Made by a program: the position numbers and the translations under genes. The notes below the pieces were generated by a model, which saw nothing but the letters and a program-made list of their open reading frames with translations, had not been told where the DNA came from and did not search any database. This document shows positions 1 through 64,000 of a stretch of DNA of 64,000 bases, one piece after another (within the stretch, counting starts at the first letter, position 1; each line of letters opens with the position of its first letter). Origin of the DNA: an uncultured virus (IMG/VR IMGVR_UViG_3300030101_003884) (Duplodnaviria > Heunggongvirae > Uroviricota > Caudoviricetes); IMG/VR virus record IMGVR_UViG_3300030101_003884. One strand, 5' to 3'.

Positions 1-374
1 ACGTTTGCAGCTTTAACTTGCTTCGTATTTGCCATAGATCTTGCTAAAGCTCTTGTGTATCTTCCAGCAAGTCTATCGTATAGGTTATCTTCAATCGCTT
101 CTTCAGTGATAGAAAATGCTAAAGCAATTGTTTCGTGGTTGTATCTAGCTGTGAAAGTTTCACCTGCTTGATCAAACACTACTCCAGCACCTTCTTGTTT
201 AACTGGTGCAGAAGCAAAACCGCTTAACATTACTTCCTCTTCGAAAGCTCTGTCAGATGTTTCAGTAGCGAAAATTTCAGCATGCTGATTTTCGTATCTA
301 CTGTATTCCAGGCCGAATAAAGCATTCAAACCTGGCTCTAGTTCTTTAACTAGTTGTGATCGTGATATCGCCAT
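1..374 (-). CDS. Major capsid protein, N-terminal part (runs off window start)
   Basis: ATG at 374; near-identical to 61466-61839 (MAISRSQLVKELEPGLNALFGLEY...). Confidence 0.85.
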   Translation of the reverse strand, partial: MAISRSQLVKELEPGLNALFGLEYSRYENQHAEIFATETSDRAFEEEVMLSGFASAPVKQEGAGVVFDQAGETFTARYNHETIALAFSITEEAIEDNLYDRLAGRYTRALARSMANTKQVKAAN

Positions 375-389
375 AGTTATTCTCCTTTA

Positions 390-968
390 TTACGCTATAC
401 CTGTACCACTTCTAAAGAAGTGATTGTTGATTCTAACAAGAATATTCGCGTTAGCAGAAGATGTGTCAGAGTTATCTGGATCTTGACAAATATCAATCGC
501 TTGAATTGCGAAAGTAGTTGCAGTTCCTGATACCGATACATCAAGTTGCTGTTTCGATAATCCTGTTTGTGTTACACCAGTAGTGTTTGTAACAGAGTAG
601 TTCTTGTACAAATCTGCTCTAGTGAAAGCCGCATCAGCATCTACCAAGAATACTGCATCTGGATCATCAATGACGAAAGCAGTGATGTCAGAAGCAGCAA
701 TACCACCTGGGTAGAAATTACTGTAAGTTGGCTTTTGAGTAGTTGGATCTGTATAAAAACATCCGTTGAAAACGCCAATAACAGCATCTGATGTATTAGG
801 ACCGTGTCTTTGAATATTTCCAGTTCCTAATGGTTCAACCATTTCTCCTTGGAAAATCGCGTCACTGTATCCTGATGCAATCGTATATCTGTTTTGAGCT
901 CCTACTAATGGTGTACCGTCTAGTTTTCTGTACGGTCTAAGACCGAACTTTTCTTCTACGTTTGCCAT
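390..968 (-). CDS. Putative capsid-associated (decoration/cement) protein
   Basis: 192 aa, directly upstream of capsid gene, AGGAG RBS; second copy at 61855-62334. Confidence 0.6.
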   Translation of the reverse strand: MANVEEKFGLRPYRKLDGTPLVGAQNRYTIASGYSDAIFQGEMVEPLGTGNIQRHGPNTSDAVIGVFNGCFYTDPTTQKPTYSNFYPGGIAASDITAFVIDDPDAVFLVDADAAFTRADLYKNYSVTNTTGVTQTGLSKQQLDVSVSGTATTFAIQAIDICQDPDNSDTSSANANILVRINNHFFRSGTGIA

Positions 969-1030
969 AGTTGTTTTCTCCTATTATGTTTTAATTATCC
1001 AAGCTATCTCGGGTAGGTAATGCAAAAAAA

Positions 1031-1498
1031 TTATTTTTTACGACTACCACCAAAGGTAACTCTAGACTGTCTATCAATATTGATAGGCATGTCCGGGTGT
1101 TGTTCCTTCATAAGATCCCGATCTATCGCGTCTGTTCTGTCTTGAGTTATTTTTCTAAAATACTCAGCACGACTTTTCAATATCTCTTCTGGTATCCTTG
1201 CCAACACAAGGCCACCAATTCCGATGAGACCAGCATGTTTTCCTTCATGGATAACTGGGTAATCATTTTGACCTATTTCATTTAAAATGGTTTCGGCCTT
1301 TACAAATTCCCAACCTTCTCTAAGTTTTTTAGATACATTACCTGGATCTTCAAAACCATTAGCAGAAGTTCTTATCCATCTGTGCGCATAACCTTGCGGT
1401 GCAGCTGGCGCATCCAAACTGGATGGTGGAGTCCAATCTTTCTTTCTAGAAAGTTTTGTTCTAGATTCAGACTCGCGTGAAGTTTTGTAGTTTGTCAT
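1031..1498 (-). CDS. Conserved phage head-module protein
   Basis: 155 aa between scaffold and capsid genes; conserved in second copy. Confidence 0.6.
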   Translation of the reverse strand: MTNYKTSRESESRTKLSRKKDWTPPSSLDAPAAPQGYAHRWIRTSANGFEDPGNVSKKLREGWEFVKAETILNEIGQNDYPVIHEGKHAGLIGIGGLVLARIPEEILKSRAEYFRKITQDRTDAIDRDLMKEQHPDMPINIDRQSRVTFGGSRKK

Positions 1499-1499
1499 A

Positions 1500-2492
1500 T
1501 TAAGCTCCTTCCTTCACGTATTTTGCGTATTCCTCTAGTGGCACCCCTAATTTCTTAGCGATAACTACCTGTGATTTGGTGAGTTTCACAGACTTGCGTC
1601 CACCTGATCTACGACTAACAGAAGCTACGTTTTGGACGGGTTGTTTTGTAGCCTGTTCTACTTCAGTTGTAGATTGAGCAAATTTCTGAGGGAAATACTC
1701 CTTCATACGTTTGTTGATTTGATTATAGTATTCATCAGTCTCCGCGTCAATTCCCTCCTGCAGCAGGTCTTCATGTATTCCCATTGCAGCAGAAGTCATA
1801 ACTCTATCAGATCCAAACCATTCATTGTCAGAAGCCCATTCTTGAGCTCTATGACTAATTTGTGGTTGTGGAGCTTGTTGTTCTTGAGCAGGTTGTGATT
1901 CTACTTCTTTTTTCTTAGACTCTTTATCTGCAAGCGTCATAGAAACTTTTTCTTTTTCCACTGCTAGTTTAGTAAGGTTGTCTTGAGCCTCAGTAATTGC
2001 TTCTGGATCTTGGGATTCATAAGCAACTTTAAGAGCAGCTTTAGCTTTATCTCTTTCTGCGTCTATCCTAGCATTGTACTCTTTAAGATAATTTGTATCT
2101 GTCTCCTCAAATTTATTTTGAGCAGTTTCATACTTTTGTTTCAAACCTTTTGCGTAATCAACAGCAGCTCTTTCTCTTCTTTCTGCTTCTTTGATTTGAA
2201 ACGTCATCTTTTTAATTCTCTTTTGAACTTTATCAGAATATTGTTCTAAGTCTGAATCTTCAGATTTTTCTTCTTTTTGTTCAAATTGAGGTTCAACTTC
2301 TTTTTCTGTTTTAGTTTCTTGTAAAAGTTCTTTTGCAGTTTTTCCACCGCTAACATCTACGTATCCTAAATCTACATCTTGTTTTTTTTCAAAAGCTTCA
2401 TTTGATACTTCAGGAGCTTCTACACTTATTGTTTGTTCATTAACGCCATCAGTATCTATTTCTACTTCTGGACTTTTATTTTCTTCAGCCAT
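1500..2492 (-). CDS. Putative capsid scaffolding protein
   Basis: Acidic coiled-coil 330 aa with C-terminal AKKLGVPLEEYAKY helix; position in head module. Confidence 0.7.
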   Translation of the reverse strand: MAEENKSPEVEIDTDGVNEQTISVEAPEVSNEAFEKKQDVDLGYVDVSGGKTAKELLQETKTEKEVEPQFEQKEEKSEDSDLEQYSDKVQKRIKKMTFQIKEAERRERAAVDYAKGLKQKYETAQNKFEETDTNYLKEYNARIDAERDKAKAALKVAYESQDPEAITEAQDNLTKLAVEKEKVSMTLADKESKKKEVESQPAQEQQAPQPQISHRAQEWASDNEWFGSDRVMTSAAMGIHEDLLQEGIDAETDEYYNQINKRMKEYFPQKFAQSTTEVEQATKQPVQNVASVSRRSGGRKSVKLTKSQVVIAKKLGVPLEEYAKYVKEGA

Positions 2493-2502
2493 TTAATCCT
2501 CC

Positions 2503-2955
2503 TTAATAATGGTGCAAAATATCATTTGGATCAGATATAGTTGAAATGACTTCATCATCATTTAAAACTCTAACTTCACCACCATCTATTTTGAATCTTG
2601 AACCAGCGTACCTACTAAAAATTATCCAATCATTTAGTTTGCACCATGGTCCTTTAGGAAATTTTTCTTTGTCAAAGTAACAAAGGTCTCCCATTTTAAG
2701 CACAAGACCACACACTGTAGTCATCTGTATGGTTTCTTGAGTTGTATCAGATAAAATAATTCCACCTTTTGTTTTTTTTGGTCCTGCAAAAGGCAGAACT
2801 AAAAGTCTATAACCAGTTGGTGTAGGTAATTTATCTAATGTTGATTTATCGATCGCTTTTGGATCAAGGACTGTTTCTACTTCTTCTTTAGCCTTGTAGG
2901 CATCGAGAAGTGCTTCAGTCCGTTTCGGTGTCTCCGTGGACTTGTTCATCTTCAT
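2503..2955 (-). CDS. groES: Co-chaperonin GroES (Cpn10)-like protein
   Basis: PTGYRLLV, KKTKGGIILSD mobile loop, FSRYAGS, VLNDDEV motifs. Confidence 0.85.
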   Translation of the reverse strand: MKMNKSTETPKRTEALLDAYKAKEEVETVLDPKAIDKSTLDKLPTPTGYRLLVLPFAGPKKTKGGIILSDTTQETIQMTTVCGLVLKMGDLCYFDKEKFPKGPWCKLNDWIIFSRYAGSRFKIDGGEVRVLNDDEVISTISDPNDILHHY

Positions 2956-3133
2956 ACTCCGTTTGTGACAGCAGGTCTTTAAGACTCTGTTGCAGGTCCT
3001 CTAGTGACCTGATTTGACCCCTAACATATTGTAGTTTCTCAATAGTGTCAACACCATATATAGCGTGGTCTTTAAGTTTTTGAAGTTCAAGTTTTATTTT
3101 TTTTTGTACTAATGAAATTGTATCTATGTCCAT
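2915..3133 (-). CDS. Small conserved phage protein
   Basis: 72 aa, YVRGQIRSL motif, typical of genes upstream of phage groES. Confidence 0.6.
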   Translation of the reverse strand: MDIDTISLVQKKIKLELQKLKDHAIYGVDTIEKLQYVRGQIRSLEDLQQSLKDLLSQTEYEDEQVHGDTETD

Positions 3134-3136
3134 AGA

Positions 3137-3343
3137 TTATAATTTAAATTGTTGAAGCACACCAAGTTTTTCTTCTGCTGCGGAAATTTTTTCAACAAGT
3201 TTATCAATTTCATCTAAATGTTGTGGGTGTTCACCAATTCCAACTGGTTTTTCTAAATATATTTGTATAGTTGCATCAGCTTCAGATATTTGAGCGTTGT
3301 ATCTATCTTCCAAAGCTTGTAAAATAGTAGATCTTAGACTCAT
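3137..3343 (-). CDS. Small conserved phage protein
   Basis: 68 aa with PVGIGEHP motif, helical hairpin. Confidence 0.6.
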   Translation of the reverse strand: MSLRSTILQALEDRYNAQISEADATIQIYLEKPVGIGEHPQHLDEIDKLVEKISAAEEKLGVLQQFKL

Positions 3344-3377
3344 GAAGAATCTATATATTATTTAATAATTTTGTAAA

Positions 3378-3650
3378 TTAAAAAACGCCTTTAAAATTAG
3401 TACCCTTTATTGCAGCACCTGCACCTTTACAAACACCACCAGTTTTCATTCCTTTTGGTCTTTTTTTACTAAAAGGATCAGGTCTTCCCATACCTGCATC
3501 CCCATAAGCGCTAGTGGTTGTATCTATTCTTAAACCTGCAGGTATTTTTGTGTAATCATTTTCTTTTTTTTTTCTTTTTTTCGAAGGTCCAATTGTTTCT
3601 TTTGAACTTCTTTCTCTATTAGGGAATTTTTTTCTTTGTGGATAATCCAT
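3378..3650 (-). CDS. Lys-rich small protein with xxGG motif
   Basis: MKTGGV and C-terminal GTNFKGVF; TAATG overlap with upstream gene. Confidence 0.6.
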   Translation of the reverse strand: MDYPQRKKFPNRERSSKETIGPSKKRKKKENDYTKIPAGLRIDTTTSAYGDAGMGRPDPFSKKRPKGMKTGGVCKGAGAAIKGTNFKGVF

Positions 3651-3790
3651 TATATTTTTCCTTGTGCTTTTAATTTCTTTATATCACCTTTTGTAAGACC
3701 TGTTAAGTCCACTTTTGGTTTTACCGATGTAATATCTGGTGATATTCTTTTCGGCTTAAATAAGTTTTTTATCCATATCCATATTTTCAT
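3650..3790 (-). CDS. Small basic protein
   Basis: Probable start MKIWIWIK at 3790, directly after previous stop. Confidence 0.5.
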   Translation of the reverse strand: MKIWIWIKNLFKPKRISPDITSVKPKVDLTGLTKGDIKKLKAQGKI

Positions 3791-3791
3791 T

Positions 3792-4136
3792 TTACGTCCT
3801 AACGTTAGTTGGTTTAGGTCCTGTATTACCCGCTGCTCTTTTTCTGGCAACAGCAGAGGCCCTTTGCGACTTTGTCATTTGTGTGGCTTTTGCAAGTGGC
3901 ACGCACTTCGGATACTTCCGTTTTGTACCACTGGCAGATTTTCTTCCACACTCTTGATACTTGCCACCTTTTTTCTTTGCTCCAATATCTACCCATTTTT
4001 CTTGAAACCATTTAGTTAAACCACCAGTTTTCATTTTTTTTGTGCCTGCTGGAACACAATTGGGAACCATTTTGTTTCCCTTTTTTTTCATACCGGCTTG
4101 AACGTATCCCTCCCAACAAGTACCTCGTTTGTACAT
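3792..4136 (-). CDS. Basic protein: CWEGY...PNCVP module plus DUF5872-like module
   Basis: CWEGYVQAGMKKKGNKMVPNCVP, then KMKTGGLTKWFQEKWVDI...YPKCVP. Confidence 0.65.
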   Translation of the reverse strand: MYKRGTCWEGYVQAGMKKKGNKMVPNCVPAGTKKMKTGGLTKWFQEKWVDIGAKKKGGKYQECGRKSASGTKRKYPKCVPLAKATQMTKSQRASAVARKRAAGNTGPKPTNVRT

Positions 4137-4579
4137 TAGTATACGCCTTTGAAATTCATCCCCTGTACTGCCATACCACCACCTCTAACTTTAATAGATC
4201 TTAAAGTCTTTGCTTGTTTAGCATGTAAGCTAGAAGCCTTTTCTAATCCTTTTGCAACTTTAATAATTTTACCTTTATTGGCAGCTGTATATTTTAATTC
4301 ACCTTTTTTACCATATTCAGAAATAGGGTTTTGAATTTTTTTTTGATAATCTCTTCTTGCTTTTGGATCACCTGGAATTACTTTCTTTTTATTTTTTTTT
4401 ACTTCTGCATGCAGACCTTTATTAGCTTTCTTAGGTCCCCAATCTTTTCTTTTTGTTCCCGATGGGTCTTTTATTTTACCTGCACAAATTTTACTAGCAT
4501 ATGCATTCGCATATGCTGACGGATAAACTTTGAACTTACGTTTCGCTGCAGCTTTTCCTCTTGGGCATAATTTTGTCAT
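4136..4579 (-). CDS. Lys-rich protein
   Basis: KFKVYPSAYANAYASKIC motif; C-terminal GMNFKGVY. Confidence 0.65.
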   Translation of the reverse strand: MTKLCPRGKAAAKRKFKVYPSAYANAYASKICAGKIKDPSGTKRKDWGPKKANKGLHAEVKKNKKKVIPGDPKARRDYQKKIQNPISEYGKKGELKYTAANKGKIIKVAKGLEKASSLHAKQAKTLRSIKVRGGGMAVQGMNFKGVY

Positions 4580-4731
4580 ATCTGTTGCATCCTTTTATCT
4601 GTTGATAATATATTTTTTTCTGCTTTAGGTCTAGCCTGTGAGTCTTTACTTCTTTTACGAAGTTGAGCTACCGCTGAGTCCCTCAACAATCTTTCTTTTT
4701 TTGCTTTTTGTAAATCTCTTATTAAATTCAT
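4576..4731 (-). CDS. Small basic protein (51 aa, not in ORF track)
   Basis: MNLIRDLQKAKKERLLRDSAVAQLRKRSKDSQARPKAEKNILSTDKRMQQI; ATGA overlaps at both ends. Confidence 0.65.
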   Translation of the reverse strand: MNLIRDLQKAKKERLLRDSAVAQLRKRSKDSQARPKAEKNILSTDKRMQQI

Positions 4732-5108
4732 TTTTTACCTTTAAAAATTTGTGTTCCCTTGATACCATATATTGACGCCACGACAAGGATCCACAAATTT
4801 GTGAACCATGACGGGAGCTGCTGGAATTGTTCAAAGAACATTTTTATTTTTTCTGCTGATCCAGGATCGTCCGAGAAGACCCCCCAGGCAATCACCAATA
4901 TGGGCGCCGTGAGAACGAGCAACACGAACTCGTCTTTCCAGTCCGATTGTCTAGCTTCTAATAATTTGCCTTGGTACTCACTTTCCCCTCGGGCCATTTT
5001 ATCGGCATGCATTAGTTGTGCATCTGCCATTTTCATTTTTGTTTCTTGTTTTTTCTTATAGATGTGCGTTGCCGCATTTAATCCCAATTTTAGTGCACTG
5101 AACCACAT
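4728..5108 (-). CDS. Putative holin
   Basis: WKDEFVLLVL followed by two hydrophobic segments and a basic C-terminus. Confidence 0.65.
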   Translation of the reverse strand: MWFSALKLGLNAATHIYKKKQETKMKMADAQLMHADKMARGESEYQGKLLEARQSDWKDEFVLLVLTAPILVIAWGVFSDDPGSAEKIKMFFEQFQQLPSWFTNLWILVVASIYGIKGTQIFKGKK

Positions 5109-5424
5109 TGTATTTCTCCTGTCTTCTTTGACACATATATTTTATCATTTTATCAATACATTCGTAAGCCCTAGCACCGGATAACCGCCACCTCCAGGTT
5201 TGTGACCAATTTGGCTTTCTAATTCTTACTTTAAGAACACTTCCACCAAAAAAATTAGAAAATCTATCTAAAATGTCCTTATCACACATTTCAATACCAC
5301 ATTGAAATGATTTTCTTCCATTACCCTTACCCCAAACACCAAAACTTCCCTCACCATCAAAAAGACCAGCAAGAAAAAGTAATTTATTTTTTTCTGATAG
5401 CTTTTCGTAAGAATTTTTTTGCAT
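5056..5424 (-). mobile_element. Free-standing single-motif LAGLIDADG homing endonuclease
   Basis: LFLAGLFDGEGSF motif, MCDKDILDRF...FGG, RRQEK; likely start ATG 5424; overlaps both neighbours. Confidence 0.8.
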
Positions 5425-5506
5425 TTTTGAGTGTGATTCCCTGTGGATTTGGTCCTCTCTTTGGCGGTGGCCCCGATTTTTTCCCTCCACTTAATCCTTT
5501 TCTCAT
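5384..5506 (-). CDS. Small basic protein (40 aa, not in ORF track)
   Basis: MRKGLSGGKKSGPPPKRGPNPQGITLKNAKKFLRKAIRKK; ATGA-coupled to portal stop. Confidence 0.6.
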   Translation of the reverse strand: MRKGLSGGKKSGPPPKRGPNPQGITLKNAKKFLRKAIRKK

Positions 5507-7839
5507 TTTTGTTGTATTTTTTCCCTAGCTACTTCTAAACGTTCATCAGATTGCTGATCTTGCTGAGCTAATTTATCATATTCATATTCTAAACGTTGTG
5601 CAGCTCTTTGATTTTCTTGATCTTGTTTAAATCTTGTTTCTTCAGCTTTTCTTTGAAGATCCATAGCTCTTAAATCAACTTCTTGTTGTTTAATTTTTAC
5701 TAATGGGTCTTGTTTTCCTGCTTGTTGTTGCATTTCACCTTGTACAAGCTCTTGTGTAATACGCGCAGCAACTTTAGCAACTTCTGCCTCAAACATTATT
5801 TCAAATTGTTGCGGGTTTACTTGTGCCAATTGTTGCATTTGTGGATTTTCCATCATTACAGCTTTAACTTCTGCCTTTGCCTTGAATGAAACGTGGTCAG
5901 AAATATGTGATTGAAGTAATGCATACACTTGTGGATTAATTTGAACCATTCTTGATTGCATAAAAGCCATGTGTGCTGCTAAATGTGCATCATGATCTTG
6001 AAATTCAAACGCTGTTAACAGTTTCATTTGCAAAGCACGTGCATTTTCTTTTGCTGGATCCATGGGTTCAGGTTGTTTTGGTGGTGGTTTAAGTATTGCT
6101 TCTATTTGTTTAGTCCCAAGTGCCTCATAAACACGTCTGTACGCTTCATGAAGGTTATGCATTTGTGGATTAGACATTGCAATTTGTAAATTTTGTTGAG
6201 CAAGAGTCACTCTTTGTGCCATCGACATAATATTTGGGTCTGCAACAGGTAAAATATCGATTCTATTATCAAAATCTGAAGATTTTATTTGTCTTGGACC
6301 ACCATAAACGTCATAAGGATACTCAGGTGGTAGTGATTCAGCGCAAATTCTCGATAAAATTTTAAATTCTAAACGCATTGCATAGTAACAACGCTTGTGA
6401 ACACCACTCATCACACGTGATCCACGCTCCATCATTGCTATTGTTGTGCCAACAGCTCTATTTTGTGCATCATTGCCAATGTTGTTATCAGTAATTGCTG
6501 CAAATTTTTGTCCTGCTTGAACTACAAAACCTAAAAGATTGTACAATGTAACCGATGGCTCTGTAAAAGGTAAATTAAAAAACTGATCTCTTATGTTTCC
6601 ACCTGGTGCATCTACATCTCTGAACTCTCCAGGTTGAATTGGTTGGTCATCATCACGTACTCTGATTCCCCTAGACTTAAAACCAGCAGGTAAATTTTTA
6701 AGAGTACCTGCATCAATTAATTGTCTTAATGATTGAGTAGCTGCTTGAGACAGTCCACCAATCATATGAGTTAAACCGAAACCATAAAAACCTAATCCTG
6801 GAAGAAACTTATAATGAACAAAGTATTCTATTCGTGAATAATTAAGATCCCCAGGTCTATAGTTACGATAAATTGATAATATCTCTCCTGATCCTTCATC
6901 AATAGTTACAATGTAAGGTATTTTAATTTTTTTAGCTTTGTCATCAAAATCTTCATAATCATCAAGATTTAAATCAACATGCATTTCAAGAATATTATGT
7001 AAATAATCATCTCCTGTTTTTTTTATTCCTTCTAATTGATTTAATTTTTTTTCGACATCGTCTGGTTCAGAGTTAGATTCAATTAATTCTATATCTCTGT
7101 AAAAACCAGCAGCCATTTTTTTTGTGACTTCATTCTGAGTCATTTTAATGACGTGAGTAATTCTCTCACAATCTTTTAAATCTGATGCAAAGTAGGGCAC
7201 CACTAAATCTTCAGCAGGTACAAATTTTGAAACAGGTCTATCTAACAATGCATCAAAATAAATTTTTTTAAATGTAGAACCTGATAGTGGCAAATAAAAT
7301 AACATTTGATCCATGTCAGTTGTGTAATCTTCCATCTCTTCCATTAAAAGATAGTTCATATAGTCTTTGACTCTATCTGCTTGTTGTTCGTTAGCCGGTG
7401 TTACTAATCCTAAAACTTGTGTTCTTACAGGACCGTCAGATGGAACTAATTCTTTGTACGCTTGTGCTTGAAACTGTGTAACAGATTCAGCTAACAACGG
7501 ATGTGTGACACCGGAAGCTCCTTTGAATGGTTTTGTAACTTCCTGATATTTAGTTCCTAATAAATCTAAACCTTTGATGTATGCATCTTCCCAATCTTTT
7601 CTAGATGTTTTATCTTTTTTGTATTCTGCTATTAGTTCTCTAGCCATTGAACCTAGAGTTCTTTCGTCCATAGACTCTGCTAGGTTTGCATTAAAATCAT
7701 CTTCTAAAACTTTTTCTTCGTCTAAACCCTCTTCATCAACACTTACATCAATAGCACCCTCAACACCCTCGGGTCCTTCAATAATTTCTTCTTGTTCAAG
7801 AATATCTTCTGTTTGAGGTTCTTGTTTTTCTACTGCCAT
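5503..7839 (-). CDS. Portal protein
   Basis: 778 aa; GVTHPLLAESVTQFQAQAY, PGLGFYGFGL, IDAGTLKNLPAGFK; Q-rich C-terminal barrel as in P22-like portals. Confidence 0.85.
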   Translation of the reverse strand: MAVEKQEPQTEDILEQEEIIEGPEGVEGAIDVSVDEEGLDEEKVLEDDFNANLAESMDERTLGSMARELIAEYKKDKTSRKDWEDAYIKGLDLLGTKYQEVTKPFKGASGVTHPLLAESVTQFQAQAYKELVPSDGPVRTQVLGLVTPANEQQADRVKDYMNYLLMEEMEDYTTDMDQMLFYLPLSGSTFKKIYFDALLDRPVSKFVPAEDLVVPYFASDLKDCERITHVIKMTQNEVTKKMAAGFYRDIELIESNSEPDDVEKKLNQLEGIKKTGDDYLHNILEMHVDLNLDDYEDFDDKAKKIKIPYIVTIDEGSGEILSIYRNYRPGDLNYSRIEYFVHYKFLPGLGFYGFGLTHMIGGLSQAATQSLRQLIDAGTLKNLPAGFKSRGIRVRDDDQPIQPGEFRDVDAPGGNIRDQFFNLPFTEPSVTLYNLLGFVVQAGQKFAAITDNNIGNDAQNRAVGTTIAMMERGSRVMSGVHKRCYYAMRLEFKILSRICAESLPPEYPYDVYGGPRQIKSSDFDNRIDILPVADPNIMSMAQRVTLAQQNLQIAMSNPQMHNLHEAYRRVYEALGTKQIEAILKPPPKQPEPMDPAKENARALQMKLLTAFEFQDHDAHLAAHMAFMQSRMVQINPQVYALLQSHISDHVSFKAKAEVKAVMMENPQMQQLAQVNPQQFEIMFEAEVAKVAARITQELVQGEMQQQAGKQDPLVKIKQQEVDLRAMDLQRKAEETRFKQDQENQRAAQRLEYEYDKLAQQDQQSDERLEVAREKIQQK

Positions 7840-7847
7840 CTCAATCC

Positions 7848-9878
7848 TTAATTATATTTACTTATAAACCCACCCTCTTTTTTGTAGATCTTTTGTGGAT
7901 TTACCATGTTTGGTGATACTTTAACAGAAAAAACGTCTGTGTACAATCTCAGGTTATTGTCTGGTATGAATTCTAAACCCTCTTCCATTCTGCTTGAAAC
8001 TCTATCATGTTCTTCAACTTTGTATTTTTTATCACCGGAAACCTCAACATTTTTTTCTGTAATGGACTTGTAAGGTTTTGTTGGATCAGATTTAGAAACT
8101 TTTATAGGCCCCGCCTGTGTGTCAAATTCTTTCGCAATTTTTTTCATAATGTCAGGGATTACAGCAAATGATTTACTGCCTGGTGTTTTTTTACCACTAG
8201 AATATCCGTAAAACTGTGTATAAGCAGATACTTTTTCTTTATCCATACCTCTTTGAAGAAGGTTTGTTGGTGCAATAGCAACATAATCAATACCTTCTTT
8301 AGCAGCCTTATTTGTTAACAATTTAACAGCAGCACTTGCATATGAAGATCTGTCTAACAATGGAAAATAATTTTCTTTATTGATTTGTTCATATTCAGTT
8401 GCTTTTTTTGTAATTGTTTTTAATTGATTATCTATTGATTTAATTTTGTTAGCACTTAATTCAATTTCAGCGGGCCTTAGTTTTCCACTAAGAATATCAT
8501 CACTCAATTTTTTTCTACTTTGCGATAAAAAATTAATAACTACATCGTTTTGATATGGGTTAGTTCTTCTTACTGTATTAAAAGGATCTTCACCCGCTTC
8601 TCTTAAAGATTTAGATATTTTTTGATTTGTGTCTGATTGTATTTCATGAATAAAAAAAGCTTTTTTGCCATCAGAAGTTGTTCTTGTATCATATCTTACA
8701 TGAGCAATTGGGTTAGATGCTTCCTTATCATCATAGTGCGGATTTTTCTTTCTACCTTTATTCATGTTTAAAGGTATTCTTTCATCTAAAACTAAAACAC
8801 CTTCTCTGTAATTTTGGCCTCCAGGAAAGGTATAGCCAGCTTGAGATTGATATTTTGTTCCCTTAACATTTTTCAATGAAGCAACTAAATCATCTATTTC
8901 TCCTTGCATTTGATTAAGTGCAACTTTCTGTTCTGTCGTTGCACCTTTTTTGAGTTGCCCGATTAAACTAGCAGATTTAGCTGCAGCATCTTCTGCTCCA
9001 AATTTATCAGAATCTAGCACACTTGTCCTGACGGCTCTCATTTCATTTCTTAAATCTTTTAACGTAGCTTTCATGTCCTTAGAAAATTTAACAGCTTCTC
9101 TATACCCTTCTATTTTTTGCAGTCTGTCTGCTGATGGATCTGAAGTTCTTATTCTGTCAAAAACATTTTTATCTAAAGATCGTTCCATTGATTTAACACG
9201 ATACAATTGTTGTGTAATAACATTGTCAGCTTTGTTGGCTATGTCTCCTGGAAGACCATATTCTACAAATTTTAATCTATTGGCTGGATTTAATTTAATC
9301 ATGTCCGCTAATACTTGTCCAGGTAGTTTTATATTTGCTTGTTTGGCTGCAAATAATAATCCTCCAGTCAATTCGCCTGCTCTGTCAAATGTTGCAACAT
9401 TAGAATCAAATAATTCTTCAATGGGTACAGTTTGTTCTTTGTTATATAAATTTGAACCTCTTGCAAATTTTTCATCTAATTTAAATCGTTTACCTGTCAC
9501 AAAACCATCCTCAAAGTCTTTACCAAACAATTTAAATTTTCTTTTTCCTCTATCCGTTAGCCAGTCTGCCCATTCATCTGCTGTGAAAGACCCTCCACCT
9601 TTTTGCGCAACACGGTCATAGGCTACTGAACCAAATAGATTATCTGCTTTTGTAGCACCCATTTGCATTGGTCTTGTTTGTAAAACACCACCAATTTTGG
9701 GTTCTCTAATAACTAATTCTTTTGATTGTTCAGCTATTGTTTTTGGTGTTGTTGTTTTTAGTTTTGAAATGTCTGGTAGTCCACCAATAGTGGTTGTCTC
9801 TAATGGGTCTGGTGTTACGTCCTCACCTTTTTTTCGAAGAAGCCTTCGACCGAGTCCAAGTAAGTTTCTAAGGGACAC
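7848..9878 (-). CDS. Large putative virion/injected protein with HEIQSD motif
   Basis: 676 aa (GTG start) between terL and portal; AHVRYDTR...FIHEIQSD; ends KKEGGFISKYN. Confidence 0.55.
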   Translation of the reverse strand: MSLRNLLGLGRRLLRKKGEDVTPDPLETTTIGGLPDISKLKTTTPKTIAEQSKELVIREPKIGGVLQTRPMQMGATKADNLFGSVAYDRVAQKGGGSFTADEWADWLTDRGKRKFKLFGKDFEDGFVTGKRFKLDEKFARGSNLYNKEQTVPIEELFDSNVATFDRAGELTGGLLFAAKQANIKLPGQVLADMIKLNPANRLKFVEYGLPGDIANKADNVITQQLYRVKSMERSLDKNVFDRIRTSDPSADRLQKIEGYREAVKFSKDMKATLKDLRNEMRAVRTSVLDSDKFGAEDAAAKSASLIGQLKKGATTEQKVALNQMQGEIDDLVASLKNVKGTKYQSQAGYTFPGGQNYREGVLVLDERIPLNMNKGRKKNPHYDDKEASNPIAHVRYDTRTTSDGKKAFFIHEIQSDTNQKISKSLREAGEDPFNTVRRTNPYQNDVVINFLSQSRKKLSDDILSGKLRPAEIELSANKIKSIDNQLKTITKKATEYEQINKENYFPLLDRSSYASAAVKLLTNKAAKEGIDYVAIAPTNLLQRGMDKEKVSAYTQFYGYSSGKKTPGSKSFAVIPDIMKKIAKEFDTQAGPIKVSKSDPTKPYKSITEKNVEVSGDKKYKVEEHDRVSSRMEEGLEFIPDNNLRLYTDVFSVKVSPNMVNPQKIYKKEGGFISKYN

Positions 9879-9886
9879 TGTCCCTC

Positions 9887-10537
9887 CTAGTACATTTTAG
9901 TAGGTTTGTTTCTACCTAGTTTGCATTTTACTTTTACAGATTTACCTTTGCTGTATCCTGGCATTTGACTTCCACCTATCATGCCACCACCCATTTTTTT
10001 ATTAGGTTTCATTGGTTTTGGTTTTAATGGTTTACCACCAGCAGTTGGTTTAGGTCTTAAAACTCCTGGACCTTTAGGTTTAATTTCAGCACCAAGTTTT
10101 GCCTTCATTACACCACCCATTCTTTTACCAAGCATTTCTTTTTTCTTTTTTGCAAGAAGAGCGGCAGCTCCAACTCCAGGAAGTGCCATTGCTTTTTTAT
10201 TTTTGTCTTTCAACATTTTAGCACCAAGTGCTCCCATAGCAGCAATTCCTAAAACAGCTTTAACTGGTTTTACTTTTTTCTTTTCTGTTCTTAGAACAGC
10301 AAAGTCTTCTCCAGTAATTTTATCTGGTGGTGGAGCTTTGGCTGCAATTTTTGCTTGGCCACCGGTAAGCATTTGTGGAATTTTTACAATTTTTCCTCTA
10401 TCGTTTTTTTTATAAGAAAAACTTCTTTTGCCTCCACTATAGTAATTTTTTATTGATGCTGTAGATCTATCTGTTTTACCACCCTCTTCTTTTGAAGTTT
10501 GTGTTAAACCTTGTTTTAATTTACTTCTTCCAGGCAT
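9887..10537 (-). CDS. Lys/Gly/Met-rich basic protein with repeated xxGG motifs
   Basis: MLTGGQ, KRMGGV, KKMGGG, GYSKGK; AGGAG RBS. Confidence 0.65.
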   Translation of the reverse strand: MPGRSKLKQGLTQTSKEEGGKTDRSTASIKNYYSGGKRSFSYKKNDRGKIVKIPQMLTGGQAKIAAKAPPPDKITGEDFAVLRTEKKKVKPVKAVLGIAAMGALGAKMLKDKNKKAMALPGVGAAALLAKKKKEMLGKRMGGVMKAKLGAEIKPKGPGVLRPKPTAGGKPLKPKPMKPNKKMGGGMIGGSQMPGYSKGKSVKVKCKLGRNKPTKMY

Positions 10538-10545
10538 AGTAGCTC

Positions 10546-12024
10546 CTAATAATATTTATATTCTTTTTCTAATTTCATTGGTGGGTCGTCCCAATCGTCC
10601 GAGTACGTAGAAACAAATCCACCTTGTCGATATCTTAACACAGCTTGGGTCATAGAATCAACATAGTCGTCATACTGACCATTAGGAAACGCTGCACACT
10701 CCTCAATTACTTCTTGTGCCCAGTGTTCGTCTAAAGGTGCAAATACCATACCAGACTCAAATACAGGTGCGCAAGAGTTTATTCTAGTATGCTTGTCTCG
10801 TCCTCTAGCTGGAACATAATCAATTACAGGTATTCCTGCTCGTCTTAGCTCATGTATCAGTGGTTGTCCTGAAGCTTTAGCTTCAATAATTACGGTTTCC
10901 GGTTCCCAGTATTGATATTGCTCTAACGCTATATTTTTAAGATCTGGAAAGTCGTAACGTCCTTTGAGAGCATCGAGAAGTATAATACATTTCTCATAAC
11001 CCTCATTAGGCTCAAATATACCCCAGGTAGTAATCGCAGAATAATCAGCAGTTTCTTTTTTAGAAAATGCAGTATCATATGATTGTATCACATGGAGCAG
11101 TTTTGGAAGATGCTCCTGATCCCAGTTCTGCCACCATTCTCGTTTGACAATGGCACCTTCTTCACTTGTTGGGTCCTGCATGTATTGTGCATTCCAATTT
11201 TTAGTGGAGATGGAGGCTTTGACACTCATCAAATCTTCTTTACCCCAATACTCAGGCCAAACAGGTTCATCGTTTGGAAGTATTGCAGGAAACTCAATTA
11301 CTTTCCATTTGTCAGCTTTTATTTCTGATTGAGCCTTCACGAGCCTTCCTGTTAGATCGTCAGTTGCCCAACGAGTCATGACTACGAGAATACGGCCACC
11401 GGGTTGTAAACGTTGTCTGGGTCCTGAACTGTACCACTCATAAGCACGTTCCATAGCTGTGTCTGATAATGAGTCTTGTTCAGTATGTGGATCATCGATA
11501 ATAAGTAAGTCCGCCCCTCGTCCTGTGATAGAACCGCCAACACCCGCTGCAAAATATTCCCCACCATGATTGGTCTCCCAACGTCCTTTTGCCTTACTAT
11601 CTTCACGTAATGTAACATTTCCAAAAATTTGTTTATACTCCTTGGTAGCCATTAAGTTACGAACCTTGCTACCGAACCTTGATGCTAGTTCTGCGTTGTG
11701 TGATACCTGCATAATTTTTTTCTTTGGATACTTACCAATAAACCAAGCAGGGAATAAATAGGATGCGAATTCAGATTTGGTATGTCTAGGAGGCATGTTG
11801 ATAATGAGCCTCTTTGCATCTCCATCAGCTATCTCGTGAAAAGACTCAGCAATAATCTGATGGTGCCCCTTTCCTCTTTCTTTTGTTTCTTTTCTATAAA
11901 TAAAATCTTGCCAAACAGTCTCTGCGAAAATTAAAAAATTATCCTGGCATAACTTGATCCACTCTAGCTGCTTTTTAAGGATTAAGTCTTTTAATTCTTC
12001 TTCGTTTAATTGCTCAATATTCAT
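10546..12024 (-). CDS. terL: Terminase large subunit
   Basis: INMPPRHTKS Walker A, LLIIDDP Walker B, QSYDTA and DDYVDSMTQ nuclease motifs. Confidence 0.95.
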   Translation of the reverse strand: MNIEQLNEEELKDLILKKQLEWIKLCQDNFLIFAETVWQDFIYRKETKERGKGHHQIIAESFHEIADGDAKRLIINMPPRHTKSEFASYLFPAWFIGKYPKKKIMQVSHNAELASRFGSKVRNLMATKEYKQIFGNVTLREDSKAKGRWETNHGGEYFAAGVGGSITGRGADLLIIDDPHTEQDSLSDTAMERAYEWYSSGPRQRLQPGGRILVVMTRWATDDLTGRLVKAQSEIKADKWKVIEFPAILPNDEPVWPEYWGKEDLMSVKASISTKNWNAQYMQDPTSEEGAIVKREWWQNWDQEHLPKLLHVIQSYDTAFSKKETADYSAITTWGIFEPNEGYEKCIILLDALKGRYDFPDLKNIALEQYQYWEPETVIIEAKASGQPLIHELRRAGIPVIDYVPARGRDKHTRINSCAPVFESGMVFAPLDEHWAQEVIEECAAFPNGQYDDYVDSMTQAVLRYRQGGFVSTYSDDWDDPPMKLEKEYKYY

Positions 12025-12171
12025 ACCGTTTGGGACCCTAGTATATGTGTATATCCTACTTTGTAAACCTCTTTGTCTAGCAAAGCTGTCAGTTTTAACG
12101 CGCTTTGCCTGGCGCGATTTTTGTTTTTATGTTCGTAATTTCAATGAGCCTTGTAAGATTGGAACGCGGGG

Positions 12172-12197
12172 ACACGTGGCGCGTTAGCGCCACGTGT
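12172..12197 (-). other. 11-bp perfect GC-rich hairpin at end of small-gene cluster
   Basis: ACACGTGGCGC-GTTA-GCGCCACGTGT (UAAC loop on minus strand), no U tract. Confidence 0.6.
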
Positions 12198-12203
12198 TAG
12201 AAT

Positions 12204-12452
12204 TTATTTTGTTAGTATGGATACTAAGTCTTGGAATTTAGTCAGTATGTTTTGTCTAAACTCATCAACACATCTGTTACCTTGATTTTCTAAAATGTGT
12301 TTTTCAACTTCACTCTCTAACATTTTGTACATCAGTTCATAATTAAGTTGAGTTGTTTTCTTCTCATCAACTTGATGATGTTGATTATTGAGTTCAGTTC
12401 CTCTAACTCTATTAGCAAGGGTTTGAGCAATATTAATTAAATTATTGGGCAT
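12204..12452 (-). CDS. Hypothetical (putative early) protein
   Basis: Open frame overlapping previous stop; likely start MPNN. Confidence 0.55.
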   Translation of the reverse strand: MPNNLINIAQTLANRVRGTELNNQHHQVDEKKTTQLNYELMYKMLESEVEKHILENQGNRCVDEFRQNILTKFQDLVSILTK

Positions 12453-12771
12453 CTGCGTCACTCCCTATTGCTTTGTATTCAGAGTATTCAATGATCTTTT
12501 GATACTCATTAAATAAATCGTTGTGTTTAACTTTAAAATTTTCTTTATCAAAATTTTTTCTTTTACGATTTATTTTTTGAACTCCAAAACTATTTCCATG
12601 TTCATCTTGAACAATGATTAAGTTTTGATTTGTTCTATCAAATACATTCACAATATTTTGTTTCAATGTATCTAACTCTTTACTCAGTCTATTTGCTTTT
12701 AGCTTTAGTTGAGCGTATGCAAGGACTGATTTTTTTTCGTCTTGCTTTAGCTTTCTTATTGCATTTGGCAT
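12442..12771 (-). CDS. Hypothetical coiled-coil (putative early) protein
   Basis: 109 aa; AAGAGGT RBS. Confidence 0.65.
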   Translation of the reverse strand: MPNAIRKLKQDEKKSVLAYAQLKLKANRLSKELDTLKQNIVNVFDRTNQNLIIVQDEHGNSFGVQKINRKRKNFDKENFKVKHNDLFNEYQKIIEYSEYKAIGSDADAQ

Positions 12772-12849
12772 TTTTACCTCTTTAGTTAATTATACAAATC
12801 TTATGATTTGCCCTTACTTCTTATATCTTATCAACTCCCATTACAATAG

Positions 12850-13053
12850 TTAATTTAACTTTTTTTTATTTAATTTTAATATTGGTTCTACCTCTAGTTT
12901 TACAAATTCATCTCCCAATATCTCGGATAATCTCCCTGCCAACTCCTGCATTTGTGCAGTCATTTTATCTTGTTCTAACTGTCCACGAGAACGAGGCGAG
13001 GAACGAGGCGAGGCGACATTGTCGCCTCGCTTTTTATTATTTGGCATTACCAA
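12850..13053 (-). CDS. Hypothetical protein (start uncertain)
   Basis: C-terminal half looks helical; N-terminal half runs through CGAG repeats and a hairpin. Confidence 0.35.
   Translation of the reverse strand: MVMPNNKKRGDNVASPRSSPRSRGQLEQDKMTAQMQELAGRLSEILGDEFVKLEVEPILKLNKKKLN
13008..13035 (+). terminator. Intrinsic terminator-like hairpin antisense to surrounding genes
   Basis: GCGAGGCGAC-ATT-GTCGCCTCGC-TTTTT. Confidence 0.5.
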
Positions 13054-13475
13054 CTACACCAATATTCTACGACCTTATTCTCAGAGATCGCTTGTTCGCA
13101 GAATTTTAAAAACTTTGTGTCTTGCTCTTTGTACTCCTTGACACTATCCTCTTGGAACTGTTGCCCCCAGAAGAAACCATCTTCGGCAGGGTAGTCAGCA
13201 AAGTCTTTCTGTATCTGTTCAGCTAACTCTTTTACAACTTCCTCAGTCATATAACATGGTGCTTCTTGATCAGCATTAAAACCTAGATGGGACAGATGTC
13301 CCTCTATGTTTTCAGCAGGGTTTTGCTCTGCCCATTTCTTCGCCATGAACTGTTGTAGTCTTGCGTGTTTTCTCCAAACGAAAATGTTGTTATTATCTCC
13401 GTAATCATCTTCGTTGTAGTATTTTTCCCAATTGACATTAGTGCCTCTTAGGTGTGCGTGTTGGTCTAATCCCAT
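13047..13475 (-). CDS. Conserved phage hypothetical protein
   Basis: MGLDQ...WRKH...GFFWG...YWCSW pattern; own promoter-like sequence upstream. Confidence 0.7.
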   Translation of the reverse strand: MGLDQHAHLRGTNVNWEKYYNEDDYGDNNNIFVWRKHARLQQFMAKKWAEQNPAENIEGHLSHLGFNADQEAPCYMTEEVVKELAEQIQKDFADYPAEDGFFWGQQFQEDSVKEYKEQDTKFLKFCEQAISENKVVEYWCSW

Positions 13476-13510
13476 AACTTTTCCTTTTGTTAATTGTTAG
13501 TTTGTTTCTT

Positions 13511-13539
13511 CTCTTATCAACTCCCATGTATGATTGCAA
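13511..13539 (-). promoter_or_regulatory. Putative sigma70 promoter containing a repeated 15-mer
   Basis: TTGCAA-N17-TAAGAG; TGGGAGTTGATAAGA also occurs at 12826-12840. Confidence 0.5.
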
Positions 13540-13673
13540 CAATTATCTTTTAGAATTATTCTAAACTAGAAATGCAAACCATTTGGCTTACCAGCAGAAG
13601 TTCCTGCGCCTGAAGGATCCGTCCTGAGCACGCTGCTGGTGATGCCAGTCTTATTTAATGCCGAGCGAGAGAT

Positions 13674-13784
13674 CTAACCGAAAGCTGCAACGAGCGAGAG
13701 GCATAGGATGAAGGTGAACCAGCCAGTGCCTCTGGGGTAAAGAATGAGAAAGAACAGATACGCACTAACTATTCCGAGAACCAC
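13674..13784 (-). CDS. Hydrophobic 36-aa micropeptide (not in ORF track)
   Basis: GTG start; (M)VLGIVSAYLFFLILYPRGTGWFTFILCLSLVAAFG. Confidence 0.5.
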   Translation of the reverse strand: MVLGIVSAYLFFLILYPRGTGWFTFILCLSLVAAFG

Positions 13785-13995
13785 GGGTTCTTCCAGCTGC
13801 TGCAGGTGAATCCTTCACTTCAGACTCCGCCCACGTATTTCCATTTGCAATGCAGCGCGAGCCCCGGCCACCAGTAAGAGCGTATACTTTACCAGCTTCA
13901 GGTTTGTCCCGCAGCCGGTCCTGCGAGGACCAACCACCAGGTGGTGCATTCTCCCTATTGATATCTTTCACGAGCTTCTTAAGTGTTGTCTTCAT
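13765..13995 (-). CDS. Hypothetical (putative early) protein
   Basis: 76 aa; strong AGGAGG RBS. Confidence 0.6.
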   Translation of the reverse strand: MKTTLKKLVKDINRENAPPGGWSSQDRLRDKPEAGKVYALTGGRGSRCIANGNTWAESEVKDSPAAAGRTRGSRNS

Positions 13996-14004
13996 CTTTT
14001 CCTC

Positions 14005-14079
14005 CTATATGTTAATTGAAATAATTCCTGTGCCGAAGAGTACGGCCAGGTAAACGATGGTTGTGTATACTATAATCAT
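14005..14079 (-). CDS. Hydrophobic 24-aa micropeptide (not in ORF track)
   Basis: MIIVYTTIVYLAVLFGTGIISINI; AGGAG RBS. Confidence 0.55.
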   Translation of the reverse strand: MIIVYTTIVYLAVLFGTGIISINI

Positions 14080-14095
14080 TGCTCTCCTAATTTAA

Positions 14096-14147
14096 ACGCA
14101 TCAGCTGTAGAACTACATATCCAAGTTTCCGCCCACAGCTAACGCGC
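14096..14147 (-). ncRNA. Structured 5' leader (16-bp stem, 5 G-U pairs)
   Basis: Arms 14096-14111 and 14132-14147 pair fully only on the minus strand; begins at predicted transcription start. Confidence 0.55.
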
Positions 14148-14153
14148 AGACCT

Positions 14154-14182
14154 TACATAAGACCTGATGGGATATATGTCAA
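14154..14182 (-). promoter_or_regulatory. Putative sigma70 promoter
   Basis: TTGACA-N17-TATGTA. Confidence 0.6.
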
Positions 14183-14373
14183 GAGCTATTTTTTATTTTT
14201 TTTAATCTTTCTTCAAATGACCACCTTTTGTCAAAGGGTAGTTCCCGTACCACAGCTTCTACCAGCTCCTGAAGGGATCGGTTCTGCTGCGTGAGCTCAT
14301 CTAGTTTCTTATTATATGAACGAGCTTTGTTCTCTCCTCGAACGAGATCGAGAGCATCGAAATCTATTGCCAT
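14179..14373 (-). CDS. Hypothetical coiled-coil protein
   Basis: 64 aa; AAGGAG RBS. Confidence 0.6.
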   Translation of the reverse strand: MAIDFDALDLVRGENKARSYNKKLDELTQQNRSLQELVEAVVRELPFDKRWSFEERLKKIKNSS

Positions 14374-14490
14374 ATTGTTTCTCCTTTTCCACTAATGACC
14401 TTACACTTTTCTTTCCTGCTGTCCAGAACTTTTCAGGAGATCCCAGCTCCTGAAGCACGCTGCGCGGGGTATGCCAGCTGATGGTTTGAC

Positions 14491-14714
14491 CGAGAACGAG
14501 AACCGAGCTTTGCCCGAGAACGAGAACGAGACCCAGCAGCACGGTCCCGTCACCAGGCTACGCTAACTAAGAGGTAAATCGTAACGTAGCCAGGAAACGA
14601 GAACGAGCTTCCTGCTGCTCAGGGAGGAGATCCCAGCTCCTCCAGCAGGTGATGCTGGATGGTTGACCACTGACCGGTAGCCGAGAACGAGCAACGAGGA
14701 ACGAGAGAACGAGG
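14491..14714 (+). repeat. Clustered strand-biased (AA)CGAG repeats
   Basis: CGAG at 14491, 14497, 14504, 14515, 14521, 14527, 14598, 14604, 14682, 14688, 14695, 14702, 14710. Confidence 0.8.
14556..14591 (-). ncRNA. Candidate anti-RBS hairpin RNA A
   Basis: 10-bp stem with one G-U; loop/3' arm UUUACCUCUUAGUUA complementary to RBS at 12773-12788. Confidence 0.45.
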
Positions 14715-15017
14715 ATCAGTGAACACGGACACCGGTCTATACAGTTTAAGAGACCTCTGCGAAGGGGTCTCTTTCAAGATAAAAACAACTCCACCAGCTT
14801 TAATATATCGGTTTATCCATACAATTTGCCACTTGTTTAACTTAGGATAGCTGAGATCATCTGACTTAAGTTCAATCCAAAAAACACCTTTTTTATTTAC
14901 ACCATGTATATCGGGAATACCATTAATTGTGCTAGATTCTATGCGAGTTAAAAAACATTCACTAAGTCCTTTTTTTACTTTTTGCCAAAGTAAACTTTCT
15001 TTGTTTTTATCAGACAT
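14619..15017 (-). CDS. VRR-NUC/Holliday junction resolvase-like nuclease
   Basis: RIE...GIPD...FWIELKS...Q.W...AGG PD-(D/E)XK pattern. Confidence 0.75.
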   Translation of the reverse strand: MSDKNKESLLWQKVKKGLSECFLTRIESSTINGIPDIHGVNKKGVFWIELKSDDLSYPKLNKWQIVWINRYIKAGGVVFILKETPSQRSLKLYRPVSVFTDPRSLVPRCSFSATGQWSTIQHHLLEELGSPP

Positions 15018-15019
15018 TA

Positions 15020-15343
15020 TTAACTAAGTTTTTTTATTTCTTTAATCACTGAATTAGGAATTATAGTTGTATTACCAATAGATTCAATCTCTGTTTTGTT
15101 GTCGTTATATGAGTAATCTCCAAAAATTCTTGTAACACCTTTTGCTTGACTTAGGAGATGACCTTTGGTGATGCAGGTAGCAAGTTTTGATTTCATGACA
15201 TCATTAAAACTGCTCCAACTACTATCAGAAACAATATCATACCATTCAACAGACACCATTGGATACTTGTCTATTTCTTGTTTTGCTTTTTTTGGCATTG
15301 ATATTTTTTTCTTATTCATCGATCTCAATTTTAATAGTTCCAA
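15020..15343 (-). CDS. Conserved phage hypothetical protein
   Basis: VEWYDI...CITKGHL...TTIIPNSVIKEI. Confidence 0.6.
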   Translation of the reverse strand: MELLKLRSMNKKKISMPKKAKQEIDKYPMVSVEWYDIVSDSSWSSFNDVMKSKLATCITKGHLLSQAKGVTRIFGDYSYNDNKTEIESIGNTTIIPNSVIKEIKKLS

Positions 15344-15402
15344 TTTGTGTAGTAATAGTGGAGTTATGAACTTGATTAAATGCGTCTAACCAATCAGACC
15401 AA

Positions 15403-15921
15403 CTAGCCTTGTTCAATTTCTGCAACGTTTTCTGACTTAACTTCAATTGTTTTGGCATTGTATCCATCGATTTTGTTGGATAGCTCTTCCAATTTTTTTT
15501 CAAGTTGTTCACGTGACATACCCTCCAGACCAGTTACCGTAACTTCTTTCCTATCTACGTAAGCACCAGCTAATTGTCCTGACCTGTACTCAGCATTGAT
15601 AGCAGCAGCATATTGTTTTTCTTTCTCTGCTGAATTAGCAATTCGTTCTAATCTTTTGTATCTTCTTAAGTTGTCACTTTCATATTTTTTTACTTCTTGA
15701 TCGAATCTTTTATCGTAAAACTTTGCAATATGGGGATTGACTTTCCTATTTAATAATTGTGATGCATGAGACCTTGCAGTCTCAACACTTTTGCTTTCAT
15801 AACCTGCGCGTTTCAATGCTTCAGCTTGTGTAATGTTACCATGCTCTGCAACTAATATCTCCACAAACATTCTTTGTTTTGGAGTCAACTCGTGCTCAGT
15901 TTTTAATGCGTTTTTTTTCAT
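15403..15921 (-). CDS. terS: Terminase small subunit
   Basis: LTPKQRMFVE...AEALKRAGY...ASQLL HTH; AAAINAE...GQLAGAY. Confidence 0.8.
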   Translation of the reverse strand: MKKNALKTEHELTPKQRMFVEILVAEHGNITQAEALKRAGYESKSVETARSHASQLLNRKVNPHIAKFYDKRFDQEVKKYESDNLRRYKRLERIANSAEKEKQYAAAINAEYRSGQLAGAYVDRKEVTVTGLEGMSREQLEKKLEELSNKIDGYNAKTIEVKSENVAEIEQG

Positions 15922-16136
15922 TATTTTAATTTGTTAATTGCTTTTACAATATTTCTTTTAATAGAAAGATCTTTTTCAAATTTTAATTTATTTTTAAGTC
16001 GATTTGAAACACCACTCTTAATATCTTTTTTTGCTTCAGCTTTAGTACCACCAGATTTTCTAACTATATCTGAAGATTTCCTACCACCACCTTTAAAATA
16101 TTCTTTCATGGTGTTAAATAAGATTTTTTTGTACAT
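15921..16136 (-). CDS. Small Lys-rich protein
   Basis: 71 aa; TAATG overlaps at both ends; N-terminus paralogous to upstream gene. Confidence 0.6.
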   Translation of the reverse strand: MYKKILFNTMKEYFKGGGRKSSDIVRKSGGTKAEAKKDIKSGVSNRLKNKLKFEKDLSIKRNIVKAINKLK

Positions 16137-16567
16137 TAAATAAACCTACCCCTTTTGGCCTTAAATATACCACCTTTAGCTTTACGTCCAATTCTTTCTG
16201 ACAAAAACTTTCTTACTGATTGTGATATATCTTCCTGTATAGCCTGTCTTTGTTTTTTAGGTAGTGTAATCATCATAGATTTACCTTTTTTATCAGAGGC
16301 ATAAGCTTTACCAACAACATTTATTTTTGGGCCACCTCTTGGAAGACTTTTGGTTTTTGGAGCTGAAAGGTATGCAGCTTTGTCCATGAATTTAGTAGAT
16401 CTAACTTGTTTTTTAAAAGCACGTTTTTTTAAACCATATGGCTCAACTCCAGTTCCTCTAATTCCACGTTTGGCATCTTTTATAGCACGTCTGACTTGTG
16501 ACTTATGCTTTCTGTACATTTTACGGAATCCCTCTTTTACCGTATTAAATATTATTTTTTTCATCAT
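16136..16567 (-). CDS. Lys/Arg-rich protein (probable start 16567)
   Basis: MMKKIIFNTVKEGF...RKAKGGIFKAKRGRFI; the longer track ORF runs into the repeat array. Confidence 0.6.
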   Translation of the reverse strand: MMKKIIFNTVKEGFRKMYRKHKSQVRRAIKDAKRGIRGTGVEPYGLKKRAFKKQVRSTKFMDKAAYLSAPKTKSLPRGGPKINVVGKAYASDKKGKSMMITLPKKQRQAIQEDISQSVRKFLSERIGRKAKGGIFKAKRGRFI

Positions 16568-16641
16568 AATATTTTTACTATATAGATTTTTTAGACTAAT
16601 GACTATAACCCTACAACCAACTGTTTGCGTTCCCGCAAGAG

Positions 16642-16748
16642 TGGTGTATCCCAGATACACCATAGATACACCATAGATACACCATAAAAACACACTTAAA
16701 GTATTGATATATAAGCATTATTCTTCTTCGGATACACCAGATACACCA
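16642..16748. repeat. Iteron-like GATACACCA array (putative replication origin)
   Basis: Inverted copy 16642-16650; GATACACCATA x3 at 16654-16686; GATACACCA x2 at 16731-16748. Confidence 0.75.
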
Positions 16749-16979
16749 CTATTACCCCCTGAGCACTTTTTTATTTTAATTACTCTAGAATATCTATATA
16801 TAGAAAATTAATTGATCCGGTTTCCGGTGTCCATTAACCCTTATTTTCTTAGTTTTTTCCCATCACCATTAAAACAGGACACTTTAGATGAACTAGAACC
16901 GTTTGGTCAATTAAGTGCCACTTATGGCTAACTGAACATCGGCTAGCTTTAAATTAACCCCCTTAAAAAGGAGACTTAA

Positions 16980-17402
16980 ATGTCAATAATAGATAAAAAT
17001 AACAAACTTTCTCAGTGGGCTACTGAGGATTTAAGAAAAAAAGCAAATTCAGAATTTGATAGTATCATACTTCAAACTTTTTTGCGTATAGCTCATATAG
17101 CCAAAAAATATGCTCCAAAGCATTCAAGATACCTCTGTGCAGGTATTTTAACGGTAATTTATTGTATTTGGGTATGGATACCATTAAAACATAGATTTAT
17201 TCATTGGTGGAGCGTCTATGAGCTTCAAAAAGCTATAAAAAAATACTTAAAATTTGATATGTCAATTGATAATTTAGAACGTTATTGCACAAAACTATGT
17301 GATGGCCACTATTTATTAGTAAAAAGAGGAAAAAACTCCTGGTTGTATAAAGTTCGTCCAACTAAAAATCAAGATTATAATTTGACCTCACATATCAATT
17401 AG
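16980..17402 (+). CDS. Orphan membrane protein on opposite strand
   Basis: 140 aa; AAGGAG RBS; one hydrophobic segment (LCAGILTVIYCIWVWIPL). Confidence 0.55.
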   Translation: MSIIDKNNKLSQWATEDLRKKANSEFDSIILQTFLRIAHIAKKYAPKHSRYLCAGILTVIYCIWVWIPLKHRFIHWWSVYELQKAIKKYLKFDMSIDNLERYCTKLCDGHYLLVKRGKNSWLYKVRPTKNQDYNLTSHIN

Positions 17403-17410
17403 GATACTCT
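17382..17410 (+). promoter_or_regulatory. Putative sigma70 promoter with no downstream ORF
   Basis: TTGACC-N17-TACTCT. Confidence 0.5.
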
Positions 17411-17411
17411 T

Positions 17412-17490
17412 TTAATATGGATATTTTTTCCATGTTAATTTGTTACGCTCTTGGGACTACCTTTTTTGCTCTCTTGCTAGTCCCAGGAGT
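17412..17490 (+). ncRNA. Candidate small RNA B (two hairpins)
   Basis: 13-bp stem 17447-17459/17478-17490 with 2 G-U and an 18-nt C/U loop; upstream 10-bp stem 17412-17438. Confidence 0.5.
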
Positions 17491-17512
17491 AAAATTTGTT
17501 AGACCCCCATGA

Positions 17513-17953
17513 CTAAGCTAATCTTTTTTTATTTTCTTCATCAATTCTCTTTTTAATTTCTCTTCTCTCTTCCTTATTTTCAGCTTCACGGTACAATCTA
17601 TAAAGCTCTCTATAATTTAACCAATGATTCTGTAATTTAGTGAAATATATTTTTTTACATTTTACTAATTTTTTAAACTCGTCTCTAATCATATCAGGAT
17701 CCATATCAGCACCCCAACAAACGTCCTGGAAATCTTCAGAATTATCATAAAACCATTTATACGCATCTTCTTTCCAATAAGTTTCTTTTTTAAAACTAGA
17801 CGGATTCATGACATCTTCTAGCGCCTGGACAATAATTGCTTGAAAAAGTCTTTGTTCTGAAATTACTTTTGATTTAGTTAATTCCATGGCCAATTTAATG
17901 CCCAAAAGTTTCAACAAGCTTGGTGAGCAAGTCATAAAATTTAAGCACCTCAC
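17513..17953 (-). CDS. Conserved phage hypothetical protein (start uncertain)
   Basis: EQRLFQAIIVQALED...AYKWF...DFQDVC. Confidence 0.6.
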   Translation of the reverse strand: MRCLNFMTCSPSLLKLLGIKLAMELTKSKVISEQRLFQAIIVQALEDVMNPSSFKKETYWKEDAYKWFYDNSEDFQDVCWGADMDPDMIRDEFKKLVKCKKIYFTKLQNHWLNYRELYRLYREAENKEERREIKKRIDEENKKRLA

Positions 17954-18101
17954 GTTTTGGATAATTTAATTTTCGTGATTCTTTGTATTGCGAAAATATT
18001 AAATCAATAAAATCAGTTCTCTCCTGACCTTCCATCTCTGCCACATATGAAATAGTCTCAGTAGCTAATTTTTCTGAACGATCTGCCATCTGCATAACCA
18101 C
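17895..18101 (-). CDS. Hypothetical protein
   Basis: Helical ~65 aa ORF in operon. Confidence 0.5.
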   Translation of the reverse strand: MVMQMADRSEKLATETISYVAEMEGQERTDFIDLIFSQYKESRKLNYPKREVLKFYDLLTKLVETFGH

Positions 18102-18147
18102 GATGCGGGAAAAGATATGGATTGTGAAAAGGCACCGTGGTTACACA
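18091..18147 (-). ncRNA. Candidate anti-RBS hairpin RNA C
   Basis: 16-bp stem with 3 G-U on minus strand; 25-nt loop contains CAUAUCUUUUCC, complementary to the mRNA at 19868-19879. Confidence 0.5.
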
Positions 18148-18392
18148 TTTTTAACGACCAGCTTGAGCCCAGCAGCTTCTGCTGCTTTCTTCCTACCTGA
18201 CCGCCATCTAGCCTCGATTTTTTCGAGAAAAGAAAGACTAAAATTTCCTAAACCAAAGTCATTCCCACAATACAACTGAAACATCAAACTTGTTAACTCA
18301 TCATAAGTTTTTTTATTTGGACATACCATTACAAGTTTATCCAATGCTTGATTTAATGCTTCTTCACTGCTTTTTTTAACAGCTTTACCCAC
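18141..18392 (-). CDS. Hypothetical protein
   Basis: 83 aa; AAGGA RBS. Confidence 0.6.
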   Translation of the reverse strand: MGKAVKKSSEEALNQALDKLVMVCPNKKTYDELTSLMFQLYCGNDFGLGNFSLSFLEKIEARWRSGRKKAAEAAGLKLVVKNV

Positions 18393-18529
18393 AAAATATC
18401 CTTTTGTTAAAAGTTAATTTTATGATTCGTTGTTCGGTGAAAATAAAGTGTTTTGAAAGCCCCACTTGTTTCATTTAGGCTTAGGAATACGTTTCTATTT
18501 AATATTTGATTATAATTTGTATTGCAAGT

Positions 18530-18558
18530 AAAAAAAAGGCCCAGTCTCCCGGGCCTTT
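18530..18558 (-). terminator. Rho-independent terminator
   Basis: Minus strand AAAGGCCCGG-GAGA-CTGGGCC followed by T8. Confidence 0.8.
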
Positions 18559-18600
18559 CTTCGTCATCTCGGTTAAAGGTTAACCATCCAACCTCATAGA

Positions 18601-18816
18601 CTATTTACCATTAAGCAGCTTTTTGCCCTCTGATAGTAAATTCTGTTTCATGTTCTCATAAGATTTGCCTTCTTTTTTTGCAATCTTACGAATCTCATCA
18701 TCGACTAGCTTTGCAATCATGGATCCTGGTCGTCTGAACCCTTGTTTGCCCATTGCTCTTATGATGGTGTAGGACTCAATGTCCACAGCACATGACTTCC
18801 ACCTTTCTATATCCAT
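18601..18816 (-). CDS. Putative ribbon-helix-helix DNA-binding protein
   Basis: WKSCAVDIESYTIIRAMGK...RRPGSMIAKLVD strand-helix-helix pattern. Confidence 0.5.
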   Translation of the reverse strand: MDIERWKSCAVDIESYTIIRAMGKQGFRRPGSMIAKLVDDEIRKIAKKEGKSYENMKQNLLSEGKKLLNGK

Positions 18817-18827
18817 TGTCCTTACTC

Positions 18828-19616
18828 CTATATCTCTAGATACTCTTTGCTTTTATAAAATTCAACCAAATTAATTTTATTTTTTGGTGTGAGTCCCGCA
18901 TTATAAATACGTTCAATAATAGCCACATAATCAGCCGTAGAAGTTCCAGTTAAAAACCACGAAGATCTAGTCTTACAAGCTTTAAGAAAACGTGAGTGCT
19001 CAAATTTAGGATGTCTATGAGCCACAATGTATGAGCACACCATCGATCTTTTGAAACGTTTGTTTTTTTCTGACTCCATACCATAAAAGTATTTTTTCAG
19101 CTGCATCAATCTACCACCAATTTTATCACAGTGTTCAATACCACCTGCTGGAATTATAAACTGACCTGTTTTAAAATCTTGGCTTATTCTTGACCAGAGT
19201 GATGCTTGTTTTAATAAAAGGACTACAGCTTCAGCAACATTTATTCCATACTGAGCCATTTTGTTTCTACAAATTTTGTAGTCCATTTTATTTCTAGCAC
19301 AATGTTGATTTAAATAATCATTCATTGACCAGTTTTTACGACCTGTGTTTAATCTTGCAACATCAAGAATATCATCAGAGTCCATAATGATGTAAGGAAT
19401 CTTCAGGTCTAATTGTTTTCTTGCTTCCAAAGTATGTTGGCCATCGATGACTTCCATATTTTTATTTACACGAATTGGATCGTATAAATCTTTTTCAGCA
19501 ATTAGTTTTTTAAGCTGCAACACATGTGTAGGATCTACAGGTCTGTTGCCTCTAGTTTTTTTGAACCTCGTGTAATCCGTAGTTTCAAAAAATTTATTTT
19601 CTATTTTTTTATTCAT
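18828..19616 (-). CDS. ParB/Srx-like N-terminal domain protein
   Basis: GNRPV...PIRVNKNMEVIDGQHTLEA. Confidence 0.75.
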   Translation of the reverse strand: MNKKIENKFFETTDYTRFKKTRGNRPVDPTHVLQLKKLIAEKDLYDPIRVNKNMEVIDGQHTLEARKQLDLKIPYIIMDSDDILDVARLNTGRKNWSMNDYLNQHCARNKMDYKICRNKMAQYGINVAEAVVLLLKQASLWSRISQDFKTGQFIIPAGGIEHCDKIGGRLMQLKKYFYGMESEKNKRFKRSMVCSYIVAHRHPKFEHSRFLKACKTRSSWFLTGTSTADYVAIIERIYNAGLTPKNKINLVEFYKSKEYLEI

Positions 19617-19633
19617 TATCTTTTCCTCCTTGG

Positions 19634-19870
19634 TTATTTAACGAATATTTCTTTATCTTTTCTGCCTGGTATCCATGCTTTTACTAATGGTGCATCATCT
19701 AACCCATCCATACTGTCTATATAAACAGTAAGTGGACCTGCATGAGTTTTCATTTTAATGTAACAACATCCTTTTGATCTAATGTCAAAATGGATACCTT
19801 TTGCATATCTATCTTCAAACTTATATTTTTTTCTAATTTGAAGTTCTTCTTTGTCTCTATGTTTAGACAT
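19634..19870 (-). CDS. Hypothetical protein flanked by 20-bp direct repeats
   Basis: Start MSKHRDK after AGGAGG RBS. Confidence 0.6.
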   Translation of the reverse strand: MSKHRDKEELQIRKKYKFEDRYAKGIHFDIRSKGCCYIKMKTHAGPLTVYIDSMDGLDDAPLVKAWIPGRKDKEIFVK

Positions 19871-19886
19871 ATCTTTTCCTCCTTGG

Positions 19887-19997
19887 TTAAAAAAACATTG
19901 TATAGAATAATCCACCCATCATAAGTAAAAATACTTTAGGTGAAATTAACATTACAATTAATAAAAGAAAAAAGTATAAAACGTTTTTATTGTACAT
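19887..19997 (-). CDS. Hydrophobic 36-aa micropeptide (not in ORF track)
   Basis: MYNKNVLYFFLLLIVMLISPKVFLLMMGGLFYTMFF fills the gap between two genes. Confidence 0.55.
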   Translation of the reverse strand: MYNKNVLYFFLLLIVMLISPKVFLLMMGGLFYTMFF

Positions 19998-20286
19998 CTC
20001 GTACCCTCACAACTGCTTTTATATCTTCTTCATCTTGGATTGCTTGTATCTCTGACCATACTAAATCAGAAGCAACCCATTGATTTATTGGATACACAGG
20101 TGCAGCAAATTCAAATTCCAATCTTACAGTTGCTAACCGTTTGACTTGGTCTTTAAAATGTTGTTCTGTATTATCCATGCTTTTTCCATCAGCAGTTAAG
20201 TGCTGCGTCTTGGAAAGTATGTCGTCAAGTTTTTCAACAAACTCTCTAAACTCTGGTGATTTTGTTTTTAAATTAATTTTTGGCAT
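19987..20286 (-). CDS. Hypothetical protein
   Basis: 99 aa; GGGGGA RBS; overlaps previous stop. Confidence 0.6.
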   Translation of the reverse strand: MPKINLKTKSPEFREFVEKLDDILSKTQHLTADGKSMDNTEQHFKDQVKRLATVRLEFEFAAPVYPINQWVASDLVWSEIQAIQDEEDIKAVVRVRDVQ

Positions 20287-20557
20287 GTATCCCCCAAAGT
20301 TGAAATTTATTTATTACATGACTTAACATTTCGTGAAACTTTACTTTGCCATCTGTTGGATCATTAACTATAATTTTTTTATAGTAATCTCCATTAACAG
20401 AAAGTAAAAGCACACCAGTTTTTTCGCTGAATGAAACTGAAAATGAATGCTCAGCTTCAATAGATTTAGGTTTTATTTCCCATTCAGGTCTTAAAACCAA
20501 AGCCTCTCTCAGGTTTTCAGCCGCACCTGAAGTAGCTTCCTTTTTATCTTTAGACAT
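20273..20557 (-). CDS. Hypothetical protein
   Basis: Probable start MSKDKK after AGAGG RBS. Confidence 0.6.
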   Translation of the reverse strand: MSKDKKEATSGAAENLREALVLRPEWEIKPKSIEAEHSFSVSFSEKTGVLLLSVNGDYYKKIIVNDPTDGKVKFHEMLSHVINKFQLWGIHAKN

Positions 20558-20646
20558 GATAACCTCTTTGTTAATATTCATGAAAAGATATATAATTATT
20601 TTCATGGGATTTGCAAGTAAATAAAAAGATAGGATAATATAGGACT

Positions 20647-20877
20647 ATGAAGTATATTTTGATATTACACCTCTGCAGTATGATAACAAATACATGCATG
20701 GATCCCCATATTTCAGGTTATCAATTCACAAATCATTACGATTGTGCAATATCAGGTTATGCAGTATCACAAAAAACTCTTAAATTACTTGTAAAAGACG
20801 AGGAATTTGGACTTGATCGAATAAACAATGAAAAATTAGCCATTAGATTTGAGTGCAGACCCCTTGATGCTGCTTAG
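20647..20877 (+). CDS. Small Cys-containing, possibly exported protein
   Basis: Hydrophobic N-terminus, C-x5-C...C...FEC pattern. Confidence 0.6.
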   Translation: MKYILILHLCSMITNTCMDPHISGYQFTNHYDCAISGYAVSQKTLKLLVKDEEFGLDRINNEKLAIRFECRPLDAA

Positions 20878-20879
20878 TA

Positions 20880-20909
20880 TTGCAATACCATCGTATTTTG
20901 ATATATAAT
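20880..20909 (+). promoter_or_regulatory. Putative sigma70 promoter, probably leaderless transcript
   Basis: TTGCAA-N18-TATAAT; ATG only 5 nt downstream. Confidence 0.6.
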
Positions 20910-20914
20910 ATTAC

Positions 20915-21193
20915 ATGAAGCTATATCGCGTCCAAGCAAAATATAAAAACATATACATTAATGAGATGCTTGAGGCTGAGAACGATAAAGCCGTCCTTGA
21001 GAAGTTTTCAAAGAAGGTTGACTCAGGTGACGTAACAGAAAGAGAAGGTGCTGGGTTTGAAAATCCAGATATTCTTTTTTTAACCTTCGAGGAGGTTGAC
21101 CGAGATGCAACTACAAAAGTTAATATCGGAGAAACTTCAGTTGGAGTCTCAATGGGCCAGCAAAGCGTTGGAACAGGGAAGAGTAACTCCTGA
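20915..21193 (+). CDS. Hypothetical protein
   Basis: 92 aa ORF behind promoter. Confidence 0.55.
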   Translation: MKLYRVQAKYKNIYINEMLEAENDKAVLEKFSKKVDSGDVTEREGAGFENPDILFLTFEEVDRDATTKVNIGETSVGVSMGQQSVGTGKSNS

Positions 21194-21293
21194 CATGAAG
21201 TGGATTGATATAAAGATCAAAAATCTTAGAACTAAGATAAATGATCAAAGTGTTGAAGACGCTAAAAAAGGTCTTCTTGATATAGCTAGTTAA
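21096..21293 (+). CDS. Small coiled-coil protein
   Basis: GGAGG RBS; likely start MQLQKL. Confidence 0.55.
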   Translation: MTEMQLQKLISEKLQLESQWASKALEQGRVTPDMKWIDIKIKNLRTKINDQSVEDAKKGLLDIAS

Positions 21294-21471
21294 ACTAGTT
21301 TTAAAAAAATTCATTAAAATCTTAGGCTATTCTCGTCTCTAGTCAAAAAGCATTCAGTGTCGCAGCTAGAATTAAACCCCTGCTGAAGGTGATCGTTTAC
21401 TATTCAATAAAATAAAAAATCAAAAAATCGCTCATGGTATAATAGTAAAAATAAAATATAGGAGAGCAGAT

Positions 21472-21606
21472 ATGTTTGAATGGAAACACCCAAGTTACTA
21501 CGCAGAGTTAAGAAAGGAACTTAAAAAATTGCAAGAGTCCGAAAGCGATGCGGAGTCGGAGTGCAATGAGGACAAGGAATCCGATTTGAAGAACCAAGAA
21601 AAGTAG
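21472..21606 (+). CDS. Small acidic-tailed protein (44 aa, not in ORF track)
   Basis: TGGTATAAT extended -10 and AGGAG RBS; MFEWKHPSYYAELRKELKKLQESESDAESECNEDKESDLKNQEK. Confidence 0.6.
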   Translation: MFEWKHPSYYAELRKELKKLQESESDAESECNEDKESDLKNQEK

Positions 21607-21644
21607 AAATAATTTTAGAGCCCTTGCAAGTTTTGCAGGGGCTG

Positions 21645-23513
21645 CTATTCCTTAGCTTCTCCCCAGGATCGTCCGAGGGCAATATCAACTTTGGAAGGAA
21701 CTTTAAGTTTGTCGATTGCATTTTCCATTATCTCTTTTACGCCATTTATATCTTTTTCATTGTCTATTGAAAAACATAATTCATCATGTATTTGAAGTAA
21801 AGGTTTATACCCTGCCTTATAACATTGTATCATTGCTTCCTTAGTTTGATCAGCTGCAGATCCTTGAATTAATCTGTTTAAAGCTTTGTAAGTAAAAGCT
21901 CTTCTTATGTTATTTCCATAAATAGCCTTAGCCTCCTCGTATTGCATAGCTTTATTCATTCCGAAGGTTGCAGGCTCCCACATGTCAAATCGGCATTTAC
22001 GGCCCTTTATTGTTCGAATAAACCCGTATTTTGAAGCTGAGCTAGATACATCTGTAGCTAATTTTTTAACAAATGGAACTCTTTCACCATACTGTCTTAA
22101 TAGCGACTCAGCACGATCTTTTGAAATACCTAATTCTTTACCTAATTTATTTTTCCCCATGCCATAAAATAACCCAAGATTAATAGTTTTGGCTTGAGAT
22201 CTAGTTATTCCTGCCATATCAGCAACAATTTGATGAAAGTCTGCAGCTTCATTCTTGTAGGCTTCAATGAACTCTGCTGCACCTTCAAAATGGTCATGAA
22301 CAGATGCAGCATAGTGTGCAACAAGCCTAGGTTCTTGTTGTGAGTAATCAAAGCTACCCCATTGTCTACCTTCTTCAGGTAAAAACAAACTTCTAATTTT
22401 ATCTCCATATTCTTTGTTTCTTGCAGGAATCTGTTGCAAGTTAGGGTTTGAATATGATAAACGTCCTGACACAGTTCCACCTTGGTCAGATCTTAGTTGA
22501 TTTATTTCAGAATGTATTCTACCTTTGTGAACATAACGTTGAATGGAGTCTATAAATGTTGAGTGAAATTTATTTATTTCTCTTGCTTGTCTTATTAGTT
22601 GCGCTATCGGGTTATCACAGTTTACTAGCCAATTTTGCGTAAAACTTGGTTCGTCACTTTTCGGTGTCCGTGGGTAATCAACACCTATTCTGTCAAACAC
22701 TTGCGCTACAGATCTTGCTGCCCAAATATCAACATCTAAAGTAGTTTGTTTTTTTATTTCATGTAGGATAGATTTTTCTTTACTAACAAATTCTTTTTTT
22801 AAACCTGCTGCTTTTGCTTCATCTACTCTTATACCTCTCCTTCTTGTTTCAATAAGTATAGGTAACAACTCCATCTCCATCTCCCAAACATCATGAAGAC
22901 TTTGTTTTGAAATTTCTGTTTTAAATCTTTCCCATAATCTTAAAGTCAAACCTGCGTCTTGTTCAGCGTAAAAACCAACATACCCTGCAGGTAATCTCCA
23001 AAGGTCAGCTTTTGGGTCTATTCCCCACTCTTTTGCTTTTTCATTTAAAAACGTTTCATTTTTTATTTCTCCAAGATAATCTTTAGCACATGAGTTTAAA
23101 CTGAAGCTAAACCTGTTTTCATTAATTAAAGCCGCTGCGATCATAGTATCAACAATTTGTCCCCTAATCTCAAACCCATTTACTAGCAGCCAACCTACGT
23201 CATAACTTGCATTGTGAAAAATTTTAGTCGCTGGTGTTTTTAAAATATCTTGCATCCAAGCAGTGGTGATGGCCAGGTCCATGTTACCGCCAGCATCGTG
23301 CTGTATTGGGAAATACCATTGTTGACCAAAAGCAGCTACTGCAAAACCCACTATCCCACCATCAAAAGTTGCCCAACCAGCACCTCTAGTTTTTATGTTT
23401 GGATCTTTTGTTTCAAGGTCAATTGCAATTTCTTTGGCTTGAGATAGGTCTGGATATTCTGATGGACATATCCAATCACTATCATTATAAACAAAATTTA
23501 ATTGATGCGTCAT
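21645..23513 (-). CDS. polA: Family A DNA polymerase (3'-5' exonuclease plus polymerase), Leu762 type
   Basis: IDLET ExoI, FHNASYD, DYSQQEPR motif A, RSQAKTINLGLFYG motif B, QIHDE motif C. Confidence 0.95.
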   Translation of the reverse strand: MTHQLNFVYNDSDWICPSEYPDLSQAKEIAIDLETKDPNIKTRGAGWATFDGGIVGFAVAAFGQQWYFPIQHDAGGNMDLAITTAWMQDILKTPATKIFHNASYDVGWLLVNGFEIRGQIVDTMIAAALINENRFSFSLNSCAKDYLGEIKNETFLNEKAKEWGIDPKADLWRLPAGYVGFYAEQDAGLTLRLWERFKTEISKQSLHDVWEMEMELLPILIETRRRGIRVDEAKAAGLKKEFVSKEKSILHEIKKQTTLDVDIWAARSVAQVFDRIGVDYPRTPKSDEPSFTQNWLVNCDNPIAQLIRQAREINKFHSTFIDSIQRYVHKGRIHSEINQLRSDQGGTVSGRLSYSNPNLQQIPARNKEYGDKIRSLFLPEEGRQWGSFDYSQQEPRLVAHYAASVHDHFEGAAEFIEAYKNEAADFHQIVADMAGITRSQAKTINLGLFYGMGKNKLGKELGISKDRAESLLRQYGERVPFVKKLATDVSSSASKYGFIRTIKGRKCRFDMWEPATFGMNKAMQYEEAKAIYGNNIRRAFTYKALNRLIQGSAADQTKEAMIQCYKAGYKPLLQIHDELCFSIDNEKDINGVKEIMENAIDKLKVPSKVDIALGRSWGEAKE

Positions 23514-23689
23514 TAATTTTTTTTCCTATCTTTTTGTCCTTCTTTATTTAATCTATATAAACCAGAGTCAATTGGTATATTTATTTCAAGCATAAAACAG
23601 TCTGCACATTTATAAACTTTTTTATCTATTATCACCGCAAACCCTTCATCACATTGCTCACAAACTATTTTATCATTATTTTTTACCAT
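23513..23689 (-). CDS. Small zinc-ribbon protein (58 aa, not in ORF track)
   Basis: CEQC...CADC; TAATG-coupled to polA start. Confidence 0.55.
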   Translation of the reverse strand: MVKNNDKIVCEQCDEGFAVIIDKKVYKCADCFMLEINIPIDSGLYRLNKEGQKDRKKN

Positions 23690-23936
23690 TTTCTTTTAAA
23701 TGTTCTATTTCTAAATCACAATAATGTTTTATCTTTTGTAAATCTTCAATTGATTTTCCTTTAAACAAATATCTACATACATATTTTATCACATTAGCTT
23801 GAAATGGATTTAACCCATTCTTTCTAATAAATGTCCAGGGTTGAATGAGAAAATGTTTATAGTGACTCCCGCCTACCTGAGTGTCTTGTGGAAATGTTTC
23901 ATCAAACATATCTTTGTTTGTCATAATTAGCCTCAT
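23676..23936 (-). CDS. DUF3310-like (T7 gp1.7-like) protein
   Basis: QVGGSHY...QANVIKYVCRY..KG..EDLQKIKHY. Confidence 0.8.
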   Translation of the reverse strand: MRLIMTNKDMFDETFPQDTQVGGSHYKHFLIQPWTFIRKNGLNPFQANVIKYVCRYLFKGKSIEDLQKIKHYCDLEIEHLKENGKK

Positions 23937-25545
23937 ATAGTTTAAAATATTTTCCTAAAGGAAAGTTGTATTGATGATAGGTGCTGAGTAAGTGCAGCGT
24001 TTGTTTAGATCTGGTAGCACCTGTATACCAAACTCTTAACTCTTTTACTTTGTCTGCTAAATTTTTTTTATCATAGTGTGATGGAAAGTTACATTTACTC
24101 GCCAGGACAACATTATCCGCTTCTCCACCTTTTACTTGATGTATTGTATCTATAATTATTTTTGGAGGTAAATTTAAATCCACACCTTCACTCATTAATT
24201 TTTGAAAATACTGTTTATCTTTATCTTTAAATTTTCTTTTAAATACTAAAGACCATGGTCTTTTTTCATCTCGCATACCGCACCTTAAATGTAATTCATC
24301 AAAAGTAAACACTTGATTTGGGTGAGCAAAACTCCACTTTTTACTGTCTGATGACCGGTATCCGTGGTCTATATTTAACAAATACTCATACATTGTAACA
24401 GCTTCTTCTCGTGAAATGCTGCCGCCATTACAAATCTTTTCCCAATAATTAATTGCATGAAACTGGTTTGGGTCAAATGATTTATTATTTTTTTGATCTT
24501 GATAATACAGACCAAGGTCTTTTGCTTCTTGCTGAAGCTCCCTTTTAACATCATTTATTCTAGCCAACACCATCCAATCACCTTCTAAATCCCAAGGTAT
24601 TTTTTTTAAGCCATTCCACCTGTAAATCTTTCCTTCCTTACCGTTTGAATAAAACTCTTTTTCTACTCTATTGTCTCCCATAGAATTCAATAAACATTTA
24701 GAGAAATGATGAATGTTCTTATTTAACCTTACAGATTTTTTTAAAACTAAACTTCTACCAGGAAACGATTGAAAATATTCTACCTCTGCACCGTTCCATT
24801 CATATATTGCCTGGTCATCATCTCCAGCAATATAAACTCTATCAACACCTTTAGATATTTTAACAACCATATCCCATTGTAACGGTGTTAGATCTTGAGC
24901 TTCGTCAACCATCAAAACTTTAAATGGCAATACCAATCCATCGCTAATAAATTTTTCTACCATGTCAGTAAAATCTAATCGATCCGGTGTCCGGTATCCG
25001 TTCTCCAGTTCCATCGTTTTAAATTCTTCATAACCATTGATAATTGATTTGAATTGTTGCAGCCTTACAGCTTTTCTAGATTGTTGTTTGTAAAGCCACA
25101 CAGGATCAACCTTCATGTTTCTTGCTCTGTCGTATATTTGTAAAGACCAATTGCTATAAATTTTTGCATCATCATGGCCGTCTTTGTAATTAACTTTGAT
25201 AGTTCCGTATTGCGTGTGAAACATCAACATGTCAGCTTTTGGATCTAATACGGGAATTTCAGCAAACTGTTGTCGGGCCAGAGAATGTAATGTTCTAAAA
25301 TACTTAAAATCATCTTCGTCATATTCTTTAAATCTTTTTCGAACCCTTGCAACACATTCGTTTACAGCTTTGTTTGTAAATGAGATGTAACAAATCTCAT
25401 CAGGACTGTAACCTTGTTTTAAATAACGCTGCACACGTTTAAGTAAATTTTCTGTTTTACCTGTGCCTGGAGGTCCAAATATTTTAATTGTCTTCCCACG
25501 CAGCTTTTGCTTTAACGAATTTGACATCTTTGTTCTTATGTTCAC
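23902..25545 (-). CDS. Superfamily 1 (UvrD/RecB-like) helicase
   Basis: GPPGTGKT, VDEAQD, AGDDDQAIY, TIHQVKGGEAD, YTGATR. Confidence 0.9.
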   Translation of the reverse strand: MNIRTKMSNSLKQKLRGKTIKIFGPPGTGKTENLLKRVQRYLKQGYSPDEICYISFTNKAVNECVARVRKRFKEYDEDDFKYFRTLHSLARQQFAEIPVLDPKADMLMFHTQYGTIKVNYKDGHDDAKIYSNWSLQIYDRARNMKVDPVWLYKQQSRKAVRLQQFKSIINGYEEFKTMELENGYRTPDRLDFTDMVEKFISDGLVLPFKVLMVDEAQDLTPLQWDMVVKISKGVDRVYIAGDDDQAIYEWNGAEVEYFQSFPGRSLVLKKSVRLNKNIHHFSKCLLNSMGDNRVEKEFYSNGKEGKIYRWNGLKKIPWDLEGDWMVLARINDVKRELQQEAKDLGLYYQDQKNNKSFDPNQFHAINYWEKICNGGSISREEAVTMYEYLLNIDHGYRSSDSKKWSFAHPNQVFTFDELHLRCGMRDEKRPWSLVFKRKFKDKDKQYFQKLMSEGVDLNLPPKIIIDTIHQVKGGEADNVVLASKCNFPSHYDKKNLADKVKELRVWYTGATRSKQTLHLLSTYHQYNFPLGKYFKLYEANYDKQRYV

Positions 25546-27058
25546 TTGTTTTAGGTAATGCTACCACCCAATGTCTAGATTGAATACCTTTAAATTTAGA
25601 CTTAGGTTGCGCACCACCAGTTTCTAAAAACTTCGTACACTCTTTTTCATTCCAATTATAACCCATTTTTTTCATAAAGTTTTTAAAGGTTTCTAATTTA
25701 AATCTCATTTCCAAATCATCTTTCCAAATGTTACCAGAATCTATTTGATCAAATTCTGTAGTATCTTCAACGTCCTCCAAGAATCGTGACATTCTAGAAT
25801 TAAATACATCTTCAAGTTCTTCCTTGCCATCAAAACCTTCCATGTCTTGTTTGTTAGACATCAACTCTTCTAACCAATCTCTATATGGATCTGGATCTCT
25901 TTTAGTGGGTTTCAACGATCTCCAAACTATATCGTAGTTAAGCAGCGCTTCACCAAGCAATTGCTGTTGGTATAATTGTTTTGTTGATAGTCTAATTGAT
26001 TTGCCTTGTATAGGTAATATCCAATAAGGTTCTGGGTAAGAATTTACTTTTGTAAGTTTACCTACTTCAGGTAATGCCTCGTTTTTACCAATACCGTGTT
26101 GTCTTCTTAAACATGTTGCAGATGAACAATGCATTCTTGCAATAGATGTTTTACATTTGTAAGTGTATTCTTTGTTTTCTACACCTTTAAAAATATTATT
26201 TAATTCCTGTGGATGTAGTGGTTCACTACAAACTTTTGGCATCATAACTCTTGTCCAATCTTGATACATTACAGGGTCTGGGTTTATTTTTTTTGCTAAC
26301 ACAGCTACATTAAACATAGCATCATTACGGCCTTCACCTTTTTGTACTTTATTTTTCATAAAATTAACAACACATGGTGGCCAATCTTTTGTTTCGTCAT
26401 CTTGAAATACCTTAAGTTTTTTAAATTGTGCAGGTGTAAGTCTATATTCAGATACAAACTTAAATAAATCTTCTAATTTTATTGAGTTACCATCATTGTC
26501 CATAGCAACTCTAGTTGTCATGTGAGCTTTTTGATATGGTAAATTTACAAAGTTACCTTTTCTTTTTTGATCCCAACTCTCAGGTGTCAAATCAACTTCA
26601 TCCTGTGCAGGATAAATATCTGTAGTAGAATCATTAACACCAAGATCAGATGCAATCTCAATTAATTTTTTACGCATTGATGATGCTGCAACAACACCAT
26701 CAATAAATAAAATTAAATGGAGTCCGTTTGATTTTGATCTGAACGGGATGAGTGGGTACTTCCTTTTCCGTATAATTTGTATAACTTCTTTATGTTGTAT
26801 ATTGTAGCGATCAACATCGATGACCCCCCAACTACATGAATTATCATCTCTGATAGGGACAGATCCATAATATTTTTCTCCTTTTAAATGTTGGATCCAA
26901 TGCTCTTTAGTCATTGGTTCAGGTTCTACCCAATGTCTGAATTCTTGTTTACCGTCTCTATCACGTTTGTGACCAAGAGGTGTTGAAGCACCAAAATATG
27001 TAGAAGAGCCTTGGAAGAGTTCTACAAACTCTCCCAAGGTTTTGTCAAGTAGGTCCAT
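25484..27058 (-). CDS. AEP-family primase(-polymerase) with PriCT-like domain
   Basis: VIDVD, SKSNGLH, GNFVNLPY, GEGRNDAMF. Confidence 0.8.
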   Translation of the reverse strand: MDLLDKTLGEFVELFQGSSTYFGASTPLGHKRDRDGKQEFRHWVEPEPMTKEHWIQHLKGEKYYGSVPIRDDNSCSWGVIDVDRYNIQHKEVIQIIRKRKYPLIPFRSKSNGLHLILFIDGVVAASSMRKKLIEIASDLGVNDSTTDIYPAQDEVDLTPESWDQKRKGNFVNLPYQKAHMTTRVAMDNDGNSIKLEDLFKFVSEYRLTPAQFKKLKVFQDDETKDWPPCVVNFMKNKVQKGEGRNDAMFNVAVLAKKINPDPVMYQDWTRVMMPKVCSEPLHPQELNNIFKGVENKEYTYKCKTSIARMHCSSATCLRRQHGIGKNEALPEVGKLTKVNSYPEPYWILPIQGKSIRLSTKQLYQQQLLGEALLNYDIVWRSLKPTKRDPDPYRDWLEELMSNKQDMEGFDGKEELEDVFNSRMSRFLEDVEDTTEFDQIDSGNIWKDDLEMRFKLETFKNFMKKMGYNWNEKECTKFLETGGAQPKSKFKGIQSRHWVVALPKTSEHKNKDVKFVKAKAAWEDN

Positions 27059-27059
27059 A

Positions 27060-27851
27060 TTAAAATGGAGTTTTTTCTACTTGTTCTTCGTTTTTGTGAT
27101 TAGCTCTCACTGCGCCTTTTTTACATGACTCATAAAAGTCAAAGGCTGCTTTGATTGTTTCTTCGCTCCCCACTTGTCCTGTATGCTCTATCTCCCAGCC
27201 GTACCAAGAACCTAAATTGTTCTTTTCAAGAACAGTTTTAAGTTTATAGCTTTGAGTAAATGGTGCTGGTCTAAAAAAACCTTTACCATCTTTTTTCTTC
27301 GCTCTAAGAGACATCATCATGGAATTCCACTTTTTAGATTTTTTTCTTTGAGTAGATTTCATTGTGATTAAAGCCGTAGAAGATTTATCTGGTTCAACTA
27401 CCATCACATAATGCGAAGCAGTCTCCTCTACATAGTTACCATTTTCCAATCTATCTTTTCCATCATCACCTCTAGTAGTTTTAGACATGATGTCTGAATC
27501 AGATGGATATACATTTACAGGAGCGACAGCACCTTTATCTCTGTCTTTCCATTCAATGTATTCGAGTTTATAAAAGCAAGGAATCACCTCGATACCTTCT
27601 GCTCCATTATACAACTCATTGGTCACAGTATTGTAAATCATTCCTGGTCTTGCATCAGCTATAAACTGACTATCACCTTGTGTGACTTGTGGTGATAATT
27701 GTCCAAGAACTTTAAGAAATGGTAACGCTAGACTTTTTGAATCTACGTTCTCAAATCCTTCGTCACCGAATTGCTCAATATTAATTGATGCAACTGCACC
27801 GGTTTCTTTTTTAATCGATACTTCGTTCGATTGTTCGTCTTTTAGTTTCAT
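27060..27851 (-). CDS. Putative ssDNA-binding/annealing protein
   Basis: LPFLKVLGQLSP; replication-module position; C-terminal PF. Confidence 0.5.
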   Translation of the reverse strand: MKLKDEQSNEVSIKKETGAVASINIEQFGDEGFENVDSKSLALPFLKVLGQLSPQVTQGDSQFIADARPGMIYNTVTNELYNGAEGIEVIPCFYKLEYIEWKDRDKGAVAPVNVYPSDSDIMSKTTRGDDGKDRLENGNYVEETASHYVMVVEPDKSSTALITMKSTQRKKSKKWNSMMMSLRAKKKDGKGFFRPAPFTQSYKLKTVLEKNNLGSWYGWEIEHTGQVGSEETIKAAFDFYESCKKGAVRANHKNEEQVEKTPF

Positions 27852-27862
27852 AGTATTACCTA

Positions 27863-28411
27863 TTATTTGTTAGTTATTTTCGTTTTATTTGCGATGTACA
27901 CACCAAACAAATCAAAAGGCAATTTCTTGCCGTTTTCAACTTGTTCTTTAACAAACGCTTTTAAAGTCATAGGTTCAACTTTTTCTTTTTTATTATAGTT
28001 GAATCCAAACTTTTCACAGACGCTTATTAATTCAGAGACTTGGTTATCTTGTCCTCTGTTAAATGAAGCTGTAACAGTATTTTTGATAAGATCTTCAAAA
28101 CCGTTATGCCTCAAATAGCCGAAGGCCTCGTCAACACGTGACTCAGGAATTTTTGCTGCGTAAAAAGGTTTAACTTCTACAGTCGAACCATCATTTAACT
28201 TCAGCAAAGATACACCAGCTTCCTGCATCATCTCTGGAATTGTTCTCTCCTCTAAATCACGAGCTTTGTTTTTTAGAGTAGATAATTTTTCTTCTTCATC
28301 TTCGATATTTTTTCGAAGACGTTTAAGTTCATTACATTTATCTGAAATAGATCTAACGCTATCTTGGCTAAGATCTATATTAGACATTTTTTCAATATCT
28401 ATTTTTTCCAT
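27863..28411 (-). CDS. Conserved replication-module protein
   Basis: EAFGYLRHNGFEDLIKN...VEPMTLKAFVKEQ; GGAGG RBS. Confidence 0.6.
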   Translation of the reverse strand: MEKIDIEKMSNIDLSQDSVRSISDKCNELKRLRKNIEDEEEKLSTLKNKARDLEERTIPEMMQEAGVSLLKLNDGSTVEVKPFYAAKIPESRVDEAFGYLRHNGFEDLIKNTVTASFNRGQDNQVSELISVCEKFGFNYNKKEKVEPMTLKAFVKEQVENGKKLPFDLFGVYIANKTKITNK

Positions 28412-28450
28412 ATTTCCTCCGCTGTTGTGATTATTTTATTTTCTTGACCT

Positions 28451-29908
28451 TTGCAAGTAAAAAAATATATATGTCTTAAGATGTGGAAATACCCCTATAA
28501 GACAAAGCCTTACGAGCATCAAAAAAATGCTCTTAACGAATCAGCAGAAAAAATTCAATGGGCCTACTTCATGGAAATGGGGACAGGTAAAACAAAAGTT
28601 ACCATCGACAATTTAGCTTTTTTATTTTTTAAAAGAAAAGTTACAGCTGCTCTAATTATTGCGCCTAAATCAGTTTATTTAAATTGGGAGAATGAAATAG
28701 AAACTCATATGCCTGATGTTTTAAAATATAAAATTTACAAATGGAATATTGATAAACCAAAAGATTATTACTCATTAGATAATTTTAAAGACTTAAAAAT
28801 ATTTTTAATAAATGTTGAAGCTCTTTCTACAAAAAGAGGATTTGAAGCCTGTAAAGATTATTTAATTAAAAATAACCTAAACTTTGTAGCGTTGGATGAA
28901 TCAACCACCATAAAAAATAGATCAGCAAAAAGAACAAAGAACATTTTAGGATTGCAAAAATTATCACTGGTAAGGCGTATATTAACAGGATCCCCAATAA
29001 CAAAATCTCCATTAGATCTATATACACAATGTCAGTTTTTAAGTCCAGAATTATTAGGTTTTTCAAGTTATTTAGCTTTTAGAAATAGATATGCTGAAAT
29101 GACAGACATACCCGTGGGTTCTGGTAGATATATCAGCGTACCTAAATATTACAAAAGATTACAAGAGTTAGAAATTAAAATAAAACAATTTGCTACGCGT
29201 ATTCGTAAAGATGAATGTTTAGATTTAAAACCAAAAGTTAGACAAAAAAGATATATTGAACTTGATGGAGATGGTAAAAAAATTTACGAAAAACTTAGAA
29301 CTAACGCATTGGCTATTGTTGAAGACAGCACTATTTCGTTTTCTAATAAACTTACTGAAATTATAAAACTCCACCAAGTATGTAATGGTTTTACTAAAGA
29401 TGATGATGGCCAAATACTTCAATTACATAAATCTAAGTTACATGCGCTTGAAGAAACTCTTGAAGAAATAGATGGCAAAGCAATAATCTGGGCTAATTAC
29501 ATTTACAATATTAATGAAATAATAGAATTCTTAGAGAATAAATATGGTAAAGAATCCGTAGTTAGTATATATGGTGCAGTAGATGTTCAAACTCGTAAAG
29601 AAGCTGTTAGAAGAATTCAAGAAGATCCTAAAACACGTTTTTTGGTGGGTAACCCAACTACAGGAGGGTTTGGTCTTACTCTTACTGCTGTCAATACTGT
29701 TATTTATTTCTCTAATAACTACAACTTAGAAGTAAGAAAACAATCAGAAGACCGTGCTCATAGAATGGGCCAAAAAGGAACTGTTGTTTATATTGATATT
29801 GTTGCAAGAAATACATTGGATGAAGCTATTATGAAGTCTTTAACAAGTAAAGGCCAGATTGCAGCTAAAACATTAGGTGAAGAAGACTTAAGAGACTGGT
29901 TGCTCTAA
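28451..29908 (+). CDS. SNF2-family (SF2) helicase
   Basis: EMGTGKT, LDEST, LTGSP, QSEDRAHRMGQ; likely start MWKYPYK at 28481. Confidence 0.9.
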   Translation: MQVKKYICLKMWKYPYKTKPYEHQKNALNESAEKIQWAYFMEMGTGKTKVTIDNLAFLFFKRKVTAALIIAPKSVYLNWENEIETHMPDVLKYKIYKWNIDKPKDYYSLDNFKDLKIFLINVEALSTKRGFEACKDYLIKNNLNFVALDESTTIKNRSAKRTKNILGLQKLSLVRRILTGSPITKSPLDLYTQCQFLSPELLGFSSYLAFRNRYAEMTDIPVGSGRYISVPKYYKRLQELEIKIKQFATRIRKDECLDLKPKVRQKRYIELDGDGKKIYEKLRTNALAIVEDSTISFSNKLTEIIKLHQVCNGFTKDDDGQILQLHKSKLHALEETLEEIDGKAIIWANYIYNINEIIEFLENKYGKESVVSIYGAVDVQTRKEAVRRIQEDPKTRFLVGNPTTGGFGLTLTAVNTVIYFSNNYNLEVRKQSEDRAHRMGQKGTVVYIDIVARNTLDEAIMKSLTSKGQIAAKTLGEEDLRDWLL

Positions 29909-30556
29909 TTTATTAAATTGCTCAACTCTTTCTAAAAACTTATCTCCATATTCTTTTAAATCAGCCTCAGAAAGTTTAAATTCTTGATATTGTAGTGCTC
30001 TGGTACAAATACTTATTACACCCTGCTCTATGGGCCCGTAATTAGCTGTATGGGCTAAATAATATGCACCCAACTGTAATTTATAATCTTCAACCCATTC
30101 CTCTTTTTTAAGCTTATTTGCTTGTTTCCAATCAATAATGCTTGGTTTTCCGTATGCCATAGCAGTCAAATCACATGTACCTGCGTATTTATTTTGATAC
30201 TCAAGGCTTATTTCATTACCCCATACCTCTTCAATCTTAATATTATCTAAAATTGTTTTTGCCATCATCCTAGGTTTGGCACCTTCTTCCATCGCATTAT
30301 AATATCCTTGACCATTAAGAGTGTATTCTAATACTTGGTGCATCTCAGTTCCAATTGTAGATGCTTGTCTCATAATCCTATCTGCCTCAGCATCTCCGAC
30401 TTTCCTACGCCAGTTGTCTAGAAATCTTTTATCTTTAGTAGCACTTAATATTGTTGTAACGCTTGGAACTTTAATATTATCTACAAGGTATTTACGTCCT
30501 GTAGTATCTGAAAATCTATTGTAATGTTTATAAGGGTATTTCCTTATCAATTTCAT
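29888..30556 (-). CDS. PD-(D/E)XK exonuclease (MGME1/Cas4-like fold)
   Basis: PSVTTIL, GTEMH, YAGTCD, IIDWK, QLGAY. Confidence 0.85.
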   Translation of the reverse strand: MKLIRKYPYKHYNRFSDTTGRKYLVDNIKVPSVTTILSATKDKRFLDNWRRKVGDAEADRIMRQASTIGTEMHQVLEYTLNGQGYYNAMEEGAKPRMMAKTILDNIKIEEVWGNEISLEYQNKYAGTCDLTAMAYGKPSIIDWKQANKLKKEEWVEDYKLQLGAYYLAHTANYGPIEQGVISICTRALQYQEFKLSEADLKEYGDKFLERVEQFNKLEQPVS

Positions 30557-30568
30557 TAGTAGTTAATA

Positions 30569-30745
30569 CTACATATGATTTGAAAGTACAGCTAAAAGAA
30601 TTGCACCTAAGCCGCCAATAATAAATTTTTCCATTCTAGCAATACGCGCTTCCATCCGATCAATTCTATCAAATGTTTGCCTTTGCATCAATCTACAAAT
30701 TTTCTCATGGTTTTCTATTTTTTGTAATGCAGATTTTTTTGCCAT
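30569..30745 (-). CDS. Small coiled-coil protein with C-terminal TM (58 aa, not in ORF track)
   Basis: MAKKSALQKIENHEKICRLMQRQTFDRIDRMEARIARMEKFIIGGLGAILLAVLSNHM; AGGAG RBS. Confidence 0.65.
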   Translation of the reverse strand: MAKKSALQKIENHEKICRLMQRQTFDRIDRMEARIARMEKFIIGGLGAILLAVLSNHM

Positions 30746-33700
30746 TATGTTTGTCTCCTTGCTGCTATTTGTGCACTTAGTGGATCGTTTGGAAATAATG
30801 CAGATACTTGTTGCGGTGTTACTTGTCCGGTAGCCGGTTGCATTTGTCCTTGATTTATTGGCATTTGTTGATTCACAGGCGAAGGCTCACCACCAGGTTC
30901 AAGTTTATTAGCTTGTGAAACTGGTAAGAATGTAGAATTAAATTCATTTTGTGCAATTAAACCTCCTTCAATAAAATTTTCTTCTTCAGCTTGTTCTTCT
31001 TCTTTAGGAGCTTCCATAACTTCTTCATCGTACATTTGCTGAATAGTTTTCATAGGTACATTACCTGCATTGTTTCCATAATTAGGTTTAATCATTTCAA
31101 CATTTTTTTGGTTTAAGTATTCTGTAATTCTTTTTAGATCTATGTTTTTTGGATCAACAGGTACATAATCATCATCATCACCAAATGCTTTATTCATAAA
31201 TCTAGCAAAAGCTTCTCTTTTTGTTCTAAGACCTGCAAGGTAAGCTTTAGGATTAATTACACCTGCTTGTGTTGTGCCAAAAGCTTTCCCACCTTTCAGT
31301 ATAGCTTCTACTTCTTTCGGAGTAAGGACATCATTTATCTGTCTTAATAAATACGGATCAGATAAAATTTTACCTGCTCTTAATGCAGTTGCGAATAATA
31401 TAAATGGTGCAAGAGGACTAGCTGCAGCTGAACCGCCAAAACCTAAAGCAACACCAGCAAGTGAACTAGCACCCCCGAGAGTCAATCTTCTTTGAATAAA
31501 TGAAGATGAGTTTGTTATTGGAATATCTGTAAGTCTTTTAGAATATTCAACAAAGTCTTCTAAATGTTGTCTTGCTGTAGCACCTTTACTACCGCCACCA
31601 TACATCTCTTCAATAAATTTTTTTACGTCAATTGTTGGATCATCTAATCCTAAAATATTTCTAAATGTTGTGCCATCAAAATCTCTATAGTCATCAGGAC
31701 CAAAACGTATGCTCGTCACATCTTCTAAACCATCTGCAGTAATACGTGAACTTATTTCACCGCCCTGACTTGCTAATGCTTGTTTGGTTCCAACGTTTTC
31801 CATTGCTTCGTAAATATCATCTACACCATTTTGAAATCTAGGATCAGCTTCAAGTTTTCTAAAAGCACCATTTTCAAAAGGAGCACTGAAAGGCATTCTT
31901 GCTTTACCAAATAAACCTGCGTTTATTGGTTTGGATTTAAACGAAGACATAAACGCATTGTGCATAAATCTTGCAACAGATGCTTGATATAATTTTTCGC
32001 CTGCTGCAGAGTAACCTGCAAATCCTGGTTGTGCACCAATCATTTTTCTAAACTCACCTAACGCTGCTGGACTTCTTGATTTAAACACAGCTGTTTGTAT
32101 TTTTTCAAACAGTTTATCTTTTGGAAGTGTTGCAGCTCCTGGAATATTAAATAAAGTTTTTTGAGTAAAAAGTGATTTGTCAAATTTACTTAATGCACCA
32201 ATCGCAGTTGTACCTTCTTTTCCAGTATAAAATTTCATTATTCTTGAAAATACTTCGTTTGCATCCTTTAAAGAATTGTGCATTTGTGAGCCTGCATTGA
32301 TAATACTATCAAGTGTATCTTTACCCCCTTGTGTTTTAGCAATTTTTGCAGCAGCTCTAGCTGTTAAATCGTCAGTTACATCTATACCTTCTTTTAAAAT
32401 AGCTTCTTCTGCTTCTTTTAAAGCTGTATTGTAAGCTTGTTGTCCTGTAGGTATAGCTCCAGACTCTGCTAATCTTGCAGCAGCTAATTCTGGTGCCATT
32501 ATTCTTGCAACGTCTCCACCACCTAATTCTATCATTCTTTGTTGTATAGCTTTGTTTTGTAATAATGATGGAACATTTAATTCTTTCAAGAAACCATGAG
32601 CATCTTTTTCTAATGCCTCTCTTATTGCTGCAACAGATTTATTAACTGTTTGATACCTTGTTTGCTCTAATGCTTGGTTAAGCATCATAGTCATACCTTT
32701 ATATTGATTAAATGAAATAGGCTCTCCTCTTGCAACAGCGTTAGAAAAATTCATAAATTGAGCTAGTGGGTCTTGAAGTCCTGCCATTTCTTGAACTGCT
32801 TTAAAATCAAACGCTTGTCTATTAACTGAACCACTCGTTGCTCTCTGAAAGGCTTGAGCTATATCAGGAAATTGTGCAGAATTTTGCCTTAAAAAATCCT
32901 CTGTCGCTTTTAGTGTTTTGGGTAATTTTAAAATAGCTGGATCTCCTGCGACTGTGTTTAATGCAAAAAATTTATCGTAAGCATCATCAATTGTACCCAC
33001 ATTTTTTTTAAATGTTTCTACCGCTTGGTTATAAAGTCTCTGTGATAAGAATGAATGTGAATATATTGGTGCAATCGTTGCTATATTAGAATCTAAAAAA
33101 CCTTTTGAAAAAACTTTTTCAGCTGACAACATTCTTTTATCCATAGTTTTAGATATGTATGGGAACACCCCAACTGTTTTGAAATATGATTGACCTAGAC
33201 CAGATAAAGGACCATCTCTCATGGCAGCAAGTAATGGTATCTCGTATCCGTTGTCCCGTGCAAATTTTGCAATAGCTTTTTGATATTCTCCAGTTGTACC
33301 AAAAGCAAAATTAAGAAATTTACCTGAAGCCATTAATAAAGGTGTAAGTGCTGCAGCTCCAAAATTAAACAAAGCCGCGTTTTTAGCTTCTACCATCGCT
33401 CTATCTACAATGTTTAATTTATCAATATCTTTTTTAGGCATGTTACCTAAGTCCTCTAATAAACTATCCATTAAAGATGGTCCTACTGTTTTATTCATTA
33501 AATCATATGCAACAGATCCACCACCTGCACCAAGTGTTCCTGCTCCTGCAACTGCAAGCTCACCTCTTCCAAGTGGACTTCTAACAGCTCTTTCACCTAA
33601 GTCTAATGTTTTTCCTGCAAGTTGTGCAGCACCTTTTAAAAATCTATATCGTCCAGGTAGTTTGTTTGCTAATTTTTCAAAAAAAAATTTCTTACCTTGA

Positions 33701-34104
33701 GTAAGTTTCATTCCTGTCATACCAGTTTGTTTATAAGCATCAGCAATCTTGTCTCTCATATAGTTTGCTGCCATAAATGAAGCTGATAAGTCTCCTGCTA
33801 ATACAGCACTACTTCTACCAGATAGTAAAAAGTCAGCTCCTGGAACTGAAGACTCATCCATGCCAAGATAAGCACCAAGTGGATCTTGAGCTACAGTTTC
33901 TTGTTTAGCTAAATCTTCTCTAGCTTGTGTTCTTTCTTTGTATATTTCTTCTAAAGGTTTTGATTTCAAAACTTTAGATTTTATAAGTTTATTTACTGCT
34001 CTAAGCTGTAGTGGGTTTAATGTTTCAGGTGCGAAAGTATTATCATCAATACTTTTTTGAAGTCCTGCTACAAATTCTTTTTGTTGTGCATTTAATTCAG
34101 CCAT
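30745..34104 (-). CDS. Large internal virion/DNA ejection protein
   Basis: 1119 aa, Ala/Gly-rich helical, last of ejection cluster. Confidence 0.65.
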   Translation of the reverse strand: MAELNAQQKEFVAGLQKSIDDNTFAPETLNPLQLRAVNKLIKSKVLKSKPLEEIYKERTQAREDLAKQETVAQDPLGAYLGMDESSVPGADFLLSGRSSAVLAGDLSASFMAANYMRDKIADAYKQTGMTGMKLTQGKKFFFEKLANKLPGRYRFLKGAAQLAGKTLDLGERAVRSPLGRGELAVAGAGTLGAGGGSVAYDLMNKTVGPSLMDSLLEDLGNMPKKDIDKLNIVDRAMVEAKNAALFNFGAAALTPLLMASGKFLNFAFGTTGEYQKAIAKFARDNGYEIPLLAAMRDGPLSGLGQSYFKTVGVFPYISKTMDKRMLSAEKVFSKGFLDSNIATIAPIYSHSFLSQRLYNQAVETFKKNVGTIDDAYDKFFALNTVAGDPAILKLPKTLKATEDFLRQNSAQFPDIAQAFQRATSGSVNRQAFDFKAVQEMAGLQDPLAQFMNFSNAVARGEPISFNQYKGMTMMLNQALEQTRYQTVNKSVAAIREALEKDAHGFLKELNVPSLLQNKAIQQRMIELGGGDVARIMAPELAAARLAESGAIPTGQQAYNTALKEAEEAILKEGIDVTDDLTARAAAKIAKTQGGKDTLDSIINAGSQMHNSLKDANEVFSRIMKFYTGKEGTTAIGALSKFDKSLFTQKTLFNIPGAATLPKDKLFEKIQTAVFKSRSPAALGEFRKMIGAQPGFAGYSAAGEKLYQASVARFMHNAFMSSFKSKPINAGLFGKARMPFSAPFENGAFRKLEADPRFQNGVDDIYEAMENVGTKQALASQGGEISSRITADGLEDVTSIRFGPDDYRDFDGTTFRNILGLDDPTIDVKKFIEEMYGGGSKGATARQHLEDFVEYSKRLTDIPITNSSSFIQRRLTLGGASSLAGVALGFGGSAAASPLAPFILFATALRAGKILSDPYLLRQINDVLTPKEVEAILKGGKAFGTTQAGVINPKAYLAGLRTKREAFARFMNKAFGDDDDYVPVDPKNIDLKRITEYLNQKNVEMIKPNYGNNAGNVPMKTIQQMYDEEVMEAPKEEEQAEEENFIEGGLIAQNEFNSTFLPVSQANKLEPGGEPSPVNQQMPINQGQMQPATGQVTPQQVSALFPNDPLSAQIAARRQT

Positions 34105-36504
34105 TATTGATTACCCATTAAAAAATCTAAAGCACTTATATCTGTTGCAAAAGCATCAGGACTTGTACCTTGAATTACTTTACCAGTACCAAAACTATTT
34201 AAAATACCTTGAATATCACTATTAGTATAACCCATAGTATAGAATCTATTTTTTCTTAATCTATTTTTCTCTTCCACGATGCCAAGAAGTTCTTCATATT
34301 TTTGTACTATTTTTTCATCTGGTTCAACACCTAAGAATCCAGTTAACTCTTCAATTAAATCTAAGTCTCGGTTTGTTAATNNNNNNNNNNAGAGTTCTTG
34401 CATTAACTTTTAATTTACCAAGTATTTCTGAAGCTGATGGATTACCAGCTAAGAATTTTTGTGTTTTGTTTTCAAATTTTTCTAAAACTTTATTTGTTCT
34501 TTTTTCTAAATCTTTAAACGCTTCATCACTCATATCTCCTTGAGACATTGTAAAGTCTGTTGAAACAGATCCAACAAGACCATCTTTAACTTCACCTGGT
34601 AGGTTTTTAAGAACTTCTGCAAATCCTAAAATTATTCCAGATCCTCCAATTGCTTTTCTACCTGCATCAGTGGACATTAACGCGATTTGTTCTTTTAAGA
34701 TATCAGAAGATAATTGACCATCAGCTATTAATCTTATGTTATCCATGTATGCTGCAGTATCTTTTTGTGCATAGAACTGACCTGCATCGGGTGCAGCTAA
34801 TCTGTATTGTTTACCATCATAGACATAAACCTCTCCTGTATTTTTATCTCTTTTACCCTCAAAGAATTGACCACCTTGTTCAAAGGAACCTAACTCAAAT
34901 TTACTATTACCTTGTGCATCAAGAGCATCTTTCAAAGCTTCATTTCTTAATTCTAATAAATCAGTATTGTAACTCAAAACAGTAGAAGCCCAGTCTCTGT
35001 AAGCTTCATCATTCTTCATTTTGACTAATACTTTTGCATCAATCGCAGGTCCTAAAGCATTTCCAAATATTTCAGCTGCACCTGCAAAACCACCTTTCAT
35101 TGTTTTACCTGATAGTAATCCAGCAGCTAATTTCATTAAGAATACTCTCTGAGGATTCATTTCAGTTTTTCTTGGATCTGCTCTCAAAAATTGTGTCATG
35201 TCAATTGTCTCTGCTGCTTTTTTAGCTTCATTTATTTCTGAATCTTCAGTTGGCTGTTGATTAGTTCCATTTCCTGTTTCTCCAGCAGTAGCTGATGATA
35301 TACCATCACCACCCGCATTTTTACCTTCTGGTGTTATTTTATTTTGAACTTCTTGAACTGTTTTTTCTTCTTTTATATATTGAGGGTGTTTTGGATCGTT
35401 AACTTTATTTGGAACTTGAGCGTACAGTTCATCACTTTTAACGATTGCATCTACATTGTTTGATTCAATACCACCTTCAGTGATAGCTAATGCTAAATTA
35501 GTTGCTTTATTTACATCAAGATTTTTTTGTGCCATTAATGCATTTCTTAATTCTGCAACAGCTATATTTTTATCTAACGTCCTTTGACCAAGAACTGAAT
35601 CTGCTTGCATAGCATCATCAGGACTCATAGATGCTGTTTCTTCTGTCATCATAATAGCTCTATCTTTTTCTTTTATTTTTTTAACCAATTCATCTACATC
35701 TTGAAAATATCTTCCATATTGTTTTGAATCGTCCATATACTGTCTCATTTCTCCCGCAATTCTTTGTTCAACAGATTTTGAACCTGGGGGACCCTCTGGC
35801 GTTTTATCTAAACCACCTGCAACTATACTTCCTGCAGAGGAACCACCTAAAATAATTTTTCCTAAATCACTTGAAGTCATTGGTCTTTGTCCACCAAATG
35901 AAAGATCTCTGTTAAATATATCCATAGCTTTTTTTTCATCAATGTTATTTGCTCTTGCATAATCTTTGACCATTTTTGCTTCATCGAAATATGCTTTAGT
36001 CCCACCAGTTAAAGCCATTAAACCACCAATACCTATTGCACCAATTGGATTTGATGTAGAAAATCTTGAACCTGCACCTAAAATTTTAGTTAAAGCTTTT
36101 GATGTAGGACTTTTTCCAAAAGCTAACGGCAAAGCAGCTAACTCAGAAAACGCTGCTGTTTGTATTAAGGGATCAGGTATACCCATTGCTTCAGCACCAG
36201 CATATAATGCACCAAGACCTGATAAGCCCCTCGCAAACTTTGCACTACCTGCTTTAAGTTTTGATTTACCAAAACCAGTAATATATTGACCTGATTTAGG
36301 ATCGTATGCAAAGGATTTACCCTGTGGTCCTTGAAATTGTAGTGGAAAATTTGAGTATTGTGATTTAGGAACAAATACGGGTCCCTGCTGCATTGCAGGT
36401 CCTTGCGCAAAAGTGCCAATCTTGGCTCTTATTGGTTTTAAAACTCCTTTACGAAGTGCCTCCCTTCTAAACATAGGTCTATTTAAAACTTTGTTTAAAG
36501 ACAT
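34104..36504 (-). CDS. Internal virion/ejection protein (one gene broken by N gap at 34381-34390)
   Basis: ORFs 34351-36504 and 34104-34403 abut across the gap. Confidence 0.65.
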
Positions 36505-37349
36505 TATGCCCCCGCTTTATTAGGTGAGAAAGCTGAGAAAGCTGCAATACCTGTTCCAACAGATTGTGCTAATGGACTTGTTGATGGTGCAGTTCCCATA
36601 GTAATACCTGATTGTGTCTTTGGACCAGCAGCATACAAGTTTGCAAGAAATTCTGCTCTTTGATAAGGCTCGTACTGTTGTTGTAATGTAGATTGTCTTT
36701 GTGCATCTAATGCTTGTTGAGCTAATTGTCTTTGAACCCCACCTGCAGAAAATAATTGATTGATATCTGCTTGTGCCATTTGTTGTTGACCTAATCCCAT
36801 TTGACCAAGTTGTTGACCAGCAGACAAACCAACTTGTTGTTGTCTTTGTGCTGCACCAAGAGCAGTATTAAAACCAGCCTGTTGAGCTCTACCCATTGCT
36901 TCAAGAGTTCTTCCCTGTAATTCTGCTTGTTGCACTCCTTCTCTTCCACCACCAAATGCACCAGAACCAACAGCTTGTGCACCTAATTGATTTTGCATCA
37001 TTTGTGATTGTCTTGCAATTTCATCAGTTACATATGATTGATATGGATTTAAATATTGTGCTATTTGTGATGCACCGATTGGAGCTGCTGCGCCTTGAAT
37101 TTGTGCTATACCTTGGTTTACAGTTCCTGCTCCAACTCCTGTTGTACCTGCTGCAGTAATTCCTTGTTGTTCTAATCCAGATAAAGGAGCAACTTGTATA
37201 TCAGGAAGATTAATTGGTTCTTGCGCTACTTGACGCGCAATGTCCATCAACTCTATTTTTCTTTCTTCTATACCAGGTGCCTCTCTCACAAACGATGTTT
37301 GTGAAGTAGGTGGTGCTGCTTGTGATCTTCCTCCGCCAAAAAAACTCAT
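36504..37349 (-). CDS. Gln/Gly/Ala-rich DNA transfer (ejection) protein
   Basis: YLNPYQ...GAFGGGREGVQQAE. Confidence 0.7.
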   Translation of the reverse strand: MSFFGGGRSQAAPPTSQTSFVREAPGIEERKIELMDIARQVAQEPINLPDIQVAPLSGLEQQGITAAGTTGVGAGTVNQGIAQIQGAAAPIGASQIAQYLNPYQSYVTDEIARQSQMMQNQLGAQAVGSGAFGGGREGVQQAELQGRTLEAMGRAQQAGFNTALGAAQRQQQVGLSAGQQLGQMGLGQQQMAQADINQLFSAGGVQRQLAQQALDAQRQSTLQQQYEPYQRAEFLANLYAAGPKTQSGITMGTAPSTSPLAQSVGTGIAAFSAFSPNKAGA

Positions 37350-37350
37350 A

Positions 37351-37812
37351 TTATATCCATCTTTCTAGTTGCACGTGTTTCTTTTTCCAACCCCATTTTT
37401 TGGAAACTTTTTCCCAACCAGGTCTTGCCATTATACTTAATCTTTTACACTGACTTATTTTTGCAAAATCAGTAATACATTCAATCAAAGAATCTTCCCA
37501 AAGATCTCTTCTTTTACCTGTACATATTGTTATTTCGTATTGATTATAATTAGGTAGAACAGCTATTCTTCCAATACAAATACCAAACACTTTGTTCTCT
37601 TCACTTTCATCAGAGCCAAACATAATCCAACACTGCATCATATCTTTTTTAAGTTCATTGTATATCCAAGATGAGTCAGCATATTTTCCTGAAAAAGCCA
37701 AAGCTTCAGAGACCATGAATTCTGCTAAAGGCCAAAATTTTTCTACATCTTTTGGCTCAATTGGAATAATACTTACAAGTGGTTTAATTTGTTTTTTGTT
37801 TACTTTTGCCAT
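37351..37812 (-). CDS. GNAT-like virion assembly protein
   Basis: FAKISQCKRLSIMARPGWEKV; position before ejection genes. Confidence 0.5.
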   Translation of the reverse strand: MAKVNKKQIKPLVSIIPIEPKDVEKFWPLAEFMVSEALAFSGKYADSSWIYNELKKDMMQCWIMFGSDESEENKVFGICIGRIAVLPNYNQYEITICTGKRRDLWEDSLIECITDFAKISQCKRLSIMARPGWEKVSKKWGWKKKHVQLERWI

Positions 37813-38797
37813 TTTTCTCCTTCAATAAGTCAAACACTCTTTTGTATCTTGCTTGTTGTTCATAGAAATATTTGGCACCTTTTTCTCTCATATCTTTTAT
37901 GCTACTTGGATTAGCACCTGCTATGATTCCAGCACCTAATACTCCATCTGCTCTTGTTACAAACTCACCGTCTGCTAATTGAGCTAACATTGTATCCTCG
38001 TCTTTATCACCGACTCCTGCTCCGTCCTCAACGTACCCTGTGGCTCTAACATAATTATTAGAGTCGTTTTCATCATGGGTTGTTTTTGATGGTAAATAAT
38101 TTATCCCACCTTGATTAAATTTTTTTATTTCAGCAAGTCCCCCTGTTTTTAATCTTGTTTGACTTAAAGAGTAAGGACCTACTCTTGGATCCCCTAATCC
38201 TTGTTCTTCAGGTGCATAAACTTTTTCATATTTTTTTTCTTGACCAGTGGTTGGGTCAATGTAAGTGTATCCAGGTCTTTGTTCTTTTAAATTTAAATAA
38301 CTCATGTTGTATCCAGGTGTATAAATATCAGTTGGCCCTTGATCAAACGCACCACCAAAATATGTTAATGCTGCAAGAGAGCCACCAACTTTAATTGGAT
38401 CATATTTCCCTGTTTCCTTGTCTTTTAAAATATCTAATAGAGTTCCGCCTTTTGTCGTTTCTGTATTTGCCACATAATTTCGGTTAGGAATTAAATTACC
38501 AAATTTATCCACACCTAAATTTTTTGGGTTTGCTGTTCCTTGAATACTTGATCCAACAAAAGGGAGACTACTCACACCTGGTAATTGTGTAAAGGAAGGT
38601 ATGAAATTAGCTGATGTTGGATTGCCAAAACCTGCAGCACTTACACCAGGCACCATTTTACCACCATAGTAACCTATAGTAGCTCCTGTTGCTGTGTTTA
38701 ATAATCTATTGATACCACTTATTCCTTGGTCTTTAGAATCCTTGTAACCTTTGTATCCTCCGTATGCTGCTAATGCGTAGGGTAATAAATTAAGCAT
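37784..38797 (-). CDS. Internal virion protein with xxGG motifs
   Basis: LKTGGL, FNQGGI, DTMLAQLADGEFV. Confidence 0.6.
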   Translation of the reverse strand: MLNLLPYALAAYGGYKGYKDSKDQGISGINRLLNTATGATIGYYGGKMVPGVSAAGFGNPTSANFIPSFTQLPGVSSLPFVGSSIQGTANPKNLGVDKFGNLIPNRNYVANTETTKGGTLLDILKDKETGKYDPIKVGGSLAALTYFGGAFDQGPTDIYTPGYNMSYLNLKEQRPGYTYIDPTTGQEKKYEKVYAPEEQGLGDPRVGPYSLSQTRLKTGGLAEIKKFNQGGINYLPSKTTHDENDSNNYVRATGYVEDGAGVGDKDEDTMLAQLADGEFVTRADGVLGAGIIAGANPSSIKDMREKGAKYFYEQQARYKRVFDLLKEKNGKSKQKTN

Positions 38798-38846
38798 TAT
38801 GTATAAATTCTCCTATTTAAGATCTTAAGTTTACAATATTACCATT

Positions 38847-39722
38847 TTACTTGGTTGATATCAACTCATCGTGAAACTTGCCCTGATATTGATGCTCACC
38901 CACATGAACTATTGAGTCATTAATATAGGCATAGCACTTACCCCCTAAGTCTCTCCAGAGCTTACAAAAAGCAAAATCTTCACCATTATAAGTCTTTTCT
39001 TTTGGATCGTGTAACGTGTCAAAAAAGTTCCATAAATTAGGTCTCTCAACATATTTTCCGTTAATTACAGTTTTTTGTACTATTTTTTTGTCAGGATATT
39101 TTTCAATCATTTTCTCTATTACTTCTCTTTTGATTAACATACATCCAGTAGGTGAATCGGTTACTTCTATCACTCCTTTTTTTACTTTTATATTTACTGG
39201 GTCAGGTAATTTCATCGGATAGGTGTGGAGCGCACGTCTTATATCATCTGGTGATTTGATTAGACCTTGTTTCATTTTTTCAAAAGCTTTATCCCATAAC
39301 AATGTTTTCAATGGGTATGGAACAGATATAATAGGTTTATCTGCTTTCAACATACTAAATATAGATTTACCCTGAAAAAATATGTCAGAATCTATAAACA
39401 ATAGATGTGTAGCTTTTGAATCTAAAAACCCAGCAACACATAAATTTCTACCTTGTGTAACTAGTGATGATTTAATTAAATGAAAAGATACTTTTAATTT
39501 ATTTTTAAAACATTCTTGTTGAAATTCAATTAAGGCTTGTGTGTAATGAATTGAAACTTCACTATGTACAGGTGTAGCTACAAATACTTGAAAATTTTTG
39601 TACTCTTCATTTTTTTCTTTCCATAATGGCTCAATAGCTTTTTCGTAATCTGATTGTACTTCAATGTTTACTTCTTGTAGGGTTTGATATGTATCTTCAT
39701 TTATATATTTATTGTTTGACAC
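38847..39722 (-). CDS. GT-A fold glycosyltransferase-like protein
   Basis: FVATP, SLVTQGRN, LFIDSD, TGCMLIKR, GEDFAFC. Confidence 0.75.
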   Translation of the reverse strand: MSNNKYINEDTYQTLQEVNIEVQSDYEKAIEPLWKEKNEEYKNFQVFVATPVHSEVSIHYTQALIEFQQECFKNKLKVSFHLIKSSLVTQGRNLCVAGFLDSKATHLLFIDSDIFFQGKSIFSMLKADKPIISVPYPLKTLLWDKAFEKMKQGLIKSPDDIRRALHTYPMKLPDPVNIKVKKGVIEVTDSPTGCMLIKREVIEKMIEKYPDKKIVQKTVINGKYVERPNLWNFFDTLHDPKEKTYNGEDFAFCKLWRDLGGKCYAYINDSIVHVGEHQYQGKFHDELISTK

Positions 39723-40638
39723 GTATAGCTCCTTTTAAAAAATTTTCCCATTCCATACCTTTTTTATCCCAGCTATAGAAATTTTTATAATATTTTTGTT
39801 GTTCATCCAAATGATTTTGTATTGTATCCGTATGTAAATAGCCAGCACATACATCAATAGCACCCGCTATACTTACAGCTAACAGTTCTAAATTTTTTGT
39901 ATAGTTTACATATACAGGCCATTCCGCACATGTTTCTGGAAGAGCTCCGAAGTTTGTTGTTATTACATGAAGGCCAGATGCCATTGCTTCTAACGCAGAT
40001 ACACAGAATGTTTCTTCAAAAATTGATGGGTATACGAATAAATCATAATCAGTCATGTGTTTTAGTATATATTCGTTGGGTTTGTATCCTATATAATTTA
40101 CATTTGGTAATTTTTCAGCTTGAACAAAAAGAGGTCCTGTATCTCTATCTGCTTTCTTCGCAAAATCGCTGCCGTATACTTTATTTGAACTATACACATC
40201 TAAAGTTACATTTTTATTTTGTACATATTGCATGGCTAATAACAAAACATTCAACCCTCTCCAAGGTGTACAATGATGTATAATACGTATTGGTTCTCCT
40301 TTTTTATACACTTTTCTTTTTGGAAAATGATTTACACCATTTTTTATAACCATACATTTATCTTCTGGTAGTTGAAAAAAATATCTAAATTTTTCAAAGT
40401 TCCAGTGTGAGTTAAAAACATACCAATCGTATTCATGATGCCTATTTTTATTTCTAAAAAAACTTTGTAAATTTGGTTGATCCCAAGAATTTTTTTGCCA
40501 GAGTATATTAATTTTTTTGGGGTCTAATGGCACCTTTCCTGGAATAGATGTACAAATTTGAAATTTATCTAATATATCTTTCGAAACGTATTTTTCTAAC
40601 AACTCGTGTTGTATCTCAGTTGCACCTCTGGGTTTCAT
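39709..40638 (-). CDS. GT-B fold (group 1) glycosyltransferase
   Basis: PWRGL, YPSIFEETFCVSALEAMASG (EX7E). Confidence 0.85.
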   Translation of the reverse strand: MKPRGATEIQHELLEKYVSKDILDKFQICTSIPGKVPLDPKKINILWQKNSWDQPNLQSFFRNKNRHHEYDWYVFNSHWNFEKFRYFFQLPEDKCMVIKNGVNHFPKRKVYKKGEPIRIIHHCTPWRGLNVLLLAMQYVQNKNVTLDVYSSNKVYGSDFAKKADRDTGPLFVQAEKLPNVNYIGYKPNEYILKHMTDYDLFVYPSIFEETFCVSALEAMASGLHVITTNFGALPETCAEWPVYVNYTKNLELLAVSIAGAIDVCAGYLHTDTIQNHLDEQQKYYKNFYSWDKKGMEWENFLKGAIRVKQ

Positions 40639-40838
40639 TAATCCTTCGTTTCTACACCCATTGAAACTTTTGTAACCTTTATTTCAAGGTCTTGTCTAAA
40701 ATCATCTTCAGTAGTATCGGTATTGGGATTAGCAACATCAGCATCGAACTCAGCTTTGTCAGCATATACTTTTAACGTTCTTTTATGTTTAATAATTTCT
40801 TTAGCTTCTGCAGGTATTTTTATAACTTTATCTGTCAT
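40638..40838 (-). CDS. Small conserved phage protein
   Basis: 66 aa, coupled overlaps. Confidence 0.55.
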   Translation of the reverse strand: MTDKVIKIPAEAKEIIKHKRTLKVYADKAEFDADVANPNTDTTEDDFRQDLEIKVTKVSMGVETKD

Positions 40839-40969
40839 TGTGGTCTGCCTTGTCTGTTGTAAGGTTTATAATCTCTTTTTTCATTTTTTGAAAGGTTTTT
40901 TTTATGTACTCTAGGACGTTTTTTAGGTTTTGCCCTAGGTACAAAATGTGTAAATTTTTGTTTAGCCAT
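40835..40969 (-). CDS. Small Lys/Arg-rich protein (44 aa, not in ORF track)
   Basis: MAKQKFTHFVPRAKPKKRPRVHKKNLSKNEKRDYKPYNRQGRPQ; overlaps both neighbours. Confidence 0.65.
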   Translation of the reverse strand: MAKQKFTHFVPRAKPKKRPRVHKKNLSKNEKRDYKPYNRQGRPQ

Positions 40970-41297
40970 TTTCTTGTGATCTATCTATAAGTGCATAACT
41001 TATTGTACCAGTTATCTGATTTGCTGATCCTGCTTGTATTTTAAGAACATCGGAAGCTTCAAGTGCAATTGTATCGCTAACCATATTAGCAAAATTTTTG
41101 TTCAATTGTTTGTGGCTTATTTCAACATCAGATCCCCCAGATTTTTGTAAAAATAAATCTACATCAACGTTACTTGCTGTTCCATGACTTGCTTGGACAT
41201 TTTTTACCAGACAGGTAGCGTCACTAGGGCAAGTCAAGATAGTTGTCTTGTCAGTTGTAGTTAAATTAAATGTTTCACTTTTATATCTAATTGTCAT
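40962..41297 (-). CDS. Putative virion structural protein
   Basis: Beta-rich 111 aa, LEASDVLKIQA. Confidence 0.55.
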   Translation of the reverse strand: MTIRYKSETFNLTTTDKTTILTCPSDATCLVKNVQASHGTASNVDVDLFLQKSGGSDVEISHKQLNKNFANMVSDTIALEASDVLKIQAGSANQITGTISYALIDRSQENG

Positions 41298-41458
41298 GAC
41301 ATAAAATAATTAAACGCATCTTGTTCGTTTTTCAAGTCTGTTTGATAGGATGTATTTAATTGATTCTCCACTGTAGATATTGCTTGGTTAATTTGCCTAA
41401 AACCTTCTTCACTATATTCTTTAGGAGGTTCAGGTACGTATACATTTATCTTAGCCAT
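41294..41458 (-). CDS. Small tail-module protein (54 aa, not in ORF track)
   Basis: MAKINVYVPEPPKEYSEEGFRQINQAISTVENQLNTSYQTDLKNEQDAFNYFMS; coupled overlaps. Confidence 0.65.
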   Translation of the reverse strand: MAKINVYVPEPPKEYSEEGFRQINQAISTVENQLNTSYQTDLKNEQDAFNYFMS

Positions 41459-42051
41459 TATCCTTTTCTTCCTCTTCCTGCTGCTCCTGCTGGATCAATA
41501 CTTTCTTGATTAGCGGCTGAAATACCAACTGATCTTGATGCAGAGGTGCTTGCTGGCATTTGTCCCATACCTCTATCATCGGATGTTCTTTGACTGCTGG
41601 TTCTTGCGTCTATTTGTTTTTGCAATCCTCTAGCTTGAGCCATGTTTCTAGCGGCTGCGTCTATTCTACCTTGTGCACCACCATATCTTTGCATATCTAA
41701 ATAGTCAGCCAAAGAAGTAGCTTGTCCAAAATCTGAACCTCTTATTTTTTGATTTAAACTTTGTAAACCACCACCCATAATTAAATTAGAACCTGGAATC
41801 ATAAACCCTACAGCTGTCCTTAGTAAATTACCAATTCCTTTTTGTTGTTTTTTATTATCTAAATTTTTTTGAAAATTTAATTTTTTTTCTGCTAAAGTCA
41901 TAGGTTGTAAATTAGATGTAGACTCTCCGTAAGTTGGTGGATTTAACATTTCATTATATAATGGAGCTAATCCTTGCTGCACATTTGTAACCAAAGGTTC
42001 ATTTACACGTGCATTATTATAATACAATTCTTCGTTTGTAGGTAATATCAT
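41458..42051 (-). CDS. Hypothetical low-complexity virion protein
   Basis: 197 aa Gly/Gln-rich. Confidence 0.5.
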   Translation of the reverse strand: MILPTNEELYYNNARVNEPLVTNVQQGLAPLYNEMLNPPTYGESTSNLQPMTLAEKKLNFQKNLDNKKQQKGIGNLLRTAVGFMIPGSNLIMGGGLQSLNQKIRGSDFGQATSLADYLDMQRYGGAQGRIDAAARNMAQARGLQKQIDARTSSQRTSDDRGMGQMPASTSASRSVGISAANQESIDPAGAAGRGRKG

Positions 42052-43976
42052 CTTCTTCCATCCGCATTTACATCAGCTCTAAATGTTCCAAATCTCCATG
42101 TTTCGTCAACAGCTGTATTTTCTACTTTTAAATTTGCTAAACGTCCTCTAGCTCTTGTATCAATTTTTTGTGTGCTTGAGTTTATAGTAAATGGACCTAA
42201 TTGTGAAGATGCGCTTGTATCTATAGGAAAATTTTTTAGTCCAATAGTCACTACTGCATTACCTTGTAAATTTTTAAAATCAGGTAAAAAACGACTTATT
42301 CTCATTAAAAATTGACCATCACCTTCTTGTTGTATATCAAAATCTCCTGATTGTATAAAAGCAGCTATGGGTGTTTCGTTTCCATTTAAATCAACTCTGT
42401 TAAAACCTACTTCATGTGCAAAATATAAAGATGCTCCAAAAGTATTTGTTGCTCCGCTTAAAGTTGTTAAAGAAGGAGTTGCTGTAGTAGTATATTCAGT
42501 TGCGTAAGGAACTGAATATGTATTGGCATCTGCATACGAACTTCTTGCAAGAGTCATTACAGACCAAGTATTTTCAACATAATTATAAACAACAGTTCTA
42601 TTATTTTGAGTTGCTGCATTACCTACTGGAGTTCCTGCTGGGTAAAACCAAATTATTTCGTTAAATAAAGAATTATGAGACGCATAAATAATTTCATTAG
42701 AAGAATAGTTAATGCCTATATTTGAACCAGTAGTTGTAAACACAAAATCTTCAACCAATGATGGTAATAATTTTACTGTTCCATCAAATACAAAAAAACC
42801 TCCACCTGACCCCATCCAATAAACTGATCCATCCGCATATACAACAGCGTGTTGACCAATACAACCACAGTTTGAACCAACTTGTCTTATAGAAAAAGTA
42901 AATGGTGGACCAACAAACTGCATTATGTAAGCCGCAGTATCTGTTAAAATTAAATTATAGTCTTTACCAGAAACAGCAGCTACAATTTTGTTACCTGTAT
43001 CAAGTCTAAAAGTTCCTGCAGTGTTTACAGAAGTTGGTTGGTAAACACTAAAATTTTCTTGATCACTAAACCTAATAAACATTGGGTCTTGTGTTGTTGT
43101 ATCACCTATTGTTGTTTCTGTTCCAAAATGAACAACGTGCCTATCTCTATCTGAGGTAATAGTTAATCTTGTTGATGTAGGAGCACCAGTCATAACTGTT
43201 GCTCTAACGGTTAAAGGATTTGACGCTCCTGGATTCCAAGTAAATGTTTTACCATCTTTTACTGTGGCAATTAATTGTTGTCCAAAATTATCTAATGACC
43301 ATGATCCAGGATCTAAAATTACTTGTGTTGCTGTACTTCCTATTCCCCAAGCTACTGTTCCCCATGTGCTTGTGCCCCAACCATATCCATATGTTTGAAT
43401 TGTTGGACCTATTTCTTCATAAGGATTAATAGTAGCACTGCCTGCTGTAGACATTCCAGTTCCAGTTTCATTTGTTTTCATTTGTATAGTAAATGTATTG
43501 TTGTTTGGAACTGTTAAAATTTCAAAAGTAAAATCTGTAAAGTTAGCTGTTGTAAAACCAGTCGCACCACCACCTGGTAACGATACAGACGTAAAAGTAA
43601 TATATTCTCCAACATCTAAACCGTGACTTGTTTTTGTCACTGTGACTGTATTTGAATTTTGTGTGGATGTAAAAGTTGCTCCTGTTATTGCAGTTGCAAG
43701 AGGAGTAATATCATAAAATTTATCTTCATAATAAATATACAATGCTTTTGATGTTCCTAATGCTGCATATCTATTTCCTTCAAGATCTGTCCAAGTATGT
43801 TGAGCACGTGTTGGTCCTGATATTGTATTAGTACCTATAGCTTGAAAACCACCAATTTTTTCTGGTTGTCCGTATCTAAACCTTACAAAATCACCATCAA
43901 TCCATTGGCCTTCTGCACCTGAAGGTGTGTCTGATTTATTCAACCCTGGTCTTATTTGTACGTTTGTTAAAGGCAT
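42048..43976 (-). CDS. Tail nozzle/stabilisation protein (P22 gp10/T7 gp12-like)
   Basis: 642 aa beta-rich; WIDGDFVRFRYGQPEKIGG, IRFSDQE; position before ejection genes. Confidence 0.7.
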   Translation of the reverse strand: MPLTNVQIRPGLNKSDTPSGAEGQWIDGDFVRFRYGQPEKIGGFQAIGTNTISGPTRAQHTWTDLEGNRYAALGTSKALYIYYEDKFYDITPLATAITGATFTSTQNSNTVTVTKTSHGLDVGEYITFTSVSLPGGGATGFTTANFTDFTFEILTVPNNNTFTIQMKTNETGTGMSTAGSATINPYEEIGPTIQTYGYGWGTSTWGTVAWGIGSTATQVILDPGSWSLDNFGQQLIATVKDGKTFTWNPGASNPLTVRATVMTGAPTSTRLTITSDRDRHVVHFGTETTIGDTTTQDPMFIRFSDQENFSVYQPTSVNTAGTFRLDTGNKIVAAVSGKDYNLILTDTAAYIMQFVGPPFTFSIRQVGSNCGCIGQHAVVYADGSVYWMGSGGGFFVFDGTVKLLPSLVEDFVFTTTGSNIGINYSSNEIIYASHNSLFNEIIWFYPAGTPVGNAATQNNRTVVYNYVENTWSVMTLARSSYADANTYSVPYATEYTTTATPSLTTLSGATNTFGASLYFAHEVGFNRVDLNGNETPIAAFIQSGDFDIQQEGDGQFLMRISRFLPDFKNLQGNAVVTIGLKNFPIDTSASSQLGPFTINSSTQKIDTRARGRLANLKVENTAVDETWRFGTFRADVNADGRR

Positions 43977-43994
43977 AACCTATTTTACATTATT

Positions 43995-44669
43995 TTATAG
44001 CTTCTTCCAAGTCGCAGGAGACGGTATATTATGTTCTGATTTAACACCCTCTTTCATAGTTACCATTATGTCACCAGATATTGATATACGTGGTTTATCT
44101 TTTGTATTCTTTGCTGTTTCATGAAACATCATAGATGGAAATATAATTACATTCCCGGTCTCTGCAGGATACTCAGCTTTACCATAATTACTTTGGTTCC
44201 ATTCTGTAAAATACGGATCTCTTTTTGGTATGTTTAATCCAACCTTATGTGCGTCATCATCAAGCAAAAAAAGATTACCCTGCTCATAAGCTTGAGGATA
44301 GTAAACAAAACTAAAATGACTACTCATGTGTCTGTGGTAAGATATGAATTGATCTTTGACTGATAAAGTTGCCCAAGACTTTGTGATATATGCTTCGAGC
44401 AAATTTAAATTATACTTTTGTGCAGACAAACAATCTTGTATTACTTTTGATAATTCATTATATAATTTTTTAAATCTTATATCTGTATGAAGGTTATCAT
44501 CAATTGTTTGTAATTCTTTTGCTTTTATATCTGTAGTCGTTGAGTATTGAGAATTGGTTGGAGTAATATCTTTTAGTATTATTGGTACAATTTTTTTATT
44601 TATTTCTTCAAAGTTTTCTAACTTATTTATATAAATTGGATAACCAAACCATTTAGATAAGTTTGCCAT
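43995..44669 (-). CDS. 2OG-Fe(II) oxygenase-like protein
   Basis: SWAT...HRH...FSFVYY...IIFPS..FHE...RISIS. Confidence 0.75.
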   Translation of the reverse strand: MANLSKWFGYPIYINKLENFEEINKKIVPIILKDITPTNSQYSTTTDIKAKELQTIDDNLHTDIRFKKLYNELSKVIQDCLSAQKYNLNLLEAYITKSWATLSVKDQFISYHRHMSSHFSFVYYPQAYEQGNLFLLDDDAHKVGLNIPKRDPYFTEWNQSNYGKAEYPAETGNVIIFPSMMFHETAKNTKDKPRISISGDIMVTMKEGVKSEHNIPSPATWKKL

Positions 44670-44680
44670 AGGGCATTATA

Positions 44681-45628
44681 CTAATTAACTCGTAAGAATC
44701 TATATCTTATTTCTCCATTACCACCTGAAGCACCGTTTGTAGCACCACCCCCCGTCACTTGAGCAGCTCCACCTCCACCTCCAGATCCCCTTGTTCCCGC
44801 AGATCCAGCAGTGCCTGATCCAGAAGATGAGCCTCCAGACCCTCCTGCAATATTTCCAGCATATGAATCTCCACCGTCAAAACCACTTATTCTACAATTA
44901 TCTCCACCACAGTTTCCAGAACCTGATAAATCTCCTGCAGCACCATTACCTGATTGATTAAATGAACCTACAGGTCCTGAAGTATTTGTAGTTACAGCTT
45001 TTGTTGTTCCATCACTATCTCTGAAATTACCTGAAGTAACTGCAGTGCCTCCAATAGTTGCTGATCCCGCTGTACCTGCTGTGTTAGTTCTTAAAGGTCC
45101 TTGTACTCCACCACCTGTCCCAGATGATCCACCACCAGCACCTAATGTAAATAATGATCCAGCTGAAGATCCCGATAATGTAGTATTAGTACCTGCTGAA
45201 GCTATTCTTGGTTGACTAAAATTACCTGTTTGGTTTCCTGCAGCACCTCCACTACCAATAGAAAAAGATAGTGTTTCACCTTCAGTGACAGAAAATATTT
45301 TGTCAGATATGTAAGCACCTGAGCCACCTCCTGCTCCTGCAGATTCTCCATTAGCTTTATCATAACTTGCACCACCAGCAGCACCACCTCCGCCACCAAC
45401 GGCAGCTTGAATGTGAATTGAATTAGCGTTATCAGGCACTGTAAATGTTCCTGAACCGGAACTTAGTGTTTGAATTGAACCAGGTGTAAAAGCTGCAAAT
45501 ACTAATTTCCAAACACCTGATACTTTTGCATATATTTCATCTGCTTCTTGCCAAGTGCCAGATACTTTTGCAAAAGCATTTTGAATTTCTCTAAATGTTC
45601 CTGAAACTTTACCAAAGGTATTGGCCAT
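44681..45628 (-). CDS. Glycine-rich tail-tip/adhesin protein
   Basis: KVSGxW repeats, GTFTVP, GGGGG tracts. Confidence 0.65.
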   Translation of the reverse strand: MANTFGKVSGTFREIQNAFAKVSGTWQEADEIYAKVSGVWKLVFAAFTPGSIQTLSSGSGTFTVPDNANSIHIQAAVGGGGGAAGGASYDKANGESAGAGGGSGAYISDKIFSVTEGETLSFSIGSGGAAGNQTGNFSQPRIASAGTNTTLSGSSAGSLFTLGAGGGSSGTGGGVQGPLRTNTAGTAGSATIGGTAVTSGNFRDSDGTTKAVTTNTSGPVGSFNQSGNGAAGDLSGSGNCGGDNCRISGFDGGDSYAGNIAGGSGGSSSGSGTAGSAGTRGSGGGGGAAQVTGGGATNGASGGNGEIRYRFLRVN

Positions 45629-45636
45629 GTAAACTC

Positions 45637-46308
45637 CTATGAATATTTAAACCAAATATCTCCGTCACTTCCACCAGAAGGAGAAGACGTGCTTATTGTA
45701 AATTTTCTTTGTAATTTATCAGCAGTAACAGCATCATTTGCTATTTTGGCTGTGGTCACATTAGCATTTGAAATGTTTACTGTTAAAACTGCATTATCAG
45801 CAATTGCCGAGCTGACCACGGCATCGTCAGCAATTTTTGCACTGGTTACAGCATCGTCAGCAATTTGAGCTGTGCCAATAGTTCCCCCTAAAGTATCTAA
45901 AGAAACTTCATTTAAATTTGTGCCGTCAGCATAAGCTGCATAAATTTTTGAAGCATCTAATGTAAACCCTGTACCAGATGCAGTCTTAATAGTCAGATTT
46001 GTTGGATTAGTTATAGCAGTGCAATCAAAGATATAAAATTTTTCTATTGAATCTGGTATAGTAACTGTCGTTGCACCAGAAAGAGTAATAGTTGCAAATT
46101 TTATTACCATATTTCTTGCAGTTGAAATAGATGCATTACTCATAACTAAAGCTGTTGTAGATCCACTTGAAAGTGAAATTGATTCAAAACCAGCGATTGC
46201 TTGTTGAACAAGTTCTAAATTTGTATTTGTTTTAGTTCCCCACGTTCCGGCATTCTCACCGGTAGCCATGAGTTCTAATTTAAGATCTGATGAAAATGTT
46301 GATGCCAT
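45637..46308 (-). CDS. Tail fibre/adaptor protein
   Basis: GENAGTWG; (V)TxAKIAD repeats; GSDGDIWF. Confidence 0.65.
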   Translation of the reverse strand: MASTFSSDLKLELMATGENAGTWGTKTNTNLELVQQAIAGFESISLSSGSTTALVMSNASISTARNMVIKFATITLSGATTVTIPDSIEKFYIFDCTAITNPTNLTIKTASGTGFTLDASKIYAAYADGTNLNEVSLDTLGGTIGTAQIADDAVTSAKIADDAVVSSAIADNAVLTVNISNANVTTAKIANDAVTADKLQRKFTISTSSPSGGSDGDIWFKYS

Positions 46309-46328
46309 AATTATGTATTATACTCTTT

Positions 46329-46910
46329 TTAAGCTGCCTTATCAACTTCAGTCCAAGTGTTAGAAACCCCATTATTTACGTTAGTCCAAGTGTTAGAAAC
46401 GCCTTTATTTACTTCAATCCAAGTATTTGTTACATTCGGATCAACATTAGCCCACGCAATAATAAAAGGATTACCAGTGCTTCCTGTTAATTCTATTCCT
46501 GTTGGAAACACATTTGCATTAGCTGTTACAGTAGCACTATTTATTGATGTAACTAATTGTTGTCCAGTTGCTGTAACCTCAACATCTATCTGAACTGAAG
46601 ATTGTCCAAGACCTGCAGTTAATTGGCTACCTGTTACATTTACATTTGCATCTCCTTTGACTAATTGCAGAGCACCAACAGATGTAGTCATGTCATGCTC
46701 GGTCACAACAACACTTACATTACCATCAGCACTTACTGAAAAAGTCCCTAATGATAAACCTAACTGTTGACCTCCTAAAGCAACTTCTATATTAGGTAAT
46801 ATTTGTTGACCTAAACTTGCGGTCAATTGTATTCCTGTTACTTGTACTGAAGCATTAGTTCCACCTAACGCTGCAATAGGAGATTGTGCTATTGCGGTTA
46901 TTCCGAGCAT
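46329..46910 (-). CDS. Tail structural protein
   Basis: VTGxQL repeats; three NTWx(E/N)V repeats. Confidence 0.6.
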   Translation of the reverse strand: MLGITAIAQSPIAALGGTNASVQVTGIQLTASLGQQILPNIEVALGGQQLGLSLGTFSVSADGNVSVVVTEHDMTTSVGALQLVKGDANVNVTGSQLTAGLGQSSVQIDVEVTATGQQLVTSINSATVTANANVFPTGIELTGSTGNPFIIAWANVDPNVTNTWIEVNKGVSNTWTNVNNGVSNTWTEVDKAA

Positions 46911-46950
46911 TAATTAATATTCCTTATATATTTTCTAAAGAGTGATATTA

Positions 46951-47238
46951 CTACCACTCTTTAGTTTTAGATACAGTTTCCGGGTTTTTTTGTGCTTCGA
47001 TTTGTGCATCGAGATTAGCCTTCATCTCGTCTTCAGTTTGTTCTTGATTTTCAAGAACACAAGTTACACAATGCTCTTTAGTCATAGCATCAAAATCCAT
47101 GCCATCAGAACCTGCACAAGAGCCATACATAGATGCAGAATATTCTCCATCAACTGCTGTATATCTCCAATGTATTGTCTTTACTTTGTTCTCTGAATCA
47201 CATTCAAAGTTAGGGAAAGACCATTCGTAGTTTGCCAT
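46951..47238 (-). CDS. Tail-fibre-associated small protein
   Basis: VKTIHWRY; follows fibre gene; AGGAGG RBS. Confidence 0.55.
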   Translation of the reverse strand: MANYEWSFPNFECDSENKVKTIHWRYTAVDGEYSASMYGSCAGSDGMDFDAMTKEHCVTCVLENQEQTEDEMKANLDAQIEAQKNPETVSKTKEW

Positions 47239-47254
47239 ATTTCCTCCTTATATG

Positions 47255-49900
47255 TTATGGGTTATTAGCTTCTAGTGTTGTTATTCTAGCTTCTAATTCT
47301 GTATTTTTAGCTTCAAGTGTTTCAATTCTTTCCATAGCTTCTTGCAAAGCCTTTACTGATTTCATCCAAATCATAGAGTATTTAACTGTTTTTACTTTTT
47401 CTTTTATTTCTTTAATTTCTCCAGCAGTTTCAATTCCATTTTTTACTTCTTCATCATCCTCTGTCCATAAAGTTCCGAAACTTGAATCTGATTTAATACA
47501 ACTAATATCAGGATTTGACATTTCTATTAAACCATTCATTCCAGCAGATTCAACATCTTGTGCTACAACACCAAGCTCTTTAAGAGCATTATCGCCATCA
47601 TCTCTAACAGCTTGTTTCTTTTTAAAGTTTTTAAACTTTAGTGCTTTAATATCATCCCATTGTGAATTTGCGTCAACAATATCTTGTTTGATTCTTTCAT
47701 CAGATATAGATGAAATTGTAGTATTTACAGCTTGAATAGTACCACCGTCAGTAACAATAAATTTATTTGCAACACCAGATATTGCACATCTAATAAATTC
47801 ATAAGTTCCATTAGTTGTATTTCTAGCACTTTGAAATCTTGCAACTATACCACTAAATGTTGTGTCAGTTTTAGTATGGTGTACTTCTAAGCAACGACCT
47901 GTTGTTACTCTATTATCAGCAACTGAAATATTAACTGCATCTGATGATGTAGAAGTTGTGCCAATACCAACATTACCAGAACTGTCGATAACAAATCTAG
48001 TAGCAAAACTTGCTGATACATCTCTAATTTGTAATCCATCATAAATATCCATTCCAAATCTGTTTAAACCAATATATCCAATTCTTGAATTAGGTTTAGT
48101 AGATGTACTAATATAAAGTTGAGAAGTATCTGATGCAGGGCCTCTAACTTCTAAATTTCCATTTGGTGATGTAGTTCCGATACCTACGTTTTGATTATGG
48201 TCAATAACCATAGCCGTTAATAAATTTGGTCCACCAGAGGCATCACTTGTTTGAAAACGTAAACTTGATGTATGTAATGCACCAGGTTCTGTAATATGTA
48301 TTCTTGCTGTTGCACTACTATTTCTAGCAAAACTTAAAGCAGCATCAGTATGAGTGCTATTTGAAATAGTTATTCCGCCTACACCTCTACCAGAACCATT
48401 TACCTCTAATAAATCTTGAGGTGCTATATCTCCAATACCAATTTTTCCGTCTGATAAAATCCTCATCCGTTCACTAGCATTAGTTCCATCTCCTGTAGTG
48501 TTAGTTTTAAAAACTAAATTTCCATAAGCATTAAAATAATTTTGTGTACTATCAGTTTGGATATGTATACCATTACTGGTAATATTATTACCTCTTGTAA
48601 GTCTAAGTCCACCAGAACCAGAGAAATCAAAAATATGTAATCTTCCTACAGGACTGCCAGTCGATATACCTACTTTGCCATCACTTCCTTGTAAAAAGAA
48701 AGAATTAGAATTAGTGTCACTTTCAACTCTGAAATCTACGTCTGCACCATCTTCATTAAAAACAGCTGAACCTCTTACATCAAGTTTAGCATTTGGAGAT
48801 GAAGTTCCGATACCAACATTTCCAGATTGAGTAATGAGTAATCTTGTAGTTGCACTAGATTGAGCATCATCTTGACTTTGAAGTTGTAAGTTACCACCAT
48901 CTACTCTAACTTGAAAATTCTCATTTGCATTACCATTTGTTTCTTTTAAAAACATTGTTGGTCTTTGACCTTCGAGACAAAGCTGTTGAAAGTCAGTATT
49001 AAAAATATGTAATTTATTTATTGGTGATGAAGTTCCGATACCTAATCCAGTGGCAGTTAATCTCATTTTTTCTGAACCATTAACATTAAATCGTTGAGTT
49101 CCAGACATATCTAATATTATTTTTTCATTAGCATCAGATGTTTGTAAGGTTAAATCATTTGCACCAGATAGAGTTGTTGTAACTGTTGCACCAGAAGATG
49201 TTGTTTCAAATTTTTCTGAATTATCATGGTAAAGTTTTACTCCAGCATCTTCACTTGCAAGAATTAAAGTTTCTGATGTTCCACCACTTCCACTTGTAAC
49301 TGAAAAAGCTCTTGAACTGTCATTATCATCAGTATCAATATTAATATTTAAACTTTCTTTAGTATTAATATTCATTCCATCGGCAACATTAAATGTGAAA
49401 TCTCCAGTAGAAGTTATAGCACCAGTTGTTAATGTTCCAGTTACATCAACACCAGCAGATGTGGTTTCAAATTTCTTAATACCATCATGGTAAAGAAAAA
49501 CACCACTGCCAGTTCTGAATACTGCTTTAGATGCTGAACCAGCAGTATTTTGAATTGCTACATCAGCATCAGCACGAAGAATTAAATTACCAGTACCAGT
49601 ATCATCTATTCTTGAATTAGAACCATCATGATAAATTTGTAAATCTGAACCTGCTCCAAAAATAGCTTTTTTATTATCACCTAGTAAAATATCTTCTGTA
49701 AATGTAACGTCTTCGTCACTTGAAATTGTAATTGCAACCGATGTTGCATTGTCATCGATCCCCGCTGAAGTAAAACCGGTAACCGAACCTGCGATAGCTA
49801 ATGTGGCTCCACTAGGTATAGTAAAGGTGTCACCACTGTCACCTAACGTGACAGCAGTGCCTGATCTTGGACTGAGTTTATTTACTTTTATTTCACTCAT
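47255..49900 (-). CDS. Tail fibre 3 with C-terminal Peptidase_S74-like intramolecular chaperone
   Basis: GNVGIGTxSP repeats; SDERIKQDI...GVVAQDV...coiled coil. Confidence 0.85.
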   Translation of the reverse strand: MSEIKVNKLSPRSGTAVTLGDSGDTFTIPSGATLAIAGSVTGFTSAGIDDNATSVAITISSDEDVTFTEDILLGDNKKAIFGAGSDLQIYHDGSNSRIDDTGTGNLILRADADVAIQNTAGSASKAVFRTGSGVFLYHDGIKKFETTSAGVDVTGTLTTGAITSTGDFTFNVADGMNINTKESLNINIDTDDNDSSRAFSVTSGSGGTSETLILASEDAGVKLYHDNSEKFETTSSGATVTTTLSGANDLTLQTSDANEKIILDMSGTQRFNVNGSEKMRLTATGLGIGTSSPINKLHIFNTDFQQLCLEGQRPTMFLKETNGNANENFQVRVDGGNLQLQSQDDAQSSATTRLLITQSGNVGIGTSSPNAKLDVRGSAVFNEDGADVDFRVESDTNSNSFFLQGSDGKVGISTGSPVGRLHIFDFSGSGGLRLTRGNNITSNGIHIQTDSTQNYFNAYGNLVFKTNTTGDGTNASERMRILSDGKIGIGDIAPQDLLEVNGSGRGVGGITISNSTHTDAALSFARNSSATARIHITEPGALHTSSLRFQTSDASGGPNLLTAMVIDHNQNVGIGTTSPNGNLEVRGPASDTSQLYISTSTKPNSRIGYIGLNRFGMDIYDGLQIRDVSASFATRFVIDSSGNVGIGTTSTSSDAVNISVADNRVTTGRCLEVHHTKTDTTFSGIVARFQSARNTTNGTYEFIRCAISGVANKFIVTDGGTIQAVNTTISSISDERIKQDIVDANSQWDDIKALKFKNFKKKQAVRDDGDNALKELGVVAQDVESAGMNGLIEMSNPDISCIKSDSSFGTLWTEDDEEVKNGIETAGEIKEIKEKVKTVKYSMIWMKSVKALQEAMERIETLEAKNTELEARITTLEANNP

Positions 49901-50112
49901 TTAGATTCAGTCTTAACCTCTTCTTCTTTCATTTCTTCAGGTAGATGTTGTTTTAATATATCTAAGTAATGTTTTAACAAGATATCGTTATGGCTAAATC
50001 TAACCTTTAACTGATTTTGATCCTGATTTATTACTTGGATATTATTCAACGCAACTTTACCTTCATCAGAAAGTTTAGTTTCATCGTACTTTTTATCGTC
50101 TATAGTTATCAT
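49897..50112 (-). CDS. Tail-fibre-associated small protein
   Basis: ITIDDKKYDETKLSDEGK; AGGAG RBS. Confidence 0.6.
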   Translation of the reverse strand: MITIDDKKYDETKLSDEGKVALNNIQVINQDQNQLKVRFSHNDILLKHYLDILKQHLPEEMKEEEVKTESK

Positions 50113-50130
50113 ATTTTCTCCTTAAAATTA

Positions 50131-50385
50131 CTATATATTATCTTGTGTCAATTTAAAAGTTTCATAGTCAGCTTTTACTTTATCTGTCCAGACTGCGTTA
50201 CATACTGCTTGAACCTCTGAGTGTTCATTAGATATATCTGCGTCTGGCATCAAAGCATGTCTATGATACTTTCTTGATAATTCTTCAGCATCTTCCATAA
50301 TTACAGTATCTGTTCGCACTTGAACTGATTTGTATTTTCCGACCACTTCGATTTTACCAATCTGTGTCTCTTTAGTTATTGCCAT
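50131..50385 (-). CDS. Tail fibre assembly chaperone-like protein
   Basis: VQVRTDT...YHRH...VQAVCNAVWT, directly after the fibre that lacks S74. Confidence 0.6.
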   Translation of the reverse strand: MAITKETQIGKIEVVGKYKSVQVRTDTVIMEDAEELSRKYHRHALMPDADISNEHSEVQAVCNAVWTDKVKADYETFKLTQDNI

Positions 50386-50403
50386 GTGTTGTCTCCTTTG
50401 TTG

Positions 50404-52530
50404 TTAAGTTGTTTTGTAAATTAATAATGCGTTTATTCTATTATGACCTGAACCTGTACTCATATTAGATGGTGTTATGTTATTATAAAGGTTTGTATCA
50501 GTGAAAAGAAGATCAGCTGAAGTTGCATTTTGATTACCTAAAATATTTCTAGGTGCATTAGTAATCCAACCATTTTGATTTGAAACAGAGCCTACACCTA
50601 AACTTGCATTAACATTTTCTACAGTAAAGGGTAATCCAGCTATTCTTAAAAGACCACTTGCTGTTCCAACAGAAAGTGATGATGTTCTTATAAATATATA
50701 AGCAAAGACTATATCTCCAATTTTTGTATAACGACCTACTTGATTTTGATAAGCTATACTTGAAAATGAACCACTAGTAGATACATAAGTTGGAGTAAAA
50801 TTTCCTTCTTCGTAATCGTCTAATTTGTTTGATGTGCCTGTGCCACCAAGAAATACACCACCACCTAAGTATAGGTCTTTAAATCTTGAAGATGATGCTC
50901 CTAAATCATGTAAACCATCAGAACTTCCACCAGAAGATGTTGATGGTAAAACTGCATTACTTACAAGATGAATACCACAACCATTATTTAATGACGTTCC
51001 AAAAGCAATACCACTTGATGTACTTGATATTAAACCTCTTACAGCACCATCTTTTCTAAAATATTGGATTATACCTTCACTATTTAATCTATTAAGATTA
51101 ACCATGTCACCTTCTTTGGTAACAAATAATTCTCCACTATTTCTTAATACAACTCCTGCACCAGTAAGACCTGTACCAGTTTTTCCCACCAATAAATTTC
51201 CAGATGAGTCGATACGCATACGTTCTGAAGAGTTCGTATAAATTATTAATGGTGTTGAACCTACTGCTTCAATAAAAGCTGAACTAGCATCTGCACCAAA
51301 AGTTGCTGATTTACCACTTGTTCTAACTGTTCTTAAATAACTATTATTTCCACTTCCTGATAATTCAATTCCAAAACTTGGCGATGTAGTTCCGATACCA
51401 ACTTGACCAGATGAATTGATACGCATACGCTCTAAAATATCACCACTAGAACCTCTTGTTCCAAGTTGTAAATATCCAGCACTTCCACTAGAACTTTCTT
51501 GTCTACCTGAAATACTTGCTCTTCTAAAACCAGTATTTCCTAAAGTTAATTGTCCTCCAGCATTTATAGTATTTGTTTCTGAAGTTTTAATTAATAAATT
51601 TCCATTAGAGCCAGTAGATGTAGAACTGCTTACTATTTCTAATTTTACACTTGGAGATGTAGTTCCAATACCAACATTACCAGATGAATTGATAGTTAAA
51701 GCTCTTGAACCATCAACATCAAAAACCATTTCATCTGATGCATGATTATAACGAACACTAGCAACATTATTTGAATTAACATCTCCAAAAATTAAACCAC
51801 CTTGACTAGTTGTTCCTGATAAAATTGTAATACCAGAATTACCATTATTTTCAGCAACGATTTGTCTGTAATTACTATTTGCATCTCTAACTGAACTTGA
51901 TTGAACAACTAAATTACCATTAGGTGATGTAGTTCCAATACCAACTTTTCCATCTGATAAGATACGCATACGTTCTGTATTATTAGTTTGAAATGTTAAA
52001 GAACTATTTTTAACTTGATTAATACGCATTAATCCAGCAGATGAAAAATTGATACTTCCCATAGCACCAGAACCATCTCTAAGTGATATTGATGGTGTAG
52101 CATTTGTTCCATGAGCGCCACCATCTTGAATAATTAATGTAGGTTCTGAACTAAATATATGTAATAAACTTGATGGACTAGCTGTTCCAATTCCAACTCT
52201 GTCATTTGAACTATCAACTTTTAATGTGCTTGTATCAACTGTAACGTCTCCACTGATAGTAGCTGAAGTCAAAGTTCCAAGAGAAGTAATCGTTGGTTGA
52301 GCTGCTTCTATATTTAAAGTTACATCACCTGACGATCCGCCTCCTGACAAACCTGTCCCTGCAACAACTGATGAAATATCGCCAGGTAGAGCACTCCCAT
52401 TATTTTGTAAAGTTCCAACAATATTTACAGTATCACCGGATGCACCAATTGTAATAGTATTAGAATTTTCATTAATAATATTATTACCGTCTTGATCCTG
52501 AATTGTGTCTACTTTAATTATTGACGACAT
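50404..52530 (-). CDS. Tail fibre 2
   Basis: ERMRI/VGIGTTSP repeats; LDDYEEG...GRYTKIG...GLPF C-terminal domain. Confidence 0.85.
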   Translation of the reverse strand: MSSIIKVDTIQDQDGNNIINENSNTITIGASGDTVNIVGTLQNNGSALPGDISSVVAGTGLSGGGSSGDVTLNIEAAQPTITSLGTLTSATISGDVTVDTSTLKVDSSNDRVGIGTASPSSLLHIFSSEPTLIIQDGGAHGTNATPSISLRDGSGAMGSINFSSAGLMRINQVKNSSLTFQTNNTERMRILSDGKVGIGTTSPNGNLVVQSSSVRDANSNYRQIVAENNGNSGITILSGTTSQGGLIFGDVNSNNVASVRYNHASDEMVFDVDGSRALTINSSGNVGIGTTSPSVKLEIVSSSTSTGSNGNLLIKTSETNTINAGGQLTLGNTGFRRASISGRQESSSGSAGYLQLGTRGSSGDILERMRINSSGQVGIGTTSPSFGIELSGSGNNSYLRTVRTSGKSATFGADASSAFIEAVGSTPLIIYTNSSERMRIDSSGNLLVGKTGTGLTGAGVVLRNSGELFVTKEGDMVNLNRLNSEGIIQYFRKDGAVRGLISSTSSGIAFGTSLNNGCGIHLVSNAVLPSTSSGGSSDGLHDLGASSSRFKDLYLGGGVFLGGTGTSNKLDDYEEGNFTPTYVSTSGSFSSIAYQNQVGRYTKIGDIVFAYIFIRTSSLSVGTASGLLRIAGLPFTVENVNASLGVGSVSNQNGWITNAPRNILGNQNATSADLLFTDTNLYNNITPSNMSTGSGHNRINALLIYKTT

Positions 52531-54653
52531 TATGCGTTCTCCAATTCTGTTATTCTAGTTTCTAATTCTTCAATTTTAGTTATTGCTTCTTGTAATGCTT
52601 TTGTTAAAACTGGAACTAATTTAGCTTGGTCTATACCTTGTGGTTGAATACTACCATCTTCATTAACAGCATTTTTTTCTCCAGTAATTGCTTCTGGAAC
52701 AATATCAGATACCTCATGTGCAATAAAACCATCTACTGTTGTATCTGCATCTGCAATAAAATTAAATCTTGCAGGTTTTAATTGTTTAAGTCTTGTTGTT
52801 GCATCAAAATCATAATTTACATTTTCTTTTAATCTGTAATCTGAAGATGTATTAAAAGCTGTTCCTGTATTTGAAGTAGTAATTGAACCTACTAAAGATT
52901 GACCGTTAGTAAACATTTTTGCAAAATAATGTGGGCCAGCTGTTGCTGACATATTTTGAGTTGCTAAAAAGGAATAATCATTACTAGGTAATTCAGCTAC
53001 AATTTTATGTGCTGTATCAAAAAATGTACTACCTCCACTTCTTAAAGTATGTAATTGTCCTGTGGCTTCGATACGTATAACTGCATCACCAGAAGAAAAT
53101 GAATTTGTGTCATTAGCATTATCAGACATAAATTTAAAAGCACCTCTCCCATTACCTGCAGTACGTTCAAATAATATTGCACCTTTTGGAGCATAAGCTG
53201 TTGTTTCACTATCGTCTGAAACTTGAAATCCAATTCCAGCAGAACCACTTCCACCAGTTTGATTATTTAATAAAAGTTGAGTAGATATGTTTGAGCCATT
53301 AGATTCTTTACTGTGAATTAAATCTGTAGGCGATGAAGTTCCAATACCAACGTTACCACTTGTTGTAACAGTAATTTTTGGACTACCTAAACCAAAAGCA
53401 TTTGATAATACCCAAGAATCAGAATTATCTCCATCTATACCCATTGAAAAAACATTTGCGTCATTATCTGTTACTATAAACGCATCACTATTTGTACCTG
53501 TAGCTTCTGCTCTAATTGAAGCAGATACACCATCGGTTCCTTGAATATGTGCTTTGTATGATGGCGATGAAGTTCCAATTCCCACCAACCCTGCTGATGT
53601 GATACGCATACGTTCTTGACCAGCCGCAGCAAATTGCAATGCACGACTGCTATGAGTATATTGAATCCAAGAATCAAATTGATTAGAGCTATCAGCAAAA
53701 TAAATTGCACCACTAGCTGTATCACTAGAAGCAATAGTTATTCCAGTATTACCATTATTTTCTAAGACTAATTCATCTGCGTTTTGATGAACTGAAGCAC
53801 CAACATCAGCAGTTTTAACATGAAGTTTACCTAGAGGTGCAGATTCTCCGATACCAACATTACCATTTCCTTTAATACGCATACGTTCTGAACCACCAGT
53901 TTGAAAAAACATCTCACCTGATTCTGCATCTAAACCAAAATCAGAACTACTACCCATTCTTATTTGACCAATAACTGTTCCATTGTTTGCTAAATTAGTA
54001 AATGAACTATTTGCAAAACCTGTATTTAAATCTATATGAAGTGGTGCAGCTGGAGATGAAGTTCCTATACCCACCAATCCTGCTGATGTGATACGCATAC
54101 GTTCTGCACTATTAACTTGAAAAAGCATATGGTCATGATTGTGTTCATATTGGATACCACCACTATAGGTACTAGCATCATCTCCAAATCTTATTTGTCC
54201 ATAACTTGAATCAGCTGAAGCAAGATAAATTTCTGTTCCACCAGAATTTTCTAAAGTTAAAGTAGATGCTGTTCTTGATACAAAACCAGTTAAAGAACTT
54301 TTTGTAATATGTAATGGAGTTTTTGGGTCAACTGTACCAATACCAACTTTCTCTTGATTAGTTATAGTTATAGCAGTAGCATCAGCATTATCATCTATAC
54401 CAGTTGATGTGAAACCTGTAAGTGTCCCTGTTGAAGTAATCGTTGGTTGAGAAGATTCAATATTTAAAGTTACAGCTCCTGTTGTACCACCACCTGATAA
54501 ACCTGTGCCAGCTACAACTGAACTAATATCTCCTGGAAGAGGTGAACCATTACTTTGTAATGTACCAACTAAATTAATAGTATCACCACTATCACCGATT
54601 GTAAGTGTAGTTCCAGATTGTGGTATTACTTTATCTACTTCTACTTGACTCAT
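52530..54653 (-). CDS. Tail fibre 1 with C-terminal Peptidase_S74-like chaperone
   Basis: ERMRI/VGIGTSSP repeats; SDYRLKEN...GFIAHEV. Confidence 0.85.
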   Translation of the reverse strand: MSQVEVDKVIPQSGTTLTIGDSGDTINLVGTLQSNGSPLPGDISSVVAGTGLSGGGTTGAVTLNIESSQPTITSTGTLTGFTSTGIDDNADATAITITNQEKVGIGTVDPKTPLHITKSSLTGFVSRTASTLTLENSGGTEIYLASADSSYGQIRFGDDASTYSGGIQYEHNHDHMLFQVNSAERMRITSAGLVGIGTSSPAAPLHIDLNTGFANSSFTNLANNGTVIGQIRMGSSSDFGLDAESGEMFFQTGGSERMRIKGNGNVGIGESAPLGKLHVKTADVGASVHQNADELVLENNGNTGITIASSDTASGAIYFADSSNQFDSWIQYTHSSRALQFAAAGQERMRITSAGLVGIGTSSPSYKAHIQGTDGVSASIRAEATGTNSDAFIVTDNDANVFSMGIDGDNSDSWVLSNAFGLGSPKITVTTSGNVGIGTSSPTDLIHSKESNGSNISTQLLLNNQTGGSGSAGIGFQVSDDSETTAYAPKGAILFERTAGNGRGAFKFMSDNANDTNSFSSGDAVIRIEATGQLHTLRSGGSTFFDTAHKIVAELPSNDYSFLATQNMSATAGPHYFAKMFTNGQSLVGSITTSNTGTAFNTSSDYRLKENVNYDFDATTRLKQLKPARFNFIADADTTVDGFIAHEVSDIVPEAITGEKNAVNEDGSIQPQGIDQAKLVPVLTKALQEAITKIEELETRITELENA

Positions 54654-55102
54654 TATATAGTTACCAATGTTCCTGTTATAGTTAATGTTGCTGTTATTGT
54701 AACGGGCCCTGCTAATACTCCAGAATCCATTGTTTGATCTTCTGAAATAGTTGAAGCATGGGTGACTACATATTTAGTAGCTTCCATTACTGGTGAAATT
54801 GTTTTTTTAGCAGGTATTGTGCAAAATACATCTTTGTCGCCTGCAGTAAAATTAACAAGGTTATCAGAGTTTGATGAAGATATAGGTGTACTTCTAACAA
54901 GTGTACTTGTAGCAGTTAAAGTACCTTCACCAACTTCAAAATTATTTGAACCTGATTGTACAATAGCGTAATAAGTTGTATTACCAACTCCTACACCACT
55001 AGAAAAACTTTCAAAGCCTTGAGAGGCACCTGCTAAAGTAAAGTTTCCTGTACCTTGTGTGGTGCTTGTCTCTTTTACCCTATCGTTAATGACAAGTGCC
55101 AT
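54653..55102 (-). CDS. Tail fibre attachment/structural protein
   Basis: DRVKETSTTQGTG...EVGEG...KDVFCT. Confidence 0.6.
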   Translation of the reverse strand: MALVINDRVKETSTTQGTGNFTLAGASQGFESFSSGVGVGNTTYYAIVQSGSNNFEVGEGTLTATSTLVRSTPISSSNSDNLVNFTAGDKDVFCTIPAKKTISPVMEATKYVVTHASTISEDQTMDSGVLAGPVTITATLTITGTLVTI

Positions 55103-55111
55103 CTACTTTAC

Positions 55112-55558
55112 CTATGCTAATCTTAATATTGCAGCTGAAGTAGTAAATGCAGGAAATTGAATTGTGAATGTTCCTGCTGTTGCAGTCTTGTCTCCACCAA
55201 AATCTAAAACACAAACTGCATCGGTAGTATTAGAACCACCATCAGTTGTTGTATTATAAATTAATGCACCTCTTGCAGTTAGAGTAACACCAGTAAATGA
55301 TAAATCTGCGAAATCAGTTATTGCTACTCCAGATGATACTTTAACACCTTGGTTTACTAAAGTACCCCCACCAGCAGAATATTGTCCTGAAGCAGCTACT
55401 TCATTACTTGTAGTGTAATTTTCTGTTGAAGCACCTATTGATGCTGATGATGTATACATCGCTAATTTGTAAGTATCTGACGATGTATCAAAATCATGTT
55501 TTCCTTGTAGTAATTCTTTTTTGAAAGAATTACAAATTGCGTTTGTTGTTATTGCCAT
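55112..55558 (-). CDS. Virion structural protein
   Basis: CNSFKKELL...ARGALIYN...LDFGGDKT. Confidence 0.6.
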   Translation of the reverse strand: MAITTNAICNSFKKELLQGKHDFDTSSDTYKLAMYTSSASIGASTENYTTSNEVAASGQYSAGGGTLVNQGVKVSSGVAITDFADLSFTGVTLTARGALIYNTTTDGGSNTTDAVCVLDFGGDKTATAGTFTIQFPAFTTSAAILRLA

Positions 55559-55577
55559 TTTAATCTCCTTTTAAATT

Positions 55578-56240
55578 TTATGGTGATGGCGAATCAACTT
55601 TTATTCTAGGAACACCATCATCGTATTCAGCTCTTCTTCTTCTACCCATTTGTTGAATAGCAAAAGCTTGTACTTCATCATTATACTTACTTTTATACAA
55701 ATTGTACATATCTTGAGGTCCTTTTAAATAAGAAAGAGTTTCTGTTAAGACCCCGTGTAATAACATACTTTCTTGATAAGTTGATAGATAAGTGGTTGTT
55801 GAGCTATTAAAATGTGGGGGATCAATAATATAATTAAGTTGAACTCCGTAAGCAATATTTGGAGTTGGTGCAACAACAATTGATGCATCATCCCAATTTG
55901 CATAATATTTTGGTTTGCCTGTAGCTCCACTACCGTTAAATTCTGTTATAAAACTTGTATCTCTTTTTTCCATAAAAGTTCTTTCACTTGTAATTGTATT
56001 ATCGGCAAAAACTTGAAGAGATCTAATTATCAAAAAATCTGAAGGAGTTACTAGATATCTTTTGTTTGCTGTAAACGAAGAAGTTGCATATTTTCTAATA
56101 TCATCATAATCAACCTTACCAGCTATATCTAATTCAGTATTTCTTATAAATTGATCTATTAATGTATCTGATAAAACATTTGAATCTACTTCAGTGTAAC
56201 TTCTTACTTGTGTCAAAAAATTTGTATAAGTTATAGCCAT
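55578..56240 (-). CDS. Putative head-tail adaptor/tail tubular protein
   Basis: GKPKYYA...VAPTP pattern. Confidence 0.6.
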   Translation of the reverse strand: MAITYTNFLTQVRSYTEVDSNVLSDTLIDQFIRNTELDIAGKVDYDDIRKYATSSFTANKRYLVTPSDFLIIRSLQVFADNTITSERTFMEKRDTSFITEFNGSGATGKPKYYANWDDASIVVAPTPNIAYGVQLNYIIDPPHFNSSTTTYLSTYQESMLLHGVLTETLSYLKGPQDMYNLYKSKYNDEVQAFAIQQMGRRRRAEYDDGVPRIKVDSPSP

Positions 56241-56680
56241 TATGTAATATTAACCTCCACTTGACCTATTGTTGAAATAAGTTCTCTCCTTCTGTTTTGT
56301 AAAGAAGGGTCTTCTGGAATCATACTATGAACTGTTGATGTAATTCCATTTCTTGTTATTTCAAAATCTTGTGTTTTAAATGCAAAATCTCCGGGCAATG
56401 ATAAATTTGCAATACCTACTGAAGCACCACCAGAATCTGATATAGTAACATCATTTGTAAATTTAACTGAGGGTTGTTGAAATTTCATGTTTCTAGTATT
56501 TTGTAAAGCTATTGCATCAGGAACATGATGTCTTCTTCTTATCTGTGGATGTTTTGGTTCAAATTCTGATACATGCACAAAAGAACCATTCCATTCTTTT
56601 ACCATTTCGACATAAGGAAATGCCATACCTGATCTGTCAGAAATTGCTTGAGATCTTTTACCAGTTGCATATTTAGCCAT
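56240..56680 (-). CDS. Conserved virion-module protein
   Basis: AISDRSGMAFPY..MVKEWNG...FEPKHPQ. Confidence 0.6.
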   Translation of the reverse strand: MAKYATGKRSQAISDRSGMAFPYVEMVKEWNGSFVHVSEFEPKHPQIRRRHHVPDAIALQNTRNMKFQQPSVKFTNDVTISDSGGASVGIANLSLPGDFAFKTQDFEITRNGITSTVHSMIPEDPSLQNRRRELISTIGQVEVNIT

Positions 56681-56682
56681 AA

Positions 56683-57378
56683 TTAAATTCCATTAGGGTA
56701 AAAAGATTGAGGAGTTATGAAAGTAGAGGTTCTTTGACCATCTTCATCTAAAGCCCTTTTGAGCTCATCTTCATAAACTAATTTATTTTGTTGTACTAAT
56801 TGCGGTGCTTTTTTCATAGATAGATAATAAGCAAGTCCTGCACACATGCACGGTAAAAATCTATAAGCTACATCTGCATCATTTGTATATGCACCTGCAT
56901 CTTCAATTCTTTTTATTACGTAATATTTTAATGTCGTATACGTATTTAAATCTGGAGCTTGGTATAAATAAATTTTTGGGGTAGTTAATCTTTCTACGTA
57001 ATATTGTGATGGTTGCCCTGTTGCTAATTTATTAGGTAAAGCTGCATAAGTTGACCTATCTATTTTAGTCAAAGATACATCTTGTGTGTTTGAGTTATCA
57101 GAAGAAGCTGCGCTTGAAGATACAAAAGCTTCCAAAACATCACTTACGTTTGTACTTACGGTATATTCTGCCTGACCTGAAACTAATGCGTTTTCATTAA
57201 GTGCAACTTTCCAAAGATGAATTCCTCTATTTCCCCATTCTGCAAATAATAAATCTAGACTTCTTCTAGCTGATCTAAGATCATAACCTGATGTAGTAGA
57301 CATCCCACATCTTTCATAACCTTCATCAATAATTTCATCAATATTTAAATTAAATGCTGTAGTCCCTGAAGTCGCCAT
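56683..57378 (-). CDS. Putative head-completion/adaptor protein (P22 gp4-like)
   Basis: SARRSLDLLFAEWGNRG...GQPSQYY...AGLAYYLS. Confidence 0.6.
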   Translation of the reverse strand: MATSGTTAFNLNIDEIIDEGYERCGMSTTSGYDLRSARRSLDLLFAEWGNRGIHLWKVALNENALVSGQAEYTVSTNVSDVLEAFVSSSAASSDNSNTQDVSLTKIDRSTYAALPNKLATGQPSQYYVERLTTPKIYLYQAPDLNTYTTLKYYVIKRIEDAGAYTNDADVAYRFLPCMCAGLAYYLSMKKAPQLVQQNKLVYEDELKRALDEDGQRTSTFITPQSFYPNGI

Positions 57379-57499
57379 TATTATCCTTTTTACGGTTATA
57401 CAATTTTTTAGATTGTATCACTTTTTGTTTAAATTTTGAAGACCTTAGACTTTTTGCTATATAATTTGGCGATGACGCGTTTTTTCTTCTTTTTTTCAT
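57350..57499 (-). CDS. Small basic protein (49 aa, not in ORF track)
   Basis: MKKRRKNASSPNYIAKSLRSSKFKQKVIQSKKLYNRKKD...; GAGGT RBS. Confidence 0.5.
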   Translation of the reverse strand: MKKRRKNASSPNYIAKSLRSSKFKQKVIQSKKLYNRKKDNNGDFRDYSI

Positions 57500-57560
57500 C
57501 ACGTGCACCTCTTAGTTTACCTTCAACTTGTTTTGAAATTTGTCCTCTACCTATTGCCAT
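57429..57560 (-). CDS. Small basic protein (43 aa, not in ORF track)
   Basis: MAIGRGQISKQVEGKLRGARDEKKKKKRVIAKLYSKKSKVFKI; TAATG-coupled to M15 gene. Confidence 0.5.
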   Translation of the reverse strand: MAIGRGQISKQVEGKLRGARDEKKKKKRVIAKLYSKKSKVFKI

Positions 57561-58036
57561 TAAATTAAATCTACCGCCTTCCCTATAATTGGTTTGTATT
57601 TTGTTTTTCCATCTTCTTTATAAGCTCTTAAATATTGATGTCTTGGATTGAATGGTACATAACTTGCGTGTATCCATCCAGAGTTAGGCTCACCAGGAGT
57701 ATAATACTCCAAAATTAATTGATCTACTTCACAATTCATTTTAACCCAATCTGCTACCTCAGCGTTGTCAACTCCCATGCATTCAAAATCAACCGCCTCA
57801 GCTTTTGCATGTTGTGATCCAATCGAGCTACCAATAGCAACACACAGCTCAGGGCTACGATAGCCGCTGGTAACTTTTACTCTACCAAACTGATCACGCA
57901 CCGGCTGTAAAATATTTTCACATACTGCTTTTAATTTATCAATCTGATCAGCATTAGGTTCGTTATCAATACCACGCCTGATAGCAGTATCTGATTTTGT
58001 CAATTCTTGAAGAGAAAAATTTCTTGTAAGTTGCAT
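57560..58036 (-). CDS. Peptidase M15 endolysin
   Basis: NFSLQEL..S, SGYRS, SQH...AVD, WIHAS zinc ligands. Confidence 0.85.
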   Translation of the reverse strand: MQLTRNFSLQELTKSDTAIRRGIDNEPNADQIDKLKAVCENILQPVRDQFGRVKVTSGYRSPELCVAIGSSIGSQHAKAEAVDFECMGVDNAEVADWVKMNCEVDQLILEYYTPGEPNSGWIHASYVPFNPRHQYLRAYKEDGKTKYKPIIGKAVDLI

Positions 58037-58248
58037 TATTCTAATATTAATTTTTTAATTGATAAAGATCCATCTATATTTTTTTCTAACTCTGCCTTAC
58101 CTTTCCAGCATTTATAAGACACTGATTCTGAATATTGTCTTTCAGCTGTTCTTTTACCACGTAAACATGCAGCCATAGATTCTTGCAAACGAGCCTCTTT
58201 AATTTCTCCATTTACAAACATAAGCAGTCCTATCACAGCTTCAATCAT
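58036..58248 (-). CDS. Small Cys-pair protein in lysis region
   Basis: 70 aa, hydrophobic N-terminus, two Cys. Confidence 0.5.
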   Translation of the reverse strand: MIEAVIGLLMFVNGEIKEARLQESMAACLRGKRTAERQYSESVSYKCWKGKAELEKNIDGSLSIKKLILE

Positions 58249-58321
58249 ATTTTCTCACATATATTAATATTGATAACATAATTACGGAAACCAAGATACC
58301 TATAAAAAATAAACCTATCAT
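58241..58321 (-). CDS. Hydrophobic 26-aa micropeptide (not in ORF track)
   Basis: MIGLFFIGILVSVIMLSILIYVRKYD; GGGAG RBS; ATGA overlap. Confidence 0.55.
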   Translation of the reverse strand: MIGLFFIGILVSVIMLSILIYVRKYD

Positions 58322-58740
58322 TGATAGCTCCCGTTTTTATAACCTATTTCTCTGTTAGCATCCTTTAATTTTTCTATGTCAGCTAACACTTTATCCATCT
58401 GTTTAGATAAAAATTCTATGTTTACCTTGTTTAGAGCCATGTCATCAATATGTTTACTTAGTTTTTCTGTTGTTTTATAAAGATCTTCCAACATCATATA
58501 CTGCTCAGAATCTGCGGGCAAGGACCCCATCTGACCACGTGGCCATTTAATTCTAAACTCTGTATTTTCTTCTAAATCTTTTTCCATTATCTGAAGTCTT
58601 GTGTCTGCAATGTTAAGGCGTTCTAATATTTGAAAGTAACCCATAGTGCCAAGTGCTACGATAATTATTAGGCTTGCAACCGTTTTCATGGGCATTGAGA
58701 CAGATGCTTCCTCTGAGATTCTTAATGGTTTATTGGACAT
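58318..58740 (-). CDS. TM-anchored coiled-coil protein (possible spanin-like)
   Basis: Start MSNKPL after GGAGG; N-terminal TM then coiled coil. Confidence 0.5.
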   Translation of the reverse strand: MSNKPLRISEEASVSMPMKTVASLIIIVALGTMGYFQILERLNIADTRLQIMEKDLEENTEFRIKWPRGQMGSLPADSEQYMMLEDLYKTTEKLSKHIDDMALNKVNIEFLSKQMDKVLADIEKLKDANREIGYKNGSYQ

Positions 58741-58807
58741 TTGGTCCTCCACAAATAGCTAAAAATAAAAACCCTATTATTAAAGCACCTGTAAAATAAT
58801 AATTCAT
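58730..58807 (-). CDS. Hydrophobic 25-aa micropeptide (not in ORF track)
   Basis: MNYYFTGALIIGFLFLAICGGPNVQ; GGAG RBS. Confidence 0.5.
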   Translation of the reverse strand: MNYYFTGALIIGFLFLAICGGPNVQ

Positions 58808-58823
58808 AATTACAATCTCCATT

Positions 58824-59576
58824 TTATTCCTTCGGAAAATCCATTCTGTTATCTGGTGATTTTATATTTTTTCCATCGTTTTCAAAAGACATATCGTCTG
58901 CATATTCTTTGTATTTTTTATAAGTTCTTTTATTGTCATTTTTTTCTTTCATTTCGTAAAACATTTTATCTGAATCTTCTGTAACCATATTGTTATCCTC
59001 TGCATCCCAATAAGTAGTTTGCACTTTATAATCTGGCCAACTGTTATCAGTAGTATAACTATTAATATGCCACAGAATACGATTATTAGGCTGAGCTGCG
59101 TAATTGCCATTATCAAGTTCCAAAATATGTGCACACTTATGTTCTTGAGGAATTTCAGAATGCTCTGTATCCAAAATGTTAACGTCTGGATGAGCCCAAT
59201 CAATTGTAAATAAATACTTTCCATGATAAAATTTTTTATCAAGTCCAAGATATTTGCCGTTTACACCATCCAACCAATCAAAGCAAGTAACACTAGGCCA
59301 GTAACTAAAACTGTTCCACAATTCCAACTCGTGCGTCTGCATATTCGGCACATCGGCTCTGTCATAACGTTTTTGGAAAAACGCTGAGATAGGCAAACGC
59401 CAATAGCATGCACCATTTGGTAACATAATGTTAAATAAGAGCGCACGCCCTGAAATCGATGTAAGCCCGAAAATAACACATTCTTCAGCTTCACCATGAT
59501 GTTCTTTAAGATCATATAAATATTCCTTTCTAACTTTACAGTATATTGGAGGTAAGTTTGAATTTAGATATGCCAT
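58824..59576 (-). CDS. Conserved phage hypothetical protein
   Basis: Start MAYLNSN; GKYLFTIDW...EHKCAH...GNYAAQPNNR. Confidence 0.7.
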   Translation of the reverse strand: MAYLNSNLPPIYCKVRKEYLYDLKEHHGEAEECVIFGLTSISGRALLFNIMLPNGACYWRLPISAFFQKRYDRADVPNMQTHELELWNSFSYWPSVTCFDWLDGVNGKYLGLDKKFYHGKYLFTIDWAHPDVNILDTEHSEIPQEHKCAHILELDNGNYAAQPNNRILWHINSYTTDNSWPDYKVQTTYWDAEDNNMVTEDSDKMFYEMKEKNDNKRTYKKYKEYADDMSFENDGKNIKSPDNRMDFPKE

Positions 59577-59669
59577 GTTTGTATTTTTCTCTCCAGTAGT
59601 TTTTTCTTTCAAGTATTCTAATTCTTTTATCTAATTCTTCAAATCCTAATAATTTTTTAAAAAAATTTT

Positions 59670-59987
59670 TTAACATTTCCATCTTCTCCTTGCTTGCCTT
59701 ATTCTTGAATTAGGATCATTTCTTGTTTTAGCAGAAGATCTTTTTAACTGTCCAAGCGATCTTGCGCAATATGATTTTCTACGTTTCGCAGCTTTTGATC
59801 CTTTTTTTACTTTCCCCGTAACTGCTGTTTTTAATTTAGAACCTGGATTTTCTCTTCGATATCTAGCCACACCAGCTTTAGTCATACCTGCACCAGATTC
59901 AGTTTTTCTAAAATATTTTTTTGTTTTAGGGGGCTGAACATCAGACCCCCTTTTAAAACCTGGTATAGTTTTATTCATACCGTTCAT
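59670..59987 (-). CDS. DUF6321-like basic protein
   Basis: GMTKAGVARYRRENPGSKLK...RRKSYCARS...RRWKC. Confidence 0.7.
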   Translation of the reverse strand: MNGMNKTIPGFKRGSDVQPPKTKKYFRKTESGAGMTKAGVARYRRENPGSKLKTAVTGKVKKGSKAAKRRKSYCARSLGQLKRSSAKTRNDPNSRIRQARRRWKC

Positions 59988-59990
59988 TTA

Positions 59991-60320
59991 TTAACCGTTC
60001 TGACCTGACATACTAGGTCCAGAGTATTTATCGGTTAACAAAGTATATGCAGTAACATTTGTTTTTGTTTTACAAAAAATTCCTGCAGGGAATAAAATAC
60101 CATCTTCTGGAAAATTAAAATTAATTACATCTCCAGTAGGTATATCTGCTTGAAACAATGTTGTTCCTGAATTTGATGTTGTAGTTAATTCAAGAACACC
60201 TGCTCCACCACCATCAGATGCAATAATTATTCCTTTTAACCTAATAGGTTGAGAAATAATTGCACTTGCTCCTGCTGCTGCTGCAGATCTTGTTGCTTGT
60301 ATATCGCCTTTGAAAGACAT
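59991..60320 (-). CDS. Putative minor structural protein
   Basis: Beta-rich, FPEDGILFPAG; AGGAG RBS. Confidence 0.55.
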   Translation of the reverse strand: MSFKGDIQATRSAAAAGASAIISQPIRLKGIIIASDGGGAGVLELTTTSNSGTTLFQADIPTGDVINFNFPEDGILFPAGIFCKTKTNVTAYTLLTDKYSGPSMSGQNG

Positions 60321-60337
60321 ATAGTTCTCCTTAATTT

Positions 60338-60357
60338 GTGGCTCCCGAAGGAGCCAC
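60338..60357 (-). other. cUUCGg tetraloop hairpin between structural genes
   Basis: GTGGCTCC-TTCG-GGAGCCAC on minus strand. Confidence 0.65.
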
Positions 60358-60367
60358 TATTTTATTA

Positions 60368-60772
60368 TTAAGCTATTGTTGCACCTTGAGTTGAACTTGC
60401 AATCCAACCAATAGTACTATTCCAAACTAAAGTAGCTGACTCTCCTACTGCATCGAATGTAATTGTAGTTCCATTTGCAAAAGTAGTTGGAGTTAAAGTT
60501 CCATCTCCACCATCAACAATCATATTTATGATTTTAATTTGCCCTGAAGTTGTGCCATCAGCTAAAGTCAATGCATTAGCTCCAGTAGTAGTCAATTCAG
60601 TTACTAAATTAGTTAAATCAACTGCCCCAGCACCTGATAAAGATTGAACACCACCTCTTATAGCTTTTCCATAAGATGCATTAGATGTAATTGCACCTGT
60701 AGTTGTGTTTTTTGTTATGTCTTCAAAACCGTTTTCCGATCGAACCGGTCCTGTAAATGTAGTATTTGCCAT
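60368..60772 (-). CDS. Putative capsid fibre/decoration protein
   Basis: MANTTFTGPVRSENGF; Thr/Gly-rich; directly after capsid gene. Confidence 0.6.
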   Translation of the reverse strand: MANTTFTGPVRSENGFEDITKNTTTGAITSNASYGKAIRGGVQSLSGAGAVDLTNLVTELTTTGANALTLADGTTSGQIKIINMIVDGGDGTLTPTTFANGTTITFDAVGESATLVWNSTIGWIASSTQGATIA

Positions 60773-60786
60773 AATATTTTTCCTTT

Positions 60787-60856
60787 GTATAGCGTTTCTT
60801 ATGTAGTCTCTATACCGTCTGCCTAGCCAGTCTACATAATAATTATTTTTCTAGGT
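60787..60856 (-). ncRNA. Candidate double-pseudoknot 5' leader RNA
   Basis: Four complementary pairings between TATAAT (60863-60868) and RBS. Confidence 0.55.
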
Positions 60857-60871
60857 CTTTTTATTATACAT

Positions 60872-60904
60872 AAAAAAAGGGGCGATGTGAACACCGCCCC
60901 TTTT
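60872..60904 (-). terminator. Rho-independent terminator after capsid gene
   Basis: AAAAGGGGCGGTG-TTCA-CATCGCCCC-T7 on minus strand. Confidence 0.85.
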
Positions 60905-60928
60905 AAGTACCAATATGGTTATTGATTA

Positions 60929-61839
60929 TTAACTAGTTGGTAGATTTCCATTACCAAAAATACATCTTGGATCAGAGAATCCAAAAGAGTATCTTTCTCT
61001 AGCTTTAAATCTCATGTTACCTGTATCGAAGTNNNNNNNNNNTTGATCGGTGATCTAACAAACATTTTTAGTCCATTAGGCACATCAGTTAACAAGAAGT
61101 ATGAATCTGTGTCAGTTAAAAAGTTATTAACTCTGTAACCTTCAGGTACCATACCCATGTTATTGATCGCATTAATGTCATTGTCTGCAGTGCCGGTTCT
61201 CATTGGAGATTTCATGATTCTTTCCGCTGTGAACTGTAGTTCTTTTGGAATAATCATTTTTCTTCCTGTAGAAGCTATTTTTAAGCCTCTTTCATCGACA
61301 AATCCAGAAATGTCAATTAATGACTGCTCAAGTGAAGTTTCGTTAAGGTCTGCAGCAGTTGCAAGAACGTTTGAAAAAGTTCCGCCTGTTGCAAGTGGAT
61401 GAGATGCATTAATTAATGATACTCCATCACCACCTGTTACAGTTGTAACTTGTGCATTGTTCAATACGTTTGCAGCTTTAACTTGCTTCGTATTTGCCAT
61501 AGATCTTGCAAGAGCTCTTGTGTATCTTCCAGCAAGTCTATCGTATAGGTTGTCTTCGATTGCTTCTTCAGTGATAGCAAATGCTAAAGCAATTGTTTCG
61601 TGGTTGTATCTAGCTGTGAAAGTTTCACCTGCTTGATCGAACACTACTCCAGCACCTTCTTGTTTAGTTGGTGCAGAAGCGAAACCGCTTAACATTACTT
61701 CTTCTTCAAAAGCTCTGTCAGATGTTTCAGTCGCAAAAATTTCAGCATGCTGATTTTCATAACGACTATATTCCAGGCCGAATAAAGCATTCAAACCTGG
61801 CTCTAGTTCTTTAACTAGTTGTGATCGTGATATCGCCAT
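60929..61839 (-). CDS. Major capsid protein (apparent frameshift caused by N gap at 61033-61042)
   Basis: After the gap another frame gives FDTGNMRFKARERYSFGFSDPRCIFGNGNLPTS-stop; followed by terminator. Confidence 0.85.
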
Positions 61840-61854
61840 AGTTATTCTCCCTTA

Positions 61855-62334
61855 TTACGCTATACCTGTACCACTTCTAAAGAAGTGATTATTGATTCTA
61901 ACAAGAATATTTGCATTAGCAGAAGATGTGTCAGAGTTATCTGGGTCTTGGCAAATATCAATTGCTTGAATAGCAAAAGTAGTTGCTGTACCAGAAACAC
62001 TTACATCTAGTTGCTGTTTAGATATTCCTGTTGTTGTAACACCAGTAGTGTTTGTAACAGAATAGTTCTTGTACAAATCTGCTCTAGTGAAAGCCGCGTC
62101 AGCATCAACTAAGAATACTGCATCTGGATCGTCTATGACGAATGCAGTAATATCGCTAGCAGCAATGCCACCAGGATAAAANNNNNNNNNNCCTAATGGT
62201 TCAACCATTTCTCCTTGGAAAATCGCGTCACTGTATCCTGATGCAATCGTATATCTGTTTTGAGCTCCAGCTAAAGGTGTACCGTCTAGTTTTCTGTATG
62301 GTCTTAGACCAAACTTTTCTTCGACATTAGCCAT
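61855..62334 (-). CDS. Second copy of capsid-associated protein (gap-shortened)
   Basis: Matches 390-968; N gap at 62182-62191. Confidence 0.7.
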   Translation of the reverse strand: MANVEEKFGLRPYRKLDGTPLAGAQNRYTIASGYSDAIFQGEMVEPLXXXXFYPGGIAASDITAFVIDDPDAVFLVDADAAFTRADLYKNYSVTNTTGVTTTGISKQQLDVSVSGTATTFAIQAIDICQDPDNSDTSSANANILVRINNHFFRSGTGIA

Positions 62335-62392
62335 AGTTGTTTCTCCTTATTATTATTAATCCAAGCTACATCGGGTAGGTAATGCAAAAAAA

Positions 62393-62839
62393 TTATTTTT
62401 TACGACTACCACCAAAGGTAACTCTAGACTGTCTATCAATATTGATAGGCATGTCCGGGTGTTGTTCCTTCATAAGATCCCGATCAATCGCGTCTGTTCT
62501 GTCTTGAGTTATTTTTCTAAAATACTCAGCACGACTTTTCAATATCTCCTCCGGTATCCTTGCCAACACAAGGCCACCAATTCCGATTAAACCAGCATGT
62601 TTACCTTCATAGATAACAGGATAATCATTTTCGCCTATCTCATTTAAAATGGTTTCGGCTTTAACAAATTCCCAACCTTCTCTAAGTTTTTTAGATACAT
62701 TACCTGGATCATCAAAACCATTAGTAGAAGTTCTTATCCATCTGTGTGCATAACCTTGCGGCGCAGCTGGCGCATCCAAACTGGATGGTGGAGTCCAATC
62801 TTTCTTTCTAGAAAGTTTTGTTCTAGATTCAGACTCGCG
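62393..62839 (-). CDS. Second copy of 155-aa head-module protein (start lies in gap)
   Basis: Matches 1031-1498. Confidence 0.7.
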   Translation of the reverse strand, partial: RESESRTKLSRKKDWTPPSSLDAPAAPQGYAHRWIRTSTNGFDDPGNVSKKLREGWEFVKAETILNEIGENDYPVIYEGKHAGLIGIGGLVLARIPEEILKSRAEYFRKITQDRTDAIDRDLMKEQHPDMPINIDRQSRVTFGGSRKK

Positions 62840-62879
62840 NNNNNNNNNNNNNNNNNNNNNNNNNNNNNNNNNNNNNNNN

Positions 62880-63838
62880 ACCCCTAATTTCTTAGCGATA
62901 ACTACCTGTGATTTGGTGAGTTTCACAGACTTGCGTCCACCTGATCTTCTACTAACTGAAGCTACGTTTTGGACGGGTGTAGACTTAGTTTTTTCTTCTT
63001 GAGAAGAATCGGCAAATTTCTGAGGGAAATACTCCTTCATACGTTTGTTGATTTGATTATAGTATTCATCACTCTCCGCGTCAATTCCCTCCCCTAAAAG
63101 ATCTTCATGTATTCCCATAGCGGCTGAAGTTAAAACTCTATCACTGCCAAACCAGTCATTTTTTAATGCCCAATTTTGAGCTCTTTCACTAACTTGTGGT
63201 GTTGGTTGTTCTGTTGTTTTTTCAGCAGGTTGTGATTCTACTTCTTTTTTCTTTGACTCTTTATCTGCAAGTGTCATTGAAACTTTTTCTTTTTCTACAG
63301 CTAATTTTGTAAGCTTATCTTGTGCTTCCAAAATTTGATCTGTATCATTATTATCTAATGCACTTTTTAATTCAGATTTAGCTTTATCTCTTTCAGAATC
63401 AATTCTTGCATTATACTCTTTAAGATAATTAGTATCAGTATCTTCAAACTTTTTTTCAATACTTTCGTACTTATTTTTTAACCCTCTTGCATATTCAACT
63501 GCAGCTTTTTCTCTACGTTCAGCTTCTTTTGCTTGAAAAGTTAATTTTTTTATCCTTTTTTGAACTTTATCAGAATATTCAGCTAGACCTGGATCTTCTT
63601 CTTTTTGTTCAAAAGTAGGTTCAGGTTTTTCTTCTACTGATTCTTCTTTTTGTTCTTTTGTTTCTTGTAAAAGTTCTTTTGCAGTCTTTCCGCCAGTCAC
63701 ATCTGTATAACCAAGATCAACATCTTGTTTTTTTTCAAATGCTTCATTGGAAACTTCTGGAGCTTCTACATTTACTGTTTCTTCGTTTACGCCATCAGTA
63801 TCAATTTCTACTTCTGGACTTTTGTTTTCTTCAGCCAT
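62880..63838 (-). CDS. Second copy of scaffolding protein (end lies in gap)
   Basis: Matches 1500-2492 with many amino-acid differences. Confidence 0.7.
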
Positions 63839-63848
63839 TTAGTCCTCC

Positions 63849-64000
63849 TTAATAATGGTGCAAAATATCATTTGGATCAGTAATAGTAGAAATGACTTCA
63901 TCATCATTTAATACTCTTACTTCTCCGCCTTCAATTTTGAATCTTGAACCTGCGTACCTACTAAAAATTATCCAATCATTTAGTTTGCACCATGGTCCTT
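63849..64000 (-). CDS. groES: GroES-like protein, C-terminal part (second copy)
   Basis: Matches 2503-2654. Confidence 0.75.
   Translation of the reverse strand, partial: GPWCKLNDWIIFSRYAGSRFKIEGGEVRVLNDDEVISTITDPNDILHHY

Follow-up and report, generated by a model that had tools for sequence, protein, structure and literature searches.

The c4 antisense RNA of phages P1 and P7, excised from a longer transcript, blocks translation of another phage mRNA by pairing its exposed loops with the ribosome-binding region there. RNAIII of Staphylococcus aureus is a further RNA with C-rich loops, and the start-codon-sequestering hairpins of the MS2 replicase operator and of phage Mu com/mom couple or gate translation. 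In the S. aureus icaR mRNA, a UCCC-type motif of the 3'-UTR pairs with the SD region, blocks initiation and makes an RNase III substrate (PMC3868564). The Cuckoo (CcsR / ar14) RNAs of Alphaproteobacteria, the bacterial class of the host of the phage described here, are made up of 2–4 adjacent hairpins that each carry the loop motif CCUCCUCCC (PMC4615179).

We compared these systems with three stem-loops in a 64,000-nucleotide stretch of DNA from an uncultured member of the Caudoviricetes (IMG/VR IMGVR_UViG_3300030101_003884; the window), which is the genome of an HTVC023P-type pelagiphage with a TerL 69% identical to that of HTVC023P. To our knowledge, no other known group of SAR11 phages is as abundant as the HTVC023P-type pelagiphages. 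All three stem-loops listed in a preliminary description of the window were found in place and fold as had been reported. Hairpin A (14553..14594, minus strand) has a 10 bp core stem (14556-14565/14582-14591), to which CC/GG pairs are added beyond a U-U mismatch, and a 16 nt loop (14566-14581; CGAUUUACCUCUUAGU), and folds at -13.0 kcal/mol compared with -8.8 kcal/mol on the opposite strand. Element B lies on the plus strand and consists of hairpin B1 (17412..17438; a 10-bp stem and 7-nt loop followed by UUUGUU) and hairpin B2 (17447..17490; a 13-bp stem with an 18 nt loop at 17460-17477, CCUUUUUUGCUCUCUUGC), with energies of -30.8 and -21.3 kcal/mol for the proposed and the opposite strand respectively. 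Hairpin C (18091..18147, minus strand) has a 16-bp stem and a 25 nt loop (18107-18131), and the corresponding energies are -21.6 and -13.9 kcal/mol. Pyrimidines make up 0.69 of loop A, 0.89 of loop B and 0.80 of loop C.

Among related viral contigs, hairpin C is kept at 73 of 80 loci, B at 56 and A at 40, in each case better than the flanking genes and with compensatory changes. The 25 distinct sequences of hairpin A fall into inner-stem classes that differ by such changes, and in B2 six of the nine consensus pairs are changed on both sides; at the position of B1 the relatives have a small hairpin of different sequence, the fold alone being conserved. The alignment of 44 distinct hairpin C sequences contains 15 pairs with 99.4% of cells paired (0/500 shuffles are as good) and has an energy of -20.25 kcal/mol, compared with only -5.8 kcal/mol on the opposite strand; its R1 model gives 100.4 bits. 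The proposed strand is the more stable in 24/25, 34/35 and 43/44 distinct sequences of A, B and C respectively, and this bias toward one strand argues that all three are RNA structures. The conserved loop segments (CCUCUUUGUU in A, UUGCUC[U/C]C in B2, and in C the nearly invariant 3' part, CCAUAUCUUUUCCC) are the same segments that are complementary to start regions. We conclude from these comparisons that hairpins A, B and C are real as RNA elements and represent conserved stem-loops of one sub-clade of HTVC023P-type pelagiphages, in agreement with their initial portrayal as genuine, strand-specific structures with conserved C/U-rich loop motifs.

The elements resemble c4 of P1/P7 in being phage-encoded structured RNAs, and their loops show complementarity to phage start regions that in the window is above chance for C, marginal for A and no better than chance for B. 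They are, however, three unrelated hairpins in a pelagiphage of lytic type, two of which lie within coding operons, and there is no immunity region. Scanned against Rfam with cmscan at gathering scores, the whole window has no match, C4 included, and with E up to 1 the sole match within 12700-18700 is a sub-threshold ylbH leader (12933-13040). A terminator scan of 12000-22000 listed 17 sites, none of which is A, B2 or C; the loops of these hairpins are 16-25 nt rather than the 3-8 nt of rho-independent terminators, no U tract follows A or C, and B2 has only a weak A/U-rich tail. An unpaired C-rich anti-SD motif, as in the icaR 3'-UTR and RNAIII, is present in all three folds: UUUUCCC in loop C, ACCUCUU in loop A (UUUUCCCUCUUUG in most relatives) and UUGCUCUCU in loop B. 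The icaR precedent shows that an mRNA-borne anti-SD motif, such as those on A and C, can act in this way, although it comes from other organisms and sequences and its pairing is described within one mRNA (PMC3868564), whereas the partners proposed here are 1.5-7 kb apart. Likenesses to the Cuckoo RNAs as described are the freely varying stems, the fixed anti-SD-like loop motif and the occurrence of several per genome (PMC4615179); in contrast, the three loops here differ from each other and the hairpins are not adjacent. Membership in the Cuckoo/CcsR RNAs was rejected, as CCUCCUCCC is absent from loops A, B and C, its one 1-mismatch match (14622-14630) falling outside them, and the hairpins are 0.6-2.9 kb apart.

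We tentatively favor a reading, quite possible though open to real doubt, in which the loops pair with phage start regions and block 30S binding. Each open loop presents a pyrimidine-rich motif that is the reverse complement of the phage SD and spacer, and for C also of the AUG, and pairing would switch genes off in the manner of known regulatory RNAs with anti-SD loops; the suggested timing of early/middle shut-off would be conjectural. For loop A the partner would be the leader and start of the 109-aa gene at 12771, for loop C a ParB-like gene and its upstream neighbor at their GGAGGAAAAGAUAUG starts, and for loop B two tiny ORFs with GGAGAGCAA starts. A and C would ride inside rightward mRNAs, and B would lie at the 3' end of a leftward transcript that is short, non-coding in most relatives and driven by an iteron-flanked promoter; C would in addition act in cis, since the stop codon of the gene before it and the SD-less start of the gene after it are paired in its stem. 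That this group of SAR11 phages runs part of its gene programme through uncatalogued stem-loops addressing particular start regions is a joint reading we regard as unlikely; if true, mRNA spacers would carry two of the stem-loops, the third would belong to a stand-alone leftward RNA with an iteron-controlled promoter, and C would be at once a start-region-addressing RNA and a coupling device of its own operon. The claim that the phage encodes no RNA polymerase or sigma factor agrees with our scan, in which neither was recognized among 82 ORFs of the window, many of them without any match. For A and C, both of which lie inside long mRNAs, no promoter, terminator or processing site was identified, nor any sign of a transcript of their own.

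The complementary sites reported previously all exist and all lie at start regions, and the shared RBS contexts GGAAAAGAT and GGAGAGCA are real. Start regions in this phage group are stereotyped, and several of them will match any loop of the anti-SD type. When each loop was compared with 300 shuffles against 89 start regions, duplex energies were no better than those of the shuffled loops (fractions at least as good 0.17, 0.19 and 0.45 for A, B and C respectively). The longest perfect runs are 10 nt for A, 8 nt for B and 12 nt for C, reached by 0.04, 0.71 and 0.027 of shuffles. A second control used genomic windows with as high a pyrimidine content as each loop; 7.7% of 16,397 such windows reached the run seen for A, 90% of 452 that for B and 2.3% of 1,204 that for C. 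In the window, then, only the match of C exceeds chance; that of A is marginal, and those of B are no longer than chance would give. A matrix derived from the start regions of the window gives the reverse complement of loop C 8.5 bits, the same as the median true start, which places it in the top 0.11% genome-wide; those of B and A rank in the top 0.35% and 0.87%. The proposed network is supported only in part: the RNA elements are real, and complementarity is retained in relatives for A and to some extent for C.

The proposed target of loop A is the start region of the 109-aa gene 12442-12771 (12769..12796, minus strand; AACUAAAGAGGUAAAAAUG), preceded by a predicted extended -10 element (12789-12796, minus strand; TGTATAAT). 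In the window the match is a 10-nt run with another 4-5 nt across a bulge, and orthologous start regions at 31 loci have 10-17 nt of complementarity to loop A, the longest, 17 nt, being in L044. The mean perfect run is about 11 nt at this start, compared with 5.1-6.7 nt at three other start regions. Lineage-specific matched extensions occur in L017/L091 and in L155/L159, while L013 and L096 have the window's loop A variant without the matching start variant. Own pairs are better than swapped pairs (p 0.026 and 0.004; in a second test 0.047 and 0.009), although these values would fail once corrected for having tried five genes and two measures, and because the sequences are related a few inherited events count several times in them. 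The complementarity of loop A to 12773-12788 is thus retained in relatives with modest co-variation, even though the run in the window itself is marginal. Hairpin A is embedded in a G+C-rich island (13540..14740, minus strand) with CUCGUU repeats on both sides of it; relatives have the island too, with indels whose lengths are not divisible by three. This island of hexamer repeats lies between terS and terL.

For loop C, a 12-nt perfect complement that includes the AUG is present in the start region of gene 19634-19870 (19868..19890, minus strand; AACCAAGGAGGAAAAGAUAUG), and at the six loci holding the ortholog the match is 8-13 nt. The start region of the ParB-like gene 18828-19616 (19614..19640, minus strand; AACCAAGGAGGAAAAGAUAAUG) has a 10-nt complement in the window; among 65 loci, 21 match loop C over 12 nt and 11 over 11 nt (32 loci together), 15 over 9-10 nt and the other 18 over at most 8 nt. 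Loop C is nearly invariant while this start varies (own versus swapped p 0.21-0.30), so pairing with the ParB-like start cannot be what fixes the loop; a loop variant, CAAUUUC, occurs together with the start variant GAAAUG in 2/3 loci. The third match listed, at the start region of the 76-aa gene 13765-13995 (13993..14012, minus strand; AGGAGGAAAAGAUG), is not kept in relatives, where it is at most 6 nt in 25/28 loci. A terminator-like hairpin (18530-18562) separates C from its proposed partners.

Hairpin C lies directly behind an 83-aa gene with a GTG start (18141..18392, minus strand). The 5' arm contains the stop codon of this gene (18141-18143), and the 3' arm contains the first AUG (18093-18095) of the gene downstream, with a second AUG (18087-18089) just beyond; sequence comparison shows the small downstream gene (17895..18095, minus strand; homolog in L074) to be fast-evolving, its coding sequence diverging directly after the ATG. 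The stop and the first AUG are paired in the stem, with no SD, in 44/44 distinct sequences, and we conclude from this arrangement that C, alone among the three hairpins, is predicted to be a start-codon-sequestering coupling or operator hairpin. Like those of MS2 and Mu it follows immediately on a small conserved gene and has the downstream start codon in its stem; unlike them it has a 25-nt loop with a fixed motif, and protein binding to it would be conjectural. The cis role of C is an obvious one that went unremarked in the preliminary description.

An alternative explanation for all three hairpins is that they are cis-acting mRNA elements with loops that bind proteins, their likeness to start regions being compositional. 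Here C would be a coupling or operator hairpin on an SD-less start, perhaps bound by the 83-aa protein or ribosomal protein S1, B the 3'-end hairpin of the leftward unit, and A a processing or stability element of its island. This is consistent with the stem of C, with the constancy of loop C despite its varying proposed targets, with duplex energies equal to those of shuffled loops, and with a 10-mer, AUCUUUUCCC, common to the A and C loops of many relatives as if for a common protein site. Hairpin C also accompanies the 83-aa gene (74 loci), which is highly conserved (mean column identity 90%). However, a model of its protein (three helices and a basic C-terminus; pLDDT 69.5) has no match with E below 4 in a fold search and no recognizable RNA-binding fold, and A adjoins no start codon. 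Nor does a cis role explain the full SD-spacer-AUG layout of the loop C complement, the perfect match of 10-17 nt between A and one start as against about 5-7 nt to others, or the own-versus-swapped signal. We therefore consider it a tenable explanation, but one that we rather doubt.

It is improbable that the loops instead pair with RNAs of the SAR11 host, such as host starts, and match phage starts only as a side effect of a shared ribosome-binding dialect. An invariant outside partner would explain why UCUUUUCCC in loop C is fixed in 44/44 distinct sequences while phage starts vary, but the lineage-specific changes of loop A matched to a phage start suggest a phage partner.

We think it very improbable that the inverted repeats, instead of forming RNA structures, are recognized as DNA by a dimeric protein at a ParB-like partition, terminase or origin site, in spite of the ParB-like gene, iterons and terminase genes nearby and the position of A within the terS/terL island. 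Of the 660 cells of the hairpin C alignment, many are G-U on the proposed strand, the only non-Watson-Crick state there, and none is A-C, with the same pattern in B2; one strand folds better in 101/104 sequences in total, and the conserved sequence sits in the loops. A protein-binding inverted repeat of the parS or operator type, with its strand-equal symmetry, is thus disfavored. The idea that the hairpins and their matches arose by chance in AT-rich DNA is refuted, as regards the structures, by the conservation and compensatory changes already described, even though a loose-rule search of the window finds 288 hairpins with stems of at least 9 bp and the matches of B do not exceed chance.

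Returning to the pairing of loops with phage starts, the listed matches of element B are the start region of a 24-aa hydrophobic ORF, 14006-14080 (14078..14095, minus strand; UUAGGAGAGCAAUG), also found in L003, L009, L010 and L049, and that of a 44-aa ORF, 21472-21606 (21455..21474, plus strand; AUAGGAGAGCAGAUAUG), in whose orthologs GGAGAGCAA is kept in 11/14 distinct relatives. Own pairs are not distinguished from swapped ones (p 0.11-0.36), with only 9 loci holding both partners. The site at 28400-28414 assigned to the 5' part of B exists, but the match falls in B1, whose sequence the relatives do not share. The leftward unit that would end in B has a control region (16630..16800, plus strand; 37 distinct sequences in the relatives' alignment) in which iterons, GATACACC, flank an extended -10-like element; a further -10-like block, CTCTAGAATATCTATATATAG, is also conserved there, and the promoters are predicted ones. 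Between it and B is a 140-aa ORF (16980..17402, plus strand) for which no family match was found; tblastn detects it at only 6/80 related loci, so the unit is non-coding in most relatives (74/80). HTVC023P itself has a similar hairpin with the loop cgAUUGCUCC (L081 4210-4245, minus strand).

The three stem-loops A (14553..14594, minus strand), B (17412..17490, plus strand; hairpins B1 at 17412..17438 and B2 at 17447..17490) and C (18091..18147, minus strand) all fold as proposed in the preliminary description, each better on the strand named there. Hairpins per se are not remarkable, 288 being found in the window under loose rules; the distinguishing feature is a stable, G+C-containing stem that closes a large loop. 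We compared the elements among 80 related viral loci found by a search with the ParB-like protein, in which blastn detects C in 73, B in 56 and A in 40, many of the loci being too short to include B or A. The 44 distinct C sequences share 15 consensus pairs (-20.25 kcal/mol) with 99.4% of 660 cells paired; three pairs are changed on both sides, and none of 500 shuffles equals the alignment on any measure. Variable pairs in C pass via G-U (e.g. A-U in 31, G-U in 7, and G-C in 6) and never via A-C, and the opposite strand gives only -5.8 kcal/mol. For B, 35 distinct sequences in the window-plus orientation have six of nine pairs changed on both sides, with G-U frequent and A-C absent, and the 25 distinct A sequences have a fixed outer stem, two compensated pairs, and an inner stem that falls into classes differing by compensatory changes. 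The named strand is the more stable in 24 of 25 A, 34 of 35 B, and 43 of 44 C sequences. Alignment of homologous loci, the check proposed for the stems, thus bears them out with compensatory changes in all three and strand-specific G-U pairs in B and C, and because both stability and covariation are strand-specific, we conclude that A, B and C are RNA structures and not protein-binding DNA palindromes.

These structures are real, conserved and uncatalogued. No Rfam family was found for A, B or C, either at gathering scores or at E values up to 1, and a full-text search of the pelagiphage literature, mostly without subscription journals, returned no description of such elements; intergenic, promoter, hairpin, small-RNA and antisense features go unmentioned in the HTVC023P-type phage literature searched. 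TerL of the window shares 69.2% identity with its counterpart in Pelagibacter phage HTVC023P and 62.9% with the one in HTVC027P, which identifies the window, on sequence, as an uncultured HTVC023P-type pelagiphage. The A and C core motifs were not found in HTVC023P 6500-18800 or HTVC027P 7000-22100, and a C covariance model (R1) gave no copy in the same HTVC023P interval (13.5 bits, E 3). In HTVC023P a hairpin resembling B occupies the same kind of place and shares its loop motif; this loop matches at most 7 nt among the 22 annotated start regions of L081, the HTVC023P locus in our set, an uninformative result.

In each element the conserved segment of the loop is the segment complementary to start regions. 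The 3' half of loop C, CCAUAUCUUUUCCC, is nearly invariant and its 5' half is variable with 1-2-nt indels; loop A keeps CCUCUUUGUU among relatives; and loop B (carried by B2) keeps UUGCUC[U/C]C, though its position within the loop shifts. Many relatives have a 10-mer, AUCUUUUCCC, common to the A and C loops, and where the A loop belongs to class 2, as in L021, L037 and L045, the 10-mer common to the two is ATCTTTTCCC; the window A loop differs. All of the sites said to be complementary to the loops are present, and all lie at start regions. The best single reading, which we hold tentatively and at short of even confidence, is that loops A, B and C pair with phage start regions, and that initiation would thereby be hindered.

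We compared these matches with 300 shuffles per loop against 89 start regions of the window. The longest perfect run is 12 nt for C (fraction of shuffles 0.027), 10 nt for A (0.04), and 8 nt for B (0.71), and duplex energies are no better than those of shuffled loops (0.17, 0.19, and 0.45 for A, B and C respectively); the matches therefore exceed shuffled controls in run length for C, marginally for A and not for B, and in energy for none. Among same-genome windows of equal pyrimidine richness, the observed run is reached by 2.3% for C, 7.7% for A, and 90% for B. A position matrix derived from the start regions of the window gives the reverse complement of loop C 8.5 bits, as much as the median true start; ranked genome-wide, the complement of C falls in the top 0.11%, that of B in the top 0.35% and that of A in the top 0.87%. 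An alternative explanation is that the elements are purely cis-acting or protein-bound, and that the start-likeness arises from pyrimidine-rich loops meeting purine-rich, stereotyped starts. We consider this nearly as likely as pairing with phage start regions. The start regions of this phage group are stereotyped, so that several partners per loop are likely and specificity is hard to prove.

For A, a second search using the 109-aa protein of the gene starting at 12771 added 80 loci, and A and the 12771 start are both present in 31 loci (19-20 distinct combinations). Loop A has a mean perfect run of about 11 nt to the 12771 start versus 5.1-6.7 nt to three other orthologous starts, with a peak of 17 nt (L044), and two lineages (L017/L091 and L155/L159) have matched private extensions of loop and start; L013 and L096 have the window's A-loop variant without the matching start variant. 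Own pairs are better than swapped pairs (p 0.026 for run and 0.004 for energy; 0.047 and 0.009 in a second test), although these values are inflated by relatedness and would fail correction for the genes and measures tried. The same comparison gives p 0.29 and 0.012 for the neighbouring start 14373, and 0.20-0.98 for two control starts.

Loop C matches the start of the ParB-like gene by 12 nt in 21 of 65 loci, 11 nt in 11, 9-10 nt in 15, and 8 nt or fewer in 18. The loop hardly varies, and own and swapped pairs do not differ significantly (p 0.21, 0.30); the sole variant altering the paired part, CAAUUUC, is accompanied by the complementary start variant GAAAUG in two of three loci. The match of loop C to the start at 13995 (a 76-aa gene) is not kept in relatives. 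A host RNA as the loop partner would account for the fixed C loop, but we think this unlikely. The start of the 21472 ortholog (a 44-aa ORF), a candidate target of loop B, retains GGAGAGCAA in 11 of 14 distinct relatives, and with both partners in only nine loci own-versus-swapped differences are not significant (p 0.11, 0.36). A modest signal of loop-target co-variation is therefore seen for A (p 0.004-0.047, uncorrected), and no significant one for C or B. The remaining explanations, that A, B and C are DNA sites or chance features, are disfavoured by the strand-specific covariation of the stems.

Antisense pairing is thus plausible and testable, and only partly supported; A provides the strongest case, C would also act in cis, and B is the least supported in the window. 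As for the proposal of a phage-internal antisense network, the hairpins stand and pairing is partly supported, but a network, like the claim about timing, goes beyond the evidence. Our working analogy for a loop-acting antisense RNA is the c4 RNA of P1/P7, although A, B and C, having no Rfam match, are not members of the c4 family. The loops can be likened to the mRNA-borne UCCC motif of icaR (PMC3868564) and to the cuckoo RNAs of Alphaproteobacteria (PMC4615179), although A, B and C fall outside the cuckoo family.

The question addressed is how these phages order gene expression without their own polymerase. As the preliminary description had it, the phage lacks a recognisable RNA polymerase or sigma factor; none was found among 82 ORFs scanned, many of which have no match of any kind. 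In the published account of the sole group member with a transcriptome, all of its early genes are of unknown function. Of the public sequencing runs, those listed as containing 12700-19900 are DNA contigs of marine metagenomes only, with no RNA run among them. Three conserved RNAs absent from RNA family libraries, each with a candidate partner, offer cheaply testable handles on expression order. If the pairing is true, lytic marine phages would join the systems using anti-Shine-Dalgarno loops; if the loops bind proteins instead, the three elements would still add new, conserved RNA motifs to what is known of an ecologically dominant group of viruses.

C is positioned between the first and second genes of an operon whose first gene is preceded by a terminator-plus-promoter-like region (18393-18600). 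The canonical terminator hairpin of this region (18530-18562, minus strand), which has a U tract, precedes a promoter-like site and a conserved leader of about 110 nt, an arrangement also seen in L074 at 8040-8204. The first gene has a GTG start and encodes an 83-aa protein (about 90% conserved) for which Pfam and PHROG gave no match and the Atlas no usable hit; its model has three helices (pLDDT 69.5) and the fold is uninformative, all Foldseek matches having E above 4. The stop codon of this first gene is in the 5' arm of C. The downstream gene evolves fast; its first AUG is opposite, in the 3' arm, with a second AUG just past the stem and no Shine-Dalgarno before either. As read from the sequence, this layout is that of a coupling or operator hairpin, a putative cis role independent of any trans action. 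Two other candidates were rejected: a plus-strand peptide in loop C keeps its ATG but the 1-2-nt indels among relatives shift the frame, and, in the case of translational bypass across C, changes in the last sense codon are not accompanied by a matching landing codon.

B is on the strand opposite to C and in the window is preceded by a 140-aa ORF that has homologs in only six of 80 loci. The 37 distinct relatives lacking this ORF have conserved small hairpins and a conserved -10-like block upstream of B, as well as an iteron-flanked extended -10-like element, the iterons being GATACACC or GGGACACC according to sub-lineage. This suggests that B belongs to a stand-alone leftward RNA of about 150-250 nt with predicted promoters and ends, and the iteron region looks like a putative operator or origin that has changed its binding specificity from one sub-lineage to another. 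In the window this region (16630-16800, between two rightward operons) has 3+2 copies of GATACACC on either side of a plus-strand extended -10-like element.

A falls in the gap that separates the nuclease gene from the small gene next to it, within a G+C-rich island (13540-14740; about 44% in 1-kb windows versus about 33% around it) located between the VRR-NUC-like gene (14619-15017) and terL (10546-12024). CUCGUU repeats flank A, and the island is conserved among relatives, with indels of lengths not divisible by three; it is possibly a pac site, a long structured RNA or a processing region. Rho-utilisation sites were rejected for the CUCGUU repeats, as the transcribed strand shows no excess of C over G. 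The island also contains at least seven copies of GAGAACGAG/CUCGUUCUC and a repeated module around GGAGCUGG whose hairpin stems differ by compensatory changes, and the last 45 or so codons of the nuclease ORF extend into it. A fourth strong hairpin occupies 14096-14147 on the minus strand, immediately before the start region of a hydrophobic ORF of 24 aa (14006-14080); 11 of the 16 pairs in its stem are G-C, and its 20-nt loop is richer in purines.

The start region matched by A is preceded by TGTATAAT at 12789-12796, and the A-complementary stretch may be at the very 5' end of the 12771 mRNA. Since terL has its own promoter-like site (TTTACA-N16-TATACT, 12040-12067), the terL unit does not begin with the 12771 gene; the terL start (12022-12024) has no Shine-Dalgarno, and two G+C-rich hairpins (12171-12198 and 12099-12116) are located upstream. 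Two different genes each have, about 40-55 nt ahead of their starts, a copy of an exact 16-nt direct repeat (12826-12841 and 13512-13527; minus strand ATGGGAGTTGATAAGA), which may be a shared promoter or activator site. Rfam gives a sub-threshold match to the ylbH leader at 12933-13040 (minus strand; E 0.023, 25.7 bits where the gathering score is 50). A hairpin and a small arginine/serine-rich ORF overlap this match, which is probably due to chance.

The window is AT-rich (G+C about 34%) with nearly all genes on the minus strand, and a tRNA scan found none. Other recognisable genes include terS (15403-15921), the ParB-like gene (18828-19616), and those for DNA polymerase A, a UvrD-like helicase, an AEP primase, portal, tail-fibre and lysis functions. 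Four runs of N total 70 bases (34381-34390, 61033-61042, 62182-62191, and 62840-62879). The first 2.65 kb (1-2654) recurs at 61466-64000 with 82-94% identity, indicating a genome of about 61.5 kb with the window running on into a related, non-identical copy, which could reflect a strain mixture, a concatemer or an assembly join.

Follow-up and report, generated by a model that had tools for sequence, protein, structure and literature searches.

A conserved, clade-specific RNA hairpin in an HTVC023P-type phage that may be a self-made translation switch on the phage's own genes

Described RNA elements and the phage

The c4 RNA of phages P1 and P7 and the CI RNA of phage P4 are multi-stem RNAs with a target present on the same transcript. 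Both are phage RNAs whose loops show antisense to the ribosome binding site (RBS) of the phage's own mRNA (available text of PMC12197685), and RNase P releases both from longer transcripts (available text of PMC5499578). Other phage RNAs, such as VpdS and PreS, act in trans with the help of Hfq through short, imperfect pairing with several targets (available text of PMC12197685). A different type of element couples the translation of two neighboring genes: the stop codon of the upstream gene lies within a structure that sequesters the weak Shine-Dalgarno (SD) sequence and start of the downstream gene, and the structure is unfolded by ribosomes (available text of PMC11602170).

The hairpin described here has something in common with each of these elements. 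As in c4 and CI, its loop is predicted to present an antisense segment that is single-stranded within a conserved structure. Unlike them, it is a single hairpin with one large loop, has no Rfam match, and has a stem that overlaps both a stop codon and the next gene's start. Its candidate targets are several, are unrelated to one another, and lie in transcription units other than its own, one of which, the ParB operon, is separated from it by a terminator; in addition, there is no specificity-type covariation between relatives. It is c4-like in logic and not a member of the c4/CI group. Like coupling elements, it contains an upstream stop and a sequestered weak SD/start, but it differs from plain examples in its 16-bp stem, its 22-27-nt loop of conserved sequence, and a distance of about 45-50 nt between stop and start; coupling alone would require no such conserved loop. 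Like the Hfq-dependent RNAs, it would use short, imperfect pairing with several targets, but it is without a terminator of its own, and its seed is already opened in the loop. Finally, icaR-like 5'-3' pairing in cis is not seen, since pairing with its own first gene reaches -11.5 versus -9.1 for shuffled loops with no cognate advantage (p=0.95), and the better candidate targets lie on other transcripts.

The hairpin was found in the window, the whole stretch of 64,000 nucleotides of viral DNA that was analyzed. Of the 4,890 phage records that match the DNA polymerase A encoded there, the best is Pelagibacter phage HTVC023P, with 62.7% identity, and the gene order is similar; judged by these sequence features the phage is HTVC023P-type, and its host is presumably a member of SAR11. 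Hfq was found in none of 3 Pelagibacter genomes, and all 3 have RNase III, although the true host of the phage may differ from these. HTVC023P-type phages are widespread and poorly known (available text of PMC9599517), and literature searches, together with a term search of the available text of that paper, revealed no description of a regulatory RNA in them. The part of the PMC10690425 supplements that was searched (3 of 6 files) contains no match, and the motif may still be among the candidates of that study.

Two observations concern the window as a whole. Similar genes are repeated at its ends (1-2500 and 61855-64000) and short runs of N are present near 34390 and 62190, which suggests that the assembly is joined or circularly permuted. 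A region of 11-bp tandem repeats and a non-coding stretch (16654-16746 and 16860-16930) resembles the same region of HTVC023P, is widely kept in relatives, and is a possible origin or packaging region.

A conserved hairpin that overlaps a stop and a start

The hairpin (18091..18147, minus strand) is flanked upstream by a conserved gene of 83 aa (18392-18141) and downstream by a variable gene that encodes about 65 aa. Its 5' arm (18147-18132) and 3' arm (18106-18091) are predicted to form a 16-bp stem with 3 G-U pairs around an unpaired loop of 25 nt (18131-18107), at -21.6 kcal/mol, exactly the structure that had been proposed in a first-pass annotation of this DNA. None of 200 shuffled sequences is equally stable (z = -6.05), and the plus strand gives a much weaker fold (-13.9 kcal/mol, z = -2.07). 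The sequence also folds as DNA (-9.4 kcal/mol, z = -4.0); the RNA form is favored over a single-stranded DNA hairpin by the pattern of G-U pairs and by the placement.

Among 271 fetched loci with the upstream 83-aa gene, 268 contain the hairpin and the remaining 3 are cut off by contig edges; the 268 are redundant, representing 83 distinct hairpins and 47 distinct loops. To assess covariation, 93 matches were aligned by fitting to the model, which gave 86 distinct rows, including one antisense hit. In this alignment 93.5% of the stem cells pair, compared with 24-49% in slid controls, and two-sided changes occur at 7 of the 16 stem pairs, a level reached in 0 of 500 shuffles; the way the alignment was built biases it toward structure, and coding further constrains the 5' arm. 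The stem also has many one-sided changes of the G-U type, and these point to an RNA made from the minus strand.

The HTVC023P sister clade appears not to have the hairpin. It was not found when 54 of the 80 loci of that clade were searched with the model, nor in 20-25 kb stretches of HTVC023P, HTVC027P, 023Pt_psg01, and DSL-LC04 searched in the same way. The only matches from the sister loci and reference phages were two weak ones, both taken as chance: one (locus L353, E=0.023) is inside a reading frame, and the other (locus L364, E=0.034) has a loop of 4 nt. A plain hairpin scan of the sister loci agrees with the model search. Rfam gave 0 matches at gathering in the window and none over the hairpin at E<=5. 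The hairpin is thus a real, conserved, clade-specific structured RNA. It is not an intrinsic terminator, given its 25-nt loop, the lack of a U-tract, and the lack of a called terminator-like site at this place.

Contigs from RNA libraries cover the hairpin region in 4 of 4 runs, which were picked for containing it. One such contig spans the hairpin; the contigs reveal neither ends nor strand, and no discrete RNA at the hairpin is seen among them. Two contigs from one study (X1 and X2) end at 18487-18492, near the 5' end of the leader of the 83-aa gene, and an X4 contig crosses the same place.

The transcription unit that includes the hairpin would start at a sigma-70-like promoter candidate (18499..18527, minus strand), which was read from the sequence, is not listed by a consensus scan, and is without the ATCCCAT motif of other promoters in the window. 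An intrinsic terminator (18531..18562, minus strand; -21.8 kcal/mol, z = -5.82, with a U-tract), for which similar hairpins are present in relatives, lies between the ParB/RHH operon and this unit. The 5' leader of the 83-aa gene (18438..18490, minus strand) contains two crossed stems and then an A/U-rich run that extends up to the GTG start of the gene. The crossed stems and a compensatory A-U/G-C change in the second of them suggest an H-type pseudoknot; the motif is found in 213 of the 214 loci with enough flank. The layout of this leader recalls the operator of T4 gene 32. A strict pattern did not detect the pseudoknot motif in 84 sister-clade and reference stretches, and the leader has no Rfam match. 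The 83-aa gene itself (18141..18392, minus strand) encodes a protein with three predicted helices that has no Pfam, PHROG, Atlas, or fold match, known RNA-binding folds included, and that was not found in GTDB genomes. The variable gene (17895..18095, minus strand) is followed by a third gene (17513..17890, minus strand), a homolog of HTVC023P gp19 with 30% identity, and by a terminator-like hairpin (17447-17490), at which the unit would end.

Elsewhere in the window, promoter-like sites at 14173 (minus strand), 13521, 12835, and 20610 (minus strand) share an ATCCCAT/CTCCCAT spacer motif in either orientation, which at three of the four sites is a TCYYAT direct repeat with a 10-bp period. The motif is present too in relatives and in HTVC023P and is a possible operator of a phage or host regulator. 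The operons that start at these promoters, 20557-ParB-RHH, 13995, 13475, and 12771, may be the earlier genes.

The first-pass annotation did not mention that the stem overlaps both adjacent genes. The stop codon of the 83-aa gene (18143-18141) is in the 5' arm, the weak SD of the downstream gene is inside the 3' arm, and in-frame ATG codons of that gene are present at 18095, in the stem, and at 18089. This arrangement is nearly fixed: in 266 of 268 loci the stop has the same position within the 5' arm, in 267 an ATG has the same position beyond the 3' arm, and the in-frame ATG-NNN-ATG of the downstream gene is likewise found in 267. The downstream SD has a strength of -3.5, compared with -5.7 to -10.5 for strong-SD genes, and in the predicted fold the SD-AUG segment is sequestered, with an unpaired probability of 0.22 that becomes 0.43 when the 5' arm is removed. 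Identity of the protein encoded downstream is as low as about 30%. Ribosomal bypass of the stop was considered and rejected; the last codon of the 83-aa gene varies, and there is no matching in-frame landing codon.

Complementarity between the loop and phage starts

The loops of the family are 22-27 nt long and contain only 13 G residues in 1,178 loop bases (47 distinct loops). Within 150 nt of context the loop is predicted to be 90% unpaired, and its last 12 nt have a mean unpaired probability of 0.91. Column counts over the 47 distinct loops separate a variable 5' part (18122..18131, minus strand) from a conserved 3' part (18107..18121, minus strand), with conservation at the 3' 16 positions. 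The 3' part is composed of an anti-AUG(GA) segment, a spacer, and an anti-SD segment; its best-kept words, UUUCCC and UCCAU, are the complements of an SD region and of AUG-GA at their natural spacing. In many loops the 5' part repeats the anti-AUG motif in a degenerate form, and no conserved partner was found for it. The consensus of this variable half resembles the complement of a 23S rRNA site (G006:C1:348564-348576, minus strand; locus L581), a likeness that is not above chance by energy. Two other explanations of the loop sequence were rejected. A mini-gene in antisense, beginning at the plus-strand ATG of the loop, would range from 3 to 53 aa with frames that shift across lineages, and a DNA operator common to the loop, the RBS, and a promoter would depend on an opposite-strand 8-mer that is present at the 20557 promoter in 3 variants only.

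Within the window, the longest match to the loop outside the hairpin is an exact 12-nt complement at the start of gene 19870 (19868..19879, minus strand). This match, reported in the first-pass annotation, is correct, as are two shorter ones: a 10-nt exact match at the start of the ParB-like gene 19616 (19617..19626, minus strand; phrog_12305, E 1.3e-26) and a match at the start of gene 13995 (13993..14002, minus strand), which is exact for 9 nt (14002-13994) and reaches 10 with one G-U pair at the next base. A further proposed pairing (6+6) with the start of the RHH-like gene 18816 is predicted in the window and is not conserved. The sites at 19870 and 19616 are not independent, because both are copies of one exact 20-nt direct RBS repeat (19617-19636 and 19870-19889) that flanks gene 19870, the RBS of this gene being duplicated from that of the ParB-like gene. 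The repeat suggests that genes insert by recombination at this RBS, and gene 19870 is seen in 2 lineages only. Two better-conserved candidate targets had been missed: the start of the 142-aa gene 13475 (13470..13484, minus strand) and the start of gene 28411 (28405..28420, minus strand), the first gene of the DNA-replication operon. The earlier idea that the targets form one upstream operon does not hold. The ParB operon is cut off from the hairpin by the terminator, and genes 13995, 13475, and 28411 lie in other transcription units. An effect of the hairpin on ParB, 13475, or 28411 would have to be exerted in trans.

The region next to the ParB-like gene also contains an unlisted 36-aa hydrophobic ORF (19997-19887, minus strand), flanked by gene 20286 and the ParB-like region; a similar family is present in 146 of the 202 relatives tested.

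Among relatives, complementarity in the SD-to-AUG register is conserved for several families. The 9-mer of the ParB-like start is present in 25 of 42 distinct variants (28 of 42 when wobble is allowed), and 14 of 42 lack even a wobble match; for the weaker candidate 13995 it is present in 5 of 48. For gene 13475, 26 of 38 family starts pair at -13 kcal/mol or below. For gene 28411, the SD and UAUGGA are kept in 44 of 44 start variants, and its start ranks 2nd-7th among 30-68 starts in 5 of 5 long genomes, including ParB-less ones. It is the single candidate that accounts for both invariant words of the loop. Real loops are predicted to bind more strongly than shuffled loops to ParB-like starts (-14.3 versus -9.1 kcal/mol, distinct loops) and to 13475 starts (-14.2 versus -9.5 kcal/mol), and 47 of 47 loops bind well to 28411 starts of other lineages (mean -14.8 versus -10.3). 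For RHH starts the values are -10.5 versus -8.7, and for 12771 and 20557 starts real loops are no better than shuffled ones. Pairing with the start of the downstream gene itself was rejected (p=0.99), as was pairing with the start of an unannotated small membrane gene, which is good in the window but not in relatives (p=0.20). Kissing with a hairpin at 14147-14096 was also rejected; it would involve 7+5 bp here, but relatives with the same loop have unrelated hairpins at that place. The 14147-14096 segment (minus strand), which follows a conserved promoter, is a hypervariable cassette; its GC-rich hairpin RNAs vary between phages and are possibly exchangeable small RNAs.

The loop also distinguishes its own clade from the sister clade and from one Pelagibacter genome. 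With a loop core of 15 nt and a cut-off of -16 kcal/mol for strong pairing, 59 of 1,343 distinct starts of the hairpin clade qualify (8 of 159 families), although start calls are crude and some of these matches are mis-called internal ATGs; by comparison, in the hairpin-less sister clade none of 671 starts qualifies, and in Pelagibacter genome G006 none of 2,587 candidate starts. Helices of at least 12 bp with the loop are formed in 5 families, compared with a mean of 0.28 and a maximum of 2 in 60 shuffles. The starts of the ParB-like gene, 13475, and 28411 fit the loop better than any tested start of the sister clade or of G006. The families do not contribute equally: one family accounts for 47 of the 69 starts in which the 8-mer, or a variant differing by one base, is present. 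Alterations of the anti-ParB stretch are seen in 7 of 11 loop types from ParB-less phages and in 2 of 35 from ParB-bearing ones, an association that may represent 1-3 events in one weakly supported clade and that leaves 4 ParB-less loop types with the standard loop.

Several controls limit how far these matches can be read. In the window, dinucleotide-preserving shuffles of the loop match one of 88 candidate starts over at least 12 nt in 651 of 20,000 cases (3.3%), give two 10-nt matches in 1,945 of 20,000 (9.7%), and give three 9-nt matches in 3,118 of 20,000 (15.6%). The 12-nt match alone is therefore borderline, and the weight rests on conservation rather than on a single window. A C/U-rich loop pairs with any purine-rich RNA, and clade-specific RBS words are common: three other 9-mers are equally clade-specific (6 families versus 0), and 15 of 159 pseudo-loops taken from real starts match as many families as the loop does. 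The complete genome G002 has no exact match of at least 11 nt to its own loop, and HTVC023P, which has no hairpin, begins its gp01 gene with a similar SD and AUG-GA.

Co-variation of loop and RBS, which the first-pass annotation put forward as a check on its antisense proposal, was looked for in relatives for 16 genes and for gene 28411, with a result that is negative or underpowered. Cognate loop-start pairs have no advantage for any of the 16 genes, the best value being that of ParB (p=0.077), with 13475 at p=0.42 and RHH at p=0.44; the same is true of gene 28411 (p=0.62, 14 loops) and of the best two starts per locus (p=0.21, 17 loci). The power of this comparison is low because the pairing part of the loop hardly varies. 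At one locus (L382) a matched change is present in the loop and the ParB start, but at two others with the same loop (L122 and L379) the ParB site is lost. Of the original proposal that the loop is antisense to several starts, the conserved complementarity is supported, and the covariation between loop and target that was to check it is not.

Possible action of the hairpin

The reading preferred here, to which a probability of about 0.45 is given, is that the hairpin is an Hfq-independent antisense loop directed against the phage's own strong-SD starts. The stem would hold open a G-poor loop whose 3' part is the consensus complement of a strong phage start: UCCAU would cover AUG-GA or AUG-GG, and UUUUCC(C) would cover the GGARRA SD region, with U residues providing tolerance through wobble. 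The RNA would be made from its own transcription unit, as intact mRNA or as an excised piece of about 55 nt, and would pair in trans with the ParB-like, 13475, and 28411 starts, damping their translation in the cell, and perhaps timing it, without Hfq. The same stem would bury the weak SD of the next gene until it is opened by ribosomes finishing the 83-aa gene, and the hairpin probably also couples these two genes as a side function.

A somewhat doubtful alternative is that cis coupling is all that the hairpin does. In that case the weak SD/start stays hidden in the stem until the stem is melted by ribosomes that terminate on the 83-aa gene, the loop serves as an unstructured spacer rich in C and U or as a ribosome standby site, and its likeness to a complement of starts is a by-product of composition. 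The mechanism is known (available text of PMC11602170), and the fixed positions of the stop and the ATG codons, the weakness of the downstream SD, and the lack of covariation between the loop and any target would all be expected from it. However, the fixed positions partly follow from the sequence conservation of the stem itself, removal of the 5' arm raises the accessibility of the SD-AUG segment only to the modest level given above, and coupling leaves unexplained a near-invariant 3' loop with the spacing of an anti-SD plus anti-AUG in front of a protein that is itself so poorly conserved. Lack of covariation is also what would be expected if the antisense were aimed mainly at incoming related phages, as a form of superinfection exclusion, because the target would then be the starts of the clade as a whole. 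The binding of every loop to the 28411 starts of other lineages is consistent with this idea, as is the finding that non-cognate pairs are as good as cognate ones, and c4 and STnc6030 provide precedents for phage RNAs in immunity or exclusion (available text of PMC12197685). Exclusion as the main role is nevertheless very unlikely, since the same sites are present in the phage's own genes.

The loop could instead be bound by a protein, with ribosomal protein S1, the 83-aa protein, and further phage factors as candidates, or the stem could be no more than an element for RNase III processing or stability. An open, sequence-conserved loop with repeated AUC-like words, the conserved leader pseudoknot on the same transcript, and the RNase III of Pelagibacter fit this possibility, but the 83-aa protein resembles no known RNA-binding fold, and neither a protein nor a nuclease would account for complementarity in the SD-to-AUG register; this alternative is quite improbable. 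Pairing with host RNA, either 23S rRNA upstream of the GTPase-centre helices or the starts of host mRNAs, is barely credible. One 23S site of G006 can form 13 bp with the loop core (2 G-U, -17.6 kcal/mol) and binds 47 of 47 loops at -13.6 to -20.2, but dinucleotide-shuffled loops find a place in that rRNA to which they bind equally well (-18.1 versus -17.9, 16 loops), and the site is base-paired in the mature subunit. Likewise, no host start of G006 reaches the strong-pairing cut-off, and five Pelagibacter genomes contain no exact 14-mer.

The antisense reading can be extended to a generic anti-start device, a version that is unlikely as it stands. The RNA would silence strong-SD starts in the phage and in co-infecting relatives while sparing the SD-poor SAR11 host, and translation of the 83-aa gene would toggle between silencing in trans and release of the downstream genes in cis. 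If this were true, an abundant group of marine phages would have an all-RNA developmental switch; the silenced class would comprise the leader of the replication operon, the ParB-like gene, and the early gene 13475, and the toggle, the 83-aa gene, would itself be under the leader pseudoknot.

The hairpin is a conserved RNA that marks one clade and is carried on a transcript with a second conserved structure. If it acts by coupling only, it would still be a new RNA family for Rfam. If it represses several genes without Hfq, it would reveal how gene timing is achieved by a streamlined phage whose host lacks Hfq.
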